Below are positions 1 to 64,000 of a stretch of DNA of 64,000 nt, one piece after another. The notes beneath the pieces are model-generated. The model had not been told where the DNA came from and searched no databases. It saw nothing but the letters and a program-made list of their open reading frames with translations. This DNA comes from Isurus oxyrinchus (lineage: Eukaryota). Position numbers and translations under genes: made by a program. The DNA is taken from the NCBI GenBank assembly GCA_026770705.1, contig JANJGN010000042.1, positions 4,464,001 to 4,528,000 on the forward strand, given 5' to 3'. How positions within the stretch are numbered: position 1 is the first letter of the stretch; each line of letters opens with the position of its first letter.

Positions 1-654
1 ATCACTTCTGAATATTTAAGCGGTTAACAGCATGAAAACTGATGCTACACACGATGCACATATGATAACTAAGTTATTTTTGCCTCAGAATTTTTTTTGA
101 ACCAAGGAGGGAGGAGGTGAAATGTTCACTCTGGGATTGGAAGTATAATGTCTCCCAGCCGGATGCTGCAACACTACTCAAATTCCCCAAAGCACGGTTG
201 ATAAAGAGCTGCACAAAGCTCATGTAAATCAATTTCAGGCGCAGCTGAGATGCATCCGAGAATCCTCATAGAAATAACTCAGAAAATTGAAGGAGGCAGC
301 ACAAGAACCTCGAAGAAAGTGTCGAATACAAGACAATATTTGGGAGGAGGGAAAAGCAAATGAAAGGAATTTCATGAAACTACACACCGATAAATTTGAC
401 GTTCACTGTGGGGAAAGCTGTGCAAACCCTGATTAAGCAAAAGATGATGGGACACTTGGATAGAAACAAAACCTTAAGATATTGTCAATAGGTGTTCACG
501 AAAGGGAGGCCTTGCCAAGCTAGCACACAACCTACATTTGAACATGTGACAGAGGAGATTGAAATGGTAAAGGCATTGAATGTGGTGTACTTGGCTTTCT
601 GTTTTTTTTTGGTTATACTTCCTATGAAAAAAAAGTATGTTCCTTAAAACATCT

Positions 655-1210
655 TTTTTTTCAATCATGGGATGTGGGTGTCTCCTGCTAAGCCAGGAGT
701 TATCGCCCATTTCCTCATTGCCATTCTTCAATGCCCTTGAGAAGGTGGTGGGGAGCTGCCTTCTTGAACCACTTCAGTCCATGCAGGAGGCAGTATCAGG
801 ATTTTGACCCAGTGGCCTTAAAGGAACAGGGATATATTTCTAATACAGGATGGTGACTGACTTGGAGGGGCAGTTCAAGTAAGTCGTGTTCCCATTTATC
901 TGATTCCTCTTTCCTTCCAGTCGTGTGTTTGTAAGGGGCTGTATAAGGTGACTTGATGAGTTCTTGTAGTGCTTCTTGTAGATGATACACAATGCTGCCA
1001 ATGTACGTCGGTGGTGGAGGGAGTGAAACATTGTGGATGTGGTGTCAATGTAGAGGGCTACTTTGCCCTGAATGGTGTCAATCTTCATGAGTATTGTGGC
1101 ATTTGCACTCAACCAGACAACTGGTTATTGTTCATTTACACTGCTGACTTGTGCCATGTAGATGATGGAGAGACGTTGGGGAGTCAGCAGGTGAGTTACT
1201 TGCAGGGATT
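655..1210 (-). mobile_element. Degenerate 3' end of a CR1-group LINE (family whose tail is shared with the local SINE)
   Basis: The minus strand resembles the 3' regions at 36340-36755 and 41790-42190. ORF 840..1112 contains HSLHHRRTLAALCIIYKKH, matching HSLCHRRTVAAVCIIYKMH in ORF 41776. Confidence 0.75.
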
Positions 1211-1767
1211 GCAGGAATCAGTGGTAATATTCAACAAGTGAGTTTTAATCAGTCCGATCGAAGGAGTCCAGAGTTTGGTGATAAAGTCACTCCATTGTTG
1301 GGAAAAATACTACCAATGCATCGCACAGAGGTCTGCTTGGACATATTTTGTATAATGGTTGATGAACCCATTTCACCTACATGACTGGAGAGTGTGGCGG
1401 AGTGTTCCCTCGTATGTTCCTTTCTTCCTGGCGCTGCTTACTGTCTCTATGATCAGCAAGGTGCTGAGTAACATTGTGGAGATACCATGTGTTCCGTGCC
1501 AGCCTGAAATGCTTAAAGAGGCCTGTCTCCTATAATAAAGCTGCACAGAATAATATTGGTGGAATTCAAATAATGCAGAAAATAACCCAAGGGAGAGTCA
1601 AGTTTCCAGGTGGACGGATGAAACATAGGCGACATCAGAAATGTATCTGGTCAAAAGAATTGTCATCATGGTTACCTGGTAGGGTAGGGGAATGCCTAAA
1701 CTGGCATGAGGGATGCATGGGACCCCTTTCCCAGAAGGTCAAGGACAAGTGTCTGGTCCCAAGGAAA

Positions 1768-3190
1768 TAGAATCATAGAAGCATAGAAAATAGGAACAGC
1801 AGAATATCTTTCAGCGCTTCGAGCCTGATCGCTATTCAGTGTGATGATGGCTGATCCTCTATCACAATGTGGTGCTCCCGCACTATCCCCAATCCCCTTT
1901 ATGCCTTTCAGGTCCACAAATCTTCCTATGTCCTTCTGAAATATATTCAGTGATTTGGCCTCGCAGCCTTCTCTGGCAGGGATTTCCATAGGTTTACCAC
2001 CCTATGAGTGAATTTTCTCCACATTTCAGTCCTAAATGGCCTACCCCGTAACCTGAGGCTGTGGCCCCTTGTTCTAGAACCCTCCACCCACCACAGCCAG
2101 AAGAAATATCATCCCCATACCCGGCATGCGCTCCCTTTCAGAAAGTTATACTTTTCCATGAGGCTTCCGATTATTTTTCTAAATTCCAGTGGATATTGGC
2201 CTAGTCAGGACAATCTCACATCTTTCGACAATCCTGCCATCCAAATAATCAGTCCGCTGAACCTTTGTTGCACTCCCACTACGGCACGTTTACCTTCCCT
2301 ATGTGGGGAGACCAAAACTGCACAGAATACGTCAGATGTGGTCTCACCAAGGCACTGTTTAGCTGCAGTAATTCATCCGTGTTCCTGCACTCGTATCCTC
2401 TTGCAATGAGCGCCAACATACCATGTGCCTTCTAAACTGCTTGTTTCACTGGCATGTATGCTTTCAGTGTTTGATGTGGAAGGACACCGAGGCCCCTTTG
2501 TGCATCAATATTTCCCAATCCATCACCATTTAAATAAAACTCTGCCATTCTGTTTTTCCAACGGAAGTGGATAACTTCACACTTATCCGCATTATACTGC
2601 ATCTGCCATGTATTTGCCCACTCACACAATCAGTTTAAATCTTCTTGGAACCTCTTAACACCCTCCTCATCATTCACATCTCCACCTAGTTGTGTGTCGT
2701 CAGTAAACTTGTAAACATTACATTTGGTTCACTGAATCAAATCATTGATACATATTGTGAATAGCTGGAGCCAAGCAGTGATCCCTGCTGTACCCCCAAA
2801 GTCAATGTCTGCCACACTGATGAAGACCAATTTATTCTTACACCCTGTTTCTTGTCTTCTAACCAAATTTTAATCCATGTCAATATAATACCCACAATCC
2901 AAAGTGCTTTAATTTTACACACTAATCTCATATGAGGCACTTCATCAAAAACTTTCTGTAATACCTCACATCCACTGGTTCTCCCTTATCTATTCTGTGA
3001 GTTAGGCCCTCAGAAATCTCCAGACTGTTTGTCAGATAGGATTTCCCGTTCATAACCCCACGTTAAATTTGTCTATTCCCGTTGATATTTTCTAAGTGTC
3101 CTGTTATTGCACACATTGTAATATGCTCTAGCATTTTGCTGACTACTGATGTTAGGCTACCCAACCTTAATTAGCTGTTTTCTCCCTCCT
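1768..3190 (-). mobile_element. CR1-type LINE, 3' part of ORF2 (RT) plus 3' tail, degenerate
   Basis: Minus-strand fragments PHMRLVCKIKA...WIKIWLEDKKQGVRIN...GVQQGS and WANTWQMQYNADKCEVIHF are typical CR1 RT. The tail ends in short catagaa-type repeats at ~1768-1790. Confidence 0.9.
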
Positions 3191-4275
3191 TCCTGTTTTA
3201 GAGTTGGACAGAAATATACCTTCCCCGACCTGAAGAGAACATTTTAGTTGATTGCTAAATTAAGGAAAGATTAGGCTTTGGATAGATGTTAACTCTTAAA
3301 AGGTCCTCTCTCAACAAGGTTCAAATTAACCTCTCTAATGCAGCCCAAGGCAGCACTCGAGCTCCTCTCGGCATGCCACGAAATGTCTAATGACTTCACC
3401 TGGTGGTCGAATTCTAGGAAACCCTCTTTGCATGTTGTCTCCTGATGGATTGTAAGGCTATGGCTGCACGGAAGGAGACTTTTCAGCCTATCGAGTCCAT
3501 ATCTGCATCTCCTAACACACATCACCATCTTCCAAATACAGAATATATTACAGCTCCTCACTCAGCAGCATTGATTTGCAATCAGAACACATGTCTGACA
3601 CCCAGCAATTCTGCCTCACTATCGTACATTTACTGATGCCACCACTTTAATTCCCACCTTCCTCTGCCATCACAGAGCTCCTGATAATGAGAAATAGCAA
3701 CAGCATTAACAAATCATGGCGCTATACATACACAGACAATATGTCCTCTCCCTCTCTTCACCAACGCCATCAACCCCCCTCCCCCCCACTCCTCCCACAT
3801 CTCTGATAGCAAAAGGTCACACTTAAAATCAGGGACCTGAGCATAAATAGCGTGGCCTGCGGTCTGTGGGCCCTTTAGAGGCTCTGAGCAGCATCGTAGA
3901 TTGTTTGAGGTCGAAAGTGAGTGAGTTCCTGCCATTCAGCATTGGTGGATTTTTTTTGAAGATCATGGTACCATCCCACTCTCAAATTCAAAATCATTCT
4001 TATTCGTTTATGTGGCATGACATGTAACTTTGTGATGGTGAGAGCATAGATTCCTTATATGTCACCACATTATCATTCTTCAATCTCAGCTTGCCTTTCT
4101 AATTTCTCGTCTTCATACATGGAGGAACTGTCAAATGCCCAGGCTCTGCAAAGCTCAAGGGGAAAAAAAAGCGACAAAGCAAGAACACAGAACTAATGAA
4201 GAGGTCACATGTGGCATGAGCAGGAAAAGCAATGGATGGAATAGAGTGTCCAGTGGATGGAACATAATGCTTTTA

Positions 4276-5186
4276 TCACCATTTCAAGAATTTAAGCATT
4301 AGACTCACTGGATATTTCAACCCATTCTTTATCATCTCCCTGATTTTACTCTGCGTCCCTACATATATAAACGGGTTAATACAGGAACTCAAAAGCTGAA
4401 GCATAAAGCCACCTTCCTCCAGAATGAAATTTGATTCTTCATAATTGCAACCCGAGAAATAGCTAACATTCTGAATTTGAACGCAGAGGAATGTCATAAT
4501 AACTAACAGATATAACAGGATGAAACTTCCAGAGACACAGAAAAGTAAAACAATGGATTTTCGCCTCTTCTCCATCTCTGGGTCCCCCTGATCATCATCA
4601 TTGCTATAGCCCTGGAGTCTCCTTCGGGCTCTACTGGCCGCTACAATGTGTCTCACAGTGAGAGCATTGAACAGTAAAATCAGAATAAATGGGAGACAAG
4701 GAGTTAAAAGGACAATAATCCAGTCAAATGCGACCCAAGCAGGTGACGTATAAAATATTGCTTTTATATTGCAGTACCAGGGTATATGGTTAATGAAAAA
4801 GGCAGGTTCATAAGTGAAGTACAGTGGGATATTTCGGACACAGTTCAGAATGCAGACAGCTCCAATAACCATAGCAGCTGTTTTCTCTGTGCAATACTTG
4901 GTTTTCAACTTCTGGCAACAAATGGCAACAAATCAATCCATGGTGAAAGCGACAGTTACCCAGACAGACGAATCTCTGACTCCATAAATTAATGTAAGAT
5001 GCAATCTGCAGGACGGAGTGATAAACAGGAAGCTGAATGGGAAATAAATACCTACAATCCGGTTCAATATCACAGCAGTGATAATGACCAGGAGATCTGT
5101 TACCCCCATGAAAACTAGGTAATAAGTGATGCATTTGGAGAGACCACATCTTCCTCGAGAAAGGATCATAATCACTGCGAAATTAG
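4276..5186 (-). pseudogene. GPR139/GPR142-like class A GPCR copy A, exon 2, with one in-frame TGA (4935-4933) at the DRF arginine
   Basis: Acceptor tctctttttcacag|CT at 5187/5186. Reads ANFAVIMILSRGRCGLSKC...SVWVTVAFTMD*FVAICCQKLKTKYC...DPEMEKRRKSIVLLF...NPFIY...SKIRE...W*. ORFs 4933..5175 and 4276..4908 are in the same frame, separated only by the TGA and 8 sense codons. Confidence 0.93.
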
Positions 5187-6344
5187 CTGTGAAAAAGAGA
5201 CATAGCCAGTGAAAAAATGATTGAGAAAAAGGTCAGCAGAGCAGAAAATGTTGGAGATACTCAGAGGTTGTTGAGCACTGCAAAGGGATAAACGTCTGAG
5301 CTTTTCAGGTCATAGGCTTTCCTTATGACTGGAGAAAATGAAACCCTCCTTATATGTAGCAAACCATCAACACTGAATTCTGCTGTGAGGAAGAATATGG
5401 TGTCAGCCCTATAGTGGACAGTGAACTTGCTTCTTTACGATGCAGTTACAGAAAATAAACTCAATTTAATTTCTCTCAATGCATAAAGAAGAGCGAAGAC
5501 AAGAACAGTTCAAGACATTGGCCAATCTAAAGAGCACTACTCTATCGACTGGGGAATTGAGCAGAAATGCAAGACATGACATTGAATGAAAAGAAATAAA
5601 AAAATGCTTCACGTGAGGACAAAATGCCAGGCTGAGACTATGACTAAAATGAAAATAAACTAATTTGCATGGAAATTGAAAGGAAACGTAAACTTCTGAT
5701 TGATAATGATCGCAAGCCAGCCCATCAATGCTTCACAACAACCAGCAAAGCAATTCAACCAGCAAAGTTTCAGCTTCAGGTCAGGTTAGCAGTGTTCTCA
5801 CTTCTGAGCAGAATTTGCGGGTACAAGTGTTGCTGCAGAACTCGAGTGATGGAAGAGTTTTGTCCTGCCAGGGGCACCGTGTTTCAGGCAAGATTATGGA
5901 CTGAGGACCCATCTAATAAGATAAATGTAAAGTCTGCACCGATCTGGTAGATAGCTGCTTTCGTTTTCCACTGCAAGGGAGAAAGTATACGATCGGAAAA
6001 TCCAACAGTTGTGTTGATAAATTAATGGTTCTCCAAATACAGTGTATTAATACCCATACGGGGGCAGTGGTAGTAAAACAACTGAAGTAAAATTAAACAT
6101 TAATAAAACTGAATATTCACTGTCAGCAATGCTGTTACAAACATAACAGAATTGCATTTGCACCTTGAAATGGTAGCGGTAAATGGAAGAAATTATATAA
6201 TTTAGAGGATAAAACGGTGCTGGTCACTTTTCAACAAGGTGGGTAAACCATTCTAGTCGCAGGGCGCTGCAAAATTGGCGACATTTCAACAGTAAGTACG
6301 GATATTTATGTCAGTAAATGGAAGACGTATTGTTAACGGCAGGT

Positions 6345-6430
6345 AACCATCACCTTCTCATGGGGAACTAGGGATGGACAATAAGTACTGGACCAGCGAG
6401 AGACGCCCGCATCCCGTGAATGAAAAAAAA
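6345..6430 (+). repeat. Isolated LINE/SINE 3' tail in the intron of copy A
   Basis: ggggaactagggatggacaataagtactggaccagcgagagacgcccgcatcccgtgaatgaaaaaaaa matches the tail at 22220-22280 and 41150-41215. Confidence 0.75.
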
Positions 6431-6653
6431 ACTAAACTGGAAAAAATCATACTTTAAAAGGGGAAGCATTGTACACAATAAAGGGGAAGACCCATTAAAA
6501 GGGAAAAGTTGCTCTGTTAAGGGTGAAAAAGAATATGTGTACCGGTAGAACAGCAGTACTGCTAAATGAAAGGAGTAATCAAGTAAAGTCAGAAGATGAG
6601 AGAAGTGGTTAACCAATGAGTTCAGTAATGAACCAGTGACTAAAATACTTTAC

Positions 6654-6723
6654 CTGGAACCCCGATTGCGGCGACGGTGGGATAGTAAATGGCAAAGAAC
6701 AGTCCTCTTGGTATTCCATGCAT
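6654..6723 (-). pseudogene. GPCR copy A, first coding exon (MHGIPRGLFFAIYYPTVAAIGVP)
   Basis: ATG at 6723, 70 nt, phase-1 donor CCAG|GTAAAG at 6654/6653. It joins in frame to 5186 (G|CT = Ala); 70+911 = 981 nt = 327 codons. Confidence 0.92.
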
Positions 6724-6773
6724 TTCTGTCACAAGTGGAGAATGTGATTTATACTATTCTGAAAAATTGTCAC

Positions 6774-6810
6774 ATTTATACCTAATGTCAGGCTCCTGGG
6801 AAATAATGAG
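6774..6810 (-). promoter_or_regulatory. Putative proximal promoter of copy A: homeodomain core, O/E-like site and TATA
   Basis: Plus strand CTCCTGGGAA (6793-6802) lies next to TAATGA (6804-6809). TATAAAT is on the minus strand at 6780-6774. The layout is homologous to the region upstream of exon D. Confidence 0.5.
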
Positions 6811-7769
6811 TCGTTCTGATCTTGCACAATAATTACAGTGATTGAAGCAAACAGATGAGTAATGATGTTAATGTTTTGAAGGACAGGAAAGTATTTTTCA
6901 CTGATGCTACTCTAAAATGGAATCAATGCAAAATACAATAAGATGCTAGAAGATAATTAATAAATAAAATAGACATGTGCAATCGTGAAAACGAGCATTG
7001 TACAAGCGGAATCCCTCAAGAATTACTCAAGTTGATTCAACATAATGTATAACTGACTAGAGGTCTGAAAGGCTCATATAGCCAACTTCTAGCTCCTGAA
7101 CATTATTCAGCCCATGTGATCACTGATAAAGTTGCAACGTGGGTCCAAATCTCCCTGAGACTGCAAACCCACTTTACCAAAGTGGTCTGTCTATGCAGTT
7201 CTACTCCAACATATTCTCCGTGCAAAGACTTAGTTCTTTGTGATTACTTCCGGTGCCCACTTTCCCTGATAAGTTTAATCATGTTCAATGTTTAGAATTA
7301 TGGTGAACAACAGCAGTCCAGTAAATTTACTTTCAATCATGACAATTCCAATTCAGTTCAGCACAGTTACATGCATTGTGCACAGCTTCAGTTAATCATG
7401 GCTTTATTCAGTGTGCTCAAGCCGGATTCAGCACGGTAACTGTAGGAATGAGCTGTCTCACCTCACTGGGATTATAGTTAGCCTGAAAGAAGGGCAGAAC
7501 ATGCTGGAACAACTTCACATGAATTCTAGCACCTATAGGCGTGCAAGCTGTGGGATCTGATGAATATTTCCATCATGCTAAGGCCTGTTTTGCTGTTATG
7601 ATTTCAGATTTCCAACATCAGTTATAGACGGCTTTTATATTTTGTATGAACAGGATTAGTTTAGTAAATATTCACTCAGTGTTAACATAACTAGTTTAGC
7701 ACAGTTACACTCCTTGTACCGAAGCCGAATTATGTAAAACAACATTGTGTCTGCTCTGATCTTCTTCAA

Positions 7770-8380
7770 CATGTTTGCGTGCATTATGTATAAACATCAC
7801 ATTTATTCTAACCTCCATGCCTGATGTCCTCGACTACTTAACCAGTTTCCAGTTTCCTAGCCCAAATCCTTCCCCTTTTACCATAGACACCAAACTGGTT
7901 ATCTCCCATTGCCCACGCGGGATATCTGCTGGCTCTCTCCTTTCTTTCTTCACGAAGGACCCAACCAGTTGCCATTCATCGACACAATCCTCCACCTAGT
8001 TGAACGCCTTCACACAGAGAACACCTATTTTAACGCCAATCACTTCCTAAAAATAAAGCTTTCATTTTGGGCACCCTCATGGTTCCGAGATAGGTCTGCC
8101 TCTTGTGAAACATTCTTTGTTCCAGTCACACTCAGGCCACCACCATCACCTCTCTTCCAGAAGCATTGACAGTGTCAATGCTTTTTCCTGCACGCACTCT
8201 GAACTGGGAAATGACTTGATATTTGTTTCAAATTTGACACTTCCCGTACCTCATCTGATACGTCTCCAGCTGTTCCATTCCCTTATTCGACTTTGATGTG
8301 TACATTTGTAGGGTTGGCCTATTTTCCAATATTCACTGTGACATTACAAACGCAAATGCATATCTTGACTACAAGGCCGT
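7770..8380 (+). mobile_element. Penelope-like element, degenerate RT fragment
   Basis: Fragments LDYLTSFQFPSPNPSPFTID and TILHLVERLHTENTYFNANHFLKIK resemble vertebrate Penelope RT. Confidence 0.7.
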
Positions 8381-8439
8381 ACAGACCTCTTTTTAAATCA
8401 CTCTGTTAAATTGATAATCTGATGGTGGTGAGGGCGTGG

Positions 8440-9910
8440 GCAGAGGGATGTTGGGAATAGGCTGTCTGTATTGAATTTGGTTCTGTATCAGTACAGGATG
8501 AGCTGCATTCAAGGATACTCGGGGAAGTGAGGTTGGAAATTGCTGAGGCATTGACCATAATTCCATACTTTCCCTTCGAATCAGGGATGGTTTCACAGGA
8601 CTGCAGACTGGCAAACTTTACAGCTTCGTTAAAAGAACGACTGATAATATAAACGCCAAAAACCTATTTGCCCGTCAGTTTATCTTTGGTGCTTGAGAAA
8701 CTTCTAGAATATCAATTTGAGGCAAACTAAATCATCACATGTACAAATGCGTGGAAGCTCAGGGAACCAAGCATGGATTCCTTAAGGGGAGATCCAATTA
8801 ACTAACTTGCTGGAATATTTTTCTAGGAGTTAACGTAGCTGTATAATGCAGCAAAAGCTATTTATGTGGTGGAAGTACACTTGTCAAAGGTCAATTGATA
8901 CAATACCGCATAACAGACTTGTGAGCAACATTATAGCCCATGGCAGAAATGGGAAAGTAGCAACATGGATACGAAATTGGGTGACCGTGTTCGAGATTAG
9001 AGGTTCATCGTTTTATTTTGAGGGCTGGAGGAAGGCTTGCCGTCGTGTTCCCCAGGTGTCAGTGAGAATGGCTTAGAATTCCGAAAGGCATTGGACATGT
9101 TGCTGGGATGGGAAGGCAGGTGGGGTTCAATGCGGATAAGTGTGTTTTTATTCCTTCTGACAGGACCACCATGGACAGACAATGTAAAATAGCATCCATA
9201 AATTAAAGGGGTTGCAAGAGCTGAGGGATCTGGTTGTATATGTACATAATTCATTTTAATGTTGAATGACAGCATGAGAGAGCGATTAACAAAACATATG
9301 CTGTCTTAAACTTTATGAGTAGGGGCACTGATTACACGAGAAATGTGGTTATGCTGATTTCTTGTAATATACGAACTCTACCTCAGCAGGTGTGTTACGT
9401 CCAGTTCTGGGCGCCCACACTTTAGGAAGCTTCTGAAGGCATTGGAGAGGGTGAAAACATAATTGACGAGAATGGTTACAGAGATGTGGAACTTCAGCTA
9501 TTGTGATGATCGGAGAATTGCTGTTTTATTCAGAGAAAGGAAGGCTGAGAAGATTGTTGAAAGAGCTGCTCAATCACGAGGGATCTTGGGAATTAAATAG
9601 GGAGGACTATTCCTACTCCTGAAATAATCAAGAACTTCCTGGTACAGATTTAAGTTAATTGCAACAATTAGCAAAAGGAGAAAAGGCTTTTTCACGCAGC
9701 AATGCTTAAGATCTGGAAAGCAGTGCCTGGGAATATCATGCAAGGAAGTTCAATAAAGGCAATCGCAATGGAAGTAGATTGAAAAGGAAGTACGTGCTGC
9801 GTTATAGGGAGAGGACGGTAGAACGACACTTAGTGAATTGTTCATTCAAACAGCTGATGCAGACAGTGGGGGTCGAATTGCCTCCTTCTGTTTTGTAACA
9901 ATTATGTGAG
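8440..9910 (+). mobile_element. Old CR1-type LINE, RT to 3' end
   Basis: ORF 8846 reads IDTIPHNRLVSNIIAHGRNGKVATWIRNW. A CR1-like 3' end (cctccttctg...tgtaacaattatgtga) lies at ~9880-9910. Confidence 0.85.
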
Positions 9911-9929
9911 TATTTGGAACCTAAACAGA

Positions 9930-10590
9930 AAATAAATTACAAATGCAGGGAGGTCGTGTTGGAGTTGTATAGAAACCTGATTTCTTGTAATATACGAACT
10001 CTACCTCAGCAGGTGTGTTACGTCCAGTTCTGGGCGACAGAGGAGTATTGTTTACAGTTCAGTTCGCCACATTATAGGAAGGATGTAATTGACTGGAGGG
10101 GGTGCAGAGGAAATTCACCAGGATGTTGCCTGGGATGAAACAGTTAAAGTATAAAGAGAGGTTGGAGAGACTTGGGTTGTTTTTGTTGCAATAGAGAAGA
10201 CTGAGCGGCGACATGATCGAGGTGTACAAGATTATGAGGGGCATGGACAAGATGGATAGGGAGCAGATGTTCCCGTTAGTTGAAGGGTCAGTCACGAGGT
10301 GACGTAAGTTCAAGGTGAGGGGCAGGAGGTTTAAAAGGGATGTGAGGAAGACTATTTTTAACCAGCGGGTGGTGATGTTTGGAATGCACTGCATGGGATG
10401 GTCTTGGTGGTGGGTTGCCTCACACCCTTTAAAAAGTATCTGGCTCTGTACCTGGCACGTCATAAATTCAAGGCTATGGGCAAAATGCTGGTAAATGAGA
10501 TTAGGGAGGTAGGTCAGGTGTTTTTCAGGTGCCGGTGCAGACTCGATTGGCCTAAGGGCCTCTGATCCACTGTGATTCTGTGATTCTGTC
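9930..10590 (+). mobile_element. Younger CR1-type LINE 3' end
   Basis: Reads INYKCREVVLELY...EYCLQFSSPHYRKDV and ends in a tgtgattctgtgattc tail at ~10570-10588. It is homologous, in inverted orientation, to 48500-50295. Confidence 0.9.
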
Positions 10591-11799
10591 TGAAAATATC
10601 ACAAGATATAGAAACTCATATTGATGATGTTGTACAGACTCTCCAGGTCTTATTGATATGTAATTTGCCCCAATTTCCGCCGAGAAACAAGGAATAACAT
10701 TTTCATTTCCTACCTTTTTTTGCAGTTGGCACAGAAAGAAGCTCGTAATAGGGCATTTTTGAAGGGGGAAAACCAGATTCGAAATGCATTGCATTCGCTG
10801 GTACTCATGAGAAGTATGAAGGAGACTGGGACTGCTGGTATGCATCTATGAAAATTTAATATTACCATAGTGCAAATGCACTTGCTATGTTGAAAACAGT
10901 GTGCCCAATGTGGTTGACGTGATGCGTCATGTGTGTGGGTGAAGAGAGTTAGCATGCTTTGCGCTCTTGTAGAGCAGTTGGCTTCTCATTATTAGCCCTC
11001 GTTGTTGGCTAGCACTGATGTGAAAATGACAGCCAAATGTGTAAATCTCTCCCCTTCAGCAAGCAGCCTCTACATCGACAAGTCCTCAGTGTTGTCTCTT
11101 CGTGACAATACCCAAGAGCCTGGACCCTGGCGGTCTCAGACTTAAGCTGCAATGCAACACGGTGTAGGGTTGGCATACCTGCATTCATGAGTAATACTGC
11201 CAACTACAGTAAAATGGCTTCACAGCATTGCGGATATGTTGGGAGAGTTGAAGGCCCCCTTGTGAAACTTGACAAATAAAAATCAAAGAAATTGATTTGG
11301 GGCCTAAAGGAGGGCTGGTGTCCAAACAAAACATCTTCCCCATGGTTGCGCCCTGGAAAGTAGAAGCCAATTTCACTGCCGATCATTAACACAACACATC
11401 TCTAATCAATAGAATTAAGTAATGCAGATAACAATGGACTAGTTTCCGATATCAATGAAAGATGACAGTGTAAATATTAAAACATGAGACGATCAACAAA
11501 TAGAACTCTTGCTGCTGGTCGGGAAATGGATACAGTTGGCTCCACTGGGCCTCAAATTAAAACCTGTTATAAGAACATCAAGCTCCCATATTGGCGTTGA
11601 ATGAAATTAATTATCTAACATCCCCAGTTACTGGCTGCTTCTATCCTTACTCACTATGGACGAAATCGAGTCTCACTAGCTTGCATCTTCATGCCTGCCC
11701 CGTTTTCCCTGAAGATTCCCGGTCGATGCACACAGTGTTACCGTCTCCAGCCTCCACATTTCACAATCTGCTGAAATTTCCGCCAGCTCCAGCGTGATG

Positions 11800-12060
11800 A
11801 CCTCACAAACGAATCGAACCCTGACCTTTCAGATTCTCGAAGGGACCGTTCTCTCCGCTGCCCGCTGCTCCATTTGTAAACAATCCTCCACAGATCATCC
11901 TCTTCTGCATCACCTTCATGATGTGCAACACCTTCCCATTTACGCCCATTTTCTTCCAACTGACTTCCACACATGCTTTCCATGTATATACAGTGAATTG
12001 CTTGAACATATTCCAATCTATCACATTCTATTTGCTGGTCGTTGTGCTGCATCCTGTACT
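11800..12060 (-). mobile_element. Possible ancient non-LTR RT fragment
   Basis: ORF 11803..12024 has WKKMGVNGKVLHIMKVM, resembling the K-x-G-V/I-x-G-K-x-L-x-I-I segment of LINE RTs. Confidence 0.35.
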
Positions 12061-12889
12061 CTCGGAGAAGTAAAAGCATATTTTTCTCCCTTTTGTATTT
12101 GCCTTTGGAACTGAGTACTATTTTCTCCTAACTGATGAGTTTTGAGGCGAACCATGCTAATTGTCCGCCTCTCATCGGAAACACACAGGCAACTGTGTGC
12201 AAACTGTTCCAGGAGGCAGTGTGAGGAACAAAGTTAACTGTGGCAGTGCTGCAGATCATGTATAATTGGCTTGTCCTGAGGTCAGCTAAATGTTGAAGAA
12301 AGCGTCTCTGATCAGACCGTGAAAATATTGTTTGATTCTCTCTCCGTATAAATGCAGGCCACATAATTGAGGCTTCCCGATCTTACTGAAAGTCTGTGTT
12401 TTACGGAGGATGTCTCAGAAAAGCGACAACAGTTCTGGTGGACAGTTTGGTGAGCATCTATTCAGTGTTTGCTGCGAAACTACAATTCAACCAGCTGCAG
12501 TTATAATTCTGCATCCCACTCCGACTGATGTCCCTCTGCCCTTGACCTTCTCTAGTGTTCTGATAAAAATCAACGGAAGCAAAGGAACAAGACTTCAATT
12601 TAGGTTTAGGAATTGTCCAGCTATATGGCTCAAAACTGAGTTTAACGATTTCAGATCAAACGCATTCCTGCCATTTTTTTGGACAACAGCCTTAGCCAAT
12701 TATTCTAGCAACACTGATTCCGCTTCCTCTTGTCCCATTTCTGCTTATTTACTTGTCCCATTGCTGTCCCGTCTGCCTTTCACGAATCTGTTTTGTCAAT
12801 TAACTCACCTTCCATCTCCCCTCTCGACCCCTAAATAGACAAACAGAGAAATTAGCTCCATTGTAGGAACTAATGTAAGAAGTGAGAAA

Positions 12890-13160
12890 ACCTGTACTCA
12901 CAGAGGGAGATTGCAAATAGGCTTACAATAAACAGGATAAAATTAGTCTGGAATACACAGTTGGAGTAGTACCTTTAAATGAATGCATTAGATTTTGAAG
13001 GTAATTCAGGAAGGGAATTGGATTGCGACCTGAAAGGAGAAAATGTGCATGGTTACGAGGGTAATTCAGGGGAGTGGGATAGGAGGAATGCTCTTTCCGA
13101 GACCCAGTGCACTCTATGAATCGAAATGACTCCTTCTACGCTGTAAAGTCACTGTGACTA
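12890..13160 (+). mobile_element. CR1-type LINE 3' fragment
   Basis: Homologous to 9690-9910 (ctggaatacac...ctccttctacgctgtaaagtcactgtga). Confidence 0.65.
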
Positions 13161-14194
13161 TTTAGTAAGTCCACAGTTGGTTCAACACAAAAGGTGGGCT
13201 TGGAATGGCTGAATTGACCTTTCTTCTACAGAATAAAACTGCAAGAGACGAAGGGTTATCAGTTGCATCTGACACTCTTGGAAATGGTTATGATTCAGTT
13301 AGTTTTAGGGTATCTTGTTTGTTTTGCATATATCAGTGACGTCCCCAAACTTTTCATTGTGTGAATATTGTGGCCTTATTGATATAGAAAAAGATAAGGC
13401 CACAATATTAAGGCGTGATACAAAATATAATGAGGTTTAAGTGAAAATACACCATGACAACGTACAACATAATATCATGGATGCAAGGGAAAATGTATTT
13501 AAAATGCAGTAGATCCAACTTGCAGAGGTAATACCTAAGGTTAAGCTATAATGTATTGCCCTGTAAGAGGCAAGAAAGAGGAAGCAATGCCTTAGTTATT
13601 GTAAAAGTACTTGAAGTGATAACGCAATGGTATAAAGTACAACATAGAGTATTAAGAATGTTGAAGCAGACGTTTAAAATAGAATATGATATTTTGAAGA
13701 GATGACAGAAAGGTTAAATGCAACAAAACTTACATCAAATAATGAGAAGGGCACTGGTCCAAACACCAACCCATGTGGAACAGCAATGTTAAATTCCTCC
13801 GGTTTGTAACAAAACATAAAGCAGTTACTTCCTGTTCCATGTTTCCTGAATCTTGAAGTAATGAGGACGCCACTCGGCAACTATCCCTTTCATCCAGCCT
13901 ATTTTAGATTTGCAATAAAGAGAATTTTATCAAATGTCATTTGCGAGGTCATACTAACTGCACCAACTATAGATCAGCCACAAAAACTCTTACGTAGCTT
14001 ACAAACATTTCACATCAGTTAGGTACATTTTATTGCAACTGTACATAAATATAGTTATCAGTATTTTGTACTGCATTCTAAAGTAGCCGTTTTGGTTAGA
14101 GTGCACTATTTTGACTTAATTAGCATAAGCATGAAGATGTTTGCGTTAATTTGTTTGTTCATATGACTGTTATTAACAGTTTTGATTTTGCACG

Positions 14195-14231
14195 CTAATT
14201 GCCCCTCTAGCGTTGAGCATTAGATATAAAT
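14195..14231 (+). promoter_or_regulatory. Putative proximal promoter of copy B
   Basis: CTAATTGCCCCTCTAG (14195-14210) is identical to 42777-42792 upstream of copy E. TATAAAT is at 14225-14231. Confidence 0.6.
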
Positions 14232-14292
14232 GGATGTGCCAAGAGGCTGAAATCAGAGGGAAGAGGACACTAGCATATTGCTCTCACAGAAA

Positions 14293-14362
14293 ATGCATGC
14301 TCCAGGAAATGGACTAGTTTTTGCCATTTATTATTCCACTCTTGCTGCTTTCGGAGATCCAG
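14293..14362 (+). pseudogene. GPCR copy B, first coding exon (MHAPGNGLVFAIYYSTLAAFGDP)
   Basis: ATG at 14293, 70 nt, donor CCAG|GTAAAC at 14362/14363. Same length and phase as exons A, D and E. Confidence 0.9.
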
Positions 14363-16107
14363 GTAAACTTTTGCCTGAAATGAATAACTGGACAATTCAA
14401 TCTTTAACAGTGCCATCTATGAGTTGCTGATTGCTTACCACAGAGGTCAGGCTTTTTCTCTCCGCTGCTGTATCAGCATTGTATTCCATCACTGCAATAA
14501 CATTACTCTCTACTACGTGCCTTCTATGCTCCCTTGTTGCAAGATTAATTGAATTCCGCGTGTAAAATCAGGAACCCAGATAGAATATAATTTTTCTGTG
14601 GATTATTGTGAGGAAATTGTGCTCTCCAACATGCTGTAGCATGTCCAAGACGCATTAAAGTACATTCAGGTCTAAGGCCAGCTCTGGAATTGCATAATTT
14701 TATACACCCCTCACAGTTCCATGGATATTCTCCTTGCTTTGACGTTCTTCCAACTCAAGCTTTCCTTAAATGTGAACGGTACAGATAGTTGTAGATGAAA
14801 GAAATGCACAAGAAATATTTAAAAACATGGTATTAATATTTTTGGCAATGCAATGCAATGCACTATGTGTACAAGGGGTTTAAACTAGGTTAGAAATACT
14901 GCAGCAGGTTGAAATGATTATTTTCTTTCTGTTGTTGTTTCCATCCTGACAGAAGCTGCTTGTAACTCGTTGAGCATTTTCCGCCAATTTTGTTTGCACT
15001 CCTCAGATTTGTAGTTGCTAATATTGCATGGAGTGCTGTTATAATACCATATAGTCGATGATCTGCTCTGACGACCATGAATTGTCCCTGATATCCTCGA
15101 TTAACTTTAACTGCTTCAGCCAATCTACCAAAAAGTGTATGTTATTTTCCAGTGTTTATACGATCTCTCAGAGGCGAAATTCACTCTTCACATAATCAGT
15201 CACTTTGCTTCCCTGAAAAATATTGTCAAATCATGCTGCAGCATCAAAGGCAGCAAGTTTGAAATCCGCTCAAGATCCCGAATCTGTAATCAAGCCCCGC
15301 ACTCCCGTTGCATTGTTGGTGAATTGCAACATGGACAGGCCTGTCGTTCTGAGGAAAAGTTGAATGGGTGTCGTTCTGCTTCTTCGATTACAGGAAACTC
15401 GTGACACTGTTAGAAGATCAGATGTTTCTGTCTGTGAGCAATAAAGAGCAATCTACGGGCAAGATATATCGAATTTAGTGCAGAGGAATCTCTAATCTCC
15501 CTCCCTACTATAGCAGGATCTCACTGAAAGCAGCTTCCATTAATGTACATTAGTGTACTGCAAAATAACTGCCGATCCTCCTTGACTTACTTCCACAGGA
15601 GTAGAGGCCGCATTCAACCAACATTATTGGTGCAAGGCTTTCTTTTCCTCAACCTTGAACCTTAATGATATTTATTAAAACCTTCTGATTAACCATATAT
15701 TATTTCTATCATTTGCTTCATTCCACTTTTATTCGTGTTCTTCTGCAGTTCTTATTGTGATCATTTACTATGATTTATTATGAATCAACGCGTTGTATTT
15801 TATTACAATTACTTTTATGTTAACGTTGCTATTTCGTCCATTAGTGCCTTTATAAATTATGTTCCTTCTACTTTCTAATATATAAGGTTTGCATGAATCT
15901 AAAAGAAAGAAAAGTTACATTTTCTTTTATGCTTGACATTCCAGTTTTATTTGAAACAGTCATTTGCTTTGTTGAACAAAGTGCAATGCATTGATTAAAC
16001 ATTCAGTTTCAGCGTTGATTAGTGCAAATATCATATTATCCTGCCGTCAAAGTAATGTTGTAGCTGCGATTCGGATTACGACTTCCGTCCTTCTCTTTGT
16101 TTAACAG

Positions 16108-16985
16108 CTAACCTAGAGACGATTGTGATCCTACCCCGAGGAAGGTGAGGTCTGTCCAGATGTATCACTTACTACTTGGTATCCATGGCGGTGATGGATC
16201 TCCTTGTCATTATTACTGCTGTGATGTTAAGCCGGCTTCGCACTATCTTTTCCAACTTAGTTTCCTCTCCATTACCCCTGCCTGCTGCTTAGTTATTGTC
16301 CTCAGCTGCACTTCCGGAGACAGTTCTGTCTGGTTAACAGTCGCGTTCACCTTCGATCACTTCTAGGCATTTTTCTCCCAGCAGCTGAAATTGAATTACT
16401 GCACTGGTTAGTGGAATGGTCTGTCTGCTGTTCTGCTAGAAAAACTCCCCTTTTTATTTCATATATGAACCTATGTATATCAATAACTTACCATGACAGT
16501 GCAGAATTAAAGGAATCATTCATAATTCCGTCGCATGGAGGCTGCCTGCCTGTCTGGACCGTATTCAAACTCCATGTCTCCCTTTCATCCTGATTTTTCT
16601 GCTCAATATACTGACAGCCAGAGATATTCTATCAGCCAGTCGAGCCCGGGGGAGACTCCGAGCCCAAAACAATAGACAGAATCAAAGCGACCCAGAGATG
16701 GAGATCTGCAGAAAGTCCATCAGTTTACTTTACACCATCTCTGGTAGTTTCCTTCTGCTTTGGTTGACATATGTTGTAAATTTCCTACTTCTGCAAATTA
16801 CAGTCAACAACTATTCAGTAGGTTCTAATTCCAATGACCCGAAATTTATTCTGAAGGAAAGCGGGTACATCCTTCAACTCTTGAGTTCCTGCACCAATGC
16901 ATGTATTTATGCAGGGACCCAGAGTAAATTCAGAGGAGAGTTGAAGGATGCAGTTAAATATGCTATAAATCTAATTAAGAAATAA
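16108..16985 (+). pseudogene. GPR139/GPR142-like GPCR copy B, exon 2, multiply disrupted
   Basis: Acceptor tttgtttaacag|CT at 16107/16108. Reads ANLETIVILPRGR*GLSRC (TGA 16146-16148), then a frameshift near 16245-16260 and DHF* (TAG 16364-16366), with a deletion near 16407. The tail DPEMEICRKSISLLYTISGSF...NACIY...SKFRGEL is intact to TAA at 16985. Confidence 0.93.
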
Positions 16986-18189
16986 CCGAAAAAGTGAATG
17001 TAGCTGTATGAATTATTGCAGTAATTTTGCCTCTGTTTCTAATTACAATAAAGAAGAAGATAAAGATTAGTCAGCATTCGGCCAATGTGTACACTGCCAG
17101 TTCAATTCTATTTTCCGTCTTAATATTCATGAATTTATTTGTGCCTGACCAGCGTGTATTTTGATCTTTTGGTATGCTACTGGGATCACTACAAATATAT
17201 CCAATACCACGGTAGGGAATTCTGAATTTGAATACAATTAAATTCTGCTTATAATTCAGCTGCCATGGAACATATCCCTGCAGTGTCACCGCGGTTCTGC
17301 ATGAATCTGCCTAATTTCATCCTGTCATTCAGGCAATCGGATTTTCCAACTGTCCCGAGCCAAGTCTACTTATCAATCCAATCCCGCACCTTTGTATTAA
17401 TTCTGAATTCCCTCAGGCAATCTGAGTGGGGCCAATGAGCACTTTGACATTTTCGCCCAGGGCTATTTTTGGCACTGCTGATTGGCAGGCCGCACCAGGA
17501 AGAGTCTGGAGTTATTTTTTATTGGTTTTCTTTGAGTGCATGTTTGATATCTTCTATGAAGACTAAACGCTGTGTTCATCCACTTTTGATCTAATGGTGA
17601 TAAACTGCCTTCCCGATGAAAAATAGAATAGTGTTTCTCATAGTCACATAATTGTTTTGATTTGATGCATTCACTTTCGGATTGCAAGACTGAAAGGATG
17701 ACTTTTTATAAACTATTGCCGGGAAAGTTATATAATCAAATTTCCTCATAGTAGTGATGGTCATATGTAGTTTTGACAAATCTTTCAGGACTCCAGGAAC
17801 ATTAATGTAACTAATCACTATGTTTCATCGTAGTCTTTCTTCTGCTACCAATATACTTTCTAGCTAGCCGCACCTTATCTTTTGTGTTTAGGAGTACCAT
17901 TGTTTTACGACAGTGACATACGGACTAAATTGCTATGCAATGGAATTCTCAAACTTTGCTTAGTTCCTTTAGCGGTTTCCTTTATATTTCTCTTTCAAAG
18001 CGTTTCTCTCTCCATCTGAAGCTCTCTCTCGCTCTCTGTCTCTCTCTCCCTCTCGCTTTCTCAATTGCCCCTTTTTTCAACGTTAATTCTGCATTTTTCA
18101 ACTCTCTGATCACTTCAAGTTGACGAAGACTTTATTGCAGCTTCATTTTTTATAAGCATCAACTTTTTTCCAAATTGCTACAGAGTGAT

Positions 18190-19610
18190 TATATTTATAG
18201 GCCATGACTTAACACCATTGGAGGTGAAGCAGTTCAGAGTATGGGCAGTAATGGAATAAGTCATTACACAGGGTAAAAGGAAGAACATACTCCTGGATGC
18301 TCTAATTTTGAGAAGGGCAGGCCAAAAGGTAATAAAGACGTCTGGCAGAGCAGAAAATAAAGGATGAATCACCACATTAGTGACAGAGGATCTTAGGTCA
18401 GACGAAAAAGATGTCCTTTCAGTTTGGGTGGTTATAATAGACAGCAAGGACCAAAACATTTCGTAGGTGTTGTTTATAGGCAACCAAATAGTTTTATGGC
18501 AAAGTGAAAATCAGGAAATAAGAGGGAGATTTAAATCTATATATCGACTGGGTTATCCCAATGAGCATTACTGCTTCGGGTGATTTACTGTAGTGAGTAC
18601 GAGGTGGTTCACTTGAGCAGGATGTTGAGGAAGCACCAAGGAAAAGGTAATTTTAGGTGCAGCTTTGTGCAATGAGAGGGTGATAATTAATAACTTTGTT
18701 GTAAAAGAGCCATTAGGGAAGAGTGACCATTGAATGAAGTTTGTTCAATTAAGTTTGAAAACAATAAAGTTCAGTCTAAAACTAGAATCATATTCTAATC
18801 AAAGGAGACAATGATGATATTGGGGACACTTTTCCTGTGATTGATTAGGAAAGCACATTTGAATTTAAATGACAGTAGGCATGCAATGTCTAGCATTTAA
18901 ATAACTAATACATACTTTACAAGAAAAACAATCCCCAACGGCGGAAAATCCTAAGGCAAACTTTGAATAACCAGCGGCTATCAGTGGAGGTTAAAAATTG
19001 TATGGCAGGAAAGAAAGAGATATACATCTACCAAACAAAAAGCAGCAAGCCCGAGGGTTGGAAGCATTTTAGAATTCATCAACGGCAGACCAAGAAACTC
19101 GTCAAGGAAGGGAGAATAGAAGGCGAATGCAAACTAACGAGAAACATAAAAACAGACTAACAGTTTCTATAGGTCTGATAAAATTAAAAGTTTATCAAGT
19201 GGTTCAATGGGGCTGAGTAAGGGAAATGTATGATGAAACACATGGAAATGGCAGCGGAGATAAATAATTACATTGTCATTGTCGTCACAGCTGAAATTAC
19301 CAGAAGTCCCTCAGGAGTAATATAGGGCCAACGGGCCAGTTAGAATCAGGAACTGAAGGAAATTACTATCTGTGAAAGAAAAGTATTTGTTTAAATAGTG
19401 GGATAGAATGTCTACAAATCCCAGGGCCCTAATGATCTACATCCCAGGGTGTTAAAAGAAGCAGCTACAGAGATAGTGGATGCATTGGTGTTGACCTTTG
19501 CACTTCTATACATTTTCAAACAGTATTTGCGTAGAAGAAGTTTCTCAGTGTGACCGCACTATTGAAAGAAGGAAGGAGAGTGAAAACGTGGGACTTCAGA
19601 CCTGGAATCA
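18190..19610 (+). mobile_element. CR1-type LINE ORF2, endonuclease/linker region, degenerate
   Basis: Remnants of CR1 motifs: gtaggtgttgtttataggc (VGVVYR), ttagggaagagtgaccat (LGKSDH) and aaatcccagggccctaatgatctacatcccagggtgttaaaagaa (KSQGPNDLHPRVLKE). Confidence 0.8.
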
Positions 19611-19989
19611 ATTAAAAAGCATGCGATATTCAAAAATACTGCCACGAACCCTCTTCGGGGAACTCATTTCCAATTTATGACTCTCTGAGAGAATAGTCTC
19701 CTCAACCTTCTCTTAAAAGAGAGACCCATTAATTGTAATCGGTTTTCCCTATCTCTACGCTGTAAACCGGGGGGTGGGGGTGGGGGTGGGGGGGGGTGGA
19801 CGTGCTGGGGAAGGTGGACCTTCTTCCAGCATTCAGCCTGTGAAACCCGATGAGCATCATATGTCTTTTAATAAGAACTCCTCTGATTAGTTTGTTTCCA
19901 ATGGATACAGTCCCAAACTGTTCAAACTGTCCTCTTAAAATAGCAATGCCCTACCCCCACACACCAACACGCCCTCAGCCAAGGTATAA

Positions 19990-21135
19990 ATAACTTTACA
20001 AAACACCCCTGATAGTGGGGGTAATATATTGGCATTGGCTTGAGGATTGTTAAATGGAATGAAAGTAACAGTAGGAATATATATGTAATTCTCAGTCTGG
20101 CAGGTTGTGACTTGTGGTGGAATGCAAGGGTCAGTACTTGGTCCCACTTGCTCACTATATATACCAATGATTTGGATGTGAGGACTGAATGTCAAATTTC
20201 AATGTATGCAGATGGTATAAAATTATTTGGGATTGCGAGTTGTGAGAAGGTTGCAAAGAGGCTTGAAGCATGTTTTGACAGGCCCAAGTGACTTGGGCAA
20301 GGACCAGGAATATTGAATATATTGCCCATACGTGTTGGATTATCCAATTTGGTTGGAGAAACAGATGTCCAGAGCACTTCCTAAATGGTGAGAGGTTTGG
20401 AAGTTGTGATGTCCTAAGGGCCCTGGTTGTCCTTGTCAATAAGTCACTGAAAGCTAACATGCAGGTGCATCAATCAACTAGGAAGGCAAAGGATATGTTG
20501 GCCTTTATCACAAGAGTTTGAGTGCAAGAGTAAATAAGTTTTGCTTCAATTTTGCAAAACCTTGTTTAATCCACAGCTCGAGTACTGTGTACACCTTTTG
20601 TCTCCTTACATGTGGAGGAATGCGCTTGCCATAGACAGAGAACAGCAGAGGTTTATCAGCTTTATTTATGAGATGGCGGGACTGGTTTATGAAGAGATAT
20701 CGAGGAGACTGTGTCTCTCTTTTGATAAAAATAGGAGAAGGACAGTTGATGTCATTGAAACCTAGAGATTTCTCAAGGTGCTAAAAAAGGAACGTTGAAC
20801 GTGGAAATGAAGTTTACCTTGGTGGCGGGATCAAGAACCAGTGAACCCGGTCCCAGAGTAAGGGACCAGTCATTTAGGGTTCCGATAAGGAACACATTCT
20901 TCATTCAGAGGAGTTGGAATCTTAAGAATTCGCTGCCCAAAACGGCCGTGGAAGCTCAGTCACAATAATGTTCAAAACAGATATCGATAGATTTATGGAC
21001 ATTGATGACATCATGGGTTTCATTGAATAGAGATCGAAATTGACTTTGAGGCAGATGGTCAACCAAGACCTAGTTTCAGAGCAGAGCAGGCTCGCGGTGG
21101 TTGAATGGCCTACAGCTGATCCTCTGTTCCTATGT
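19990..21135 (+). mobile_element. CR1-type LINE RT to 3' end, probably continuing 18190-19610 after an inverted fragment at ~19680-19975
   Basis: Fragments TIYTNDLDV...ISMYADGIKL and PQLEYCVHLLSPY; tail ctctgttcctatgttcct at ~21122-21139. Confidence 0.85.
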
Positions 21136-22109
21136 TCCTCAGCTAGATTTGCAATGTAACATACTCTGTATACAGGTGGTATAATATATGTACTGTGATT
21201 CTTTAATACCTGTTCAGGAACTGTGTAGGATCCTATTAGGGACAGTTTAGGTTTCAAGTGAAATTCAAAAACCCCGTGATTAGTCTAAAGAACTATTCCA
21301 AAAAAATCCATGTTTAAAAACAAGAAAACACACTTTGTTCAATGCAAAAAGTAACAAATTAAGTCCTACTGACTTAATACTCTATAAAGAATTTTGCTTA
21401 AACACAGGATTAATTGTTATTTCCCAACAAGAGCTTTTTTTAGCTGACAAAATCGTCAACGTCATTCATGTATGTGAGGACTTACTCAAGTTAAGCCACA
21501 GACAGCCGGAATTCACTTTAGCAGTCCTCAGCTTTTCAGAAATGCTCTGAGGTATGAAAATTCTTGTGGATTCTTCCCAGAGATTTTGGCTAAGCAATGT
21601 TCCAATTTTATTTAAATACTTCATTATTGTAGTCTCCGCAGTTTCAGCATGTTTGGAAGCACACCAATATCGTGGGTATAAGTTCAGTAAATGTATTATA
21701 ATCGGTATTTTGAGAAGAAGCACAGAGTATTCATTAATGTGCATACATATAGGGGATCCCAGATCAGCCATACCGTAAGCCTGTTGAATATAACTCTCAG
21801 CTTCTTGTGCCATAGATTCAGTATTACGATTAAATGGTCTTGTAAGCACCATTGATTCAGTAATGCGGTTGTACAATCAACATTTCTCTTACAGGGCAAT
21901 ATTGTGGGTGCAAGGTCCATGCATGTTTTGAAGAGACAGTTGTTAGGATCTGTGGATTGAAGGAGAAATAATGAGGCTCTGTAAGTTTGCTAAAAGTGGT
22001 TTCGGAAGAGAGTGAAAAACGAATATTCCATTCAGCCTATCGTCGCTGTTGTGCTATTCATTGTGATAATGAACGACCTGTATCCTCATTCCATCTTTTC
22101 TGTTGTCCC

Positions 22110-22282
22110 TGCACTGTCCCTGGTGCAAAATTCTGGAACACCCCCTCCAACAGCACTGTGGGTTTACCTGCACTACGGGACTGCAACGGTTCGGGAAGGC
22201 AGCTTTACCATCGCCTCCAAAGGGCAATTAGGGATAGGCAATCAATGCTGGCCTAGTCAGCGTTTCCCATATTCCATAAAAT
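22110..22282 (+). mobile_element. LINE 3' end carrying the tail shared with the SINE
   Basis: Contains aagggcaattagggataggcaatcaatgctggcctagtcagcg; homologous to 36580-36750. Confidence 0.8.
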
Positions 22283-22749
22283 ATATATTTTTTAAAAAAT
22301 CCACTTGCCTTAACATGATATATTTCTCCCCCTCTCCCTCTCTCCAAAACTCTGTCCATCTCACGTTAAAAAAAGAGATAAAACGTTTTAATTTTTGCAT
22401 TGTTGATCCTTTTGCACTCTTGCCCGCTCTTTGCATGAATAATTATTTCGCTCCTTCTTTTATCAATCCTCCCGCTGTAACTTTAAGTATTTCTTGCCGC
22501 ATGTCCAAAGCTCTTCCATCAAAGGAACATGAGCTCTTGAGCAATCCCTGAGCACATACTAAACTCTTCCTAATTATAATTCCAAAGAGTCCCGAACAGC
22601 AGATTCCATATTAAGAAAATAGTATTATTGTATTGTACATTCTTTCGGCAACCAAAGAATTGCATAGGTGCAACACATCTGAGAAATATTAAGCAGAGGT
22701 GCAAAATCTATTAATTTCTAATTGCAGTTTTTCTCTAGCTGTATTTTCT

Positions 22750-23055
22750 AGAATGAGGGGATAGAGTGACAGAATAAGGGACATTTAGGACTGAGATGAA
22801 GAGGAATATTTTCACTTGGTTGGTATTAAATCTTCGGAGTTCTCTACCCCAGAGGGATGTGGAGGCTCATTCCTCGAGTATGCTCAAACCTGTCATTGAT
22901 AAATGTCTACATTTTACAAACATTAAGGGGTACGGGGATAGTGCAAGGAAATAGTGCTGAGGTATAAGGTCAGTCACGATCTCATTGATTGATGGAGTGG
23001 AGCCGGAGGGCTGAATGGTCCACTCCAGTTTCTAGTATTTACATTCTTATATTGT
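22750..23055 (+). mobile_element. CR1-type LINE 3' fragment
   Basis: tttaggactgagatgaagaggaat...gggctgaatggtccactccagtttctag is a typical CR1 3' end. Confidence 0.8.
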
Positions 23056-23760
23056 TATGGTAGCATTTGGGGATTTTTATTGTTGTAATTTCTATCACAT
23101 TCAGCAGATCCTGTCAAGCTTAGTTAGCTTTATAACTAAAACGACAAAGTACTAACAGGCAGTTAAATTTAAGACAAAGAGCGTGGACAGGACGAGGAAT
23201 TAAATGAAGTAGACTGAGTAAATCAATGTAAAAGTGAAGACGATGGAAGAAGGAATGTGATTAACTGATATAGGAAGAGTGGAGATGGTGGAATAATCGA
23301 AAAATGCAGGGGCAGATAAGTGGATTAAATTGAAGAAGAGGGGATTCTTTAATGGTTAAGTGGAGGATGCAGACGGGAGTTAATTGGATAAAACGAAATT
23401 CCAGAGGTGAGGCAAGATGGAAAATAAAAAGGTAGAGTGGAGAGAAGAGCGCAAATGAAAGGAATCGAGTGGAGAGAGCAGGCTATACAGAAATATACAG
23501 AACTGAAACAGTGGACTAAATAACAGAATTTCAGATCATTGCATATTGTTTTCTGCAATCCCCACGATATGAAGTGGGATAGAAATAATTTCCCCAATGG
23601 AATGATAAGGGTGTTCCTTTCATGATTCGAAATTGGCAGTGTCACAATTTGTAAGGAGGGATGGCAAAATTACAAGAGAATATAGAAACACCAAAACGCA
23701 GCAAATCCGGGAGTTGTAGGACAACTGACAGTTCGAGATGTCCGGATATTATGTGTGCAT

Positions 23761-23812
23761 GGGTGGGGGGGGGGGGGGGGGGTGGGGGGGGGGGGGTGGG
23801 GTGGGTGGAGGT
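23761..23812 (+). repeat. G-rich low-complexity tract (potential G-quadruplex) inside degenerate CR1 sequence
   Basis: Nearly pure G run punctuated by T; it produces the poly-Gly and poly-Pro ORFs 23661 and 23670. Confidence 0.8.
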
Positions 23813-24670
23813 GGCTATAATTGATGATGGTGAATTTCTTTATGTGAACAGACGACTTGGATCTGTGTTTTACAAGGAAAATCAGATACAACTTGAATCT
23901 AAAGCTTTGTGGATTGATACAAACTTCAAAAATTGGGTAATGTTCAGGATATAACAGTGGGGGAAGTCGAGTCACGTCACAAGAGCATGTCGTGTAGAAT
24001 GTATTGTAAGTATAATGTCAGAACGGTTATCCGCTTACCAGCCAAAAGCTGCCGTTAACCCTGCCTATCAACTGATGGCCACACCACAGGCACTGCAATC
24101 CTCGCCTGTGAAGTATGGAGAGAAGCAGACCAGGTAATAATTAGTCGGCAACAAACGCACGAGGGATTGGCAATGGATGTTCGGCTTTCAGTTGGAAAAT
24201 AAGCAAAAGAGTGTGTATTTTTCCACGAGGCGGAATATAAGAAGTCACTTGGGAGCACCGAACTTGAGTGTTGTTGAGAAAAGAGGCGCGCTGTTGAAAC
24301 TTGATGTTTTTTAATCATCAGGACAAACGCAAGAATGTCAAATTTCAAAGGAAGCATTAATGTTTACTGCATGAGCTAAGGGGTGTGGCATGCAGTTGTG
24401 ATTTTGCATACGTTGTCATGGTTGCCAAGCAACACGGCAGAATCAAGCAGCGCATTTTCCTGAGAATCTTCCGCATTGTGCAAAACCAAAAACTGTGAAT
24501 GCTGAAAATCTGAAACAAAAAGGTAGAAGTGCCTGGCAGGTCTGGCAGCGCATGCGGAGAGCGAAAAACAGATCTACAGCTTCAGGTCTCAGGGACATTT
24601 AGCAATGGACAATAAGTGCTGCCCCTATCAGCAAAGCCCGCATTCCATGACCTAAATTTGAAAATGAAAA

Positions 24671-25500
24671 TCATTTAACAATCCAGCACATGCCTTAGTT
24701 CTTTTGCGCAACTTCCTCTGACTCCATCCAGAATTACATATGTTGTTGCAGCGGCTCAGGAGCAGCAACATGTCCCCGCTTCCTTTAGCACTAAACTTGG
24801 GGTAATTTAATTATAACATGTGAGATATGAACTACTGCAGTTAGCTCATCTACAACGCTTACAATCATACTGCCCACAGCAGCTGCCTGAAGGGTAAAAT
24901 GACTGAATTTATCTGGTTCTCCGTCTCTGGCTCCCTCTCATTCTTCCCATTGCTTTTGGTGCTACAGAGTCCAGCAGGTTTCACCATCAGCGAATTGAAT
25001 GCATGGAAGATTAAACATTTGAGATAAATAATGAAAGAAATGGAATTAAGTGGCTAAAACACGATCGACCTAGTCGGTTCTTATTCCTGCAAATGAAATA
25101 TAAAATTCTAATTCTATTCTTCCAAATGAGTAACGTTGTTACTGACCTCCAGGATTCCTGTACAATTTATCTCTGATTTTTGTTTTCATCTTCTTAATGG
25201 ATGCAACGAACCTAGGGGCATTTCTCCGAGAGGAATATTGCAACTTCATATTCGGGCAACAAACACAAATGTATCCACCGAAGGTGAAAGTGACTGATAA
25301 CCAGACAGAACAATCCTCAGGTTGTATATTGAGTGTCGTGCTGACGTCATCGGCTTGTCTGGTGAACGCTAAACTAACCCACGCATAAATACCAGTCATT
25401 GAATACAAGCAGCAGCGATAACATCATTTGTTTTGTCGTTGCCATGAATGCGGAGTGATGCAACTGGAAAGAACACCGCCCCCTCGAGAGAGGACCGCAA
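24671..25500 (-). pseudogene. GPR139/GPR142-like GPCR copy C, heavily degraded exon 2
   Basis: Colinear minus-strand remnants: AVLSRGGGVLSSCIT, DCSVWLSVTFTFGGYICVCCPNMKLQY, NEREPETENQINSVILPF (cf. NQSDPEMENRRKSIVLLF) and PKFSAKGSGDMLLLLSRCNN...QRKLR (cf. PKFILQESGNVLQLLSCCTN...QSKFR). Confidence 0.85.
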
Positions 25501-26029
25501 AGGAGAATAATCATCATTTTTTGCGGACCAGAAAATAGCAGGATAACTGCTGCTCAGACCGAGAACAATAGCATCAGATTAGAAGTACTCACCTCGATGT
25601 TTGGAGATTTCTTATATAAATATGTAAAGTTATGCTGTCATTCCTGGAGTAATTTGTGATTATTAACTGGATTTATCTTCTTCAGTTGAAGTTATTATTC
25701 CTATATTTCGAACGTCAATTGCATAAATAGAATGTTTGATTTGAAAGGAGTCAAATCTATGCTGAAGTTGCAAAGCGGCACCAAATTACTGCAAAATGCA
25801 ATGGGACGAATTTCCAACTGAAGGATTTTCAGTTATTTGGCCGGGACGGTGAAAGAAATCTTCTCTCCCATAGAAATAAACCTTGAACATTCTGTATATG
25901 GTGAATTTCCCTTTCTTTCTTGCTGAACCGATCACGGTCACCAATATACATTGCATCCTGGTTCCTCCCTTCCGACGAATCCCATCCTAATTTCCAACAC
26001 TGCTCCCATTCAAATACATCTCAATTCCT

Positions 26030-26250
26030 GGAATATGAAATAAAAAGTGGAATTGCTGTTAAAAAAAACTCAACAAGTCTGTCAGCATCAGTGGAGAGAG
26101 AAACATAGCTAATGGATCGTGTCCAATATGACATTTCTTTGGTTCCGAAGAAGCGTCATATTACTACCGAAACATTAACTCGGTTTCTCTTCCAAGTATA
26201 TTGCTTCATCTGCTGAGTTAACATTAAAGCACGTTATGCTTTTAATTCGC
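26030..26250. repeat. Imperfect inverted repeat made of Penelope-type terminal sequence
   Basis: The left arm ctcaacaagtctgtcagcatcagtggagagagaaaca pairs with the right arm ggtttctcttccaag...catctgctgag. The same terminal motif occurs at 24490-24590, 39265-39335 and 48710-48790. Confidence 0.65.
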
Positions 26251-27382
26251 ATATTAAACAATGGATGATTGGATGGATGAATGGATGGACAGATAGATTT
26301 TAATGGAATGTTGTTTGCTATGCCTTAATCTGTAGTTAGTATATTGTGCTATTTTCGTCTCAGAGCTCCATCAACAAAGGAACTGAAGATGGGTGGGCCG
26401 AGGGCATAAAGCCAGAACATTCTCCAATGATATCCTTAGGCTGAGCTAACTGGCATCCAAATGCCAAGTCCATAGTGCTTTTTCATTTCCACAGATACGA
26501 CTCCAGTCAATAGAGATATACCCAACAATCACACTGACTGTTTCAGTATTGTTCTTTGTTTTAATAGGGGCTCCTAAATTGCTACTGTGGGGACATTTCA
26601 AAATTATCAATTTGCCCTGAAATCAGTTTAATTTTGCCAATGGGGAAACAATAATTTGGGACAACATGAATATTCCCATAAAAAATGCGTGTTAATCAAC
26701 AAGATAAAGCACGCACTTATTACGGGAAGATACGGTTAAAGTTACTAGTTAAAGCTTTTTTATCCAAATAATTGATGCTATGTCTCCCAGGAACCACACT
26801 CGTGAAACTTTACTGTTACCTCCTCGAAGGTTTCTATGCCCTTGTTAAGGTAATGCCAAGAACTAGAGACAGTGCTCCGCGTGAGGTCTAAGTCATGTTT
26901 TATATATGTTTAAGTGTCATTTAAACGCATTTCCACTCGAAGCCACTACTTATGCAGTCCAGGATATACTGTGCTTGGTTTAACTTTCTTCGCAAGACAT
27001 ACTCATCTCAATTAATTTGACACTTGGGCACCCTGTTCCGTCCGCCGTCCATGTGGAGTTTTGCATTTTACTCTCCCCTTTATTTCCCCTTGCATCCAGA
27101 CCAAAATGAACAACGTCACTGCAATAATTTCAGCTCTTCTTTCCCCACTGAAGATATTGTTCTGGGGAAGCTGAAAGGGTAATGTCTCAAATATACCAGT
27201 GCTGAGATTCGGGCATTTTATTTTTAGATGCTTGAACCTAAATTCATCATTTCAGACCAGCCAGCCAGGATAAAGCACCTGTTTTATTTAGCATCCTATT
27301 CTCCATTTAGGAATGTACCACCTTCACCACAGAGGCACAGTGGCAGCAGTGTGTGCGATCGAACAGGTGCATTGCAGGAAGA

Positions 27383-27590
27383 TGGGAGCGAAGTAGTAAT
27401 CTCGCTAAATTAATAATCCAGGGATCCAGGCTAATGTTGTGGATATGTCATCTGATCTCACCATGCCAGCTGGAGGAACTTAATCACAATTAATAAGGTC
27501 AGCAAGTTAATATATAAAATGTGAAATGAAATGCAGCTCCAGTAATAACGATCACTACACCAGTCGTCGATTATCATAAACTAAACATCA
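27383..27590 (+). mobile_element. tRNA-derived SINE, 5' fragment
   Basis: Homologous to the head of 54316-54690 (taatccagggatccaggctaatg...caccatgccagctggaggaa). Confidence 0.6.
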
Positions 27591-28461
27591 TATATCATAG
27601 CCATGTTGGCCTGCCGGTAGATCCAAATCTCCAACAGGCAATTCAGCACAATGGCCTTTCCAGTCAACTTAATTTACAGTAGAATATTTAGGTAGATATA
27701 AATTTAAACAATGCAGTTTTGTTGCGCCAGCACTTGAAACAATGAACCCACAATGAGGATCCACATTCCTGTTCTCCTTGCAGGCCTTCATAAGTTGTAG
27801 GAAGCCCGTGATATCTTTGAATATGAGATTATGTTCCCCACAGTTCAGAAAAATAACTAGGCAGAAGATGCCTGCAGCTTGAATTTAGCACAAGTCAACC
27901 AACGTTACCTCGACGAATGTCAACACACCAATAGGACATTTTGTTGCCTTATTCACGGTTGGTCTCACAATATTGTGCACCAGAGCTTGGGTGTTGCTTC
28001 ATACCAGTATGGAATGTGCTTTCTTCATTGCATTAACGTTAGGCCTGAGCATTCAAGCCACCCAAAAATCACAGCTTATTGTAAACATTATTTGGCCTTG
28101 GAATGACGTCAGATTTGAAATCTACCTGAAAGCAAAGCACAAATGAAGGAAAGTGTCACGGTAATCATACTATGTGCTTTCTAGACCATATCATGTTCAA
28201 TAGACGGATAAGAGGTCAGGTAATTCGTTAAACACAATGTACTGTTCCAATATGTAGTAATGGCAGCCCCAATTGCCGATATGGAAATACCAGTTAGGGA
28301 GAATTCCAGGAACACTTAGCAGCTGAGGCTTTATCTATGGCTAGAGAAGAGCTGAAGTTTCCGGTCGATTATCTTAAAGCAGAACATTTAAATTTCCAAC
28401 AACTGCAGGTATTTATTAATGTATTTATATGTATGCCTGTCTAACCACTTACTTACATAGC

Positions 28462-28670
28462 NNNNNNNNNNNNNNNNNNNNNNNNNNNNNNNNNNNNNNN
28501 NNNNNNNNNNNNNNNNNNNNNNNNNNNNNNNNNNNNNNNNNNNNNNNNNNNNNNNNNNNNNNNNNNNNNNNNNNNNNNNNNNNNNNNNNNNNNNNNNNNN
28601 NNNNNNNNNNNNNNNNNNNNNNNNNNNNNNNNNNNNNNNNNNNNNNNNNNNNNNNNNNNNNNNNNNNNNN
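28462..28670. other. N-run (gap or hard-masked simple repeat)
   Basis: 209 N, with tctaaccac on both flanks. Confidence 0.95.
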
Positions 28671-31600
28671 TCTAACCACATATAGTTTTGTATGACCAGT
28701 TGTTGTTTGGCTGTCTGAGTGCCTGTCTAACATATCACTGTCATTCATTTGCATGCGAATAAAAATTGAAATATTCAATTGTAATATAGCAGCATCTAAA
28801 TTGAAAACATATAGAGCATTAACAACACAGATGGAGTTTATTTTACCAACAGAAATTAGTGCCCAATTTTTCCGATTCTGTTCTTTTTGCCATGAGTTCT
28901 TTCTCATTTTCATATATTTATACAATTCCCCTTTTTAAGCTTATTATTGCTGATCCTGCGTCCACCAGGTTACATGTTTCTGCTTATCCAGATCATAACA
29001 ACCAACTTAATAACAATAACATTTCCACTGTGTCTTTCCTTTGCAGTCAAAACAGTAAACGGACAGTCGTGTTCAAAATTGCTTAGTCAGACTGGAAAGC
29101 AGATGTACATTACACCGTGCTTAGTACCGGTACCATCACTGACATACTCGGTTCTGTCGAGCATCTGAATTGTGCGCTTGATATTAACTTGGGATGTGTT
29201 CGGCTATCAGATTGATTGATAAGATTGAACAGGTCCGCCACAAGTAGAATTGAATTAGAGGCATTCCTAGAGAAATGGGGAATCAACTTCTTGGTGGGTT
29301 AGTGCAAAATTATGTGCGCAGTCTCGAGAATCAGAAGGATTATTTCCACCCAGTCCGTGGAATACGTGAATCTCAATGGGGTACAACTCTAAAATCAATT
29401 GCTGTTTAGTGGGCAACGATTCACCAATCAATGGAGGTAATGTGATTCAAGTTAAGGCACTCAATCTGGAAAATTGATCTAAATTTTGCAATGGTGACCA
29501 AATATCAGGTTATCTGATGATACAGAATCATTTTCCTCAAATACATCAGAATTGAATTAACGACAGTGATATTGACTGGGAGCCCAATCAGAACTTCCGA
29601 TTGACATTGCAAAGAAACATCCCTTCCAAGAAGCATTCGAAACAATTCACTGTTCTACTACAAGTTTGTCAACCCAAAAGAGATATTGTGCAGACTGCTC
29701 AGCATTTCAAATATTTTCAGATTTCGTTTCGAGCACCGGAGGAAAATATGAAATATTGCTGGTCTTGACGTAATTTCAAGTTGCCACAGCTGGATATGGG
29801 GAGAAGTTTCATTTAAACAAATGTGCCTCGGTTAAAGCTCTTTGGCCACAATTCTGCCACTGTGCAAAGAAATTACATTACTTCCGCCACGTGGAGGTCT
29901 ATTGAAGTATACTGGTCACACTTTTAACGAGTAAAATTAACTTCTTTCAGCACATTCTGAACTATCATTTGGATTGATTTTATCAATTAATACTTTTATA
30001 CTGAAAGTAAATCGGAGATTGATTTTCTTCATGAATCAGCCAGAATGTGAAAATGCAATGGAAAGCATAATGGATGTGGATATGTTAATTTAAGCTGTCT
30101 TGTAAATTGGAACAATCCACTCGTTGCAGTGAGCATTTGCTGTACTTTCCGCCAGAATAGGTTGGAGGGTTACTTTAAGCTAACCTGTCAATGCACACAT
30201 GGGCGATGTTTCGACGCTATTTATAATTATACTCAATCACTTGGCATAGAATGAAGTCGCTGCTCATTGTCCCCAATCCTGACAGAGTAAGGGACAGTCA
30301 GCCATTGGCATGGAGAAGTAAGTTTCGCAGTTCATCATAACACATTGGTGAATACTGGACAGGGCAGCTTTGATGAATAATGCACCTCAGTTGACAGTGA
30401 TGCTGAGTGCTTGCAGCAGTTTTTTGATTCAAAGAATCCGAATTGAACATTTGTAGATTTACTCTTGACATGCCTGCATTCCACTGATTAATCTTTAAAA
30501 TAAATCACATGTTGAGGAGGCCGAGTGAGTTAATTATGATCTAACCTTTTACTTTCATCATATATATTCAAATGTATCGCTTGGACGACAATAAACAATA
30601 TATTATTTAAAGGACATCAATAGACTGAAACGAGGTATGTCTTCATGCATTGACATAAAATATCACAGTTTTATTTACTGTTTTTAACCTCTTTATCCCT
30701 CTCTACCTGCGATTGCCAACTCCTCATTTGCAGATTCCAGCCTAACATAAAAAAACAATAACCTGTAGCTTTACCTCCTCGCTGTTCATGATCATATTGA
30801 TTTTGTTATGCCCTTTTATCAATTAATGAAAATAATGATATTATGAAAAAAAAAGATTAAATGGAAGTCAGTCTGTAGCCTACCTTAACTCGATGATCTC
30901 AACTTTCCTTAACCCGTATTCTCAAAGCTGGAGAGAAATGGCAGAAGCTGCGTCCGAACCTGGACTCTACTTCTAAGAGTACAGATTTAAATGCCTAAAT
31001 ATAATGAACATGATATCTGTAACTGCTTGTAAATGTCAGGCTCCAGGTCGTTGGCTGTCGTGGGTATTTTGTTACAGGATATATTGTACTTGCAATAAGG
31101 TGTGACTTCTGGTTTGTAATGTCTCGCTTCCAGTATTTGTGCATTGACTATCAGACTTTCTAAATATGTTGGAGAACGACAGTACAAAATTCAATGATAG
31201 AATGTTGTTAAATGTTCATGCATAATTCCCCTTTAATGAGATCACTCCACAATGTTAGACCTCACAAATACTTTCAGCTGTCCCAGAGTACCACAGCTGC
31301 CCAGGTCACGTTTTTGCCTGATAGAGTTTGCTTCCCTTTATCCAAGAAGGGTTAAATCTGGAGTGATATCATGCAACAAATTTAGGACACTGAACAATAT
31401 TTGCTCAACGGGTACTCTTTTCGGATCCGCACAACTCTTGCTCCTAGATTCACCATTTTTGTCCTCCTCCAGTAGTTGTGAAATGAATTCCCACGTCAGC
31501 TGCCTTACACCCCCAGTGCCATGGGCCCTGTTCTGTTCCTCTTCCGGCTGCAAAACGAACTTTCTCGCACGGGCCCATCTCGCAGCCTGTCTGAACTGTT

Positions 31601-31984
31601 TATTTTCTTAGGCAACTCTGATTCTCACCAGGAGGGATGCATTCGTGCTCTGTAACAATGTTATTCTGAAGCAGATAAAAGGCTGTAACTCGATATCTAA
31701 ACTGAGCTTCGATTTTGTATTTTCCATTCCCAGTTCTCATCTCTAAAGCAGTCTAGATCACCCAGGCACTGATCAGAAATGATGTATTGGCACGAAATCC
31801 ATTAACATCTTTTTCCAACTATATATGTTTCACTTTGGGTTCAAAGCGGATTTCAAAACAGTAAGCTTCTTGAACGAGAATTCTGCCATCTCCCTCAATA
31901 GAAAACGTAAAACTGCTGCACAAGTCCAGAATTACTATAGGATTGTTGAACCGCATCTGTCCACGTTGATTCTTTTTATCCACT

Positions 31985-32305
31985 TTTATTCTTTATAAGA
32001 CGTGGGCGCTGCAGACAAGGTCAACATTTATTGTCTATCCTTAATTGCCCTTGAACAGAAAGCAGTTCAGTGTCAACCACATCGCTGTGGGGTTCGAACA
32101 ACATATTGGTCAGAACGGGTACGTTGAGAAATTTATTTTTTAAAGGTTAGTAGTGTACAACATGGGTTTTGGCAGCTATAGATAGACTGAGAGACCCTCT
32201 TTGATCTCCAGGTTTTTTTTTTAATCTCTCATTTGCTGTGCTGCAATTTGAACTCATGAACCAAGATCGTCATCCTGGATCACTGGTACAGCGAAATCAG
32301 CATTA
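31985..32305 (-). mobile_element. tRNA-derived SINE, degenerate near-full-length copy
   Basis: catttattgtctatccttaattgcccttgaac is the reverse complement of the shared tail; the body resembles 40853-41215. Confidence 0.7.
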
Positions 32306-33055
32306 TACTGAATTAAAGCTTACCAGCTGAATATAAGAGTCCTGATTTCAACAATGATGAAGAATATGCATCGTCCCATCATTGAATTGAACTGGTCCAT
32401 CATGAGTGGAATGACGCTGATCAGGATATGAACATACAGAATATACCGATACTGAACTGGTGCAGAGTTCACTGAAATTGCATACGGAGACAGGGCATGT
32501 CAGCAACAAAGGTGAGCGTAAGCTATGGCTTTGTTCACACTGAACATAAAGGTTTTCTAGTGGGCCGGTTCACAGTCAAGTGTACCTGAAAACATTGAGT
32601 TATACCGGCAATGCCCTGGGCAAGCCTGCACTGAATTTGTTGTGAGGAATTGAATCTATTCGCACAGAATAAATCATCTTTAACCAGGCTGAACCAATGA
32701 ATACACAGGCTGTTGAGTTAAAAGGTTGTAAAATTTCAGTGATATTTGGAATAATCGTGCATCTGATTTGAGATACCACTGATTAACGAAAATGAGTTAA
32801 AATCTTTTTGAATTTTCTTAAGGAGAAAAAAGCATTGAACAGTACTCTGGCCTCAACCCAAAATCTGGGCATTCATGTTTTTGTTCAAAGTAAGTAACGA
32901 GAAGCATCCTGCTATTCATGTTAGAGTCCTGTGTTAGGTCACCTGGAAAAAAATAACAACCAACGATTTCCATCAAAACATAACCACCAGCAAAGCAGCT
33001 GCTGCACTTATCTGTTTGCAACAGTCAAAGTAATTGAAACAAAAAATCAAACAAA

Positions 33056-33077
33056 CTAATTATTTGCCTGGAGCCTA
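33056..33077 (+). promoter_or_regulatory. Putative promoter remnant of orphan exon D
   Basis: CTAATTATTTGCCTGGAGCCT aligns with copy A upstream (CATTATTTCCCAGGAGCCT on the minus strand) at the same distance (~-87) from the ATG. Confidence 0.5.
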
Positions 33078-33142
33078 TGGAGAGGTGTAACATTGTGCAA
33101 TTTCCAGTAGATTGTAGAACGCACGCAGAGCTTCGGTTAGAA

Positions 33143-33212
33143 ATGCACGGGTTAACAACAAGCCTGGTGTTTGCCATTTAGTATCCCGTAATTGGAGCTA
33201 TTGGAGTTCCAG
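33143..33212 (+). pseudogene. Orphan GPCR first exon D (MHGLTTSLVFAI*YPVIGAIGVP)
   Basis: ATG at 33143, 70 nt, donor CCAG|GTAAAG, TAG at 33179-33181 in place of Tyr. No exon 2 was found before the next first exon at 42870. Confidence 0.88.
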
Positions 33213-34334
33213 GTAAAGTCTTGTAGTCAGTCAGTAGCTGCACATATTATAAGCTGGCTGCAATAACTTTACTTGTAGCGCATCTCCTCAATACATTTGC
33301 CCTTTCTCCAATTTAATATGATGTATTTTTCCCCATTCACCGTTTCAGTTCGTGCCTTTTAAGTGGTACAATCTATCCATGAACTTTTGTCCGGTATTGA
33401 TGGTGTACATTTTCCCGTTAACAAGCGCAACTATAATCTAACCAGGATTTCCTCATTTTCTTTCAGCTATACGCATTCAAGTAACTTGTGATGGAAAAAG
33501 CAGAAACCAACAGCCAAATTTGAGCTCTTTTTTTTACTCCCTGCCCCTGCTTAAACTTTCGACATTCTAGGTGTATATATCTGTTTGTTTCACACCGTGG
33601 GTGTTACATGGGATTAGCGATTGTAGCATCTAACACAACCAGCGCCAGCAGCTTCAGGAATGCAGAGAGAGAGTGTGTGAGTGAGAGAGAGAGAGAGAAG
33701 GCCAGAGAGTACGCAACTGAGCAACAGAGCATGAATCAAAACCTTCAGGGGAAGAGAGAAAGAGAGGTTGAAGACAATGGAAAACTGAAATGTGCAAGAA
33801 GGAAACCGTAGGTGACATAAGTCAGGGGGAACAGTGAAAAGTGAACTGAACTCAGCCAGAGCCAAAAAATTCGGAGGGAGAGAAGGTGAGAGAGGGTCCA
33901 ATGACTGATGAACTGCAGCAAAAAAGAGACAGCAGAAATGAACCCAGTCAGCTTTAGAAAACAGAAAATCGTAACAACCAATAAGATGTTAAGGGTTTGA
34001 AATTGGAGCAAAGTTGGATAATAGAAAGGACATGTTAACACAGTCGTTCCTTCTCGATTATAATTGTATAATAAAGAGTATACTGAAGTGTGCGTTGGTG
34101 CATTCGATGAAGAGGCTGCAGAACTAACAGCGGAAAGACAAAGCGGCTTTAAATACTTATTTTCTATCCTCCCTCATTGGCGTAGACACTAAAAACATAC
34201 TGGTACAAATTCGAACATTTGGGGGTGGTGGGGGTGGGGGGGTGTTTGGGGGGAGGAGGGTGGAACTCATAACAACCATAATCGCTGGAGACAAAAGCAC
34301 CAGCAAAACATGTGACTTTAAAGGTGTGAACATA

Positions 34335-35850
34335 TGAACGCACGAGTTAAGAGTAGTAACAGGCCTTTTAGCCTCTCGAGCCTGTCTCATTATTTAATAA
34401 GATCGTGTTTGATCGGATTTTAACATCAACTACACGTTGTCACCTCCCCCCAATAACCTTTCACCATTGACACCTCAAGATTCCATCTACTTCTGCCTCA
34501 AAAATATTCAAACGGCGGGATTTTTCGGCCGCAATTGCAGCCGGGATTATCTGCTCCTGTGGAAACCCAATAACTTTTGGCTGTGCTGCAGAATCTCACG
34601 TAGTGGGCTCTGCCACAACGGGACGGCAAACCCCCGGCAAATTGTATTGTTTCCACTGCCTTTTGTAGAAGAGTTCCAAAGACTCACAACCCTCTGAGGG
34701 AGGAAAAAAGAACTTACCTCTGGCTTCAGTGGGCGACCCCATATTATTAAACAGTGGTTCCTAGTTCTAGGTTCACACACAAGATGAAACATCATTTCCA
34801 CATTCAACCTTCCTAGTCTCTTCACGATCTTATATGATTCTATCACATTGCCTCTTACTTATCTAATCTCCAATGGCGGCAAGCCAAGACTGTCCAACCT
34901 TTCCTCATAAGACACCCCACCCATTTCCATGGAGTAGTGTGATAAACATTCACTGAGTTGCATTTAACGCATTTCCAACATTGCTTAGATAAGGAGCCCA
35001 ACACTTACACTGTTACATATGTTGCCTCACCAAAGCCCATTATAATTGAAGCAATATCTCTCAACTTTTGTATCAAATTCCCCTTGCAATATACAATAAC
35101 ATAATATTAGCTTTGCTAACTATTGCTGCACCTGTACATTGACATTCTTGATTCATGCACTAGTGCAGGCCGATCCTTCTGCATTTCAAGCCTCTACAAT
35201 CACTCACCATTTTGAAAGCATTCGTCCGTCAAAATTGGCCAATTTCCCATTTTGCAACACTATCGTGTATTTGCCTGAACTTTGCCCGCCCTCTTAACAT
35301 GTCGGTATCACTTTGTTGCCTCCTTATATCCTCTTCATAAATTACTTCCCAATTTATTTTTGTGTCGTCAGCAAATTCAGCATTCAGGCCATTGGTCCCT
35401 TCATCCATGTTATTTGTATAAATTGCAAAAATTTGATAGCCCAGCACTGATCCATATAGCACACTAGTCGTCATATCCTGCCAACTGGAAAGTGATGCCT
35501 ACTATCTTTTTCATGTTTGCTTTCTAATCTTCTATTCATGCCAACATGTTACGCTTTACACCATGAGCTTTTATTATCCACAGTATACGTTGATGAGGCT
35601 CCTTATAAAATGCCTTCTGAAATTCTAAGTACATTACTTTCACCGGTTCCCCATTATGCACAGCACTTCACTTCTTCAAGGATCTCCAATAAATTCGTGG
35701 AACATGATTTCACTTGCACAAACAATGTTGATTCTGCGTGATTATATTGAAATTATTCAAGTGCCCTGTTATAACATCTTTAACAATAGCTTCTAACATT
35801 TTCATGATGGTAGAAGTTAATCTTACTGACGATGGTTTCCCGCTTTCTTT
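34335..35850 (-). mobile_element. CR1-type LINE RT to 3' end
   Basis: ORFs read VLYGSVLGYQIFAIYTNNMDEG...EFADDTKI and MIESYKIVKRLGRLNVEMMF...FFLPQRVVSLWNS. Confidence 0.88.
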
Positions 35851-35864
35851 CTGGAGAGAGAAAA

Positions 35865-36755
35865 CAAAACATTCTGGAGGAAAAACTGTCCGCTGGTTGG
35901 AATCATGCCTAGCACAGAGGGAGATTGTGATTGTTGAAGGTCAATCATCTCAACTCCAGAACATCACTGCAGGAGTTCTTCAGGGAAGTGCCCTCAGCCC
36001 AGCCATCATTAGCTGCTTCATCAGTGACCCTCCTTCCATCATAAGGTCAGAAGTGGGGATGTTCACTGATGATTGCACAATGTTCAGCACCATTCGTGAT
36101 CCGTCAGATACAGAAGCAGTCCATGTGTCAAATGTAGCAAGATCTGCAAAATATGCAGGCTTAGGATCACAATTAGCAAGCATGTTGCGCGCCAAACATG
36201 TGCCAGTTAATGACTACCTCCAACAAATAAAAAATCTAAACATCGTCCCTTGACATTCAATGGTGTTACCATATCTGAATTTCGCCCCCACACGCCACCC
36301 ACCACACCGCCGCCCCCCCCCCCCCCCACCCCGCGTTTGAATGGCACTCCATCCACGAACCATTCTCTCTCTCCAATACCCACGCATGGTAGAACCTGTG
36401 TGTACTATCTACAAGATGGATTGTAGGAACTTACTATAGCTCCTCAGGTAACACCTTCCACACCCAAGTACGCTGCCATGTAGAAAGACAAGTGCAGCAG
36501 ATACATGGGAGTACCATCACCTGCAAGTTCCCCTCCAAGTCACTCACCATCTTGACTTGGAAATATGTCGCCATTCCTTCACTGTCGCTGGATGAAAATC
36601 CTGGTGCCCATTTCTTAATAACATTATGGGTGTTCCTACAGCACAAGGATATGAATAGTTCAAGAAGGGATCTCTCTACCTTCTCAAGTGTAATTATCAA
36701 TGTGCAACAAAGACTATCCTGGCCAGCGTAGCCCGCCTCCCGTGAATAAATTGAA
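35865..36755 (+). mobile_element. CR1-group LINE (SINE-partner family), RT fragment and 3' end
   Basis: Reads WLESCLAQREIVIVEGQSS...AGVLQGSALSP...GMFTDDCTMF; tail tggccagcgtagcccgcctcccgtgaataaa. Confidence 0.88.
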
Positions 36756-36759
36756 GAAA

Positions 36760-37214
36760 ACAAAAACGTAATAACTGTACCTGATACATGTTCATTCAGT
36801 GCTCGGACCTTACAGAGGTGTTTGCACATTGTAACCTCTCTATTCCACTGAACGGGCTACCTGACTCCTGGAATCTAACTGTCAGCTACGAGGCACCTTT
36901 TCCTGTCTGACCCGCACGATAATTCTTACTTTGATGAGTCAAAACAATAAGTTTCTTTTTGGGTTTTTTTGTATTGAATCAAAGGGAAATTTAAATTTTT
37001 CAGTTATATTTCCCAGAGACTGACCCGCATGCTACCATCCAACTGGACAGCAGAAGGGAGCATGTACCACCATGATCGTTCCTGCTGCTGGATGCAAGAC
37101 TCAAGCCATTCATGAACGAATGCCCCCAAACCGACGTTTTCCCACTCAGTAAGAATCAGCGACTTAATCCCAAATCTGCCTTCTGTATGTGGATCCACTT
37201 ACCCAAACATATGT
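36760..37214 (+). repeat. Local segmental duplication, copy 1 (paralog of 42190-42620)
   Basis: Colinear matches include tctctattccactgaac, cctgctgctggatg, tcaagccattcat, aatcagcgactta, cccaaatctgcct and tggatcca. Confidence 0.9.
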
Positions 37215-39084
37215 TATGTTATGTATCTACATCACATGCATTGCATTTGTTCCAAACCCAGCTCACCATCAGCTTCTCTATGGCAATTAGGGATGGCCAA
37301 AAAACGCTGGTCGAGTCAGCGACACCCACATCACATTATTGCTTTCCATTTTTATCCTGTACAACTGAGAATGTTATTAGCTGAAAAGACATTGAATTTG
37401 AAATAATAGGGAGAGAAAGCGCTGTGAAACTCCGAGAAATCAACATTTTCAGGCCCAGCCTCTTCCAACTTAGTTTGCTGTTTATAACTGTAATATTTCA
37501 GCAGTGTCCTCCTAACTTTATTGTCTAAAGTGTCACCAAACGCCCGCCCATTGTTTGTTTTTGCATCGAAAATTTCGAAACAATTCAAAATATATGTCAG
37601 TTTCCCAGAATTCCTGACCTTGCAACATCTGCATAAGATGTTGCTTCATCTCTTTACGCTATCTAGATTGGAGGGAAATCAAGAGCTTAACGTTTTCTAA
37701 AGATGATGTTTTTAACAGTGCAATGCAATAATTTGTAGCATTAAATTTAGATAGCATTTAAGGCATTGGTAGAACTAGAAATCAATAATCACCAATTGTT
37801 CCTTCGGGGACTGAAAGGTTCATTTCTGTCATGTGTTCTACACACTTTTCACATTTGTCATGTTCTGGACTGCTTCGTGGACTGCGTCCCCTCCGACGTT
37901 AGAATAGATGTTCTATCGATATTTATATTGAGAAAGCAGTCCATTTGCCAGCACCTACTTTAAAGTCGTTGTGATGAAAGTTCATCACGGCCCTAGGCAA
38001 TTATCTCTTACGCCCTGTGGTTTTATAAGACTTTCTGGCACAGAGAGTGCTTGCAAGATTTTGATTAAAGAATGGCCTTACTTTCTCGATGCTCCTTTTG
38101 AATTAGAAAGCAGCAACTGCAATGGAACTGCTCAATAAACAATAAAACATAGGCGTAATTTCTTTCCATCCCCTTCCAATCAGCCCTGCTATAAATCCAA
38201 GCCTGCTATTTCTGCCAAGTTTTCAGCTCTTGAAAGTGGTTATGCCGTTGTCCCCTGTGCCGATCTCTCTTTGTTTTTAATCACAAGCACACAGTCTGAA
38301 TGATACCCAGCGTTTGTTGGTTTGTCATTAATGAATGGAATTACTGAAATTGATGCGCTGGATGTGTCTGTGGGATTTCAGAGGATGCCATTCTGACCCT
38401 CCATCCTGTCCTTCCAATCTAATATATAATGGCTTTTATGTCTTTTATCGGCATCTACCTGCATTGGCTCCGTATGTTATGACCTGACTCGCAAGAATTT
38501 TTCTCTCAGAGATTTGGAATTATTAAATGAAGCAAAATTTTCTGTTTATCAAGGGAGGCAGGTCCACATGTATGTTTGTTCATGAGGACGTATTTCTTAG
38601 CGTCTCTCATGAATGGCGTGACTCTCATTTAACTACATGTTCACATAGCTTAGACTTCACCAGCGGTGATCGTATTGAATGGTGACACATGATTGAGTAG
38701 CCATATTGGCGACTCATGTTTGTAGTCGTTATTTTAACCAGTCTGTCGACATAGCTACAGTACCCACGCCTTTGTATCATACCAGAGATTATATTGCACT
38801 GTTTAACTAAAGTCTTAAACGTTTCCATGACTTCTGCACCCAGATGTGAACAGAATTATGCAGCTGAGATGAAAATGGTAAGTTGCAAATTCTGGCCATG
38901 ATTTATTTGACTTTTTTCTCTTTCAGTCTGCAGCGTTACTCAATAAAATTTTCCATTTGCTTCTTGAAAACTTATTACTGTTCACAGATTGGTACAAATG
39001 GTTTCCCTGGTATTCATTTTAAAATTCTGCCACTTCATTTAATTGGCCCTCCCACATTCTTCCTAACCCAATTTAACATTTCAA

Positions 39085-39260
39085 CATGGTGATGTCATGG
39101 AACAGGTAACCCCGAAGCTTCGAAACAATCCTGGGGACATGGGTTCCAATCCCACAAGGGAAGCTGGTGGAATGCAAATTCTAAGTAATAAAAGACAGTC
39201 TGAGTAATGATGACCAGGAAACATTCATCGCCAGTTGTAAAAGCAAATGGTGTTTACTAA
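39085..39260 (+). mobile_element. tRNA-derived SINE, 5' half
   Basis: ctggggacatgggttccaatcccac (B-box-like) followed by ggtggaat...taatgatgacca; homologous to 40853 and 54316. Confidence 0.7.
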
Positions 39261-40099
39261 CAGAACAAGAAAACAGAAAATGCATGAAAAGCTCAGCAGG
39301 TCTGGCAGCATCTGTGGAGAGGGAACAAGAGTTAGTCAGTGCAACTTTGTGTTGGCCGTCTTCCATCGAGGATAGGTGATGAATACGCAGTGAGCAATCC
39401 ATTTCGATTTTGAATTTGTGCACCATTGCTGTGGGTATGTAGGCCCCGTCACAAGTGCTGCAGTGCAGCTGCCACGTGGCTCTGTGGTATCTTACTTTTG
39501 CTTTTGGAGCCAGCTGTGATGCAGGTGTAGCCACTTTTTGTTATGGTGGTGAAATGGAGTGTCAATATTTCCATCTCTCGCCAACGAGTAGCTTCATTTT
39601 CCGAACGCCCTTGTTTATGGCCTCATGTCACACTTGCTGGAATCCATGAGGCTCTGCTCCCTCACCAATTGGAAAATTTTTGCTTAAAGATCTGTCATCC
39701 ATCCGCTGAAGCCACTTCCGTAAGTTTATTTGCAAGACCTTTGGGAGTTCTGAGAAGACTACATTATTCATGCTTTTGTTGTGCTAGATCATTTCATAAT
39801 TCAATATAGAATGTAAAGCTGTAAATTATTGAGCGTCTTTTCCTGCTTGCTGTAAATTGCATATGTTTCACTGCCTGCCGGAAAGGTAATCTGAACACAT
39901 GGCTTACAAGCCATAATCATGGTTCTAAATGTCAGCTTGGTATTATCCAACCTGCATTTCGCGATTCAGCCAATGCCTGAAGCTGCTTCCCCTATTTCCA
40001 TATCTCGAGCTCAGCATTCGGGGACAGATTGCCTCTTCCTTGGATTCATTCCGCAAGTAGATGGAGTTGTTTCAGTGTTGACCTAGCAAAGACCTTCAG

Positions 40100-40560
40100 T
40101 TTTACTTTAAGGAATTAAATGCCACAGTAGTTTTTTTTTCATTCTCTCTGACCTATTTTTTGTGCAACATGATGAATTGGCGGGATGTATTGCTGGTGAA
40201 ATGGAGCTTACATTCCAACAGAGCAGGAGAGGGTCATAAAGGTGTAGCAGTGGATGTGATGTAGAGTGCTCCAGCAGTTCAGCAGGGAGTCCATCCGTCT
40301 CGGACGCCCTTCTGTTAGTTGTGTGTTTATGGCCTTCTCGAACTTAAGTGATAATGGTTTTTCATCTAAATTATCCATGATAGGGAGTTGCCAAAGAGTG
40401 CCAAGGGCAAACCGAGAGATGTCTGTCTCTGAGGATTGCAACTCCGTGTACTGCTCAACCCAGCAGCACTACTGTTTCTTCTGTCGGTGAGGACTATCCA
40501 TCCATCGTCGGGGAGCAACTTTGATGATGGCAGGGGAAAACGCCCTCTTGATTATTTGGT
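40100..40560 (-). mobile_element. RTE-like LINE RT fragment
   Basis: ORF 40208..40441 reads PIMDNLDEKPLSLKFEKAINTQLTEGR, resembling the start of RTE RT domains. Confidence 0.55.
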
Positions 40561-40852
40561 CCATGGCTCATAGGTTTCCATTGTCGAAATGTATTCTTTT
40601 TTTGCCATAAGCGAATCACGTGTTTCTTTCTCTCTGTGTCTCCCTATCTTTTGTACATCTAATTTAGCACATTTCAGGCCGTGTACTATTTCAGTTATTA
40701 GACCTATGTTGTACACATTCGGCAAGCTTTGTTCTTTGGATCAATGACAGGTCTCGTCTTACCTGATTCAGGCTCAAACCAGCCCTTGTTCTGGGTTCAG
40801 CACTTAACAAATGACGCTTCTGCTGCGTCACAGATGAGTGAATTGGGTCATT

Positions 40853-41215
40853 TGGTGGAAAATGGTAATTCCCTAGACTAGCAATCTAGAAAGTCTAACC
40901 AATGATCTGGGAACATTGGTTTACAAACCACCATGGCAGATAGTGAAATTTCAATTAAATTAATATATCTGAAATAGTAATCATGTCATACAGAATCGAT
41001 TGCTGTAAAAAGCCAACCGATTCACTCATCGTTTACGGAAGGAAATCTGCCGTCCTTACCTGGTCTGATTTACATGTGACTACAAGCCTCCAGCAATGTT
41101 GTTGACTTATAGATGCCGTTCGAAATAGCCTGGCAAGATACTGAGTTAAAGTGCCAGTAGGAATGGGCAACAAATGATGGCCTTGCCACAGGTGCACACA
41201 CCCATGAAATAATAT
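40853..41215 (+). mobile_element. tRNA-derived SINE, near full length
   Basis: Head ggtggaaaatggtaa...gactagcaatc, body ggaaggaaatctgccgtccttacctggtctg, tail ggaatgggcaacaaatgatggccttgcca...cccatgaaat. Confidence 0.8.
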
Positions 41216-41419
41216 TTTTTTAAAAATCTTCGATTATTCACATACATAATGTTTTTAAGTATATATTCCGGTTTAGAAGTGGTGTATCTGACACATGGGT
41301 GAATATTCCGTGGCTGTGTGAATATTGCCAGTGGTGCTTCAGACAGGTTTAATTTATTTTATTCCCGTACAAAAATGGGTGAACATGTCGTAAGCTACAT
41401 AGCCAACCGATATTAGCAC

Positions 41420-42190
41420 TACATGTAAGTAACATTAGTGCAACAACAGTGCCAGGCAAGGACAAGAGAGAATCCAATCATCTCCTCTTTGTCTTCAGTG
41501 GTGTCACCATCGCTGAATCCTCCAATATCAACATCCTGGTCTTTACCGTTGATCAGAAACTGAACTGGGCTAGCTGTCTTAATACTATGGTTATAAGAAC
41601 AGATCAGAGACTGGTAATCCTTCTGAGGGTAACTCACTGGCTGACTCCCAAAATTCTGTCCACCATTTGCCATGCACAAGCCAGGAGTGTGATTTAATTC
41701 ACTCCAATTGTCTGGGTGAGTGCAACTCTGATGACACTCAAGTAGCCCTACACTATCCTGGATAAAGCAGGCCGTTTGATTGGCACTCTATGCACCATCT
41801 TAAACATACACTCACTCTGCCACCGACGCACAGTGGCAGCTGTGTGTATCATCTACAAGATGCACTGCAGGAGCTCACCAAGGTTCCTTCGAAATACCTA
41901 TCATATCTGCTACAAGGAGACGGGAAAGAGCAGCAGATACATTGGAGCACCAGCGCCTGCAGGTTCTCCTCCATGCCACACGCGATCTTGATTTGAAATG
42001 ACACTGACCCTCGATCTGTGTTGCTGGGTCAACTCCATTCACCATTGTTAATAGCACAATGAGTGTCCCTGCAATACACGGATGTCAGCGGTTCAAGAAG
42101 GGAGCTAACAATCTTCTCAAGGGTAATTATTGATGTGCAATAAATGCTGGCGCAGCCAGCGACGACCACGTCACGAGGATGAATAGAAAA
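41420..42190 (+). mobile_element. CR1-group LINE (SINE-partner family), 3' part
   Basis: Reads SNINILVFTVDQKLNW and HSLCHRRTVAAVCIIYKMHC; tail gcaataaatgctggcgcagccagcgacgaccacgtc. Confidence 0.85.
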
Positions 42191-42620
42191 ATGCAATGCA
42201 ATGATGCACCTGACACATGTTAATTCAGCACCTCCACTGTACAGAGATGTATGCACATTCTAAACTCTCTATTCCACTGAACTGGATTCGGTCTGTCAGT
42301 TGCAAAACATCTTTTACTATCTCGCTAGCGCCGTCATTCATACTTTGAAGAGTCTAAACAGTATGCTTTTAATTTTTCATTGAACCAAGAAAAAATGGAA
42401 CTTTTTTCGGTTATATTTTCCACAGATTGAGCTCTATGCTCCTCCTTATCTGGAAAGCAGAAGAGGGCGACTAGTTCCATGAGCGCTCCTGCTGCTGGAT
42501 GTGCGATTCAAGCCATTCATCAACGAATGCCCGAGACCTACCTTTTCCCTCTCAGCTTTAATCAGCGACTTAAACCCAAATCTGCCTCCTGTGTCTGGAT
42601 CCATTTACCCAACAATATGT
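42190..42620 (+). repeat. Local segmental duplication, copy 2, immediately upstream of the promoter of intact copy E
   Basis: Colinear with 36760-37214; both copies follow the same LINE 3' end. Confidence 0.9.
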
Positions 42621-42776
42621 GGAATTATGAAGAGCTGTTATGAAAAACGCCTTCCAGTTTCTAAAAAAAGAAACAATTTTTTTCTCTAAAATATACATTT
42701 ATTAAAACAATTTGTTAAATGATTGTCTGACCATCTTTCTTCAAATGATTGGAACTAATGAACTCGATGTTGTCAT

Positions 42777-42813
42777 CTAATTGCCCCTCTAGAGATTAGC
42801 TGTTTGTATAAAG
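42777..42813 (+). promoter_or_regulatory. Putative proximal promoter of intact copy E
   Basis: CTAATTGCCCCTCTAGAGATTAG (first 16 bp identical to copy B) at -93 from the ATG; TATAAAG at 42807-42813. Confidence 0.65.
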
Positions 42814-42869
42814 AATTAGAATTTGCCACATGGCATCTGACAGGACTTTAAGCTCTTGGCTATACGAGA

Positions 42870-42939
42870 ATGCATACTCCGACCAATAATCCTGTCTTTT
42901 CAGCAGTGTATCCTGTTATTGCAGCTCTTGGTGCACCAG
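42870..42939 (+). CDS. GPR139/GPR142-like class A GPCR copy E, coding exon 1 (MHTPTNNPVFSAVYPVIAALGAP)
   Basis: ATG at 42870, 70 nt, consensus donor CAG|GTGAGT at 42939/42940. It joins in frame to 51097 (G|TC = Val) and is homologous to exons A, B and D. Confidence 0.88.
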
Positions 42940-44437
42940 GTGAGTTATTCAAACTACTTTGACCGGCGTAAAAATCTTTGTTAAACTGATTTCGTGTTTG
43001 TGCTGCGACTCCACGGTGTTCACCATCTTCTTTTCAATGTTCCATAACTTATCATCTCTCCAAATTTATCTGTCCAATGGTCTGAATGCTATTGCCTTCC
43101 TATGTGCACTCAAAATTTAATTCTTCTGAAATTTCTAACTTCCTTAGACTCCAACATAAGTATTAATATGTAACAGAAATGACAGCTTGGCCATTTCGTT
43201 CCAATTCTTTCCCATGAGTTGATTTAACCTTGTTCTTAAACTCTCAGCTCGAAATATACATCACCTATAATTGGAAAAACAGCATATTGATATAATACAG
43301 CTCCTAATGCATATTGACATTTCCGTTCTGTCTGCATTGGCATGACTCGTGAACTGGCATCTTTGAAGTCTGATATATTAAACTATGCCATGTTATATCT
43401 AAACAGCCTATAATACAATGCAGGTGATGGCGAATGTGCTGCAGTTAGTGTTGCTTTCAATTCCACTTTGATTTGATTCAGCAATGACAACACTTCCGAA
43501 CTCACAACTTGTGAAGTTTTTGCAGGCGTTTAATGCATAATTCGAATGGCCATTCGTTCTGTACATGAAACGGTGAAACTGCTGTTTTTAGACTACCAAT
43601 TATTGAGTAATCTTCAGTCAAGGAAGCAGCTAAAAAAAAACAGCTGATTAAATAAGTATTAAGTGAAATAACCGATTCATTAAGTGTCCGAAATAATTCT
43701 TTAAACACAGTTTATGAAACAGTGTTATTTGTGAATGTGAAAATAACTAATGAATAAATGAACGTTCGACTAATCATATCGATCGTGTTACACACACACC
43801 TCTGTCCACAATGATCGGTTCTATTGCTATTTGTCTCATGTTCCACCTTGGTACAAAGTTAGCTGCCCTTGACATCTCTCCAGCTCAACAATTAATACAC
43901 CAATTCTTAGAATGGTGAATAGAATCATGACATTTGACGGGAGAAGAGGGGGCATTTTGGACCATCATGAAGACAGGTGTTTTGAAGGGATTCATTGAAG
44001 AGCTTTAGGGGAAGACCTGGACTGTGGGAGTTATTGGGATGTTGTCTTTTTTCCTGTACGATGTTATAATGCCATGATAAAATTTCGTTTTGCATTTTTG
44101 TTGCATTTATCATTGCTTCTGTATGTAAGCTACTGCTGTTTGTTTTCAATCACCAAACTGTTGCAAATATCTCGCAAGTAATGGAAATATTCTTTGAAAC
44201 TTTGCTTCAAATTACTGCACTACTCGTGACATCCAGGACACGCTTTTGCTCTGGCTACAATATTTATACTCTATGACTCAAACCCTGCCTCGTATTTGCT
44301 GCTGTTTCCCGATGTGGTATTACAGCCAATTATAAGTCTCCTGGCTTTGTACCATGAAGGCTCCGGTTGATATTTGCATGTTCTCTGCTGAGCTTGTGTA
44401 TTCTCGCTGTTTGTACTCGTGTCAGATTCTGTTTAGG

Positions 44438-45030
44438 AACATAGAAACATGGGATCAGAATCGGCTATTCCGCCCCTCGAACCTCTTCCGTCTGTTGACT
44501 AGATCTGAGGTTGATCTTCTACCTCAAAGATTTTTCTTTTAATGTCATTGGTGCTGAGAAATCAATCGAACTCTGGTTTGAACATATTGAATGATGGAGC
44601 CTCCACAGGCCTCAAGGGTAGACAATTTCAAAGACTCACCGCGCTCTGACTGAATAAATTCTCCCTCATCTCTGCCCTAAGTTGCCTCCCTTTTGTTTTC
44701 AGACTCTGTCCCCGGCCCAAGACCATCCCAGCTAGGGAAACATCTTGCCTGCGTTTTGTGGCCTGGAAGAATTCTGCACACCTCAATGAAGTCACCTCCC
44801 ATTCCTCTAATCTCCAGACAGAACAGACCCTATTTTCCCATTCTCTTCTCATAGAACGATGCCACCATCCCAATGAATAGCCTGTTTATCTACAGCTACA
44901 TTCCCTCTATGGTGTATATATCCCTCCTCAGACACGGTGACCAATACTGCACCAACTCTCCTTCGTTGGTCTCATCAAAGCTCTTTTTTAACAACTGCAG
45001 GAAGACGTCTTTGCTCCTGCACTCAAACCC
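44438..45030 (-). mobile_element. CR1-type LINE 3' end (intronic)
   Basis: Tail aacatagaaacat at 44439; ORF reads RGQSLKTKGRQLRAEMRENLFSQSAVSL. Confidence 0.85.
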
Positions 45031-45369
45031 TCTTGCCTGTTCTGAACAGAATGCAATCCCCACTGACGAAAGAACGAATAGCTGCTGCTTCAGGGCTTGA
45101 CAGACTTTTCACTATCCTCCTCAACTGCACATTCTGTTTCTGACTGTGCAAGTACTGGATTCTTTATTTTTTCTTTTTCTGACGAAAATACTTCTATCAG
45201 GGTGAGCTCTGACATTCAATCCTCAAATCTCTTAAATACATCTGTCACTTCCCCTGTCCCTGAACTCAAAATGGAGCTCCTTGATGTTCCATGCTGACTC
45301 CCTACTGAGGACACCCTGTTAAACTTTCCCCTCATTCTGCTGACTCTGCTGACCCTGCCAGCGGGGAGA

Positions 45370-46440
45370 TGTGCAAAATGTCTATCCAATTGTGAACAAC
45401 ACACTTGTCGTTCATGAACGTCTCATGGATGAACACCTCGGCATGTCTGCCTGACTGGAAACGTGGCTGAGGGAAAGGGGCACCATGCCACGTAATGAAG
45501 TTCACTCCACAAAACTCCCAGCTACATCTATATGACATGCTGAGGGTCGACCATCGTTGTGGTGATGTTGCACTTATCACCAGGTCACTACAGTTCGTGA
45601 CTGTGGACATGTCTGGTACATTATCATCCCTTGGAGCATTTCACGCTGTTTCCTCCAGCTCACACTTCCTTCAAAATCAAAATTCTCCATCGCACTTCCG
45701 AGGTACATTTGGCTTTGCCTCCTTTACACCCTGCACCATCCACGCTCATCTTCTCACCCTTACTACTTTCTAGATAATCACATCCTCTCACTCGTTTCAG
45801 TTCACTGCCCTCTTATCATCCCTATGTCCATCAGGGAAACTTAAAAACCCATAATTACAGGACCTGGATCTTGGCATTTGAAGTCGCCTTGCTAAACGCA
45901 TTTGTATCAGAGGCAAATAAGAGATAATTTTGCTGTGTTGCTCAAAACCCACAGCCCTCCAAGCCCAAGCAGCGTCCCTCTTCAGCCTGGAACCATGGAC
46001 AAATATGCATCCATTGACTTATATGTTCACGTTCAACATCCCAGCTGTCGAGTATTTTGTTGCTTCTTCTCCACAACATTTTCCCGCTGTTATTTCCCAC
46101 AATTGCATTCTCCACCCCGTCCACCTTATACGTCCTCGCTCTAAATGAAAAACAAAATCATCATTCTGCATGCCTTTTGTTTTTTCCCGGGAACAGCCCT
46201 CATTCACTTCTACAAGGACAATGGCAGTGGACTGAAGCTTAATGGCTGACAACAGACTCTGCTTTCGACCATCAGATAAAATCGATCAAAGTATTAATGG
46301 ATCCTGCTCTCATTTGCTTACACTGCGCGCTATTCTCTCATCATCATAGAATGCAAACATAACCATTCAGTCGTTTTTCTGCTGCCGTTTCTTTAACCAC
46401 TCCCTGCTTTCCTTTCCGTCCTATTCTCCAAATGTAAGTG
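45370..46440 (+). mobile_element. L2-like LINE endonuclease/linker remnant (intronic)
   Basis: ctgactggaaacgtggctga (ETWL-like) and cgttgtggtgatgttgcacttatc (RxGGVAL-like) in C/T-rich sequence typical of L2. Confidence 0.55.
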
Positions 46441-46859
46441 TGAGTACAATATTGGTGTCTTTGACATGAAGATTCAGAAAATATTATCAGTTTTCTCCGT
46501 TGCATTCCTTACTTCCGTAAGAGCACCAGACAGAGCGTATTATAATAGTCCTCTGCCAACACTTGTAACAGAAATCTATCTCATTTTTTTCTCCTATATA
46601 CTGTCATATCTTTTGACAATTCACCTTTCTCCATTACACCCACCTCCTTCTCCTTTGATTCCATCCCCAATGAAATGCTGACTAACTATGTATATGTCCT
46701 CAGAGAACAATACCCGTAATGGTGTAGCAGCAGGGAGATAAGACTTTGGAAGTGATTCTCCGGCTACGATTACAGAGCTAAGTGCGGACCAGGTAAGAGT
46801 GCTCTCTCTCACTCCACTCCCGGACCCAAGCTGGAAGACAAAGGCAGACTTTTGAACAG

Positions 46860-47945
46860 TGGCCCCGAGCTGTAGAATATCCTACGTGGGGAACATACCC
46901 TCCACAACCACCCAGTCAAGTCCCCTCGGAATCTTATGTGTTTTAATCAATTCATATTTTACATTTCCACGCTCCAGCAGATACAAGCCTATCCAGCCTT
47001 TCAATAGAAAGCAACCCGCCCATTCCAGGTATTGACCAGTAAAAAAACCTATGAACTGCATTTACATTTTTACCATGCAAGGGGACCAAAACTGCACACA
47101 AATGTGGTCTCATCAACGTCCTATATAAATGAAGCATAAACTCTATAACCCTTAATTAAATAGCCCTTGCAATAAATGATAACATTGATAGAATCACAGA
47201 GTCACAGGGCGGAAGAGGCACTTCGGCCCATCGGGTCAGCACTGTTCCATTAGCTTTGTCACTTACTTGCTGCACCTGCACACTAATCTTTTTTTTGGTG
47301 AAACATGTACTAATACATCCAGGTCCCACTCCAAATATGAGCTCTTCAATCTCTCACCATTTCGATAATATGCCTCTTTATTAATAGTCATGGTAAAATG
47401 AAGAACCTCAAATTTTCCCACATGCTGCTCCATTTACCTCATCTTTTTTCCCACTCACCTAGATTATCTGTATGCTTTGGTCAGCTCCTTATGTCCTCTT
47501 CAGAAATAACTTTCCTTCTAGTTTGTGCCCTTACAAAATTCAGCAGCAATATTATCGCACCCTTCATCCAATTGATTGATATAAATTGAAAAGATTTGCG
47601 GCCCCAGTGCTGAATAATGTGGGAAACCACTCGTCAGATCATGCCAACTAGAAAATGATCAATTTAAGCCTACTCTCAGTTGTCTGTCATCCAGCCAATT
47701 TTCTATCCATGCCAACATATTACCCTCTGCACCATGAGATTTTATTTTCCACAATAAGCTATGATGAGTGATCTGAACAATGTCTACGAAAATCAAAGTT
47801 CAAGACATTCACAAGATCCCCTTCTCCACATACCTATTACTTACTCGAAGAACTGGAAATTGGTTAAGCATGATTTCCCTTTCGCAAAACTATGCAGATT
47901 CTGCCTGATTATGTTTAATTCATCTATGTGCCCCGTGATAATGTC
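46860..47945 (-). mobile_element. CR1-type LINE fragment (intronic)
   Basis: ORF reads MLHLYRTLMRPHLCAVL...GMGGLLSIERLDRL; homologous to 34800-35780. Confidence 0.8.
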
Positions 47946-47994
47946 TTAACGAAGTTCGCCGCATAATTCTCCTCCAAAACGACTTCACTAACTT

Positions 47995-48300
47995 CCGGTT
48001 CCTTGGGACTAATCCCACTTGGTTCCGTAATTATCTATTTAATCGTCAGCACAGTAACAATTGCAAGGACTTTTCTATCCCTCCCGAACTGTTACCTCTG
48101 GAGTCCTCCAAGTTTGAGCCTTGACACCACCACCCACAACCCCTCTCCTTCCAATTCTTCTTCACAGGTTATTGCTTCGCTACATCACCCAGAAGCACTG
48201 AGTTATTTTAAATTCTACGCTGCTGACACCAATCTCTTCCCCAACACTACTTCTCTCGACTCCATGACAGTTGTTAAATCATCAGGCTTCTTATTCGATG
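47995..48300 (+). mobile_element. L2-like RT remnant (intronic)
   Basis: tggttccgtaattatcta...cgtcagcac (WFxxYLxxR), gttacctctggagtcctccaag (VTSGVxQ) and FKFYAADTNL (cf. YADDTQL). Confidence 0.65.
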
Positions 48301-48499
48301 CCAGCACCAGATGGACAGGTACTTCCACTAAATAAACTTGGGACTGCACATTGCAATCTCAGTCCTAAGCGACCGACTCCATCCCGCCCCCTGTAAAGAG
48401 CGTTGTTTTAAGCCGTTCTCTTCACAAATGTATAACCACATTCGATCTGAGATGAGTTTCCAAACGTATATCTGTGCCACGACTCAGACTATTTATTTC

Positions 48500-50295
48500 C
48501 ACAGAAACACAGAATAAGACAGTGCAGAAGATGAAATTGGGTCCATTGAGCCTGCAGCAACACGTGAGAAAAACGTGACCTACCTACCTAATCCCATTTA
48601 CCAGCACTTGGCCCATAGCCTTGATTGCTATGACATGCCAAATACTCATCCAGGTACATTGAAAGGATGTGAGGCACCCGCCTCCACCAGCCTAAAAAAA
48701 GCCAAAAAAAATGCGGATGCTGGAAATCCAAAACAAAAATAAAAATACCTGGGAGAACTCAGCAGGTCTGGCAGCATCTGCCGAGAGGAACACACTTTCG
48801 CGTCCGAATGATTGCAATAGACCTAAGTAAAAATAGAAAAGAGGTCAAATATAAGCTGGTTTAAGGGGAGTGGGGTGGGACAGGTAGAGCTGGATAGAGG
48901 GCCAGTGATAGGTGGAGATAGCCAAAAGATGTCATTAGACAAAAGGACAAAGAGGTGTTGAAGGTGGTGATATTATCTAAGGAATGTGCTAATTAAGGGT
49001 AGAAAGCCGGACAAGCAAGGTACAGATAGCGCTAGTGGGGGTGGGGTGGGGTGAAGGGAAGGGATTGAAATAGGCTAAAATGTAGAGATTAAATAAATGG
49101 TTGGAAATGTATTTTAAAATAATGAAAATAGGTGGGAAAAGATGAATCTATATAAATTATTGGAGAAAAGAGGGGGATCGGGAAGGGAGTGGGAATGTAC
49201 GAGAGAATTCATGATCTAAAATTGTTTTATTCAATATTCAGTCCAGAAGGCTGTAAAGTGCCGAGTCGAAAGATGAGGTGCTTTTCCTGTAGTTTGCGTT
49301 GAGCTTCACTGGAACAATGCAGCAGGCCAAGGACTAAGGGCATGAGATCAGGGTGGAATGTTGAAATGGCAAGCGACAGGGAGGTCTAGGTAATGCTTGC
49401 GGACAGACTGAAGGTATTCTGCAAAGCATTCACCCAGTCTGTGTTTGGTTTCTCCAGTGTAGAGGAAACCTAATTGGGAGTATCGAATGCAGTAGACTAA
49501 ATTGAGGGAAGTGCGAGTGAAATGCTGCTTCACTTGAAAGGATTGTTTGGGCCCTTGGACGGTGAGGAGAGGGGAAGTAAATGGGCAGGTGTTGCAACTT
49601 CTGCGGTTGCATGTGAAGGTGCCGTGGGAGGAGTTTGATGTATAGGGGGTGATGTAGGAGTGGACAAGGGTGTCCCAGCCTCTCAGGCGGTGCACTCTGA
49701 ACCGTCACCACCCTCTTGGTAAAGATATTCTTCCTCACAACCTCCCTAAACCTCCTGCTCCTCACCTTGAACTTATGCCCCCTTATAATTGACCTTTCAA
49801 ATAAGGGGAACAGCTGCTCTCTATGCACCCTGTCCATGTCTCTCAAAATCTTGTACACATCGATCAGGTTGCCTTTCAGTCTTCTCTGCTCCAATGAAAA
49901 CAACTGAAGTCTATTAAACATCTCTACATAGGTTAAATGTTTCATCCCAGGCAACATCCTGGTGAATCTCCTCTACACCCCCTCCAGTATAATCATATCC
50001 TTCCTATAATGTGGCGATCAGAACTGCACACAGTACTCCAGCTGTGGCCTCACCTGTTCATTATAACTCCAACATGTCCTGCCTAATTTTTGTAATCTAT
50101 GCCTCGATTGATAAAGGCAAGTGCCCCATATGCCTTTTCACCACCCCACTAACCTACCCCTCCACCTTCAGACATCTATGGATGCACACGCCAAGGTCCC
50201 TTCGTCCCTCTGAACTTCTTAGTGTCATGCTGTTCATTGAATACTTCCTTGTCAAATTACTCCTTTCCAAGTGTATCACCTCACACTGTTCATCA
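48500..50295 (-). mobile_element. CR1-type LINE 3' end split by a Penelope insertion
   Basis: ORF reads MLPGMKHLTYVEMFNRLQLFSLEQRRLKGNLIDVYKILR...FTKRVV. Segments 49675-50295 and 48500-48693 are contiguous when compared with 9930-10590. Confidence 0.9.
48694..49674 (-). mobile_element. Penelope-like element (GIY-YIG endonuclease end plus 3' terminus) with a 7-bp target-site duplication
   Basis: ORF 49348..49695 reads CNRRSCNTCPF...NLVYCIRYSQLGFLYTGETKHRLGECFAEYL...PVACHFN. CCAGCCT occurs at 48687-48693 and 49675-49681. Confidence 0.92.
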
Positions 50296-50539
50296 GTATG
50301 ATCACTCGATTTTGCCCCGGTCTCGGTGTATATGATACTCATACACTCATAAAAAACGCCTTTGTCTCAGACTAAACTATCAGAAAGGACGCATAGCTGC
50401 TCTCCCAAATACTTGCCTCCATGAAAATGAGGACTTAAAAACCCAAAGATGAGTCTTAATGCATTCAAAACAGAAAATCTCTTCCTCTCTTTAAAAATAC
50501 AGCCAAACCTGTTGAACATTTATAGAACGCCCTATTCTT

Positions 50540-50905
50540 GTTAACCTCTGATATCTATGTCTTAACTCACTCCACCCTATACTGCCTGTGTACGTTGGCC
50601 TCTGCTTGTTCTCACTCAATTAAAGCCTTGATTTTAAAATCATTGCAAATGTTTGCAAATCCTTCCATGAAATCACCACTCCCTATTCCTGCAATCCACC
50701 CCAGAACCACAACCATCCAAGATCAATGTGCTATACTAATTCTGCCCTCGTATACAACGTCTATTTGAAACACAACACGTTGTTTTGCGTTGGCTAGGCC
50801 ATAATCTCTGGAATTTGATCCTTGTCCCTCTCTGCTCTTCCCCCACTGTTTCCCCCATTAATGCACTCTTTAAAACGTACCTCTATGTCCTAGCCTGGTC
50901 CACAG
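50540..50905 (+). mobile_element. L2-like LINE 3' remnant (intronic)
   Basis: ttgattttaaaat...aaatccttccatg...ctctggaatt...cttttaaaacgtacctct resembles L2 3' ends. Confidence 0.6.
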
Positions 50906-51096
50906 CACACCTATAATGCTGTCGTATCTTTGGCATTTCAGCATTCCGGTTCATTTCATTTATACCTTAATTCCAGAAAAAATGTGCCATATTCCAGATT
51001 TATGATGTAACAGTGCTGTACATTTTAAAAATAAACAGTGGAACTGTTGTGGTCGCTCTCAGTCTCAACCCTTGTTTCCCTTTGCCACTCCTTCAG

Positions 51097-52004
51097 TCAA
51101 CTTAGTGGCGATTCTGATCCTAGCACGAGGAAGGTGTGGTCTCACCCGATGTATCACTCGGTACCTGATGTCCATGGCGGTGACGGATCTATTGGTGATT
51201 ATCACTGGAGTAATAGTGAATCGGATTGGTGGGTTTTATCTTCGCAGCAGTTTTTTGTTCCACACTCCGATGTGCTGCCTCAGTAATGCATTAGTTTATG
51301 CAGCCAGGGACTGTTCTGTCTGGTTAACTGTCGCTTTCACCTTTGATAGGTTTGTGGCGATTTGTTGCCCAAACCTGAAAAGAAAATATTGTACCAAAGA
51401 CAGTGCCACAAGGGTTATAACAATCATATGCTCCCTGTGTTGTTTAAAAAATATCCCCTGGTATTTTGTGTATGAACCTTTATATATAATGAACAACGTG
51501 CCGTGGTTCTGCAGTATCAAATTATTTTTCTACTCTTCACCCCTATGGGCAGCTTTTCACTGGATTGATCGTATTTTAACCCCTAGTATACCGTTCTTTC
51601 TGATTTTACTGTTCAATAATATGACTGTCGGACACATTCTGGTGGCTATTCGAGTCCGCAGGCAACTCCAGGTCAAAAGCGTTGTAGAGAATCAGAGTGA
51701 CCCAGAGATGGAGAATCGGAGAAAGTCCATCGTTTTACTCTTCACCATCTCGGGAAGTTTCATCTTACTATGGATGGTCTACCTTGTAGAATTTCTTTAC
51801 ATACGAATTACAAACGATTATTATTTTGCCGGCTCCAACACTGATGATCCGAAATTTATTCTTCAGGAAAGTGGAAATGTCCTCCAACTCTTGAGCTGCT
51901 GCACTAACACGTTTATTTATACCGTGACCCAGAGTAAATTCAGAGAGGAACTACAAAATGGTTTTAAAATTTTATTCAGAATACTTGCGAAACTCGTTCA
52001 ATAA
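51097..52004 (+). CDS. GPR139/GPR142-like class A GPCR copy E, coding exon 2 (intact; 325 aa with exon 1)
   Basis: Acceptor tttgccactccttcag|TC at 51096/51097. Open frame with class A motifs: N in TM1, AVTD in TM2, SVWLTVAFTFDRFVAIC, KSIVLLFTISGSFILLW, NTFIY and helix 8 SKFREEL. TAA at 52002-52004; AATAAA at 52012-52017. Confidence 0.95.
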
Positions 52005-53239
52005 TTAATGTAATAAATCGCAAAACAAATATGGTTAATGCTCCAACTTGACTTTTAGCACGCTTCTCAACATTATGAATGAACAGGTTTGCACATTTCT
52101 GATGAGAGTAGAAGTGAGATCGTGGCCCCGCATCACCACCAGTTTCCCTTTGTCAAATTTATGTTTACATTATTGGTATTTCGGATCCTGTCAAAAGAAT
52201 GTTGCGGCATGTCCTTCTGTCCCACTTGGTGTCTAATTTCTACAACGGAACTTGATAGTTTCACTATCCCAGACTATTACTTGATTTCCTGGCCTTTGCA
52301 AGCATCATAATTGATAGTTCCATCAGGCTGTGATTCTTGTTCAGTGCTCGGAACCAGGGCTAGCGACAGGGGCCAATGTCAGCCTTTGAGTTAGGATCAG
52401 GCAAAGCTTTTGAACTCAAGTTGCACCCGGCAGTGCTGGCAAACCCAGAGAAACGTTTTCAGTATTGTGACATTTTAACGATTGAGCTGAGGGTTTATTG
52501 GAAGCAACTGAACGTGCAACGGTTTATTGTTTGTGAACAGGACAGTCTCTTTTCCGGTATCACACATTATTCTCATCCAACGCTTGTCCATCATTGGTCA
52601 CCACGCTATTGTCACACTCCCAGACACAATTAGCTGATACTGACATTTTTTCAAGGTCATGTTGAACTATGTTTATTCTTCCATATCATCAGAAACAGAT
52701 TTTGGAAACTCCGTCTGCACAGAGGAACCGTTTACTCTGGATTAAATGAGGTACAACAACCTCCATCATTAAGAAATTGATTCCCGCAATTACCCCCAAT
52801 ATATCCCTGGGACAAGCTTCCAGTAGATTACTGCATTAAAGCGGAGTGCACGTCTAAAACGACTTTAATGGGTCACTAGAAAGAACTTCAAAAGATCTCT
52901 GCAAAAGCCACTGAACAACCCTAGATTCAGTCGCTGACTCAAGCTGATATGTATCAAATTGCAATGGTCAGCAGGTAAACCAACAATAGGATAAACTTTC
53001 AGGAAGTTGGTGTGGATATCTGTAGAGATACAAGTGTTCTCGTTATTGGTTTATATGGACAATCTGCAGGCAGTAGAAGCTACACTGCTCCGTATTTTAA
53101 GCAAAGTGGCATTTAAATGTCTAACATTAGTCATCAGAGTAAAATGGTTTATGCACACAATATGCTCGGCCTTTAAAAGCGAGGAGATCACCAACAGTGA
53201 GGAATGTTTATCTCTCTCGTAGCTGAATCATATAATCTT

Positions 53240-53480
53240 AAAACACAAGAGGAGGCCATTTCGCCCATTGTGCCTTTGCCGAATCGTTTGATAATTTATA
53301 CAGTTAGGACCACATTAACTCTCTTTTCTTTATTCTCTTTGAATTTGTCTTTTTCAACTATTTACTTATTCCCTTTATGAGTTACCCCTGGATCAGCATT
53401 CACCGTCCCTTGAGGCAGATCCCTCCAAACCATAAATCTCTGCCTTAAATAAATTCTCATCGCTCTGTTGGTTCTTCTGC
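53240..53480 (-). mobile_element. CR1-type LINE 3' fragment
   Basis: acaagaggaggccatttcgcccattgtgcct is the reverse complement of a CR1 3' end. Confidence 0.6.
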
Positions 53481-54315
53481 CAATTACTTTCACCAATTAG
53501 CACTTGGACCTTATGCCTTAACGTTGGCCTTGGCACGAGGGAGGATTTCACTCTTCTTCGCAAGAGCCCCAGGTGATCTATTGCACCTGCTGAGCGATAG
53601 GTGGCGCCTTAGTTCCAAATCTCATACCGAAAGTCAGCGCTTTCAACTGTGCACCGTCTTTGCTAGCTTTATTTTTTTTTGTGCGTCCGCCGTGGATGTT
53701 ACTTTCAATTCACAGCCTTGCGGGCCAAAGGGGGTAATTTTATTAACTGTGTGAGAGCAGACATTTCAACATAGGTCCGTGCACAATGATATAATCCCTC
53801 ACTCTCTTCAACATACTGCCATTTCTCAATTTTACAAGCACATCTAAGAACGTGGACTTGGCCTTGGTTTAAGGCTCGCCATAGAGACTGAGTTTCTTCA
53901 ATTTATAGCTTTTCGGAGAAACATGCCAATCGGAGAAACATGCAAAAGCAGAACCAAAGCTACAGGTTGTGTCAGTTCAAAATGTACCTGCCGGTTCAGG
54001 GATACTTACAAACATTTTTGCAATTCTGCCGTTATATCACTATTTTTTTGCTTCGATCTAACATTTTTAAGTGACTTAATCGTGTTCTCTATGAATGAAT
54101 ATGCAAATATATTTCAGAACACAATTGCGCTGTTTATTGTTTTCCAAAGATTTAAACAATGTCTCCAGTTGGTGAGCTTGAGGAATGGAGATGCCGCACA
54201 CCAGTTGACAGTTCCTGGGTTTACACAGCATTATTCAGTCGTTCAAAATGCATCGGAGAAAAGCTTGAACCTCTTTCCTCAATCATACAACATTCATAAG
54301 CATTGCGCATGCGCA

Positions 54316-54690
54316 GCTGGCGCAGTGGTGATGTTACTGGACTAGTAATTCAGGGGGTAAAGGCTAATGCTTTGGCGACATGGCTTCCAATATCAGCACG
54401 GCAAGTGGCGGAATTCAAATTCAATTAATAAAACGGGAAATTGAACGTTTTTTCTCAGTGATGGTAACCATGAAATTAACATCCGTTGCCATAAATAACC
54501 TATCTGGTTCATCAGTGACCTTTAGTGAAATAAATCGTTCTCGCCTACATTTAAATCCAGACACAAAGCAACTTGTTTGACATTCACTTCCGTCTCAAAT
54601 GGGCTAACAAGCCATTCAGGTCAAGGGCAATTTGGAATGGGAAGAAGTGCTCGCCTTGCCACTGACCTGGGTAACTCATGAAATAGTCAA
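54316..54690 (+). mobile_element. tRNA-derived SINE, near full length
   Basis: A-box-like tggcgcagtgg head, body shared with 40853-41215, and tail tcaagggcaatttggaatggg...ccttgcca...catgaa. Confidence 0.8.
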
Positions 54691-55589
54691 GAAAAAAAGT
54701 TATTTTTTTTTTACATAAACCACTCAAATTGTTTAGCTGTTTAGTGGAGTGCAACGTATCACAACTGACACCCGCAGGCTTACTGTTCCAGGCTATGAAA
54801 ACTTCAAACTCCCTTTATCAACCGAAGCTGGAGAAACATTTAGTGTATCACAAAATCTTTACAATCAACCACTGGACAAACCTACAAAGGATCTTGGGGA
54901 AGCCTGCATGGAAAAACCTAGAATAGATCATTAAATACACTTACTCTGTGAAAAATGAAAAAGTTAGCAACATTTCAATAAATAAACTTACATTAGAGCA
55001 CTGTATCAACCTATCAGCTAAGGCCACAAGGAGGCACTGAGCAAACCTACAATTTTGAATGGCTAATTACAAAGGGGAACTGAATAAATCCACGGTACAA
55101 CAGTGAATGTTACCAAAATAGGTCAATGCGACTGAACATGGTGTGAGCAGGACATAGGACATGGAAAACAATTGGATTGTGATCAAGATATTTTGAATGC
55201 AAAGCCTCTGGCGCGCATCATAAACAATGTGGGGCAGGTCTAGTGTTGGTGAAGGCGTTTCGTGGTGGGAGGGAGATTACATTTCCCTAAACCATCGGAT
55301 ATGTGATGCCAGAGTGCTCTGGGTTTACCCATCATTCATACTCCTTCAAAGTGTTTTGCACTGACAAATCTACAAGAAGTCCATGGTGTCATTAATCTGT
55401 TCCCTGAGCAGAGCAGAGCCAGAATTACAGATAAACTTTCAACTGGCCAGGGAACAAGTGGATCAAGGCTGCAGTAGCAGATAAGTAAGCTCTACGCCAT
55501 TAGGAGTTCACTTGGAGGGTGACGTCGCTGAACCACAAGGACTGAATGTGATGCTTTCGATACGCATCTGGGAATGTTTAGTCCTTTGG

Positions 55590-57600
55590 AACTATGCTAA
55601 GGTGTGCATTACTGAATAGATGATCAGTGTGATGGAGTCAATCAATGTGGGCTTGATCAGTGAGATAAGGTCGCGGGGGGCCAGCGGTGTGTGTGGGTGG
55701 GGGTGGGGGGGGGGGGGGTGAGGGGATAGGTTGTGGTGGGGGGCGTTGTGGGTGACCAGGTTGAAGAAGATCTGAAACTTTCGAGATATGGTCAACCTGT
55801 TGCCGGGCGATTTAAAGTAATGAAGACAAGTCAAAAGTTTGATTAGATATTGGTAATTCTGAAAGATCTCTCATACAGGGAAGTGTGCAGATATGCGGTG
55901 TGGTAGGTTAGTTGTGCGAATGTGAGTGCTATATTGGGGTGATTTGGAGTCCTCATATGGGGAGTGGGCGATCACAGCCCTGTAGGAAGTTATAACAGAG
56001 GCGTCTGGGCGGAGGGCAGGCCAGGGGCGAGTGGAANNNNNNNNNNNNNNNNNNNNNNNNNNNNNNNNNNNNNNNNNNNNNNNNNNNNNNNNNNNNNNNN
56101 NNNNNNNNNNNNNNNNNNNNNNNNNNNNNNNNNNNNNNNNNNNNNNNNNNNNNNNNNNNNNNNNNNNNNNNNNNNNNNNNNNNNNNNNNNNNNGTGCGTG
56201 TGTCTGTGCGAGTGTCTGAGTGTATGAGAAAGTATATATCTGTACGTGTCTGTGTTTTTGTGAGAGAGAGAATATACCTTTCTGAGTGTGCCGCTGTCTG
56301 TAATAGAGTGAGATTGTGTGTGTGTTTATTTATATGNNNNNNNNNNNNNNNNNNNNNNNNNNNNNNNNNNNNNNNNNNNNNNNNNNNNNNNNNNNNNNNN
56401 NNNNNNNNNNNNNNNNNNNNNNNNNNNNNNNNNNNNNNNNNNNNNNNNNNNNNNNNNNNNNNNNNNNNNNNNNNNNNNNNNNNNNNNNTCAGAGTTTCTA
56501 GCCCAGGAATGGGAAAATGTCAGAGGAATTGATGCACCAGAAGGTAGTGGTGAAAGCGCGCACACCCTGAAATCATCCAACTCCATTCCCTGATGAAAGT
56601 GCCAGGTTTTCCAACAGTCTCAAGACGCAAAAGACGACATTTAAGGTGGAAAACTGGAATCATTGCCGTGCGAAATGTTCGGACCCGCCTTCCTGAAATG
56701 TTCACCTACCAGCCTCGGTTCAAGCACGATTTTCTGGCGGTTTGAGGCGGAGTTGGGTCAAGAAGGACATATCTCAGTTTGTACAAACTAAGGCAAACGC
56801 ACCAGGCTGTGTCTTTTCAGGTTCAAAAGCTCCAGACGATCCGGGTAGCGCAATGTATTGTGGGGTGGCACGCTGTGACAGAACGGTGAGTGTGGATAAG
56901 TGGAAGTGAGCATCGTTGGACGTGAGGTGTTGCGGGGGAGGTTTATAATTGACTAGACGGCCAGATGATATTTGTCAAGAGGATATGAGGACGTGCATGG
57001 GTGTGGAGTCATGAGCAGTGTTGCGGTGGCGGGGGACGAACATTTCTCTGAATCAAGCCAAGATTATTCACGGAAGGGAGGTGTGGAGTTGCTGGGCAGA
57101 GTGTCTGTTTGTGGGGATTAAGCATTTCGGGAGGTGGTGAACAATGGCGGATATGAACATTGCAGTAATTTGTGGATTATTGAAGTTGACATGAATTGCC
57201 TGGGAAAAAGTAAATGAAGTAACCTGTGTTTCTGGGTGCGGGACTGAGCCTTGTTCGGGTTGGATGAGTGGGAAAAAATAATGTGACTGTGTAGGAGTGA
57301 AGTGTCAGAGAGACGGGTTGAGCAATTTCAACAGCGGGTGGTGTTGAGGTTTTTGGAGGTGGAGGGATTGAAAAGTATCTCGCCGGCAAATGTTAAGCAT
57401 TGTAGAGAACTTGAGTAGAGACATGTTTGCAGTGCATTGCCTCAGCACCCTTGATAGTGTGGAGGATGAGCATCGGTCACAATTCTCTTGGTCAGGAAGC
57501 AGTGCGGCATGTCCCAAGAGCGAGAGGGGCTGAGCAATGTTGACAGTCCGAGGAGGATAGCAGCTTCTAGGGTGGGGATTGGGGTGGGTAGGGTGAGAGG
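55590..57600 (-). mobile_element. Highly degenerate L2-like fragments interrupted by TG-rich sequence and N-runs
   Basis: G-rich plus strand, roughly complementary in character and motifs to 45370-46440. Confidence 0.4.
56037..56488. other. Two N-runs (56037-56193, 56337-56488) around TG-rich low-complexity sequence
   Basis: Directly visible; probably masked or unresolved simple repeat. Confidence 0.9.
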
Positions 57601-58732
57601 CTGACTGTTTGTTATTTAGGATTTAGCTGTAACATGTATATTTCATCCTTCCTTATGCAAATTCTCCTGATCATCAACTTAAACCCCGGTCCTCTCCCTG
57701 TGATTAACAGGATGAGAATAACAGGGCGAATATCTAAGCCTGAAGTATAAAGCCCAGATCTCTGATACCAAGGTAAGTGTCCAGGACACTCACAGGTGTC
57801 AGGTCAGCGTAATACTACCCATTGCAATATGAAATTCCCAGTAAAACTACGCATGGGCGCTGGACTGGTATTCCTCAGGGTCCAGATGGTCAACTGTGGG
57901 AAACATTTTAAAATTCAGATCTGATACCAGACCAAGACCTGAAAAAATGATTCTCTTTCGCACCCAAATACGGTGTTGCTGTCCAGCCACTACTCTTAAT
58001 GGCTCTATTAGAGATGAGGTTTATCCCTCGTGATGTCTGGGCACAGGTAAGGCGAGGAAACCATAACTGTGTGGTCACGCAGTCAAGGCCTCAGTAACTG
58101 GCTGCATGGTGTGGCACACACTGCCATTGGCTATCAGCCCTAAACTGAATATGCATCATCTAGCGTGGTAACCTCTTCTATGGGCGGGACGCTTGGAGGT
58201 GAACAAACTGTACTTGCAGTGGCTGCCTCGGGCAGGGAATCTCCTCTAATTTGGAAAACGGCTGTGTTGTGTGCTTGAGCTGTGGAAATAATTCTCTCCT
58301 GGGCCGGATTGTTAAATAGGGAACCTAGCTGTGTTGGGTATAAGTGAATCTGACTGCAAGCCCTTGTGAGCCGAATCAAGTTTGATGTTGAGAAACAAAG
58401 ATAATTTTCAAGCTAAAACTAAAACGCATTATCGTATAAGTGTTTAATGTAATTACGAGATATTGGTTATCTATTTCACTCTGTCAAGCGCTAAGGTACC
58501 AGTTGATCACGAACGATGTTCAGAACTTGGTTTAACACTTTCAACACTTCTTCCATCTATTTTCTCTATTTTCAATCACCGTCTTAAGAGTTGCACCACC
58601 TCATGTTGAATTCGCCTTTGCATTAAACCAGTCTTGACTTATTGAACTACATCGTTATGTTTTTCACAGTTTGCTTTTACGGGTAGAGCAAGGAGACAGA
58701 TGGAGAATCTACCCCTGCTTGACAGCAGTTCG

Positions 58733-58751
58733 TGACCACCTGATGGCAGCA
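58733..58751 (+). promoter_or_regulatory. CTCF-like motif
   Basis: TGACCACCTGATGGCAGCA is close to the CTCF core CCACCAG(A/G)TGGCAGCA. Confidence 0.4.
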
Positions 58752-61329
58752 CCAATCTGATCCACACTGGCCTTCCAGCTAACTGAGGAGAAAGATACCC
58801 CAAGAAGGCGGATTTGCTGTGCAAGCATCCAGATTTACAAGCACGGTGCAGCCTGGAGCTAGCGATAGTGGTGGTCGAGCCTTCAATTTCTGAATGCCGC
58901 ATGACTGTGCTAGAATCTCTGCGTGATCATACTACCTGCCTATCACGCAGGTTGGAAGGATTTTCATTTTGATTTTCAGCCTGTTTGGCCATGTTATAAA
59001 TGCACCTTCCTTGTTTATCATGCTCTCCAGGAGGACTGGAAATCGAAGCTCCTGTCTCAGAGACAGGGGAGCTACCCACTTCCCCACAAGATATCAATTA
59101 CACCCAATTACATGAAAAAAAGAAAACGTTTCTACATTTACGCAAATGAAAATCCCAGCCTATGATTGTATTTCACAAAATTTATTAAGTCAACATCCAG
59201 TTCTCCCTGAACAAGACAAAAGTGATTCACAGCTCCACATGATTCACCTCAGTTTTGTTTTCCCCTTTTCCAGGTGGGTAACTTCTAACACCAGATCTGT
59301 CTTTCAAAGTGAGGGAATTGCTCCTGATTCCTCCAGTCTCGTTTTATATACCCATGAAGTTTGTATTTTCAATTTGATTGTGTGCTCCCTCCAACATCCC
59401 TGTGCAGTGAAACATAGAGGTTTGCTCCCTCTCATTGCTTAGCTTCTCTTCCTCTCTCGCATGCTGGAAGACTTCCCTCTCTAAGAAACTTGGTTTCTTG
59501 GGGTAATTCGTGTAATCCGATCCTGCATGGAACATTTTTCTCTCCAGAATTACATTTAATGGCACCGTCACTCACATGGGCCTTTATCCAGGTAAACATA
59601 CTTATTAAATATAATTTAAACCTCCACTTCTGTTCCATCTTGAAATTAATTATCCAATTTAAGTATAACTGTTTATAAAACTCCTGATTCCTCACAAGCC
59701 CATGCTGCTTTGCAGACAATCAGTGTATCCACTCTCAGCACCGCTACTTCTGGCATTGTCTGTAATCGTGAAAACCTTGCACGTTTATCCCAGTAACACA
59801 ACCGCACACCACCCCACCCTCCCCTTCCCACTTCTCCTTAATCCTTATCAACAAATTAATCAGGGCTTGCTGTCAGGGGGAGTTCTGAACAGGTCACATG
59901 CACCCTTACTCCTATTCTAATTTAAAGACACATATGCAAACCATTAACAGCTTTATAAATCTCATGTTTGTAACAATTCATGTTAAAAACACTAGGCTTC
60001 CAAAAAGTACTTTATTCCTGTACTCAGATTGCCTTGCTATAAAAGCAAACATGCCACCTTCCATTCTGGTTGCTTGCAGTGCCTGCATGCAAAAGTTATT
60101 TTGTTCTCTTTACGTGCAGAGCCACAAGTATCCAAGCCCTCACATTCTACAAAGTTCACGCCTTGAAAAAGACAAAAAAAAACTGTCCCCATTCATTCTT
60201 AAGCATAAAGTGATTAGCCTCACACTCCCACACATAACATTCGATCTGGCATTTGCTGCTACTCACTTCCCATGACTTTTTCACTTGTATCGTCTCTGTG
60301 TTCTCCTCATAGCTTAGGTTTCTACGTAGTTTTGTGGGTTCAACAGAGACAGGTATACATCCCCATCTCTTCCTCTAACTCCTTCAAATAAATTGTAAAT
60401 AGCTAGATTCACAACTTGGACTCTTGTGGTGCTCCACTAAACACCGTTTGCCAATCTGAATATGCATTATTTAAACCTGCTCTCTACCTCCTGGCTATTA
60501 ATCATTCCCCTATCTATTAAAATATGTCAAACCCAAAAAGATGAGAACATATCTTCTTTAGTGTCAAATTCCATTGCACGTTACCGAGTGCCTTTGGAAA
60601 GTCAAAAATGCTCTATCTACCGAGTCTCTGTGCACTTTCCTGATACATTCTCAAAAAAAGCTAACACTAAGAAATGTGTTAACCATGTCCTTCGCAAAAT
60701 CATGTTGGCTTGTTCAAAACTCATTATGATTTTCGAAGAGCAATGTTCGAACTTCCTCTTGATACATTTCAATACCTTCTCGGAGACTGATTTGAAGAAA
60801 GCTGGGTTGAGATCCCCAACACCCGCCCGTTTTTCCTGTTTTCTTGAATACTCGTGTTACATTTTTACGGTGCTACATCTTTTTAAACAGACAATTTGCT
60901 GAGATTGCTCCCAAATCTAAGATCTAATAATCAAGAACATTACTTCCGTTTAGTAACGTGTCAATTTATGAGCATGACACTACAGGAACCGTCTTCAGGA
61001 CTTAGAGGCAGTGCAGAGGTGGTGTAACTGATTTGGAAACGCATGAGGAACTTCAGTTAAGCAGCTTGCCGGTAGAAGCTTGGGCTTCGTTATTTCGATC
61101 AAGGAATCTTAATGGACGTTGCAATAAATGTGTTCCAAACTTACATGTTATTTGGGGGGTGGGATGGGGGGGCGGGTGGTAGGCTACATAGAGAAACATA
61201 TTATGTTTTTGAATGGTCACTAAATTTATACTTATCAAAAAGAGGATAATGTGGAAATATTTTTTTTCCTGGAACAGCGGATTGATATAATCTGGGGCGC
61301 ATAGATCTGCTCAGCTGTTTGCTATTGGT

Positions 61330-62640
61330 GTTGCTGTTAAGACGAGCATTTATTCCCCATCGCAAATTGCCATTAAGGACGTTATCCGCCTGCTTCCACA
61401 ACTGCAGTCATTGACCATCAGGAATTTTCACAGAACACGAAGGTGGGAATACCAGTACAGAATTTTGTCCCAGCCTCGATGATGAAATGACAATCTATTT
61501 CTGTGTCAAGACGATATACGAAATGGAAGAAAACATGCCACAGGCGGGGCTACAATGATTCTTCTGTCAAATGACCCATTTTGCAGCAGAGGTTGCCACT
61601 TTAGTAACTGCGATCAGTTGGAAATCTATCTGTTTCTAAAGTGCATCCTACAGGTGGCAGAAACTGCTGACAGTGCACCAACGGCAGCGGAACAGATGTA
61701 TAAAGTAACATTTTGGCTCTGATTCCAACCAAATGATTTGCTTTGAATTGTGTTGGTTTTGATAATTACCTTCAGAGCTGCATTTTTCCAGGTAATTATA
61801 TAGTATTCCATCACACTCCTGACATTCTCCTTATATATTGTGGATTGAATTTGCTGAAATAGACGTTGGATTACTAGCAACAGGATATCTAAGTGTGTCC
61901 TGCACTTGTAGGCACAGTATCAACTAACGAGTCTTGGTACAATTCTGTGAAATGGCGATCCAGCTCTCCCTACCAATGACTCAGGATATTGGCAGGGAGG
62001 GATCAGACATGCTAATGCCTCTGAATGTGTAGGCGACAGAGTGATACCGTACTCCATTGAAATGTGTTGGTCGCGATCCAGGGACTGGTCCAAAACTGCT
62101 AGTGTGGTGGTGTTGTAGGAGGTGATGTAGAAAGAAGAAATTGCCCTATGAAGAAAAGATGGACATACTGGAAGTACAGGGATGGGGTTTTCCCCATGCT
62201 TTGATTCCCTCCTCAACTTTGGAATGCCTAGTTAATTAGCCATATCCATCAGGACTTGGCTTGTGTGCTACTCCAGTTATGTTGCCACAGTCTTACTTTT
62301 ACTGATGGTCGGTGAATTTACCCATTCAGAATACCTTATGTGACTTTGTTACTCTCAATGCTTCTTACAAGTGAAGTTCAAAATTGCAGAGCACTTCTTC
62401 AGCTGAGGCCAGCTGTACGTGTTTGCCGCCTGAGGGATTACTTGCCAATGTTTGACCCGCTGTCATAATAGGAGATAGGTCAATATTGAGGACTCCTAGG
62501 GACAATCTGAATCACGGTATTCCTGTCTGTGCCAATTGAGGTTTGCCTACCGTCTTAATTAGAAAGATCAAAATGAAAGTGGAGGATTATTTAATATTTT
62601 TGAAATATACCACGTTTTGTGCATCATGACATCAGGCTGC
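61330..62640 (-). mobile_element. Old CR1-group LINE (SINE-partner family), degenerate
   Basis: gcatttattccccatcgcaaattgcc is the reverse complement of the shared tail; ORF 61626 reads STIYKENVRSVMEY. Confidence 0.7.
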
Positions 62641-62869
62641 TGTTTGCCGAGCCATTGGGAGAGCTCTTGAGATTTCTTTCAAGTACCCAAATGGTACTGA
62701 GGAAAAATTAACATGGCTGATTGGGCTGGTATCCCTTTGCCATGCCCAAGCCCTAGGTCGATATTAGGACCAACTGTTTTGCTTAATATTAAACAGCCTT
62801 TCAAAGTTTGATAAAACTAAATGCTTTGCTCAGCCATTTTCTCATTCAATTAAGATTCAGTCGCATTCC

Positions 62870-63088
62870 GGTTGGTTTCAAGTTGCATATAAGCAAGAAC
62901 TGACAAAAAAGATAGTTGTCTTCTCTAAAGGGCAGCACGTGAACTAGGTAAGGTTTTACAACAAAGCAATAGATCCCTGTTAATTTAATTGACAGGATTT
63001 GAGTTCCTCCACTACTATGATGATTGGGAGCTCATATTTCTTGATCATTTATCTAATTTTCAGAATTGTTAGCTCCATAACATAATGT
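62870..63088 (-). mobile_element. Degenerate tRNA-derived SINE
   Basis: ctctaaaggg...gtgaactag...gttttacaaca resembles the reverse complement of the SINE body. Confidence 0.45.
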
Positions 63089-63339
63089 TTTCAAAACATG
63101 TGCAATCCGCTTTTTCAAAGTGCCCTTGATATTGGGGATGTTACTTTTTTTTAAAGCCAACACTGAGATTAATATCCGTCTGCTGTTTGGGAGAAATAAT
63201 ATGACCAACAGCCAGGTGAAGATTCGATAGGGGTATTCAAAATTAGGTAGGGAGAAATGTCTTCAGCTCATGAAAGATTGGAGTGAAGAGGCCACAGATC
63301 AGTTGCCAATGAAAAGAGAAACAAAAACGAAATAAGAGA

Positions 63340-63582
63340 GAAAAAGCAAACATCTCGCAGCAAGTCGCTAGGGTTTGGAATGTTCTGCTAGAGAGTGCAG
63401 TGGAGGAATGTTCAATCGCATTATTTGGAAGGAATCCTGAGTGTTTCAAAAAAGAAAGTATGTGCAGTGTTACTGGACAAAGTCACGATCATGGCAGGAA
63501 AGAATTGTTCATTGCGAGAGCCGAGCCAGAGGGTTAAGCCAAATGGCTTCCTCCTGCGCTGTAACAATTCTGTGATTCTGTA
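63340..63582 (+). mobile_element. CR1-type LINE 3' end
   Basis: gccaaatggcttcctcctgcgctgtaacaattctgtgattctgt; same family as 9690-9910. Confidence 0.8.
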
Positions 63583-64000
63583 GAGTTGCTTAAAATAATA
63601 TTGAAATTTCCAAGATCTAGTTTAATAGACGGGCATACTCGTGCTACTGAATAGTCCAGTTTTGATCTTGCGATATTCAGATCAGAGAGGAGCTCCAGAA
63701 AAAGTGAGAGTGCATCAGGTTTTAATGAACACTTCAAGAACCCAGGCAGCATCACTATCTATAGGAGAGAGAGAGACAGAGAGACCAAGAGGGACCAAGA
63801 TGTATACAATATCTGTCATTCTATAGGAGCGTATGTTTCCATGGATGTTACGACATCTTGATTTATTGGTAAGCATTGCGTGCTACAAACTGAACCTGGA
63901 AGCTATGCAGCTACAAGATCACAGCAAGAAGAAAACCGTCAAGTTCATGAAGGGTAATAGCTCGGAGTTCCTATGAATGTGGGGAACGAATAATATTGAT

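What the first reader, a model, noticed from the sequence alone, without database searches (positions are those of the whole stretch)
4276..52004. Birth-and-death cluster of GPR139/142-like receptors: candidate unrecognised chemosensory receptor family
Seen: at least five paralogous loci in 48 kb (one intact, one single-hit pseudogene, one multi-hit, one heavily decayed, one orphan exon), in both orientations and at graded stages of decay. Known: mammalian GPR139 and GPR142 are single-copy receptors activated by aromatic amino acids (Trp/Phe). From my recollection, GPR139 has a phase-1 intron at the same G-x-P|A-N position in TM1. Cartilaginous fish have small classical OR repertoires. Inference: tandem expansion, compact ~325-aa proteins and a high pseudogene fraction are typical of chemoreceptor (or immune-sensor) families, so this may be an undescribed amino-acid or small-molecule sensing repertoire.
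Basis: partly seen in the sequence, partly recalled or inferred. Interest (0 to 1): 0.85.

Follow-up and report, generated by a model that had tools for sequence, protein, structure and literature searches.

The report
Shark orphan receptor gene cluster
This stretch of shark DNA holds one intact-looking gene and four or five dead relics of a receptor family that has grown to over a hundred genes in sharks and rays and whose job, possibly smell or taste, has not been tested.

Summary
Between 4276 and 52004 lie four receptor gene bodies (A, C, D, E) and four promoter-plus-first-exon units (A, C, E and one orphan), on both strands. E is intact. A has a single TGA in its DRF motif. C has at least 5 stops and 2 frameshifts. 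D is badly decayed. The orphan first exon carries a stop and has no second exon. The assembly gap (28462-28670) lies in repeat-like non-coding DNA, touches no copy, and was left unfilled.

The genes are two-exon class A GPCRs with a phase-1 intron in TM1. They belong to a cartilaginous-fish clade that RefSeq auto-names "probable GPR139". I counted at least 121 protein clusters in Heterodontus francisci alone. The clade is sister to a gene that appeared once per species in amphibians and sturgeon. E is not the GPR139 orthologue (44.5 bits to human GPR139). A, C and E each have closer relatives in other shark orders than in each other, so the cluster is ancient.

The chemosensory idea stays untested. 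No RNA holder was found, and most pocket positions equivalent to GPR139's are conserved. My paper searches found no description of the family. The scan had already found this family on other DNA of the same genome.

The parts
4276..5186 (-). Copy A exon 2 (pseudogene). Open except for one TGA at 4933-4935, which replaces the Arg of the DRF motif.
   Evidence: HMM 494 bits. No difference at the stop is listed in the contigs of a close relative, but only 40 of 106 differences were shown.
6654..6723 (-). Copy A exon 1: ATG, 23 codons and 1 base, followed by a GTAAAG donor.
6775..6810 (-). Copy A conserved promoter block: a TAAT-type core, then a TATAAA box at fixed spacing, starting 87 nt before the ATG.
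14195..14230 (+). Copy C conserved promoter block.
14293..14362 (+). Copy C exon 1, followed by a GTAAAC donor.
16108..16985 (+). Copy C exon 2 (pseudogene): 5 in-frame stops, 2 frameshifts (near 16245 and 16415), and DRF changed to DHF.
   Evidence: HMM 331 bits, plus 58 bits in the shifted frame
24691..25513 (-). Copy D: a heavily decayed exon 2 relic. No exon 1 or promoter block was found.
   Evidence: (38.7 and 19.5 bits)
28462..28670 (.). Assembly gap. It lies in repeat-like non-coding DNA between D and the orphan exon, inside no recognised copy. Left unfilled.
33056..33091 (+). Promoter block of the orphan first exon (TATA degraded to TGTAAC).
33143..33212 (+). Orphan exon 1 with TAG at codon 13 (33179-33181) and a GTAAAG donor. 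No exon 2 lies downstream.
42777..42812 (+). Copy E conserved promoter block, starting 93 nt before the ATG.
42870..42939 (+). Copy E exon 1. Its first 10 residues are the same as in its Heterodontus relative P0002. A GTGAGT donor follows.
42940..51096 (+). Copy E intron, 8157 nt (A has 1467 nt, C has 1745 nt), inferred from the splice signals. There is no RNA proof.
51097..52004 (+). Copy E exon 2: intact, 301 codons plus stop. All family-invariant residues are present.
   Evidence: (520 bits)
52152..52250 (+). Possible sixth relic, resembling TM1-ICL1-TM2. Weak.
   Evidence: 1.3 bits, i-E 0.041

Best explanation
The stretch is one old tandem cluster of a cartilaginous-fish-specific, greatly expanded clade of two-exon class A G-protein-coupled receptor genes. 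The clade is distantly related to GPR139/GPR142. It is sister to an orphan receptor that appeared once per species in amphibians and sturgeon.

In this shark the cluster keeps one apparently functional gene (E). Four relics remain (A, C, D and an orphan first exon), plus perhaps a sixth fragment.

Shown here: the gene models, the lesions, the fold, the family size and the tree position.

Inferred: E makes a 7TM receptor of about 324 aa that binds an extracellular ligand in the usual helical pocket under a beta-hairpin ECL2, and signals through a G protein by way of its DRF and N-T-F-I-Y motifs. Across paralogues a mostly conserved polar set could anchor a common ligand moiety. That set is Y3x33, R3x36, D3x37, D5x43, Y6x51 and N7x38. 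More variable positions would then tune specificity: 3x29, 6x54, ECL2 after the Cys, and ECL3. This would make the family an array of related sensors for one chemical class, with amino acids or short peptides as the leading guess.

Where the receptors are expressed is unknown. My odds are about 0.35 for external chemosensation, 0.3 for internal peptide, neuromodulator or immune signalling, and the rest open.
For: - Fold and class: Pfam 7tm_1 at 1e-19. The AF2 model has pLDDT 86.5 with helices and an ECL2 hairpin. Foldseek places it among class A peptide receptors, with GPR139 at ranks 20-25.
- Nearest solved sequence: human GPR139, but only 44.5 bits.
- Family size: 2314 proteins at E<=1e-5, and all 120 listed are elasmobranch. 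1435 proteins at E<=1e-10 for A's piece. Counting by hand, 49 + 69 new + 3 = 121 Heterodontus clusters.
- Tree position: the careful tree of 45 rows puts all 30 chondrichthyan rows in one clade (97/88). Its sister is the amphibian plus sturgeon clade (100/100). That relative appeared once per species in 20 of 20 amphibian species listed, at 66-74% identity to the newt query.
- Age: A, C and E fall in three separate starred subclades with Heterodontus partners.
- Conserved residues: D2x50, C3x25, the ECL2 Cys, D and R of DRF, N7x49 and Y7x53 are invariant in 109 of 109 rows.
- Variability: the extracellular half has mean entropy 1.18 bits against 0.70 for the intracellular half, Mann-Whitney p = 3.5e-9.
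- Health of E: E departs from the family at 6 of 108 conserved columns (family median 3, 90th percentile 7). It is 96% identical to an intact Carcharodon protein.
Against: - No transcript evidence. None of the 8 listed RNA-guessed runs holds E's words, and the one laid on A's locus gave nothing. E's splicing and expression are therefore inferred.
- E's intron is 8.2 kb, five times that of A and C. The white-shark model of its orthologue starts at an internal Met and lacks exon 1.
- E sits toward the high end of departures from conserved columns.
- The common-anchor reading of the pocket rests on numbering transferred from one HMMER alignment to GPR139 and on a paper about a synthetic agonist (PMC8807744). 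No ligand is known.
- True GPR139/142 sequences could not be put in the tree.
Confidence: 0.8

Rival explanations
1. External chemosensory repertoire. The family would be expressed one or a few per cell in olfactory, taste or solitary chemosensory cells. It would detect waterborne amino acids, peptides or similar cues, making up for the tiny OR, TAAR and ORA repertoires of sharks.
For: - The family is large and clustered, with many pseudogenes.
- Variability is concentrated in the extracellular half.
- Catshark has only 2 OR, 6 OR-like, 3 ORA, 3 TAAR and 2 TARL genes (passages of PMC11979771).
- All 4 exon-1 units carry a promoter block with TAAT-type cores and a TATA box at fixed spacing. It is more alike than flanking DNA in 2 of 6 pairs (z = 8.9 and 5.0; controls about -0.7).
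- GPR139 and GPR142 respond to L-Trp and L-Phe (PMC8807744 text; PMC12844162 passages).
Against: - There is no expression evidence.
- PMC11979771 says the 50 most specific genes of the catshark 'brain & olfactory epithelium' library include no GPCR.
- Core paralogues are 60-75% identical, with mean entropy 0.97 bits. Most GPR139-equivalent pocket positions are held in 70-95% of members, which is less diverse than OR pockets as I recall them.
- The O/E-like element noted elsewhere in the scan is at best a half-site here. Against the recalled TCCCNNGGGA consensus it has 2-4 mismatches, by reading the sequences.
Confidence: 0.35
2. Internal signalling receptors. The family would be an expanded set of peptide, neuromodulator or immune-cell receptors, comparable to MRGPR, FPR or chemokine-receptor expansions, co-evolving with endogenous or pathogen-derived ligands.
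For: - The nearest structural neighbours are neurotensin, CCK, galanin, ghrelin and TRH receptors, and the model has a peptide-receptor-like ECL2 hairpin.
- GPR139 is a brain receptor also reported to respond to alpha-MSH (PMC8807744 text).
- Automatic names given to members include chemokine-, FMRFamide-, capa- and TRH-receptor-like.
- The bony-vertebrate sister appeared once per species and is well conserved, as for an endogenous system.
Against: - I know of no matching expansion of a ligand family.
- More than 100 paralogues with a high death rate is unusual for endocrine receptors.
- There is no expression evidence either way.
Confidence: 0.3
3. Dying cluster. In this lamniform lineage the local cluster has no remaining function, and E is an unexpressed gene whose open frame has simply not been hit yet.
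For: - 4 of the 5 loci are dead.
- E has an 8.2-kb intron and 6 of 108 departures at conserved columns.
- Only 1 of 120 and 2 of 120 listed relatives are from Carcharodon, against 49 and 84 from Heterodontus.
- No Carcharodon protein is closer than 66% to A.
- No RNA was found.
Against: - E's 301-codon exon 2, splice sites, start codon and promoter block are all intact.
- Its Carcharodon counterpart is also open and 96% identical, 10 differences in 276 aa. That is fewer than I would expect from unconstrained drift, given the 2-4% DNA divergence seen in a close relative. This is a rough inference, because the relative's identity is coded.
- Annotation depth differs between species, so the protein counts are not gene counts.
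Confidence: 0.1
4. E is the true shark orthologue of GPR139 or GPR142, and the others are its local duplicates.
For: RefSeq names the family 'probable G-protein coupled receptor 139'. GPR139 is the best solved-structure sequence hit.
Against: - E scores only 44.5 bits to human GPR139, at 21% identity in the structural alignment.
- E scores higher to the amphibian (139 bits) and coelacanth (110 bits) relatives. Those relatives are themselves weak matches to GPR139, at 53 and 70 bits.
- E nests deep inside a clade of more than 100 paralogues per species.
- R6x51 and H5x43 of GPR139 are Y and D here.
Confidence: 0.01

Closest known systems
Human GPR139 (PDB 7VUG/7VUH/7VUI/7VUJ, 9M42; PMC8807744)
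   Same: - It is the best solved-structure sequence match.
- Both are class A receptors with an ECL2 hairpin.
- Both lack Pro at 7x50 (GPR139 N-F-F-L-Y, this family N-T-F-I-Y), read from the alignment.
- W6x48, N7x38, L7x42 and an aromatic residue at 3x33 are shared.
   Different: - The match is only 44.5 bits and about 21% identity.
- R244(6x51) is Y, H187(5x43) is D, I112(3x36) is R, E108(3x32) is I/V/T, and P6x50 is T/V.
- DRY is DRF.
- GPR139 is single-copy and conserved (recalled), whereas this family has over 100 paralogues.
GPR142, the aromatic amino-acid sensor (PMC12844162 passages)
   Same: It is GPR139's close paralogue (reference title seen), so it belongs to the same wider group. 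It senses L-Trp and L-Phe, which is the basis of the amino-acid guess.
   Different: It has no solved structure in the PDB hit list. No GPR142 sequence was available to me, so nothing was compared directly.
'Probable GPR139' paralogue of amphibians and sturgeon (P0225, P0395-P0414)
   Same: It is the nearest non-chondrichthyan relative: 32-33% identity, 139 bits to E. It is sister to the shark clade at 100/99. Its length is similar, 339-356 aa.
   Different: One protein per species was listed in 20 of 20 amphibian species, at 66-74% identity to the newt query. There is no expansion. Its function is also unknown.
'GPR210A/B' orphans of coelacanth, gar and fishes (PMC6504862, passages)
   Same: That paper lists GPR139/142-related orphan subtypes in coelacanth, gar and fishes. 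Coelacanth P0240 with teleost P0246 forms the next outgroup to the shark plus amphibian clade.
   Different: I could not check whether P0240 is one of the Ensembl proteins named in the paper. The paper does not cover cartilaginous-fish expansions in the passages I saw.
Expanded class A sensory families (TAAR, OR, MRGPR, FPR)
   Same: They share the genomic behaviour: tandem clusters, many pseudogenes and lineage-specific bursts. As in TAARs (recalled), a conserved charged pocket set might anchor a common ligand moiety.
   Different: There is no sequence membership: only 7tm_1 matches in Pfam. The coding sequence has two exons. No sensory expression has been shown.

Membership tests
Class A (rhodopsin-like) GPCR | Match to Pfam 7tm_1 above the gathering score | tested here: met
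   E scores 71.5 bits and A's piece 42.6 bits, against a cut-off of 30.5.
Class A (rhodopsin-like) GPCR | Seven-helix bundle with helix 8 | tested here: met
   The AF2 model of the exon-2 product (pLDDT 86.5) shows the end of TM1, TM2-TM7 and H8. Exon 1 supplies the start of TM1. 1139 PDB matches at E<=0.001, and all 49 listed are GPCRs.
Class A (rhodopsin-like) GPCR | Signature residues: D2x50, the C3x25-ECL2 Cys pair, D/ERY, CWxP, NPxxY | tested here: met
   D2x50, both Cys, D and R of DRF, N7x49 and Y7x53 are present in 109 of 109 rows. Variants: F at 3x51 in 94 of 109, no Pro at 6x50 (T in 69 of 109), and T at 7x50 in 89 of 109 (P in 19).
GPR139/GPR142 proper (orthologues) | High sequence identity to the mammalian receptor, as one conserved gene per genome | tested here: not met
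   44.5 bits and 21% identity to human GPR139. At least 121 paralogue clusters in one species.
GPR139/GPR142 proper (orthologues) | Ligand-contact residues F3x33, H5x43, W6x48, R6x51, N7x38 (PMC8807744) | tested here: not met
   W6x48 and N7x38 are kept, and 3x33 is Y. But 5x43 is D and 6x51 is Y, both in E and in most paralogues. The numbering was transferred by hand from the alignment.
GPR139/GPR142 proper (orthologues) | Activation by L-Trp / L-Phe | not testable with these tools
   This needs a receptor assay.
Chondrichthyan 'probable GPR139' expanded clade | Nests inside the clade in a tree with the nearest outside relatives | tested here: met
   E, A and C each sit in a starred subclade. 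All 30 chondrichthyan rows form one clade at 97/88.
Chondrichthyan 'probable GPR139' expanded clade | Protein of about 325 aa from two coding exons, with a phase-1 intron at G-x-P|(A/V)-N | tested here: met
   Met for A, C and E in the window. Database members are mostly 320-330 aa. The gene structure in other species was not checked.
Vertebrate chemosensory receptor repertoire (functional class) | Expression in chemosensory cells | not testable with these tools
   No RNA holder was found, and X9 laid nothing on A's locus. The tissue of those runs is not known to me.
Vertebrate chemosensory receptor repertoire (functional class) | Large clustered repertoire with a high pseudogene fraction | tested here: met
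   4 of 5 loci here are dead. The family exceeds 100 in Heterodontus.
Vertebrate chemosensory receptor repertoire (functional class) | Ligand pocket hypervariable among paralogues | tested here: inconclusive
   The extracellular half is more variable (1.18 against 0.70 bits, p = 3.5e-9). But 8 of 11 GPR139-equivalent contact positions have entropy under 1.3 bits. The sample is biased toward E's nearest relatives.

The most novel reading that the evidence does not exclude
The expanded clade is a previously unrecognised vertebrate chemosensory receptor family. In this reading the receptors are descended from a GPR139-related ancestor and tuned to amino acids or small peptides. They would be expressed in shark and ray olfactory or taste cells from a shared homeodomain-site/TATA promoter, and would supply the receptor diversity that the near-absent OR, TAAR and ORA families do not.
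Probability: 0.3. Interest if true: 0.85.

Novelty: new variant of a known kind. Interest (0 to 1): 0.55.

Why it matters
Sharks are known for acute chemical senses, yet they have only a handful of OR, TAAR and ORA genes (PMC11979771 passages). A family of over 100 class A receptors is annotated in RefSeq as "probable GPR139", and none of my seven paper searches turned up a description of it. That makes it a concrete candidate for the missing receptor diversity, and it can be tested directly by in situ hybridisation or single-cell RNA-seq in catshark or skate.

Even if the receptors act internally, the family would be one of the larger lineage-specific class A expansions in vertebrates. It would also give context to the orphan GPR139/142 group, which is a drug-target family.

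This window adds three things: clean two-exon gene models, a graded series of decay, and evidence that the paralogue lineages in one cluster are older than the shark orders. It is one of many such clusters, and the scan had already met the family elsewhere in this genome.

Tried and rejected
- **Tree with true GPR139/142.** No tool gave me those sequences as stored proteins. The 150 best 50%-identity representatives stop at 72.7 bits, above GPR139's 44.5. A search from the coelacanth or newt relative would not reach them either. I used bit-score comparison instead.
- **Expression.** The look-up of sequencing runs found no RNA holder. Read laying on A's locus gave DNA-like contigs 2-4% different from the window and nothing from the RNA-guessed run X9. 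These are contigs, so absence is not proven.
- **Whether A's stop is shared by the relative.** No difference is listed at the stop, but only 40 of 106 differences were shown, so this is suggestive only.
- **Foldseek** cannot separate GPR139 from other peptide-type class A receptors.
- **The ESM Atlas** only repeated the automatic names.
- **D's first exon and promoter.** The N-terminus scan, the HMM and the promoter pattern with 1 mismatch all found none.
- **An exon 2 for the orphan exon.** None lies between 33213 and 42776.
- **An O/E (Ebf) site in the promoter block.** Read against the recalled consensus TCCCNNGGGA, the four blocks have 2-4 mismatches, so I do not call it an olfactory-type promoter.
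- **The promoter pattern count** (4 hits against 0.04 expected) is circular, because the pattern was made from those four sequences. The shuffle-scored alignment is the independent check, and it supports only the pairs A-orphan and C-E.
- **Other content.** Rfam found no RNA family. There is one G-rich tandem repeat. Pfam matched 1 of 10 other long ORFs, a reverse transcriptase.
- **Papers.** GPR139+shark gave 4 papers, none relevant. A mixed six-term search was dominated by unrelated papers. GPR139/GPR142/expansion gave the 'GPR210' passage. 'coupled receptor 139'+expanded returned 10 papers; by their titles and abstract openings two are mollusc genome papers and the other eight are unrelated to fish or sharks. 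'GPR139-like' gave 0. 'coupled receptor 139'+shark gave 1, a snail genome. elasmobranch/orphan/GPCR gave nothing relevant. Subscription journals are not covered.
- **Supplementary files.** The expression tables of PMC11979771 may hold values for catshark family members, and the supplementary tables of PMC8807744 hold the mutagenesis data.

Full report
**What is in the window**

A tblastn of the open copy E against the window found strong matches at 5190..4282 (-), 16056..16982 (+) and 25393..24703 (-). Three later scans refined this to five loci: a scan with the N-termini of 98 full-length relatives, a tblastn with one relative, and a family HMM over all six frames.

- **A** (-): exon 1 at 6723..6654, exon 2 at 5186..4276. 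It is open except for one TGA at 4935..4933, where the family has the Arg of DRF.
- **C** (+): exon 1 at 14293..14362, exon 2 at 16108..16985. It has 5 stops and 2 frameshifts. The shifted stretch still reads as the family's TM3 in another frame.
- **D** (-): 24691..25513. It reaches only 38.7 and 19.5 bits, carries several stops, and has no first exon.
- **Orphan first exon** (+): 33143..33212, with TAG at codon 13 and a good donor, but no second exon before E's promoter.
- **E** (+): exon 1 at 42870..42939, exon 2 at 51097..52004, fully open.

A weak sixth fragment lies at 52152..52250 (i-E 0.041).

In A, C and E the intron is phase 1 between G-x-P and (A/V)-N, with GT..AG ends. E's first exon was assigned for two reasons: its first ten residues equal those of P0002, E's nearest non-lamniform relative, and no other first exon lies before 51097. 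Its intron is 8157 nt, against 1467 nt in A and 1745 nt in C.

**The gap**

N runs lie at 28462-28670, 56037-56193 and 56337-56488. The first is 2.9 kb from D and 4.5 kb from the orphan exon. No HMM hit adjoins it, and both flanks carry the same short motif. It interrupts no recognised copy, but it leaves the D-to-orphan distance uncertain and could hide D's missing first exon. I did not fill it.

**What the genes are**

E's exon-2 product matches Pfam 7tm_1 at 1e-19. Its best solved-structure sequence match is human GPR139, but weakly, at 44.5 bits. An AF2 model built with 70 aligned sequences has pLDDT 86.5. It shows the helices, an ECL2 beta-hairpin and helix 8. Foldseek ranks neurotensin, CCK, galanin and TRH receptors first, with GPR139 at ranks 20-25 and similar scores. 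The fold therefore says "peptide-type class A receptor" and no more.

**Family size and range**

The large protein collection holds 2314 relatives at E<=1e-5. All 120 listed are from sharks, skates and rays, mostly 320-330 aa, and nearly all are auto-named "probable G-protein coupled receptor 139". The best is a Carcharodon protein at 96% identity, so the window comes from a lamniform or near relative.

By my hand count, 49 of the 120 are from Heterodontus francisci. A second search with A's open piece listed 84 of 120 from Heterodontus, 69 of them new. A third search added 3. That makes at least 121 clusters at 90% identity in one species. These are proteins, not genes, so some may be isoforms.

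The all-against-one search of 50%-identity representatives gave 110 clusters at E<=1e-30 and 218 at E<=1e-10.

**Relatives outside cartilaginous fish**

The nearest are a newt/axolotl protein (32%), a coelacanth protein (33%) and a teleost protein (30%). Searching from the newt protein found one protein per species in 20 of 20 amphibian species listed, at 66-74% identity. A sturgeon protein followed at 46%, then elasmobranch proteins at 32-33%. That search works from a word index, so absence elsewhere is not shown.

None of these is GPR139 itself. The coelacanth and newt proteins score 70 and 53 bits to human GPR139.

A careful tree of 45 rows that I chose (IQ-TREE, LG+C20) puts all 30 chondrichthyan rows in one clade (97/88). 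That clade is sister to amphibians plus sturgeon (100/100), and the pair (100/99) is sister to coelacanth plus teleost. The root was set on eight unnamed distant proteins. True GPR139/142 were not available to me.

PMC6504862 (passages) names GPR139/142-related orphans of coelacanth, gar and fishes "GPR210A/B". I could not check whether they are the same proteins.

**Age of the local copies**

A, C and E are 45-57% identical to each other, but 74%, 73% (over the 193 columns used in the tree) and 76% identical to Heterodontus proteins.

A quick tree of 129 rows was built from 126 labelled database proteins of 295-350 aa and three window rows; 13 labelled proteins outside that length range were dropped. 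In it, E, A and C sit in three different starred subclades. Several subclades hold both sharks and batoids. The paralogue lineages therefore predate the shark orders, and some predate the shark-ray split. What the window shows is old lineages dying in place, not recent duplication.

A's clade is greatly expanded in Heterodontus. No Carcharodon protein is closer than 66% to A, which fits A being dead in lamnids too.

Contigs of three DNA-like runs of a coded close relative differ from the window by about 2-4%. They cover A's stop, and no difference is listed there, but only 40 of 106 differences were shown.

**Sequence features**

The alignment holds 108 close database members plus E. D2x50, C3x25, the ECL2 Cys, D and R of DRF, N7x49 and Y7x53 are invariant. 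3x51 is F in 94 of 109, 6x50 is not Pro (T in 69), and 7x50 is T in 89 and P in 19. Reading the alignment, GPR139 also lacks Pro at 7x50.

I transferred GPCRdb numbers from that alignment and from PMC8807744 (first of three parts read). On that basis the positions that contact the GPR139 agonist are here Y3x33, R3x36, D5x43, W6x48, Y6x51, N7x38 and L7x42, with D at 3x37 alongside. Each is the majority residue in 70-95% of paralogues. GPR139's R6x51 and H5x43 are not kept.

Mean entropy is 1.18 bits in the extracellular half and loops, against 0.70 in the intracellular half (p = 3.5e-9). Restricted to the TM helices it is 1.10 against 0.62. The most variable sites outside the tail are 3x29, the ECL1 side of TM2, ECL2 after the Cys, the top of TM5, 6x54 and ECL3.

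I read this as a conserved anchor plus a variable rim. That is an inference, and any GPCR family has more variable loops.

An ICL3 motif is nearly invariant even with the outgroups included: D201, E203, R207, K209 and S210 in exon-2 numbering.

E departs from the family at 6 of 108 highly conserved columns (median 3, 90th percentile 7). It differs from the Carcharodon protein at 10 of 276 residues.

**Promoter**

Earlier notes of this scan on other DNA of the same genome describe a fixed homeodomain/O-E/TATA layout before such genes. Here all 4 of 4 first exons are preceded by a 36-nt block with a CTMATTR core and a TRTAAM box at identical spacing, starting 87-98 nt before the ATG.

Scored against shuffles, the -130..-41 region is clearly alike only in the pairs A-orphan (z = 8.9) and C-E (z = 5.0). 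Two upstream controls and one deep-intron control are at z about -0.7.

The O/E-like part is a poor match to the consensus as I recall it. The block looks like a real shared core promoter in two subtypes. Nothing here shows that it is olfactory.

**Expression**

No listed run holding E's exon 2 is on record as RNA. The eight RNA-guessed runs of the related organism hold next to none of its words. One of them laid nothing on A's locus. Function in any tissue is therefore untested.

PMC11979771 (passages) reports tiny OR, ORA, TAAR and TARL repertoires in catshark. It reports no GPCR among the 50 most specific "brain & olfactory epithelium" genes, and it does not mention GPR139 (0 occurrences).

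**Verdict**

It is wrong about recency, and it is unproven about chemosensation. I put external chemosensation at about 0.35, an internal peptide, neuromodulator or immune role at about 0.3, and a locally functionless cluster at about 0.1.

The family is annotated, but my searches found no paper on it. The scan had already found it on other DNA of this genome: 142 notes mention GPR139, and one follow-up reached the same reading.

Noticed in passing
window 52152-52250 (+): Just after E's stop there is a short stretch that reads like the family's TM1-ICL1-TM2 (I-L-S-x-x-x-C-G-x-S-x-C-x-T...). It may be a sixth, almost erased copy. The HMM gives i-E 0.041.
   Followed up: partly
window 35738-36250 (+): A reverse-transcriptase fragment (Pfam RVT_1, 3.9e-07) lies where the orphan exon's second exon would be expected. 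Retroelement insertion or replacement may have removed that exon.
   Followed up: partly
window 49430-49957 (-): An ORF inside E's long intron has an N-terminal part that looks, from my recollection, like the C-terminal end of a CR1-type LINE ORF2. Pfam gave no match.
   Followed up: no
window 56037-56193 and 56337-56488: Two further assembly gaps lie outside the finding. They were not examined or filled.
   Followed up: no
window 4100-6900 against runs X1-X3: The only public runs holding this DNA differ from the window by about 2-4% (for example 34 differences in one 964-nt contig). They come from a close relative or a divergent population, not from the window's own sample. One run also shows a 1-base deletion at 4353 in part of its depth.
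   Followed up: partly
window 6775-6810, 14195-14230, 33056-33091, 42777-42812: The promoter blocks fall into two subtypes, A with the orphan and C with E. These do not follow the protein tree, where A and E are closer. That hints at promoter exchange between neighbours, or at an old promoter dimorphism.
   Followed up: partly
proteins P0303-P0388 (Heterodontus francisci, contig of 59,489,666 nt): A's subclade has dozens of members on a single horn-shark scaffold. In the window's lineage the same subclade is represented by one dead gene. Gene birth and death differ strongly between shark orders.
   Followed up: partly
E exon-2 residues 198-210 (window about 51690-51728): The ICL3 motif N-Q-S-D-P-E-M-E-x-R-R-K-S is nearly invariant across the family and its bony-vertebrate relatives. 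It may be a coupling or phosphorylation signature worth testing.
   Followed up: no
proteins P0176 and P0385: Two family members come from short JGI metagenome contigs (1.6-1.7 kb). Shark or ray DNA is therefore present in some public metagenomes.
   Followed up: no
window 23761-23805: A G-rich tandem repeat with a 19-nt unit and 2.4 copies lies about 0.9 kb from D's end.
   Followed up: no

Follow-up and report, generated by a model that had tools for sequence, protein, structure and literature searches.

A 97-bp module was found 5' of each of the four known first exons (A, B, D and E) in a tandem cluster of class A GPCRs resembling 'probable GPR139' in the window, i.e., the whole 64,000-nt stretch of lamniform shark DNA that was analyzed. 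The four promoters compared, all from one species (Isurus oxyrinchus), stack without gaps from offset -60 to +36 (offset 0 is the C preceding a homeodomain hexamer), and the order of the module is TGTTTG at -43, a homeodomain core at -25 to -21, the homeodomain hexamer at +1, an O/E-like half-palindrome 2 bases on and TATAAA at +30. Judged from these alignments, the module is very probably a real conserved promoter. The best explanation may be that EBF and a LIM-homeodomain protein use it to control a chemoreceptor family that has been overlooked, a reading to which we give just under an even chance.

Of the five cluster copies, only E is intact; A, B, C and D are broken pseudogene relics, and three of the first exons (those of A, B and D) thus lie in pseudogenes. 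The exons are as follows:

4276..5186, minus strand, exon 2 of A (single in-frame stop at 4935-4933, within the DRF/DRY motif)
6654..6723, minus strand, coding exon 1 of A (23 codons plus 1 nt, GT donor; ATG at 6723)
14293..14362, plus strand, coding exon 1 of B
16108..16985, plus strand, exon 2 of B (pseudogene with 5 stops and deletions of 1, 17 and 3 nt)
24691..25513, minus strand, exon 2 of C (strongly decayed)
33143..33212, plus strand, orphan exon 1 of D (ATG at 33143; stop at codon 13)
42870..42939, plus strand, coding exon 1 of E (MHTPTNNPVF...; start nearly identical to the horn shark ortholog P0002)
51097..52004, plus strand, exon 2 of E (intact, 7tm_1)

Exon 2 of E shares 96% identity with a white shark 'probable GPR139'. 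Gene A, judging from its lone in-frame stop, is a recent pseudogene or a broken allele. DNA and protein profile searches of the window found neither an exon 1 nor a promoter for C (an N gap at 28462-28670 could conceal one) and recovered only A, B, D and E, with no fifth promoter or first exon; a search of the window for an exon 2 belonging to D was also negative. The parts of the module are located as follows:

6774..6870, minus strand, promoter module of A (offset 0 at 6810; gapless in the four-way stack)
6847..6853, minus strand, forkhead-like TGTTTGC of A, preceded by an E-box CATCTG
6830..6835, minus strand, upstream homeodomain core TAATTA of A (-25)
6804..6809, minus strand, homeodomain hexamer TCATTA of A (inverted TAATGA; element start at 6809)
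6792..6801, minus strand, O/E-like 10-mer of A, TCCCAGGAGC (8/10)
6775..6780, minus strand, TATAAA of A at +30
14135..14231, plus strand, promoter module of B (offset 0 at 14195; TGTTTGT at 14152, TTATTA at 14170)
14195..14210, plus strand, 16-mer of B, identical to that of E (TAATTG at 14196-14201; O/E-like site at 14204-14213, 7/10)
14225..14230, plus strand, TATAAA of B at +30 (CATTAG just before it, as is also seen in A)
32996..33092, plus strand, promoter module of D (offset 0 at 33056; TGTTTGC at 33013, TAATTG at 33031, TAATTA at 33057)
33065-33074, plus strand, O/E-like site of D (8/10), with a decayed TATA (TGTAAC) at 33086
42717..42813, plus strand, promoter module of E (offset 0 at 42777; TAATGA at 42756, TGTTTGT at 42801)
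42777..42795, plus strand, 16-mer and O/E-like site of E (TAATTG at 42778-42783; O/E-like CCTCTAGAGA at 42786-42795, 8/10, with a palindromic core)
42807..42812, plus strand, TATAAA of E at +30 (transcription start predicted at about 42835-42842)

TATAAA stands at exactly +30 in A, B and E, and TATA is decayed only in D (TGTAAC at +30), the copy without an exon 2. Exon 1 begins 57-68 nt past TATA in the four genes and the element lies 87-98 nt before the ATG, which is the position of a gene promoter and not of an intergenic enhancer. If transcription starts near TATA+30, there is no upstream ATG in any of the 4 leaders. The modules have a GC content of 0.33-0.37 and 3-5 TAAT/ATTA cores each; several homeodomain cores in AT-rich DNA, with a TATA box in a subset (here 3/4), are features of OR-type proximal promoters. 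TAAT cores are common in DNA of 33-37% GC and are bound by many homeodomain proteins. A repeat origin was rejected, as the window contains no additional copies of the module. Rfam gave 0 matches.

The first-pass annotation had reported an exact 16-mer shared by B and E at -98 and -93, elements of A and D at -86 and -87, and TATAAA after the element in A, B and E. All of these observations were reproduced: CTAATTGCCCCTCTAG is present exactly twice in the window (14195 and 42777), the elements of A and D start at 6809 (minus strand; ATG at 6723) and 33056 (ATG at 33143), and the three TATAAA share one distance from the C before the hexamer. The module itself proved larger than had been claimed for the four first exons, and the surrounding DNA, which had been called unalignable, can be aligned over the whole 97 bp; alignment fails only beyond -60 and in the intron.

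An exact 16-nt match occurred in 4 of 4,756 random 300-nt pairs of the window, with six promoter pairs inspected, and the probability of a run of 16 per pair is 0.0006-0.002 for a neutral identity of 0.5 and 0.0045 for the 0.57 identity seen between the flanks of B and E. Without the core, the flanks showed 222 pairwise matches out of 474 (0.47) against a shifted-register mean of 132 (0.28), a value reached in 0 of 19,345 cases, and zero offset was the best of 81 offsets in five of the six pairs. The stretches -120 to -61 and +37 to +56 are at background identity, and no alignment among genes was found in the introns (z mostly under 2). A TAAT/ATTA core with TATAAA at +30 was found at only 3 places in the window, those of A, B and E, out of 67 TATAAA. 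In a 37-row tree, A, B and E each pair with their own horn shark relative (SH-aLRT/bootstrap = 90.7/90, 100/100 and 99.9/100, respectively), and the wider clade of A (100/100) includes Heptranchias and Pristiophorus sequences; an 86-row tree, a quick version with long-branch warnings, was used for orientation only. By these pairings, A, B and E represent distinct subfamilies of ancient origin, whose split preceded the divergence of horn shark and lamniforms, so the module is very probably a conserved proximal promoter. Four-fold sites have an identity of 0.48-0.60 between copies, and the flanks are no less substituted than these sites (identity 0.47), so constraint outside the motifs is visible only as the absence of indels.

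The element could instead belong to a 5' untranslated intron as its splice acceptor (YTNAY branch point, pyrimidine tract and AG), with the promoter further upstream. Its invariant CTNAT equals the branch-point consensus and the B/E 16-mer terminates in TAG, but CTNAT is merely 11-14 nt from the AG and no AG column is common to all four copies. The AG of E, which has a YTNAY 34 nt upstream and no other AG for 59 nt or more, reaches the 94th percentile of 7,912 AGs by a crude score, whereas true exon-2 acceptors lie at the 98-99.7th percentile, the element AGs as a whole at the 77-94th, and the AG before the ATG of E at the 55th. Out-of-frame ATGs would also enter the leaders of A and E, and the fixed TATAAA would be left unexplained. 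We consider the acceptor highly improbable.

Motif scores are counts of matches to a consensus (TCCCYNGRGA for O/E). The O/E match is moderate, with a score out of 10 of 8 in A, D and E and 7 in B, and no site reaches 9; the site had been described as good in A and weaker in the other three, which is borne out for B while A, D and E are equal. O/E alone is at background, with scores of at least 8 in 745 of 1,276 windows of 200 nt. Two bases past TAAT/ATTA, however, such a score was found at only 5 of 1,429 sites in the window, three of the five being the elements of A, D and E, with the 2-bp spacer picked after spacers 0-3 had been inspected. When spacers 0-3 are all allowed, 176 of 2,510 background windows qualify (P-value = 0.001 for three of four promoters, 0.009 with A and D counted once). 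In column shuffles of the module, the observed sum of homeodomain and O/E scores was reached in 0 of 3,000. The motif evidence makes an EBF plus homeodomain code in the module fairly likely.

Alternatively, the module may be an inherited TATA promoter in which the likeness to O/E is incidental, the GC-rich block being bound by a non-EBF factor (a zinc-finger protein, or CTCF) or being an ancestral residue. CTCF acts at clustered protocadherin promoters, and B and E match a CTCF core at 9 of 12 positions (22 such places in the window), but A and D match at only 6-7 of 12. The lack of enrichment of O/E alone fits this alternative, as do the flanks, which are as alike as neutral sites, so some of the shared letters would be plain descent. 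Old gene conversion over a short tract may also have made B and E alike: the B-E flanks are as alike as those of A-D (45/79), yet exon 1 of B is nearer to that of A (49 vs 40 of 70). The best-conserved form, the 16-mer of B and E, is not the best O/E fit. On the other side, the invariant bases C12, G15 and G17 of the GC block are symmetric, as fits a dimer site, the G between them, which varies, corresponds to the 'r' in the published TCCCyngrgar consensus, and column shuffles seldom give the observed O/E sum (11/3,000). An incidental likeness is judged distinctly unlikely.

The element very probably forms the core of a TATA-box promoter that is ancient and constrained in length, shared within an elasmobranch-expanded GPR139-related family. 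Under the proposed EBF and homeodomain control, the half-palindrome C(C/T)C-NN-G(A/C)G would be occupied by an EBF (O/E) dimer, and the TAAT hexamer, 2 bases 5' of it, by a homeodomain protein of the LIM or EMX type, with the second homeodomain core (-25) and the forkhead-like site (-43) possibly assisting. The bound factors would together recruit TBP, and transcription would start about 30 nt past the TATA box. Such a module would represent the sensory-neuron code of OR, TAAR and V1R genes, in which case the family would most likely be chemoreceptors transcribed in the olfactory epithelium. Expression of the family in olfactory neurons, as predicted from the promoter, has at best an even chance.

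Homology search yielded 2,672 homologues, of which the best 120 are all elasmobranch; 50 of these 120 belong to horn shark, and 29 of the 120 lie on one 59.5-Mb contig. At least 50 members are present in horn shark, which exceeds the known olfactory families of this shark, and searches of the open literature found no paper on the family in sharks. Among solved structures, human GPR139 is the best match (E = 2.7e-10, 43 bits). The nearest characterized relatives are GPR139, GPR142 and the subtypes named 'GPR210' in fishes and coelacanth (PMC6504862), and databases name the family 'probable GPR139'. However, with many copies and only 43 bits to human GPR139, compared with 400-600 bits between its own members, the family does not fit a GPR139 orthologue, which would be single-copy and closely similar to the human protein; it is massively expanded in sharks and rays and single-copy in amphibians and sturgeon. 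OR hallmarks are MAYDRYVAIC, KAFxTCxSH, PxxNPxIY and LHxPMY. These motifs occur in 0, 0, 0 and 1 of 98 homologues, respectively, and Pfam passes only 7tm_1. By motif and homology, the shark genes are GPR139-related and not ORs.

A conserved promoter of the EBF/homeodomain type could also serve a non-olfactory tissue, such as brain neurons, other sensory neurons, gut/islet endocrine cells or immune cells. EBF and LHX act outside the nose (e.g., EBF1 in B cells), and TAAT boxes with forkhead and E-box sites are an endocrine code as well, with GPR142 as a gut/islet parallel. In the modules, the TGTTTG site, which we take to be forkhead-like, is found in three of four, and CATCTG in A. The closest characterized relative and best structural match, GPR139, is described as a brain receptor (PMC6380545), GPR142 is expressed in brain and peripheral glands, and composite motifs also occur outside OR enhancers. 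But a hormone or neuropeptide receptor needs no 50 or more tandem copies with frequent pseudogenes, and the two nearest lineages are single-copy in bony vertebrates. Variability among the 98 homologues is highest in the N-terminus, TM3, the second loop and the TM6-TM7 region (positions by eye), which also speaks against such a receptor. We regard non-olfactory use as rather unlikely.

The large, tandem, lineage-specific expansion with many pseudogenes is the pattern of an olfactory chemoreceptor family. Shark V2R/OlfC genes likewise form a tandem birth-and-death family that varies between species (8-43 V2Rs each), with the many pseudogenes that are a hallmark of olfactory families (PMC10116579). 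They differ in being class C with olfactory expression shown, whereas the present family is class A and apparently larger in horn shark. According to the same paper, the catshark nose appears to be without ciliated neurons, the OR-expressing type, which would confine a role in smell to the microvillous neurons that sharks possess. In catshark, the 50 most nose-specific transcripts included no GPCR, and V2Rs were absent too (PMC11979771). Shark smell receptors are thought to be very few, with 6-13 ORs that are not nose-expressed besides the V2Rs (PMC10116579), and a paucity of GPCRs is noted in PMC8455134. We tentatively propose that sharks and rays smell largely via a fifth receptor family, of class A and with tens of genes per species, which the name 'probable GPR139' has masked, which derives from the GPR139/GPR142 lineage of aromatic-amino-acid receptors, carries an enhancer-like homeodomain-EBF composite in the TATA promoter of each gene, survives as one relic gene in amphibians and in sturgeon, and is decaying in lamniforms. 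If true, the view that sharks have few smell receptors would be overturned by 50 or more receptors of class A whose promoter is of the olfactory type, a GPCR lineage would have been recruited independently to vertebrate olfaction, and the homeodomain-EBF code would date to the jawed-vertebrate ancestor. One composite per promoter at a fixed distance to TATA would offer a compact natural test of receptor choice before long-range enhancer hubs.

The suggestion of an OR-like promoter stood in part: a promoter-like homeodomain/O/E/TATA module is conserved and rarer than chance on a hugely expanded tandem GPCR family, but O/E alone is not enriched, and abutting pairs characterize the OR enhancers of the mouse and are depleted in OR promoters (PMC5608512, PMC12547500 and PMC11643329). 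The proximal promoters of mouse OR and V1R genes are also AT-rich and carry several homeodomain cores, a TATA box and, near the start, an O/E-like site (PMC3247239, PMC3247230 and PMC12547500), and O/E-like sites lie close to all 39 mouse V1R starts (PMC3247230). In mouse promoters, however, the sites are described as enriched but not juxtaposed, whereas the shark module keeps a rigid spacing in paralogs of ancient origin, adjoins a first exon that is coding and belongs to a family unrelated to ORs or V1Rs.

The Lhx2/Ebf composite of mouse Greek Islands has a TAATTR-type hexamer directly followed by a degenerate EBF site of pyrimidines then purines (PMC5608512 and PMC11643329; J element, PMC7804114), and in the shark elements a homeodomain site likewise adjoins an O/E-like site. 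Mouse composites lie in intergenic enhancers, whereas the shark element is part of gene promoters and precedes TATA by 30 bp. Taken together, the four shark sites agree with the mouse Y5R5 pattern at 35/40 positions in the 1-bp register and 34/40 at 2 bp, while a base-specific score gives 31/40 at 2 bp vs 23/40 at 1 bp, with the mouse control favoring 1 bp. The shark spacing is probably 2 bp, unlike the 1 bp of the mouse composite. The published composite pattern (its trailing '[4]' ignored) was matched exactly by none of the four sites (15, 15, 15 and 16 of 17 positions; mouse control 17/17), all of which fail at position 7, the spacer base, a purine in the mouse pattern and a pyrimidine in all four shark sites. 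Scores of 15 and 16 are common (5.5% and 1.1% of positions), and the pattern was rejected as a discriminator for being too degenerate. As candidates for an intergenic enhancer, nine 1-bp composites scoring 8 or more are scattered through the window, including a pair separated by 112 nt (19323 and 19435).

Translated searches of the window located a second exon in four copies (A, B, C and E), and a first exon likewise in four (A, B, D and E), of the GPR139-like receptor genes, which are laid out as a 70-nt coding exon 1 ending in a GT donor, followed by a long exon 2. Among full-length homologues, 95 of 98 start with MH, as the first exons in the window do. Gene E is the only intact copy; its open frame (51006-52001) encodes a rhodopsin-family 7TM domain and shows 96% identity to a protein of Carcharodon carcharias that is annotated as 'probable G-protein coupled receptor 139'. 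Gene A carries a single in-frame stop, gene B carries 5 stops and 3 deletions, gene C consists of a decayed exon 2, and gene D of an exon 1 that contains a stop, with no exon 2 found for it within the window. The orphan exon 1 D (33143-33212) and the orphan exon 2 C (24691-25513) are arranged head to head. They are probably two relics, because the decay of C far exceeds that of D. D could also be a dead alternative first exon serving exon 2 of E. Directly after E, 52155-52253 weakly matches the TM1-loop region of the family (E-value 0.064) and is possibly a further relic. The database model of the white shark orthologue of E (P0001) has 276 aa versus about 324 in the family, and thus seems to lack a first exon of the type found in the window. 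Identity at four-fold degenerate sites (about 60 per pair) is 0.475 for E-A, 0.508 for E-B and 0.603 for A-B.

The promoter module upstream of A, B, D and E is very probably real, ancient and rigidly spaced. From -60 to +36, with offset 0 at the C preceding the main homeodomain hexamer, the four sequences stack without gaps. The flanks without the core gave 222 of 474 pairwise matches versus an average of 132 after register shifts, and none of 19,345 shifted registers reached 222. Similarity is at background level at -120 to -61, -180 to -121 and +37 to +56 (z 1.1-1.3), and z ranges from -1.1 to 2.1 in the first 200 nt of the intron. The 23 invariant columns cluster at -43 to -39, -31 to -21, -10/-9, 0 to 5, 12/15/17 and 30 to 34, and the module contains the following features:

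Offset -43 in A, B and D (6847-6853 on the minus strand, 14152-14158 and 33013-33019): TGTTTG(C/T), which we take to be a forkhead-like site
Offset +24 in E, with none at -43 (42801-42807): TGTTTGT
Offsets -25 to -21: second homeodomain core
After offset 0: main homeodomain hexamer, then the GC block, then TATAAA at +30

The loss of TGTTTG at -43 in E and its presence at +24 may represent site turnover. CATTAG stands right before the TATA box in A and B and at no other such place in the window, and TGTAAC replaces TATAAA in D, the copy without a second exon. The TATA-to-ATG distances vary (57, 68, 57 and 63), so the rigid part stops at the TATA box. Gene A has a second TATAAA at 6748-6753 (minus strand), 27 nt beyond the first. 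In a tree of 37 rows (A, B and E from the window and 34 rows that we picked from 412 stored proteins), A, B and E each belong to a different subfamily, and every one of the three includes horn shark members; Heptranchias and Pristiophorus lie within the wider clade of A, and the backbone is unresolved. Because the stack is gapless across these subfamilies, module length has been preserved since early shark evolution. Outside the motifs, substitution (0.47) is at the neutral-site level, which means that the constraint visible there is on length only.

The first-pass annotation had described a homeodomain core abutting an O/E-like site in all four copies and an exact 16-mer common to B and E, and all of its motifs and offsets proved correct on re-checking. 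The 16-mer occurs in the window only at 14195 and 42777. Repeated 16-mers form 24 groups in the window, several of them paralogous exon 2 or simple repeats, so this one is notable for its position. In the other five pairs of upstream 300-mers no shared run exceeds 8-10 nt; of 4,756 random pairs, 4 reach 16. The probability of such a run per pair is 0.0006-0.002 at four-fold-site identity levels and 0.0045 at B-E flank identity. As the 16-mer ends in TAG and CTNAT doubles as a branch point, the element might be read as a splice acceptor, but on a crude score across 7,912 AGs its own lie at the 77-94th percentile, against 98-99.7 for three true acceptors, and no AG column is common to all four copies, which leaves this a minor alternative. 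The upstream ATGs at +21 to +53 avoid the transcript only with a start near TATA+30. CTCF-like binding of the GC block is likewise a minor alternative: scored against CTCF-like cores, B and E agree at 9 of 12 positions, and A and D at no more than 6-7.

The module is probably, if by no means certainly, recognised by EBF and a homeodomain protein. The O/E comparison used TCCCYNGRGA, the core of V$NOLF (as listed in PMC3247239, Table 1): the best register lies 2 bases past the hexamer, with 8 of 10 in A, D and E and 7 in B. At a 1-bp spacer A, B, D and E score 7, 5, 6 and 5, and the mouse Sfaktiria composite probe (from PMC5608512, supplement 7), used as a control, reaches 9 at that spacing. Taken by itself, the O/E score is unremarkable (745 of 1,276 windows, each 200 nt long, contain a site of 8 or more), but the pair is rare: among 1,429 homeodomain cores, 5 are followed by such a site at 2 bp, three being the elements of A, D and E. 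If spacers of 0-3 are allowed, the share of qualifying background windows is 7% (P = 0.001 for three promoters out of four; 0.009 with A and D counted as one), and 11 of 3,000 column shuffles attained the observed O/E sum. Within the GC block, the invariant C12, G15 and G17 are symmetric, and the base that varies coincides with the 'r' that the consensus tolerates. None of the four elements matches the composite pattern as printed in PMC11643329; each carries a pyrimidine where the pattern's spacer has a purine, and near-matches occur frequently in the window. Under the looser pyrimidine-purine pattern as given in PMC5608512 the registers are equal (35/40 and 34/40). The element is therefore not a strict Greek Island composite, the mouse OR-enhancer motif, and we leave it outside that class. 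The mouse composite is described as spaced at 1 bp, with sensitivity to a 2-bp insertion, and as enriched in enhancers, not promoters, whereas the base-specific fit of the shark element favours 2 bp and the element lies in a promoter module. Judged by sequence, it would work like an OR-type homeodomain/O-E promoter. Between B and C, two homeodomain + 1 bp + O/E pairs (9 and 8 of 10) lie 112 nt apart at 19323 and 19435 (minus strand), a candidate cluster enhancer in mouse spacing.

The receptor family is large and uncharacterised, and behaves like a chemoreceptor repertoire. A protein database search with E gave 2,672 homologues at E-values up to 1e-10. At a clustering level of 50%, 108 representatives have E-values up to 1e-30. 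The best 120 of the 2,672 come exclusively from sharks, skates and rays, 50 of them by hand count from Heterodontus francisci (29 on one contig) and 1 from Carcharodon. Branches of the lamniform A, B and E are long (0.24-0.29; horn shark relatives 0.04-0.11) and four of five copies are broken, which suggests decay of the family in this lineage. OR hallmark motifs are lacking, with a single match to one of four motifs among 98 homologues. The best solved-structure match is human GPR139 at only 43 bits, and the members are thus not GPR139 orthologues. Of two distant representatives, one belongs to a gene present once in amphibians and sturgeon (25 matches) and the other to a lineage, likewise single-copy, that spans coelacanth, sharks, teleosts, amphibians and reptiles (145 matches); candidate equivalents are the subtypes named GPR210A/B in the text of PMC6504862. 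Rows P0225 and P0271-P0290 are a single-copy relative in frogs, salamanders, caecilians and sturgeon. Atlas neighbours of the family include FMRFamide-like and Srw-bearing clusters, and lineage-specific class A expansions are described as chemoreceptors in invertebrates (PMC11886862). A literature search, with subscription papers mostly outside its reach, found no study of the family or its promoter in sharks.

Olfactory expression of the family has close to an even chance. The strongest alternative is that the module is used in a non-olfactory tissue: as described in PMC6380545, GPR139, the best structural match, is a receptor of the brain for which L-Trp and L-Phe are candidate ligands, and GPR142 occurs in peripheral glands too. 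Cartilaginous fishes are listed with 6-13 ORs, 3-5 TAARs, 2-4 V1Rs and 8-43 V2Rs in PMC10116579, which describes catshark nose neurons as microvillous almost throughout and reports ORs as not detected there. O/E-like sites are reported in 39 of 39 mouse V1R promoters studied (PMC3247230), so a microvillous setting is compatible with a homeodomain/O-E code. The catshark top-50 olfactory list, as presented in PMC11979771, contains no GPCR from any family and is uninformative here.

The window also contains LINE-like repeats:

35732-36250: LINE-like repeat with a reverse transcriptase match
47485-47947, 36334-37214, 41773-42620, 49681-50049 and 10033-10398: LINE-like repeats by self-match
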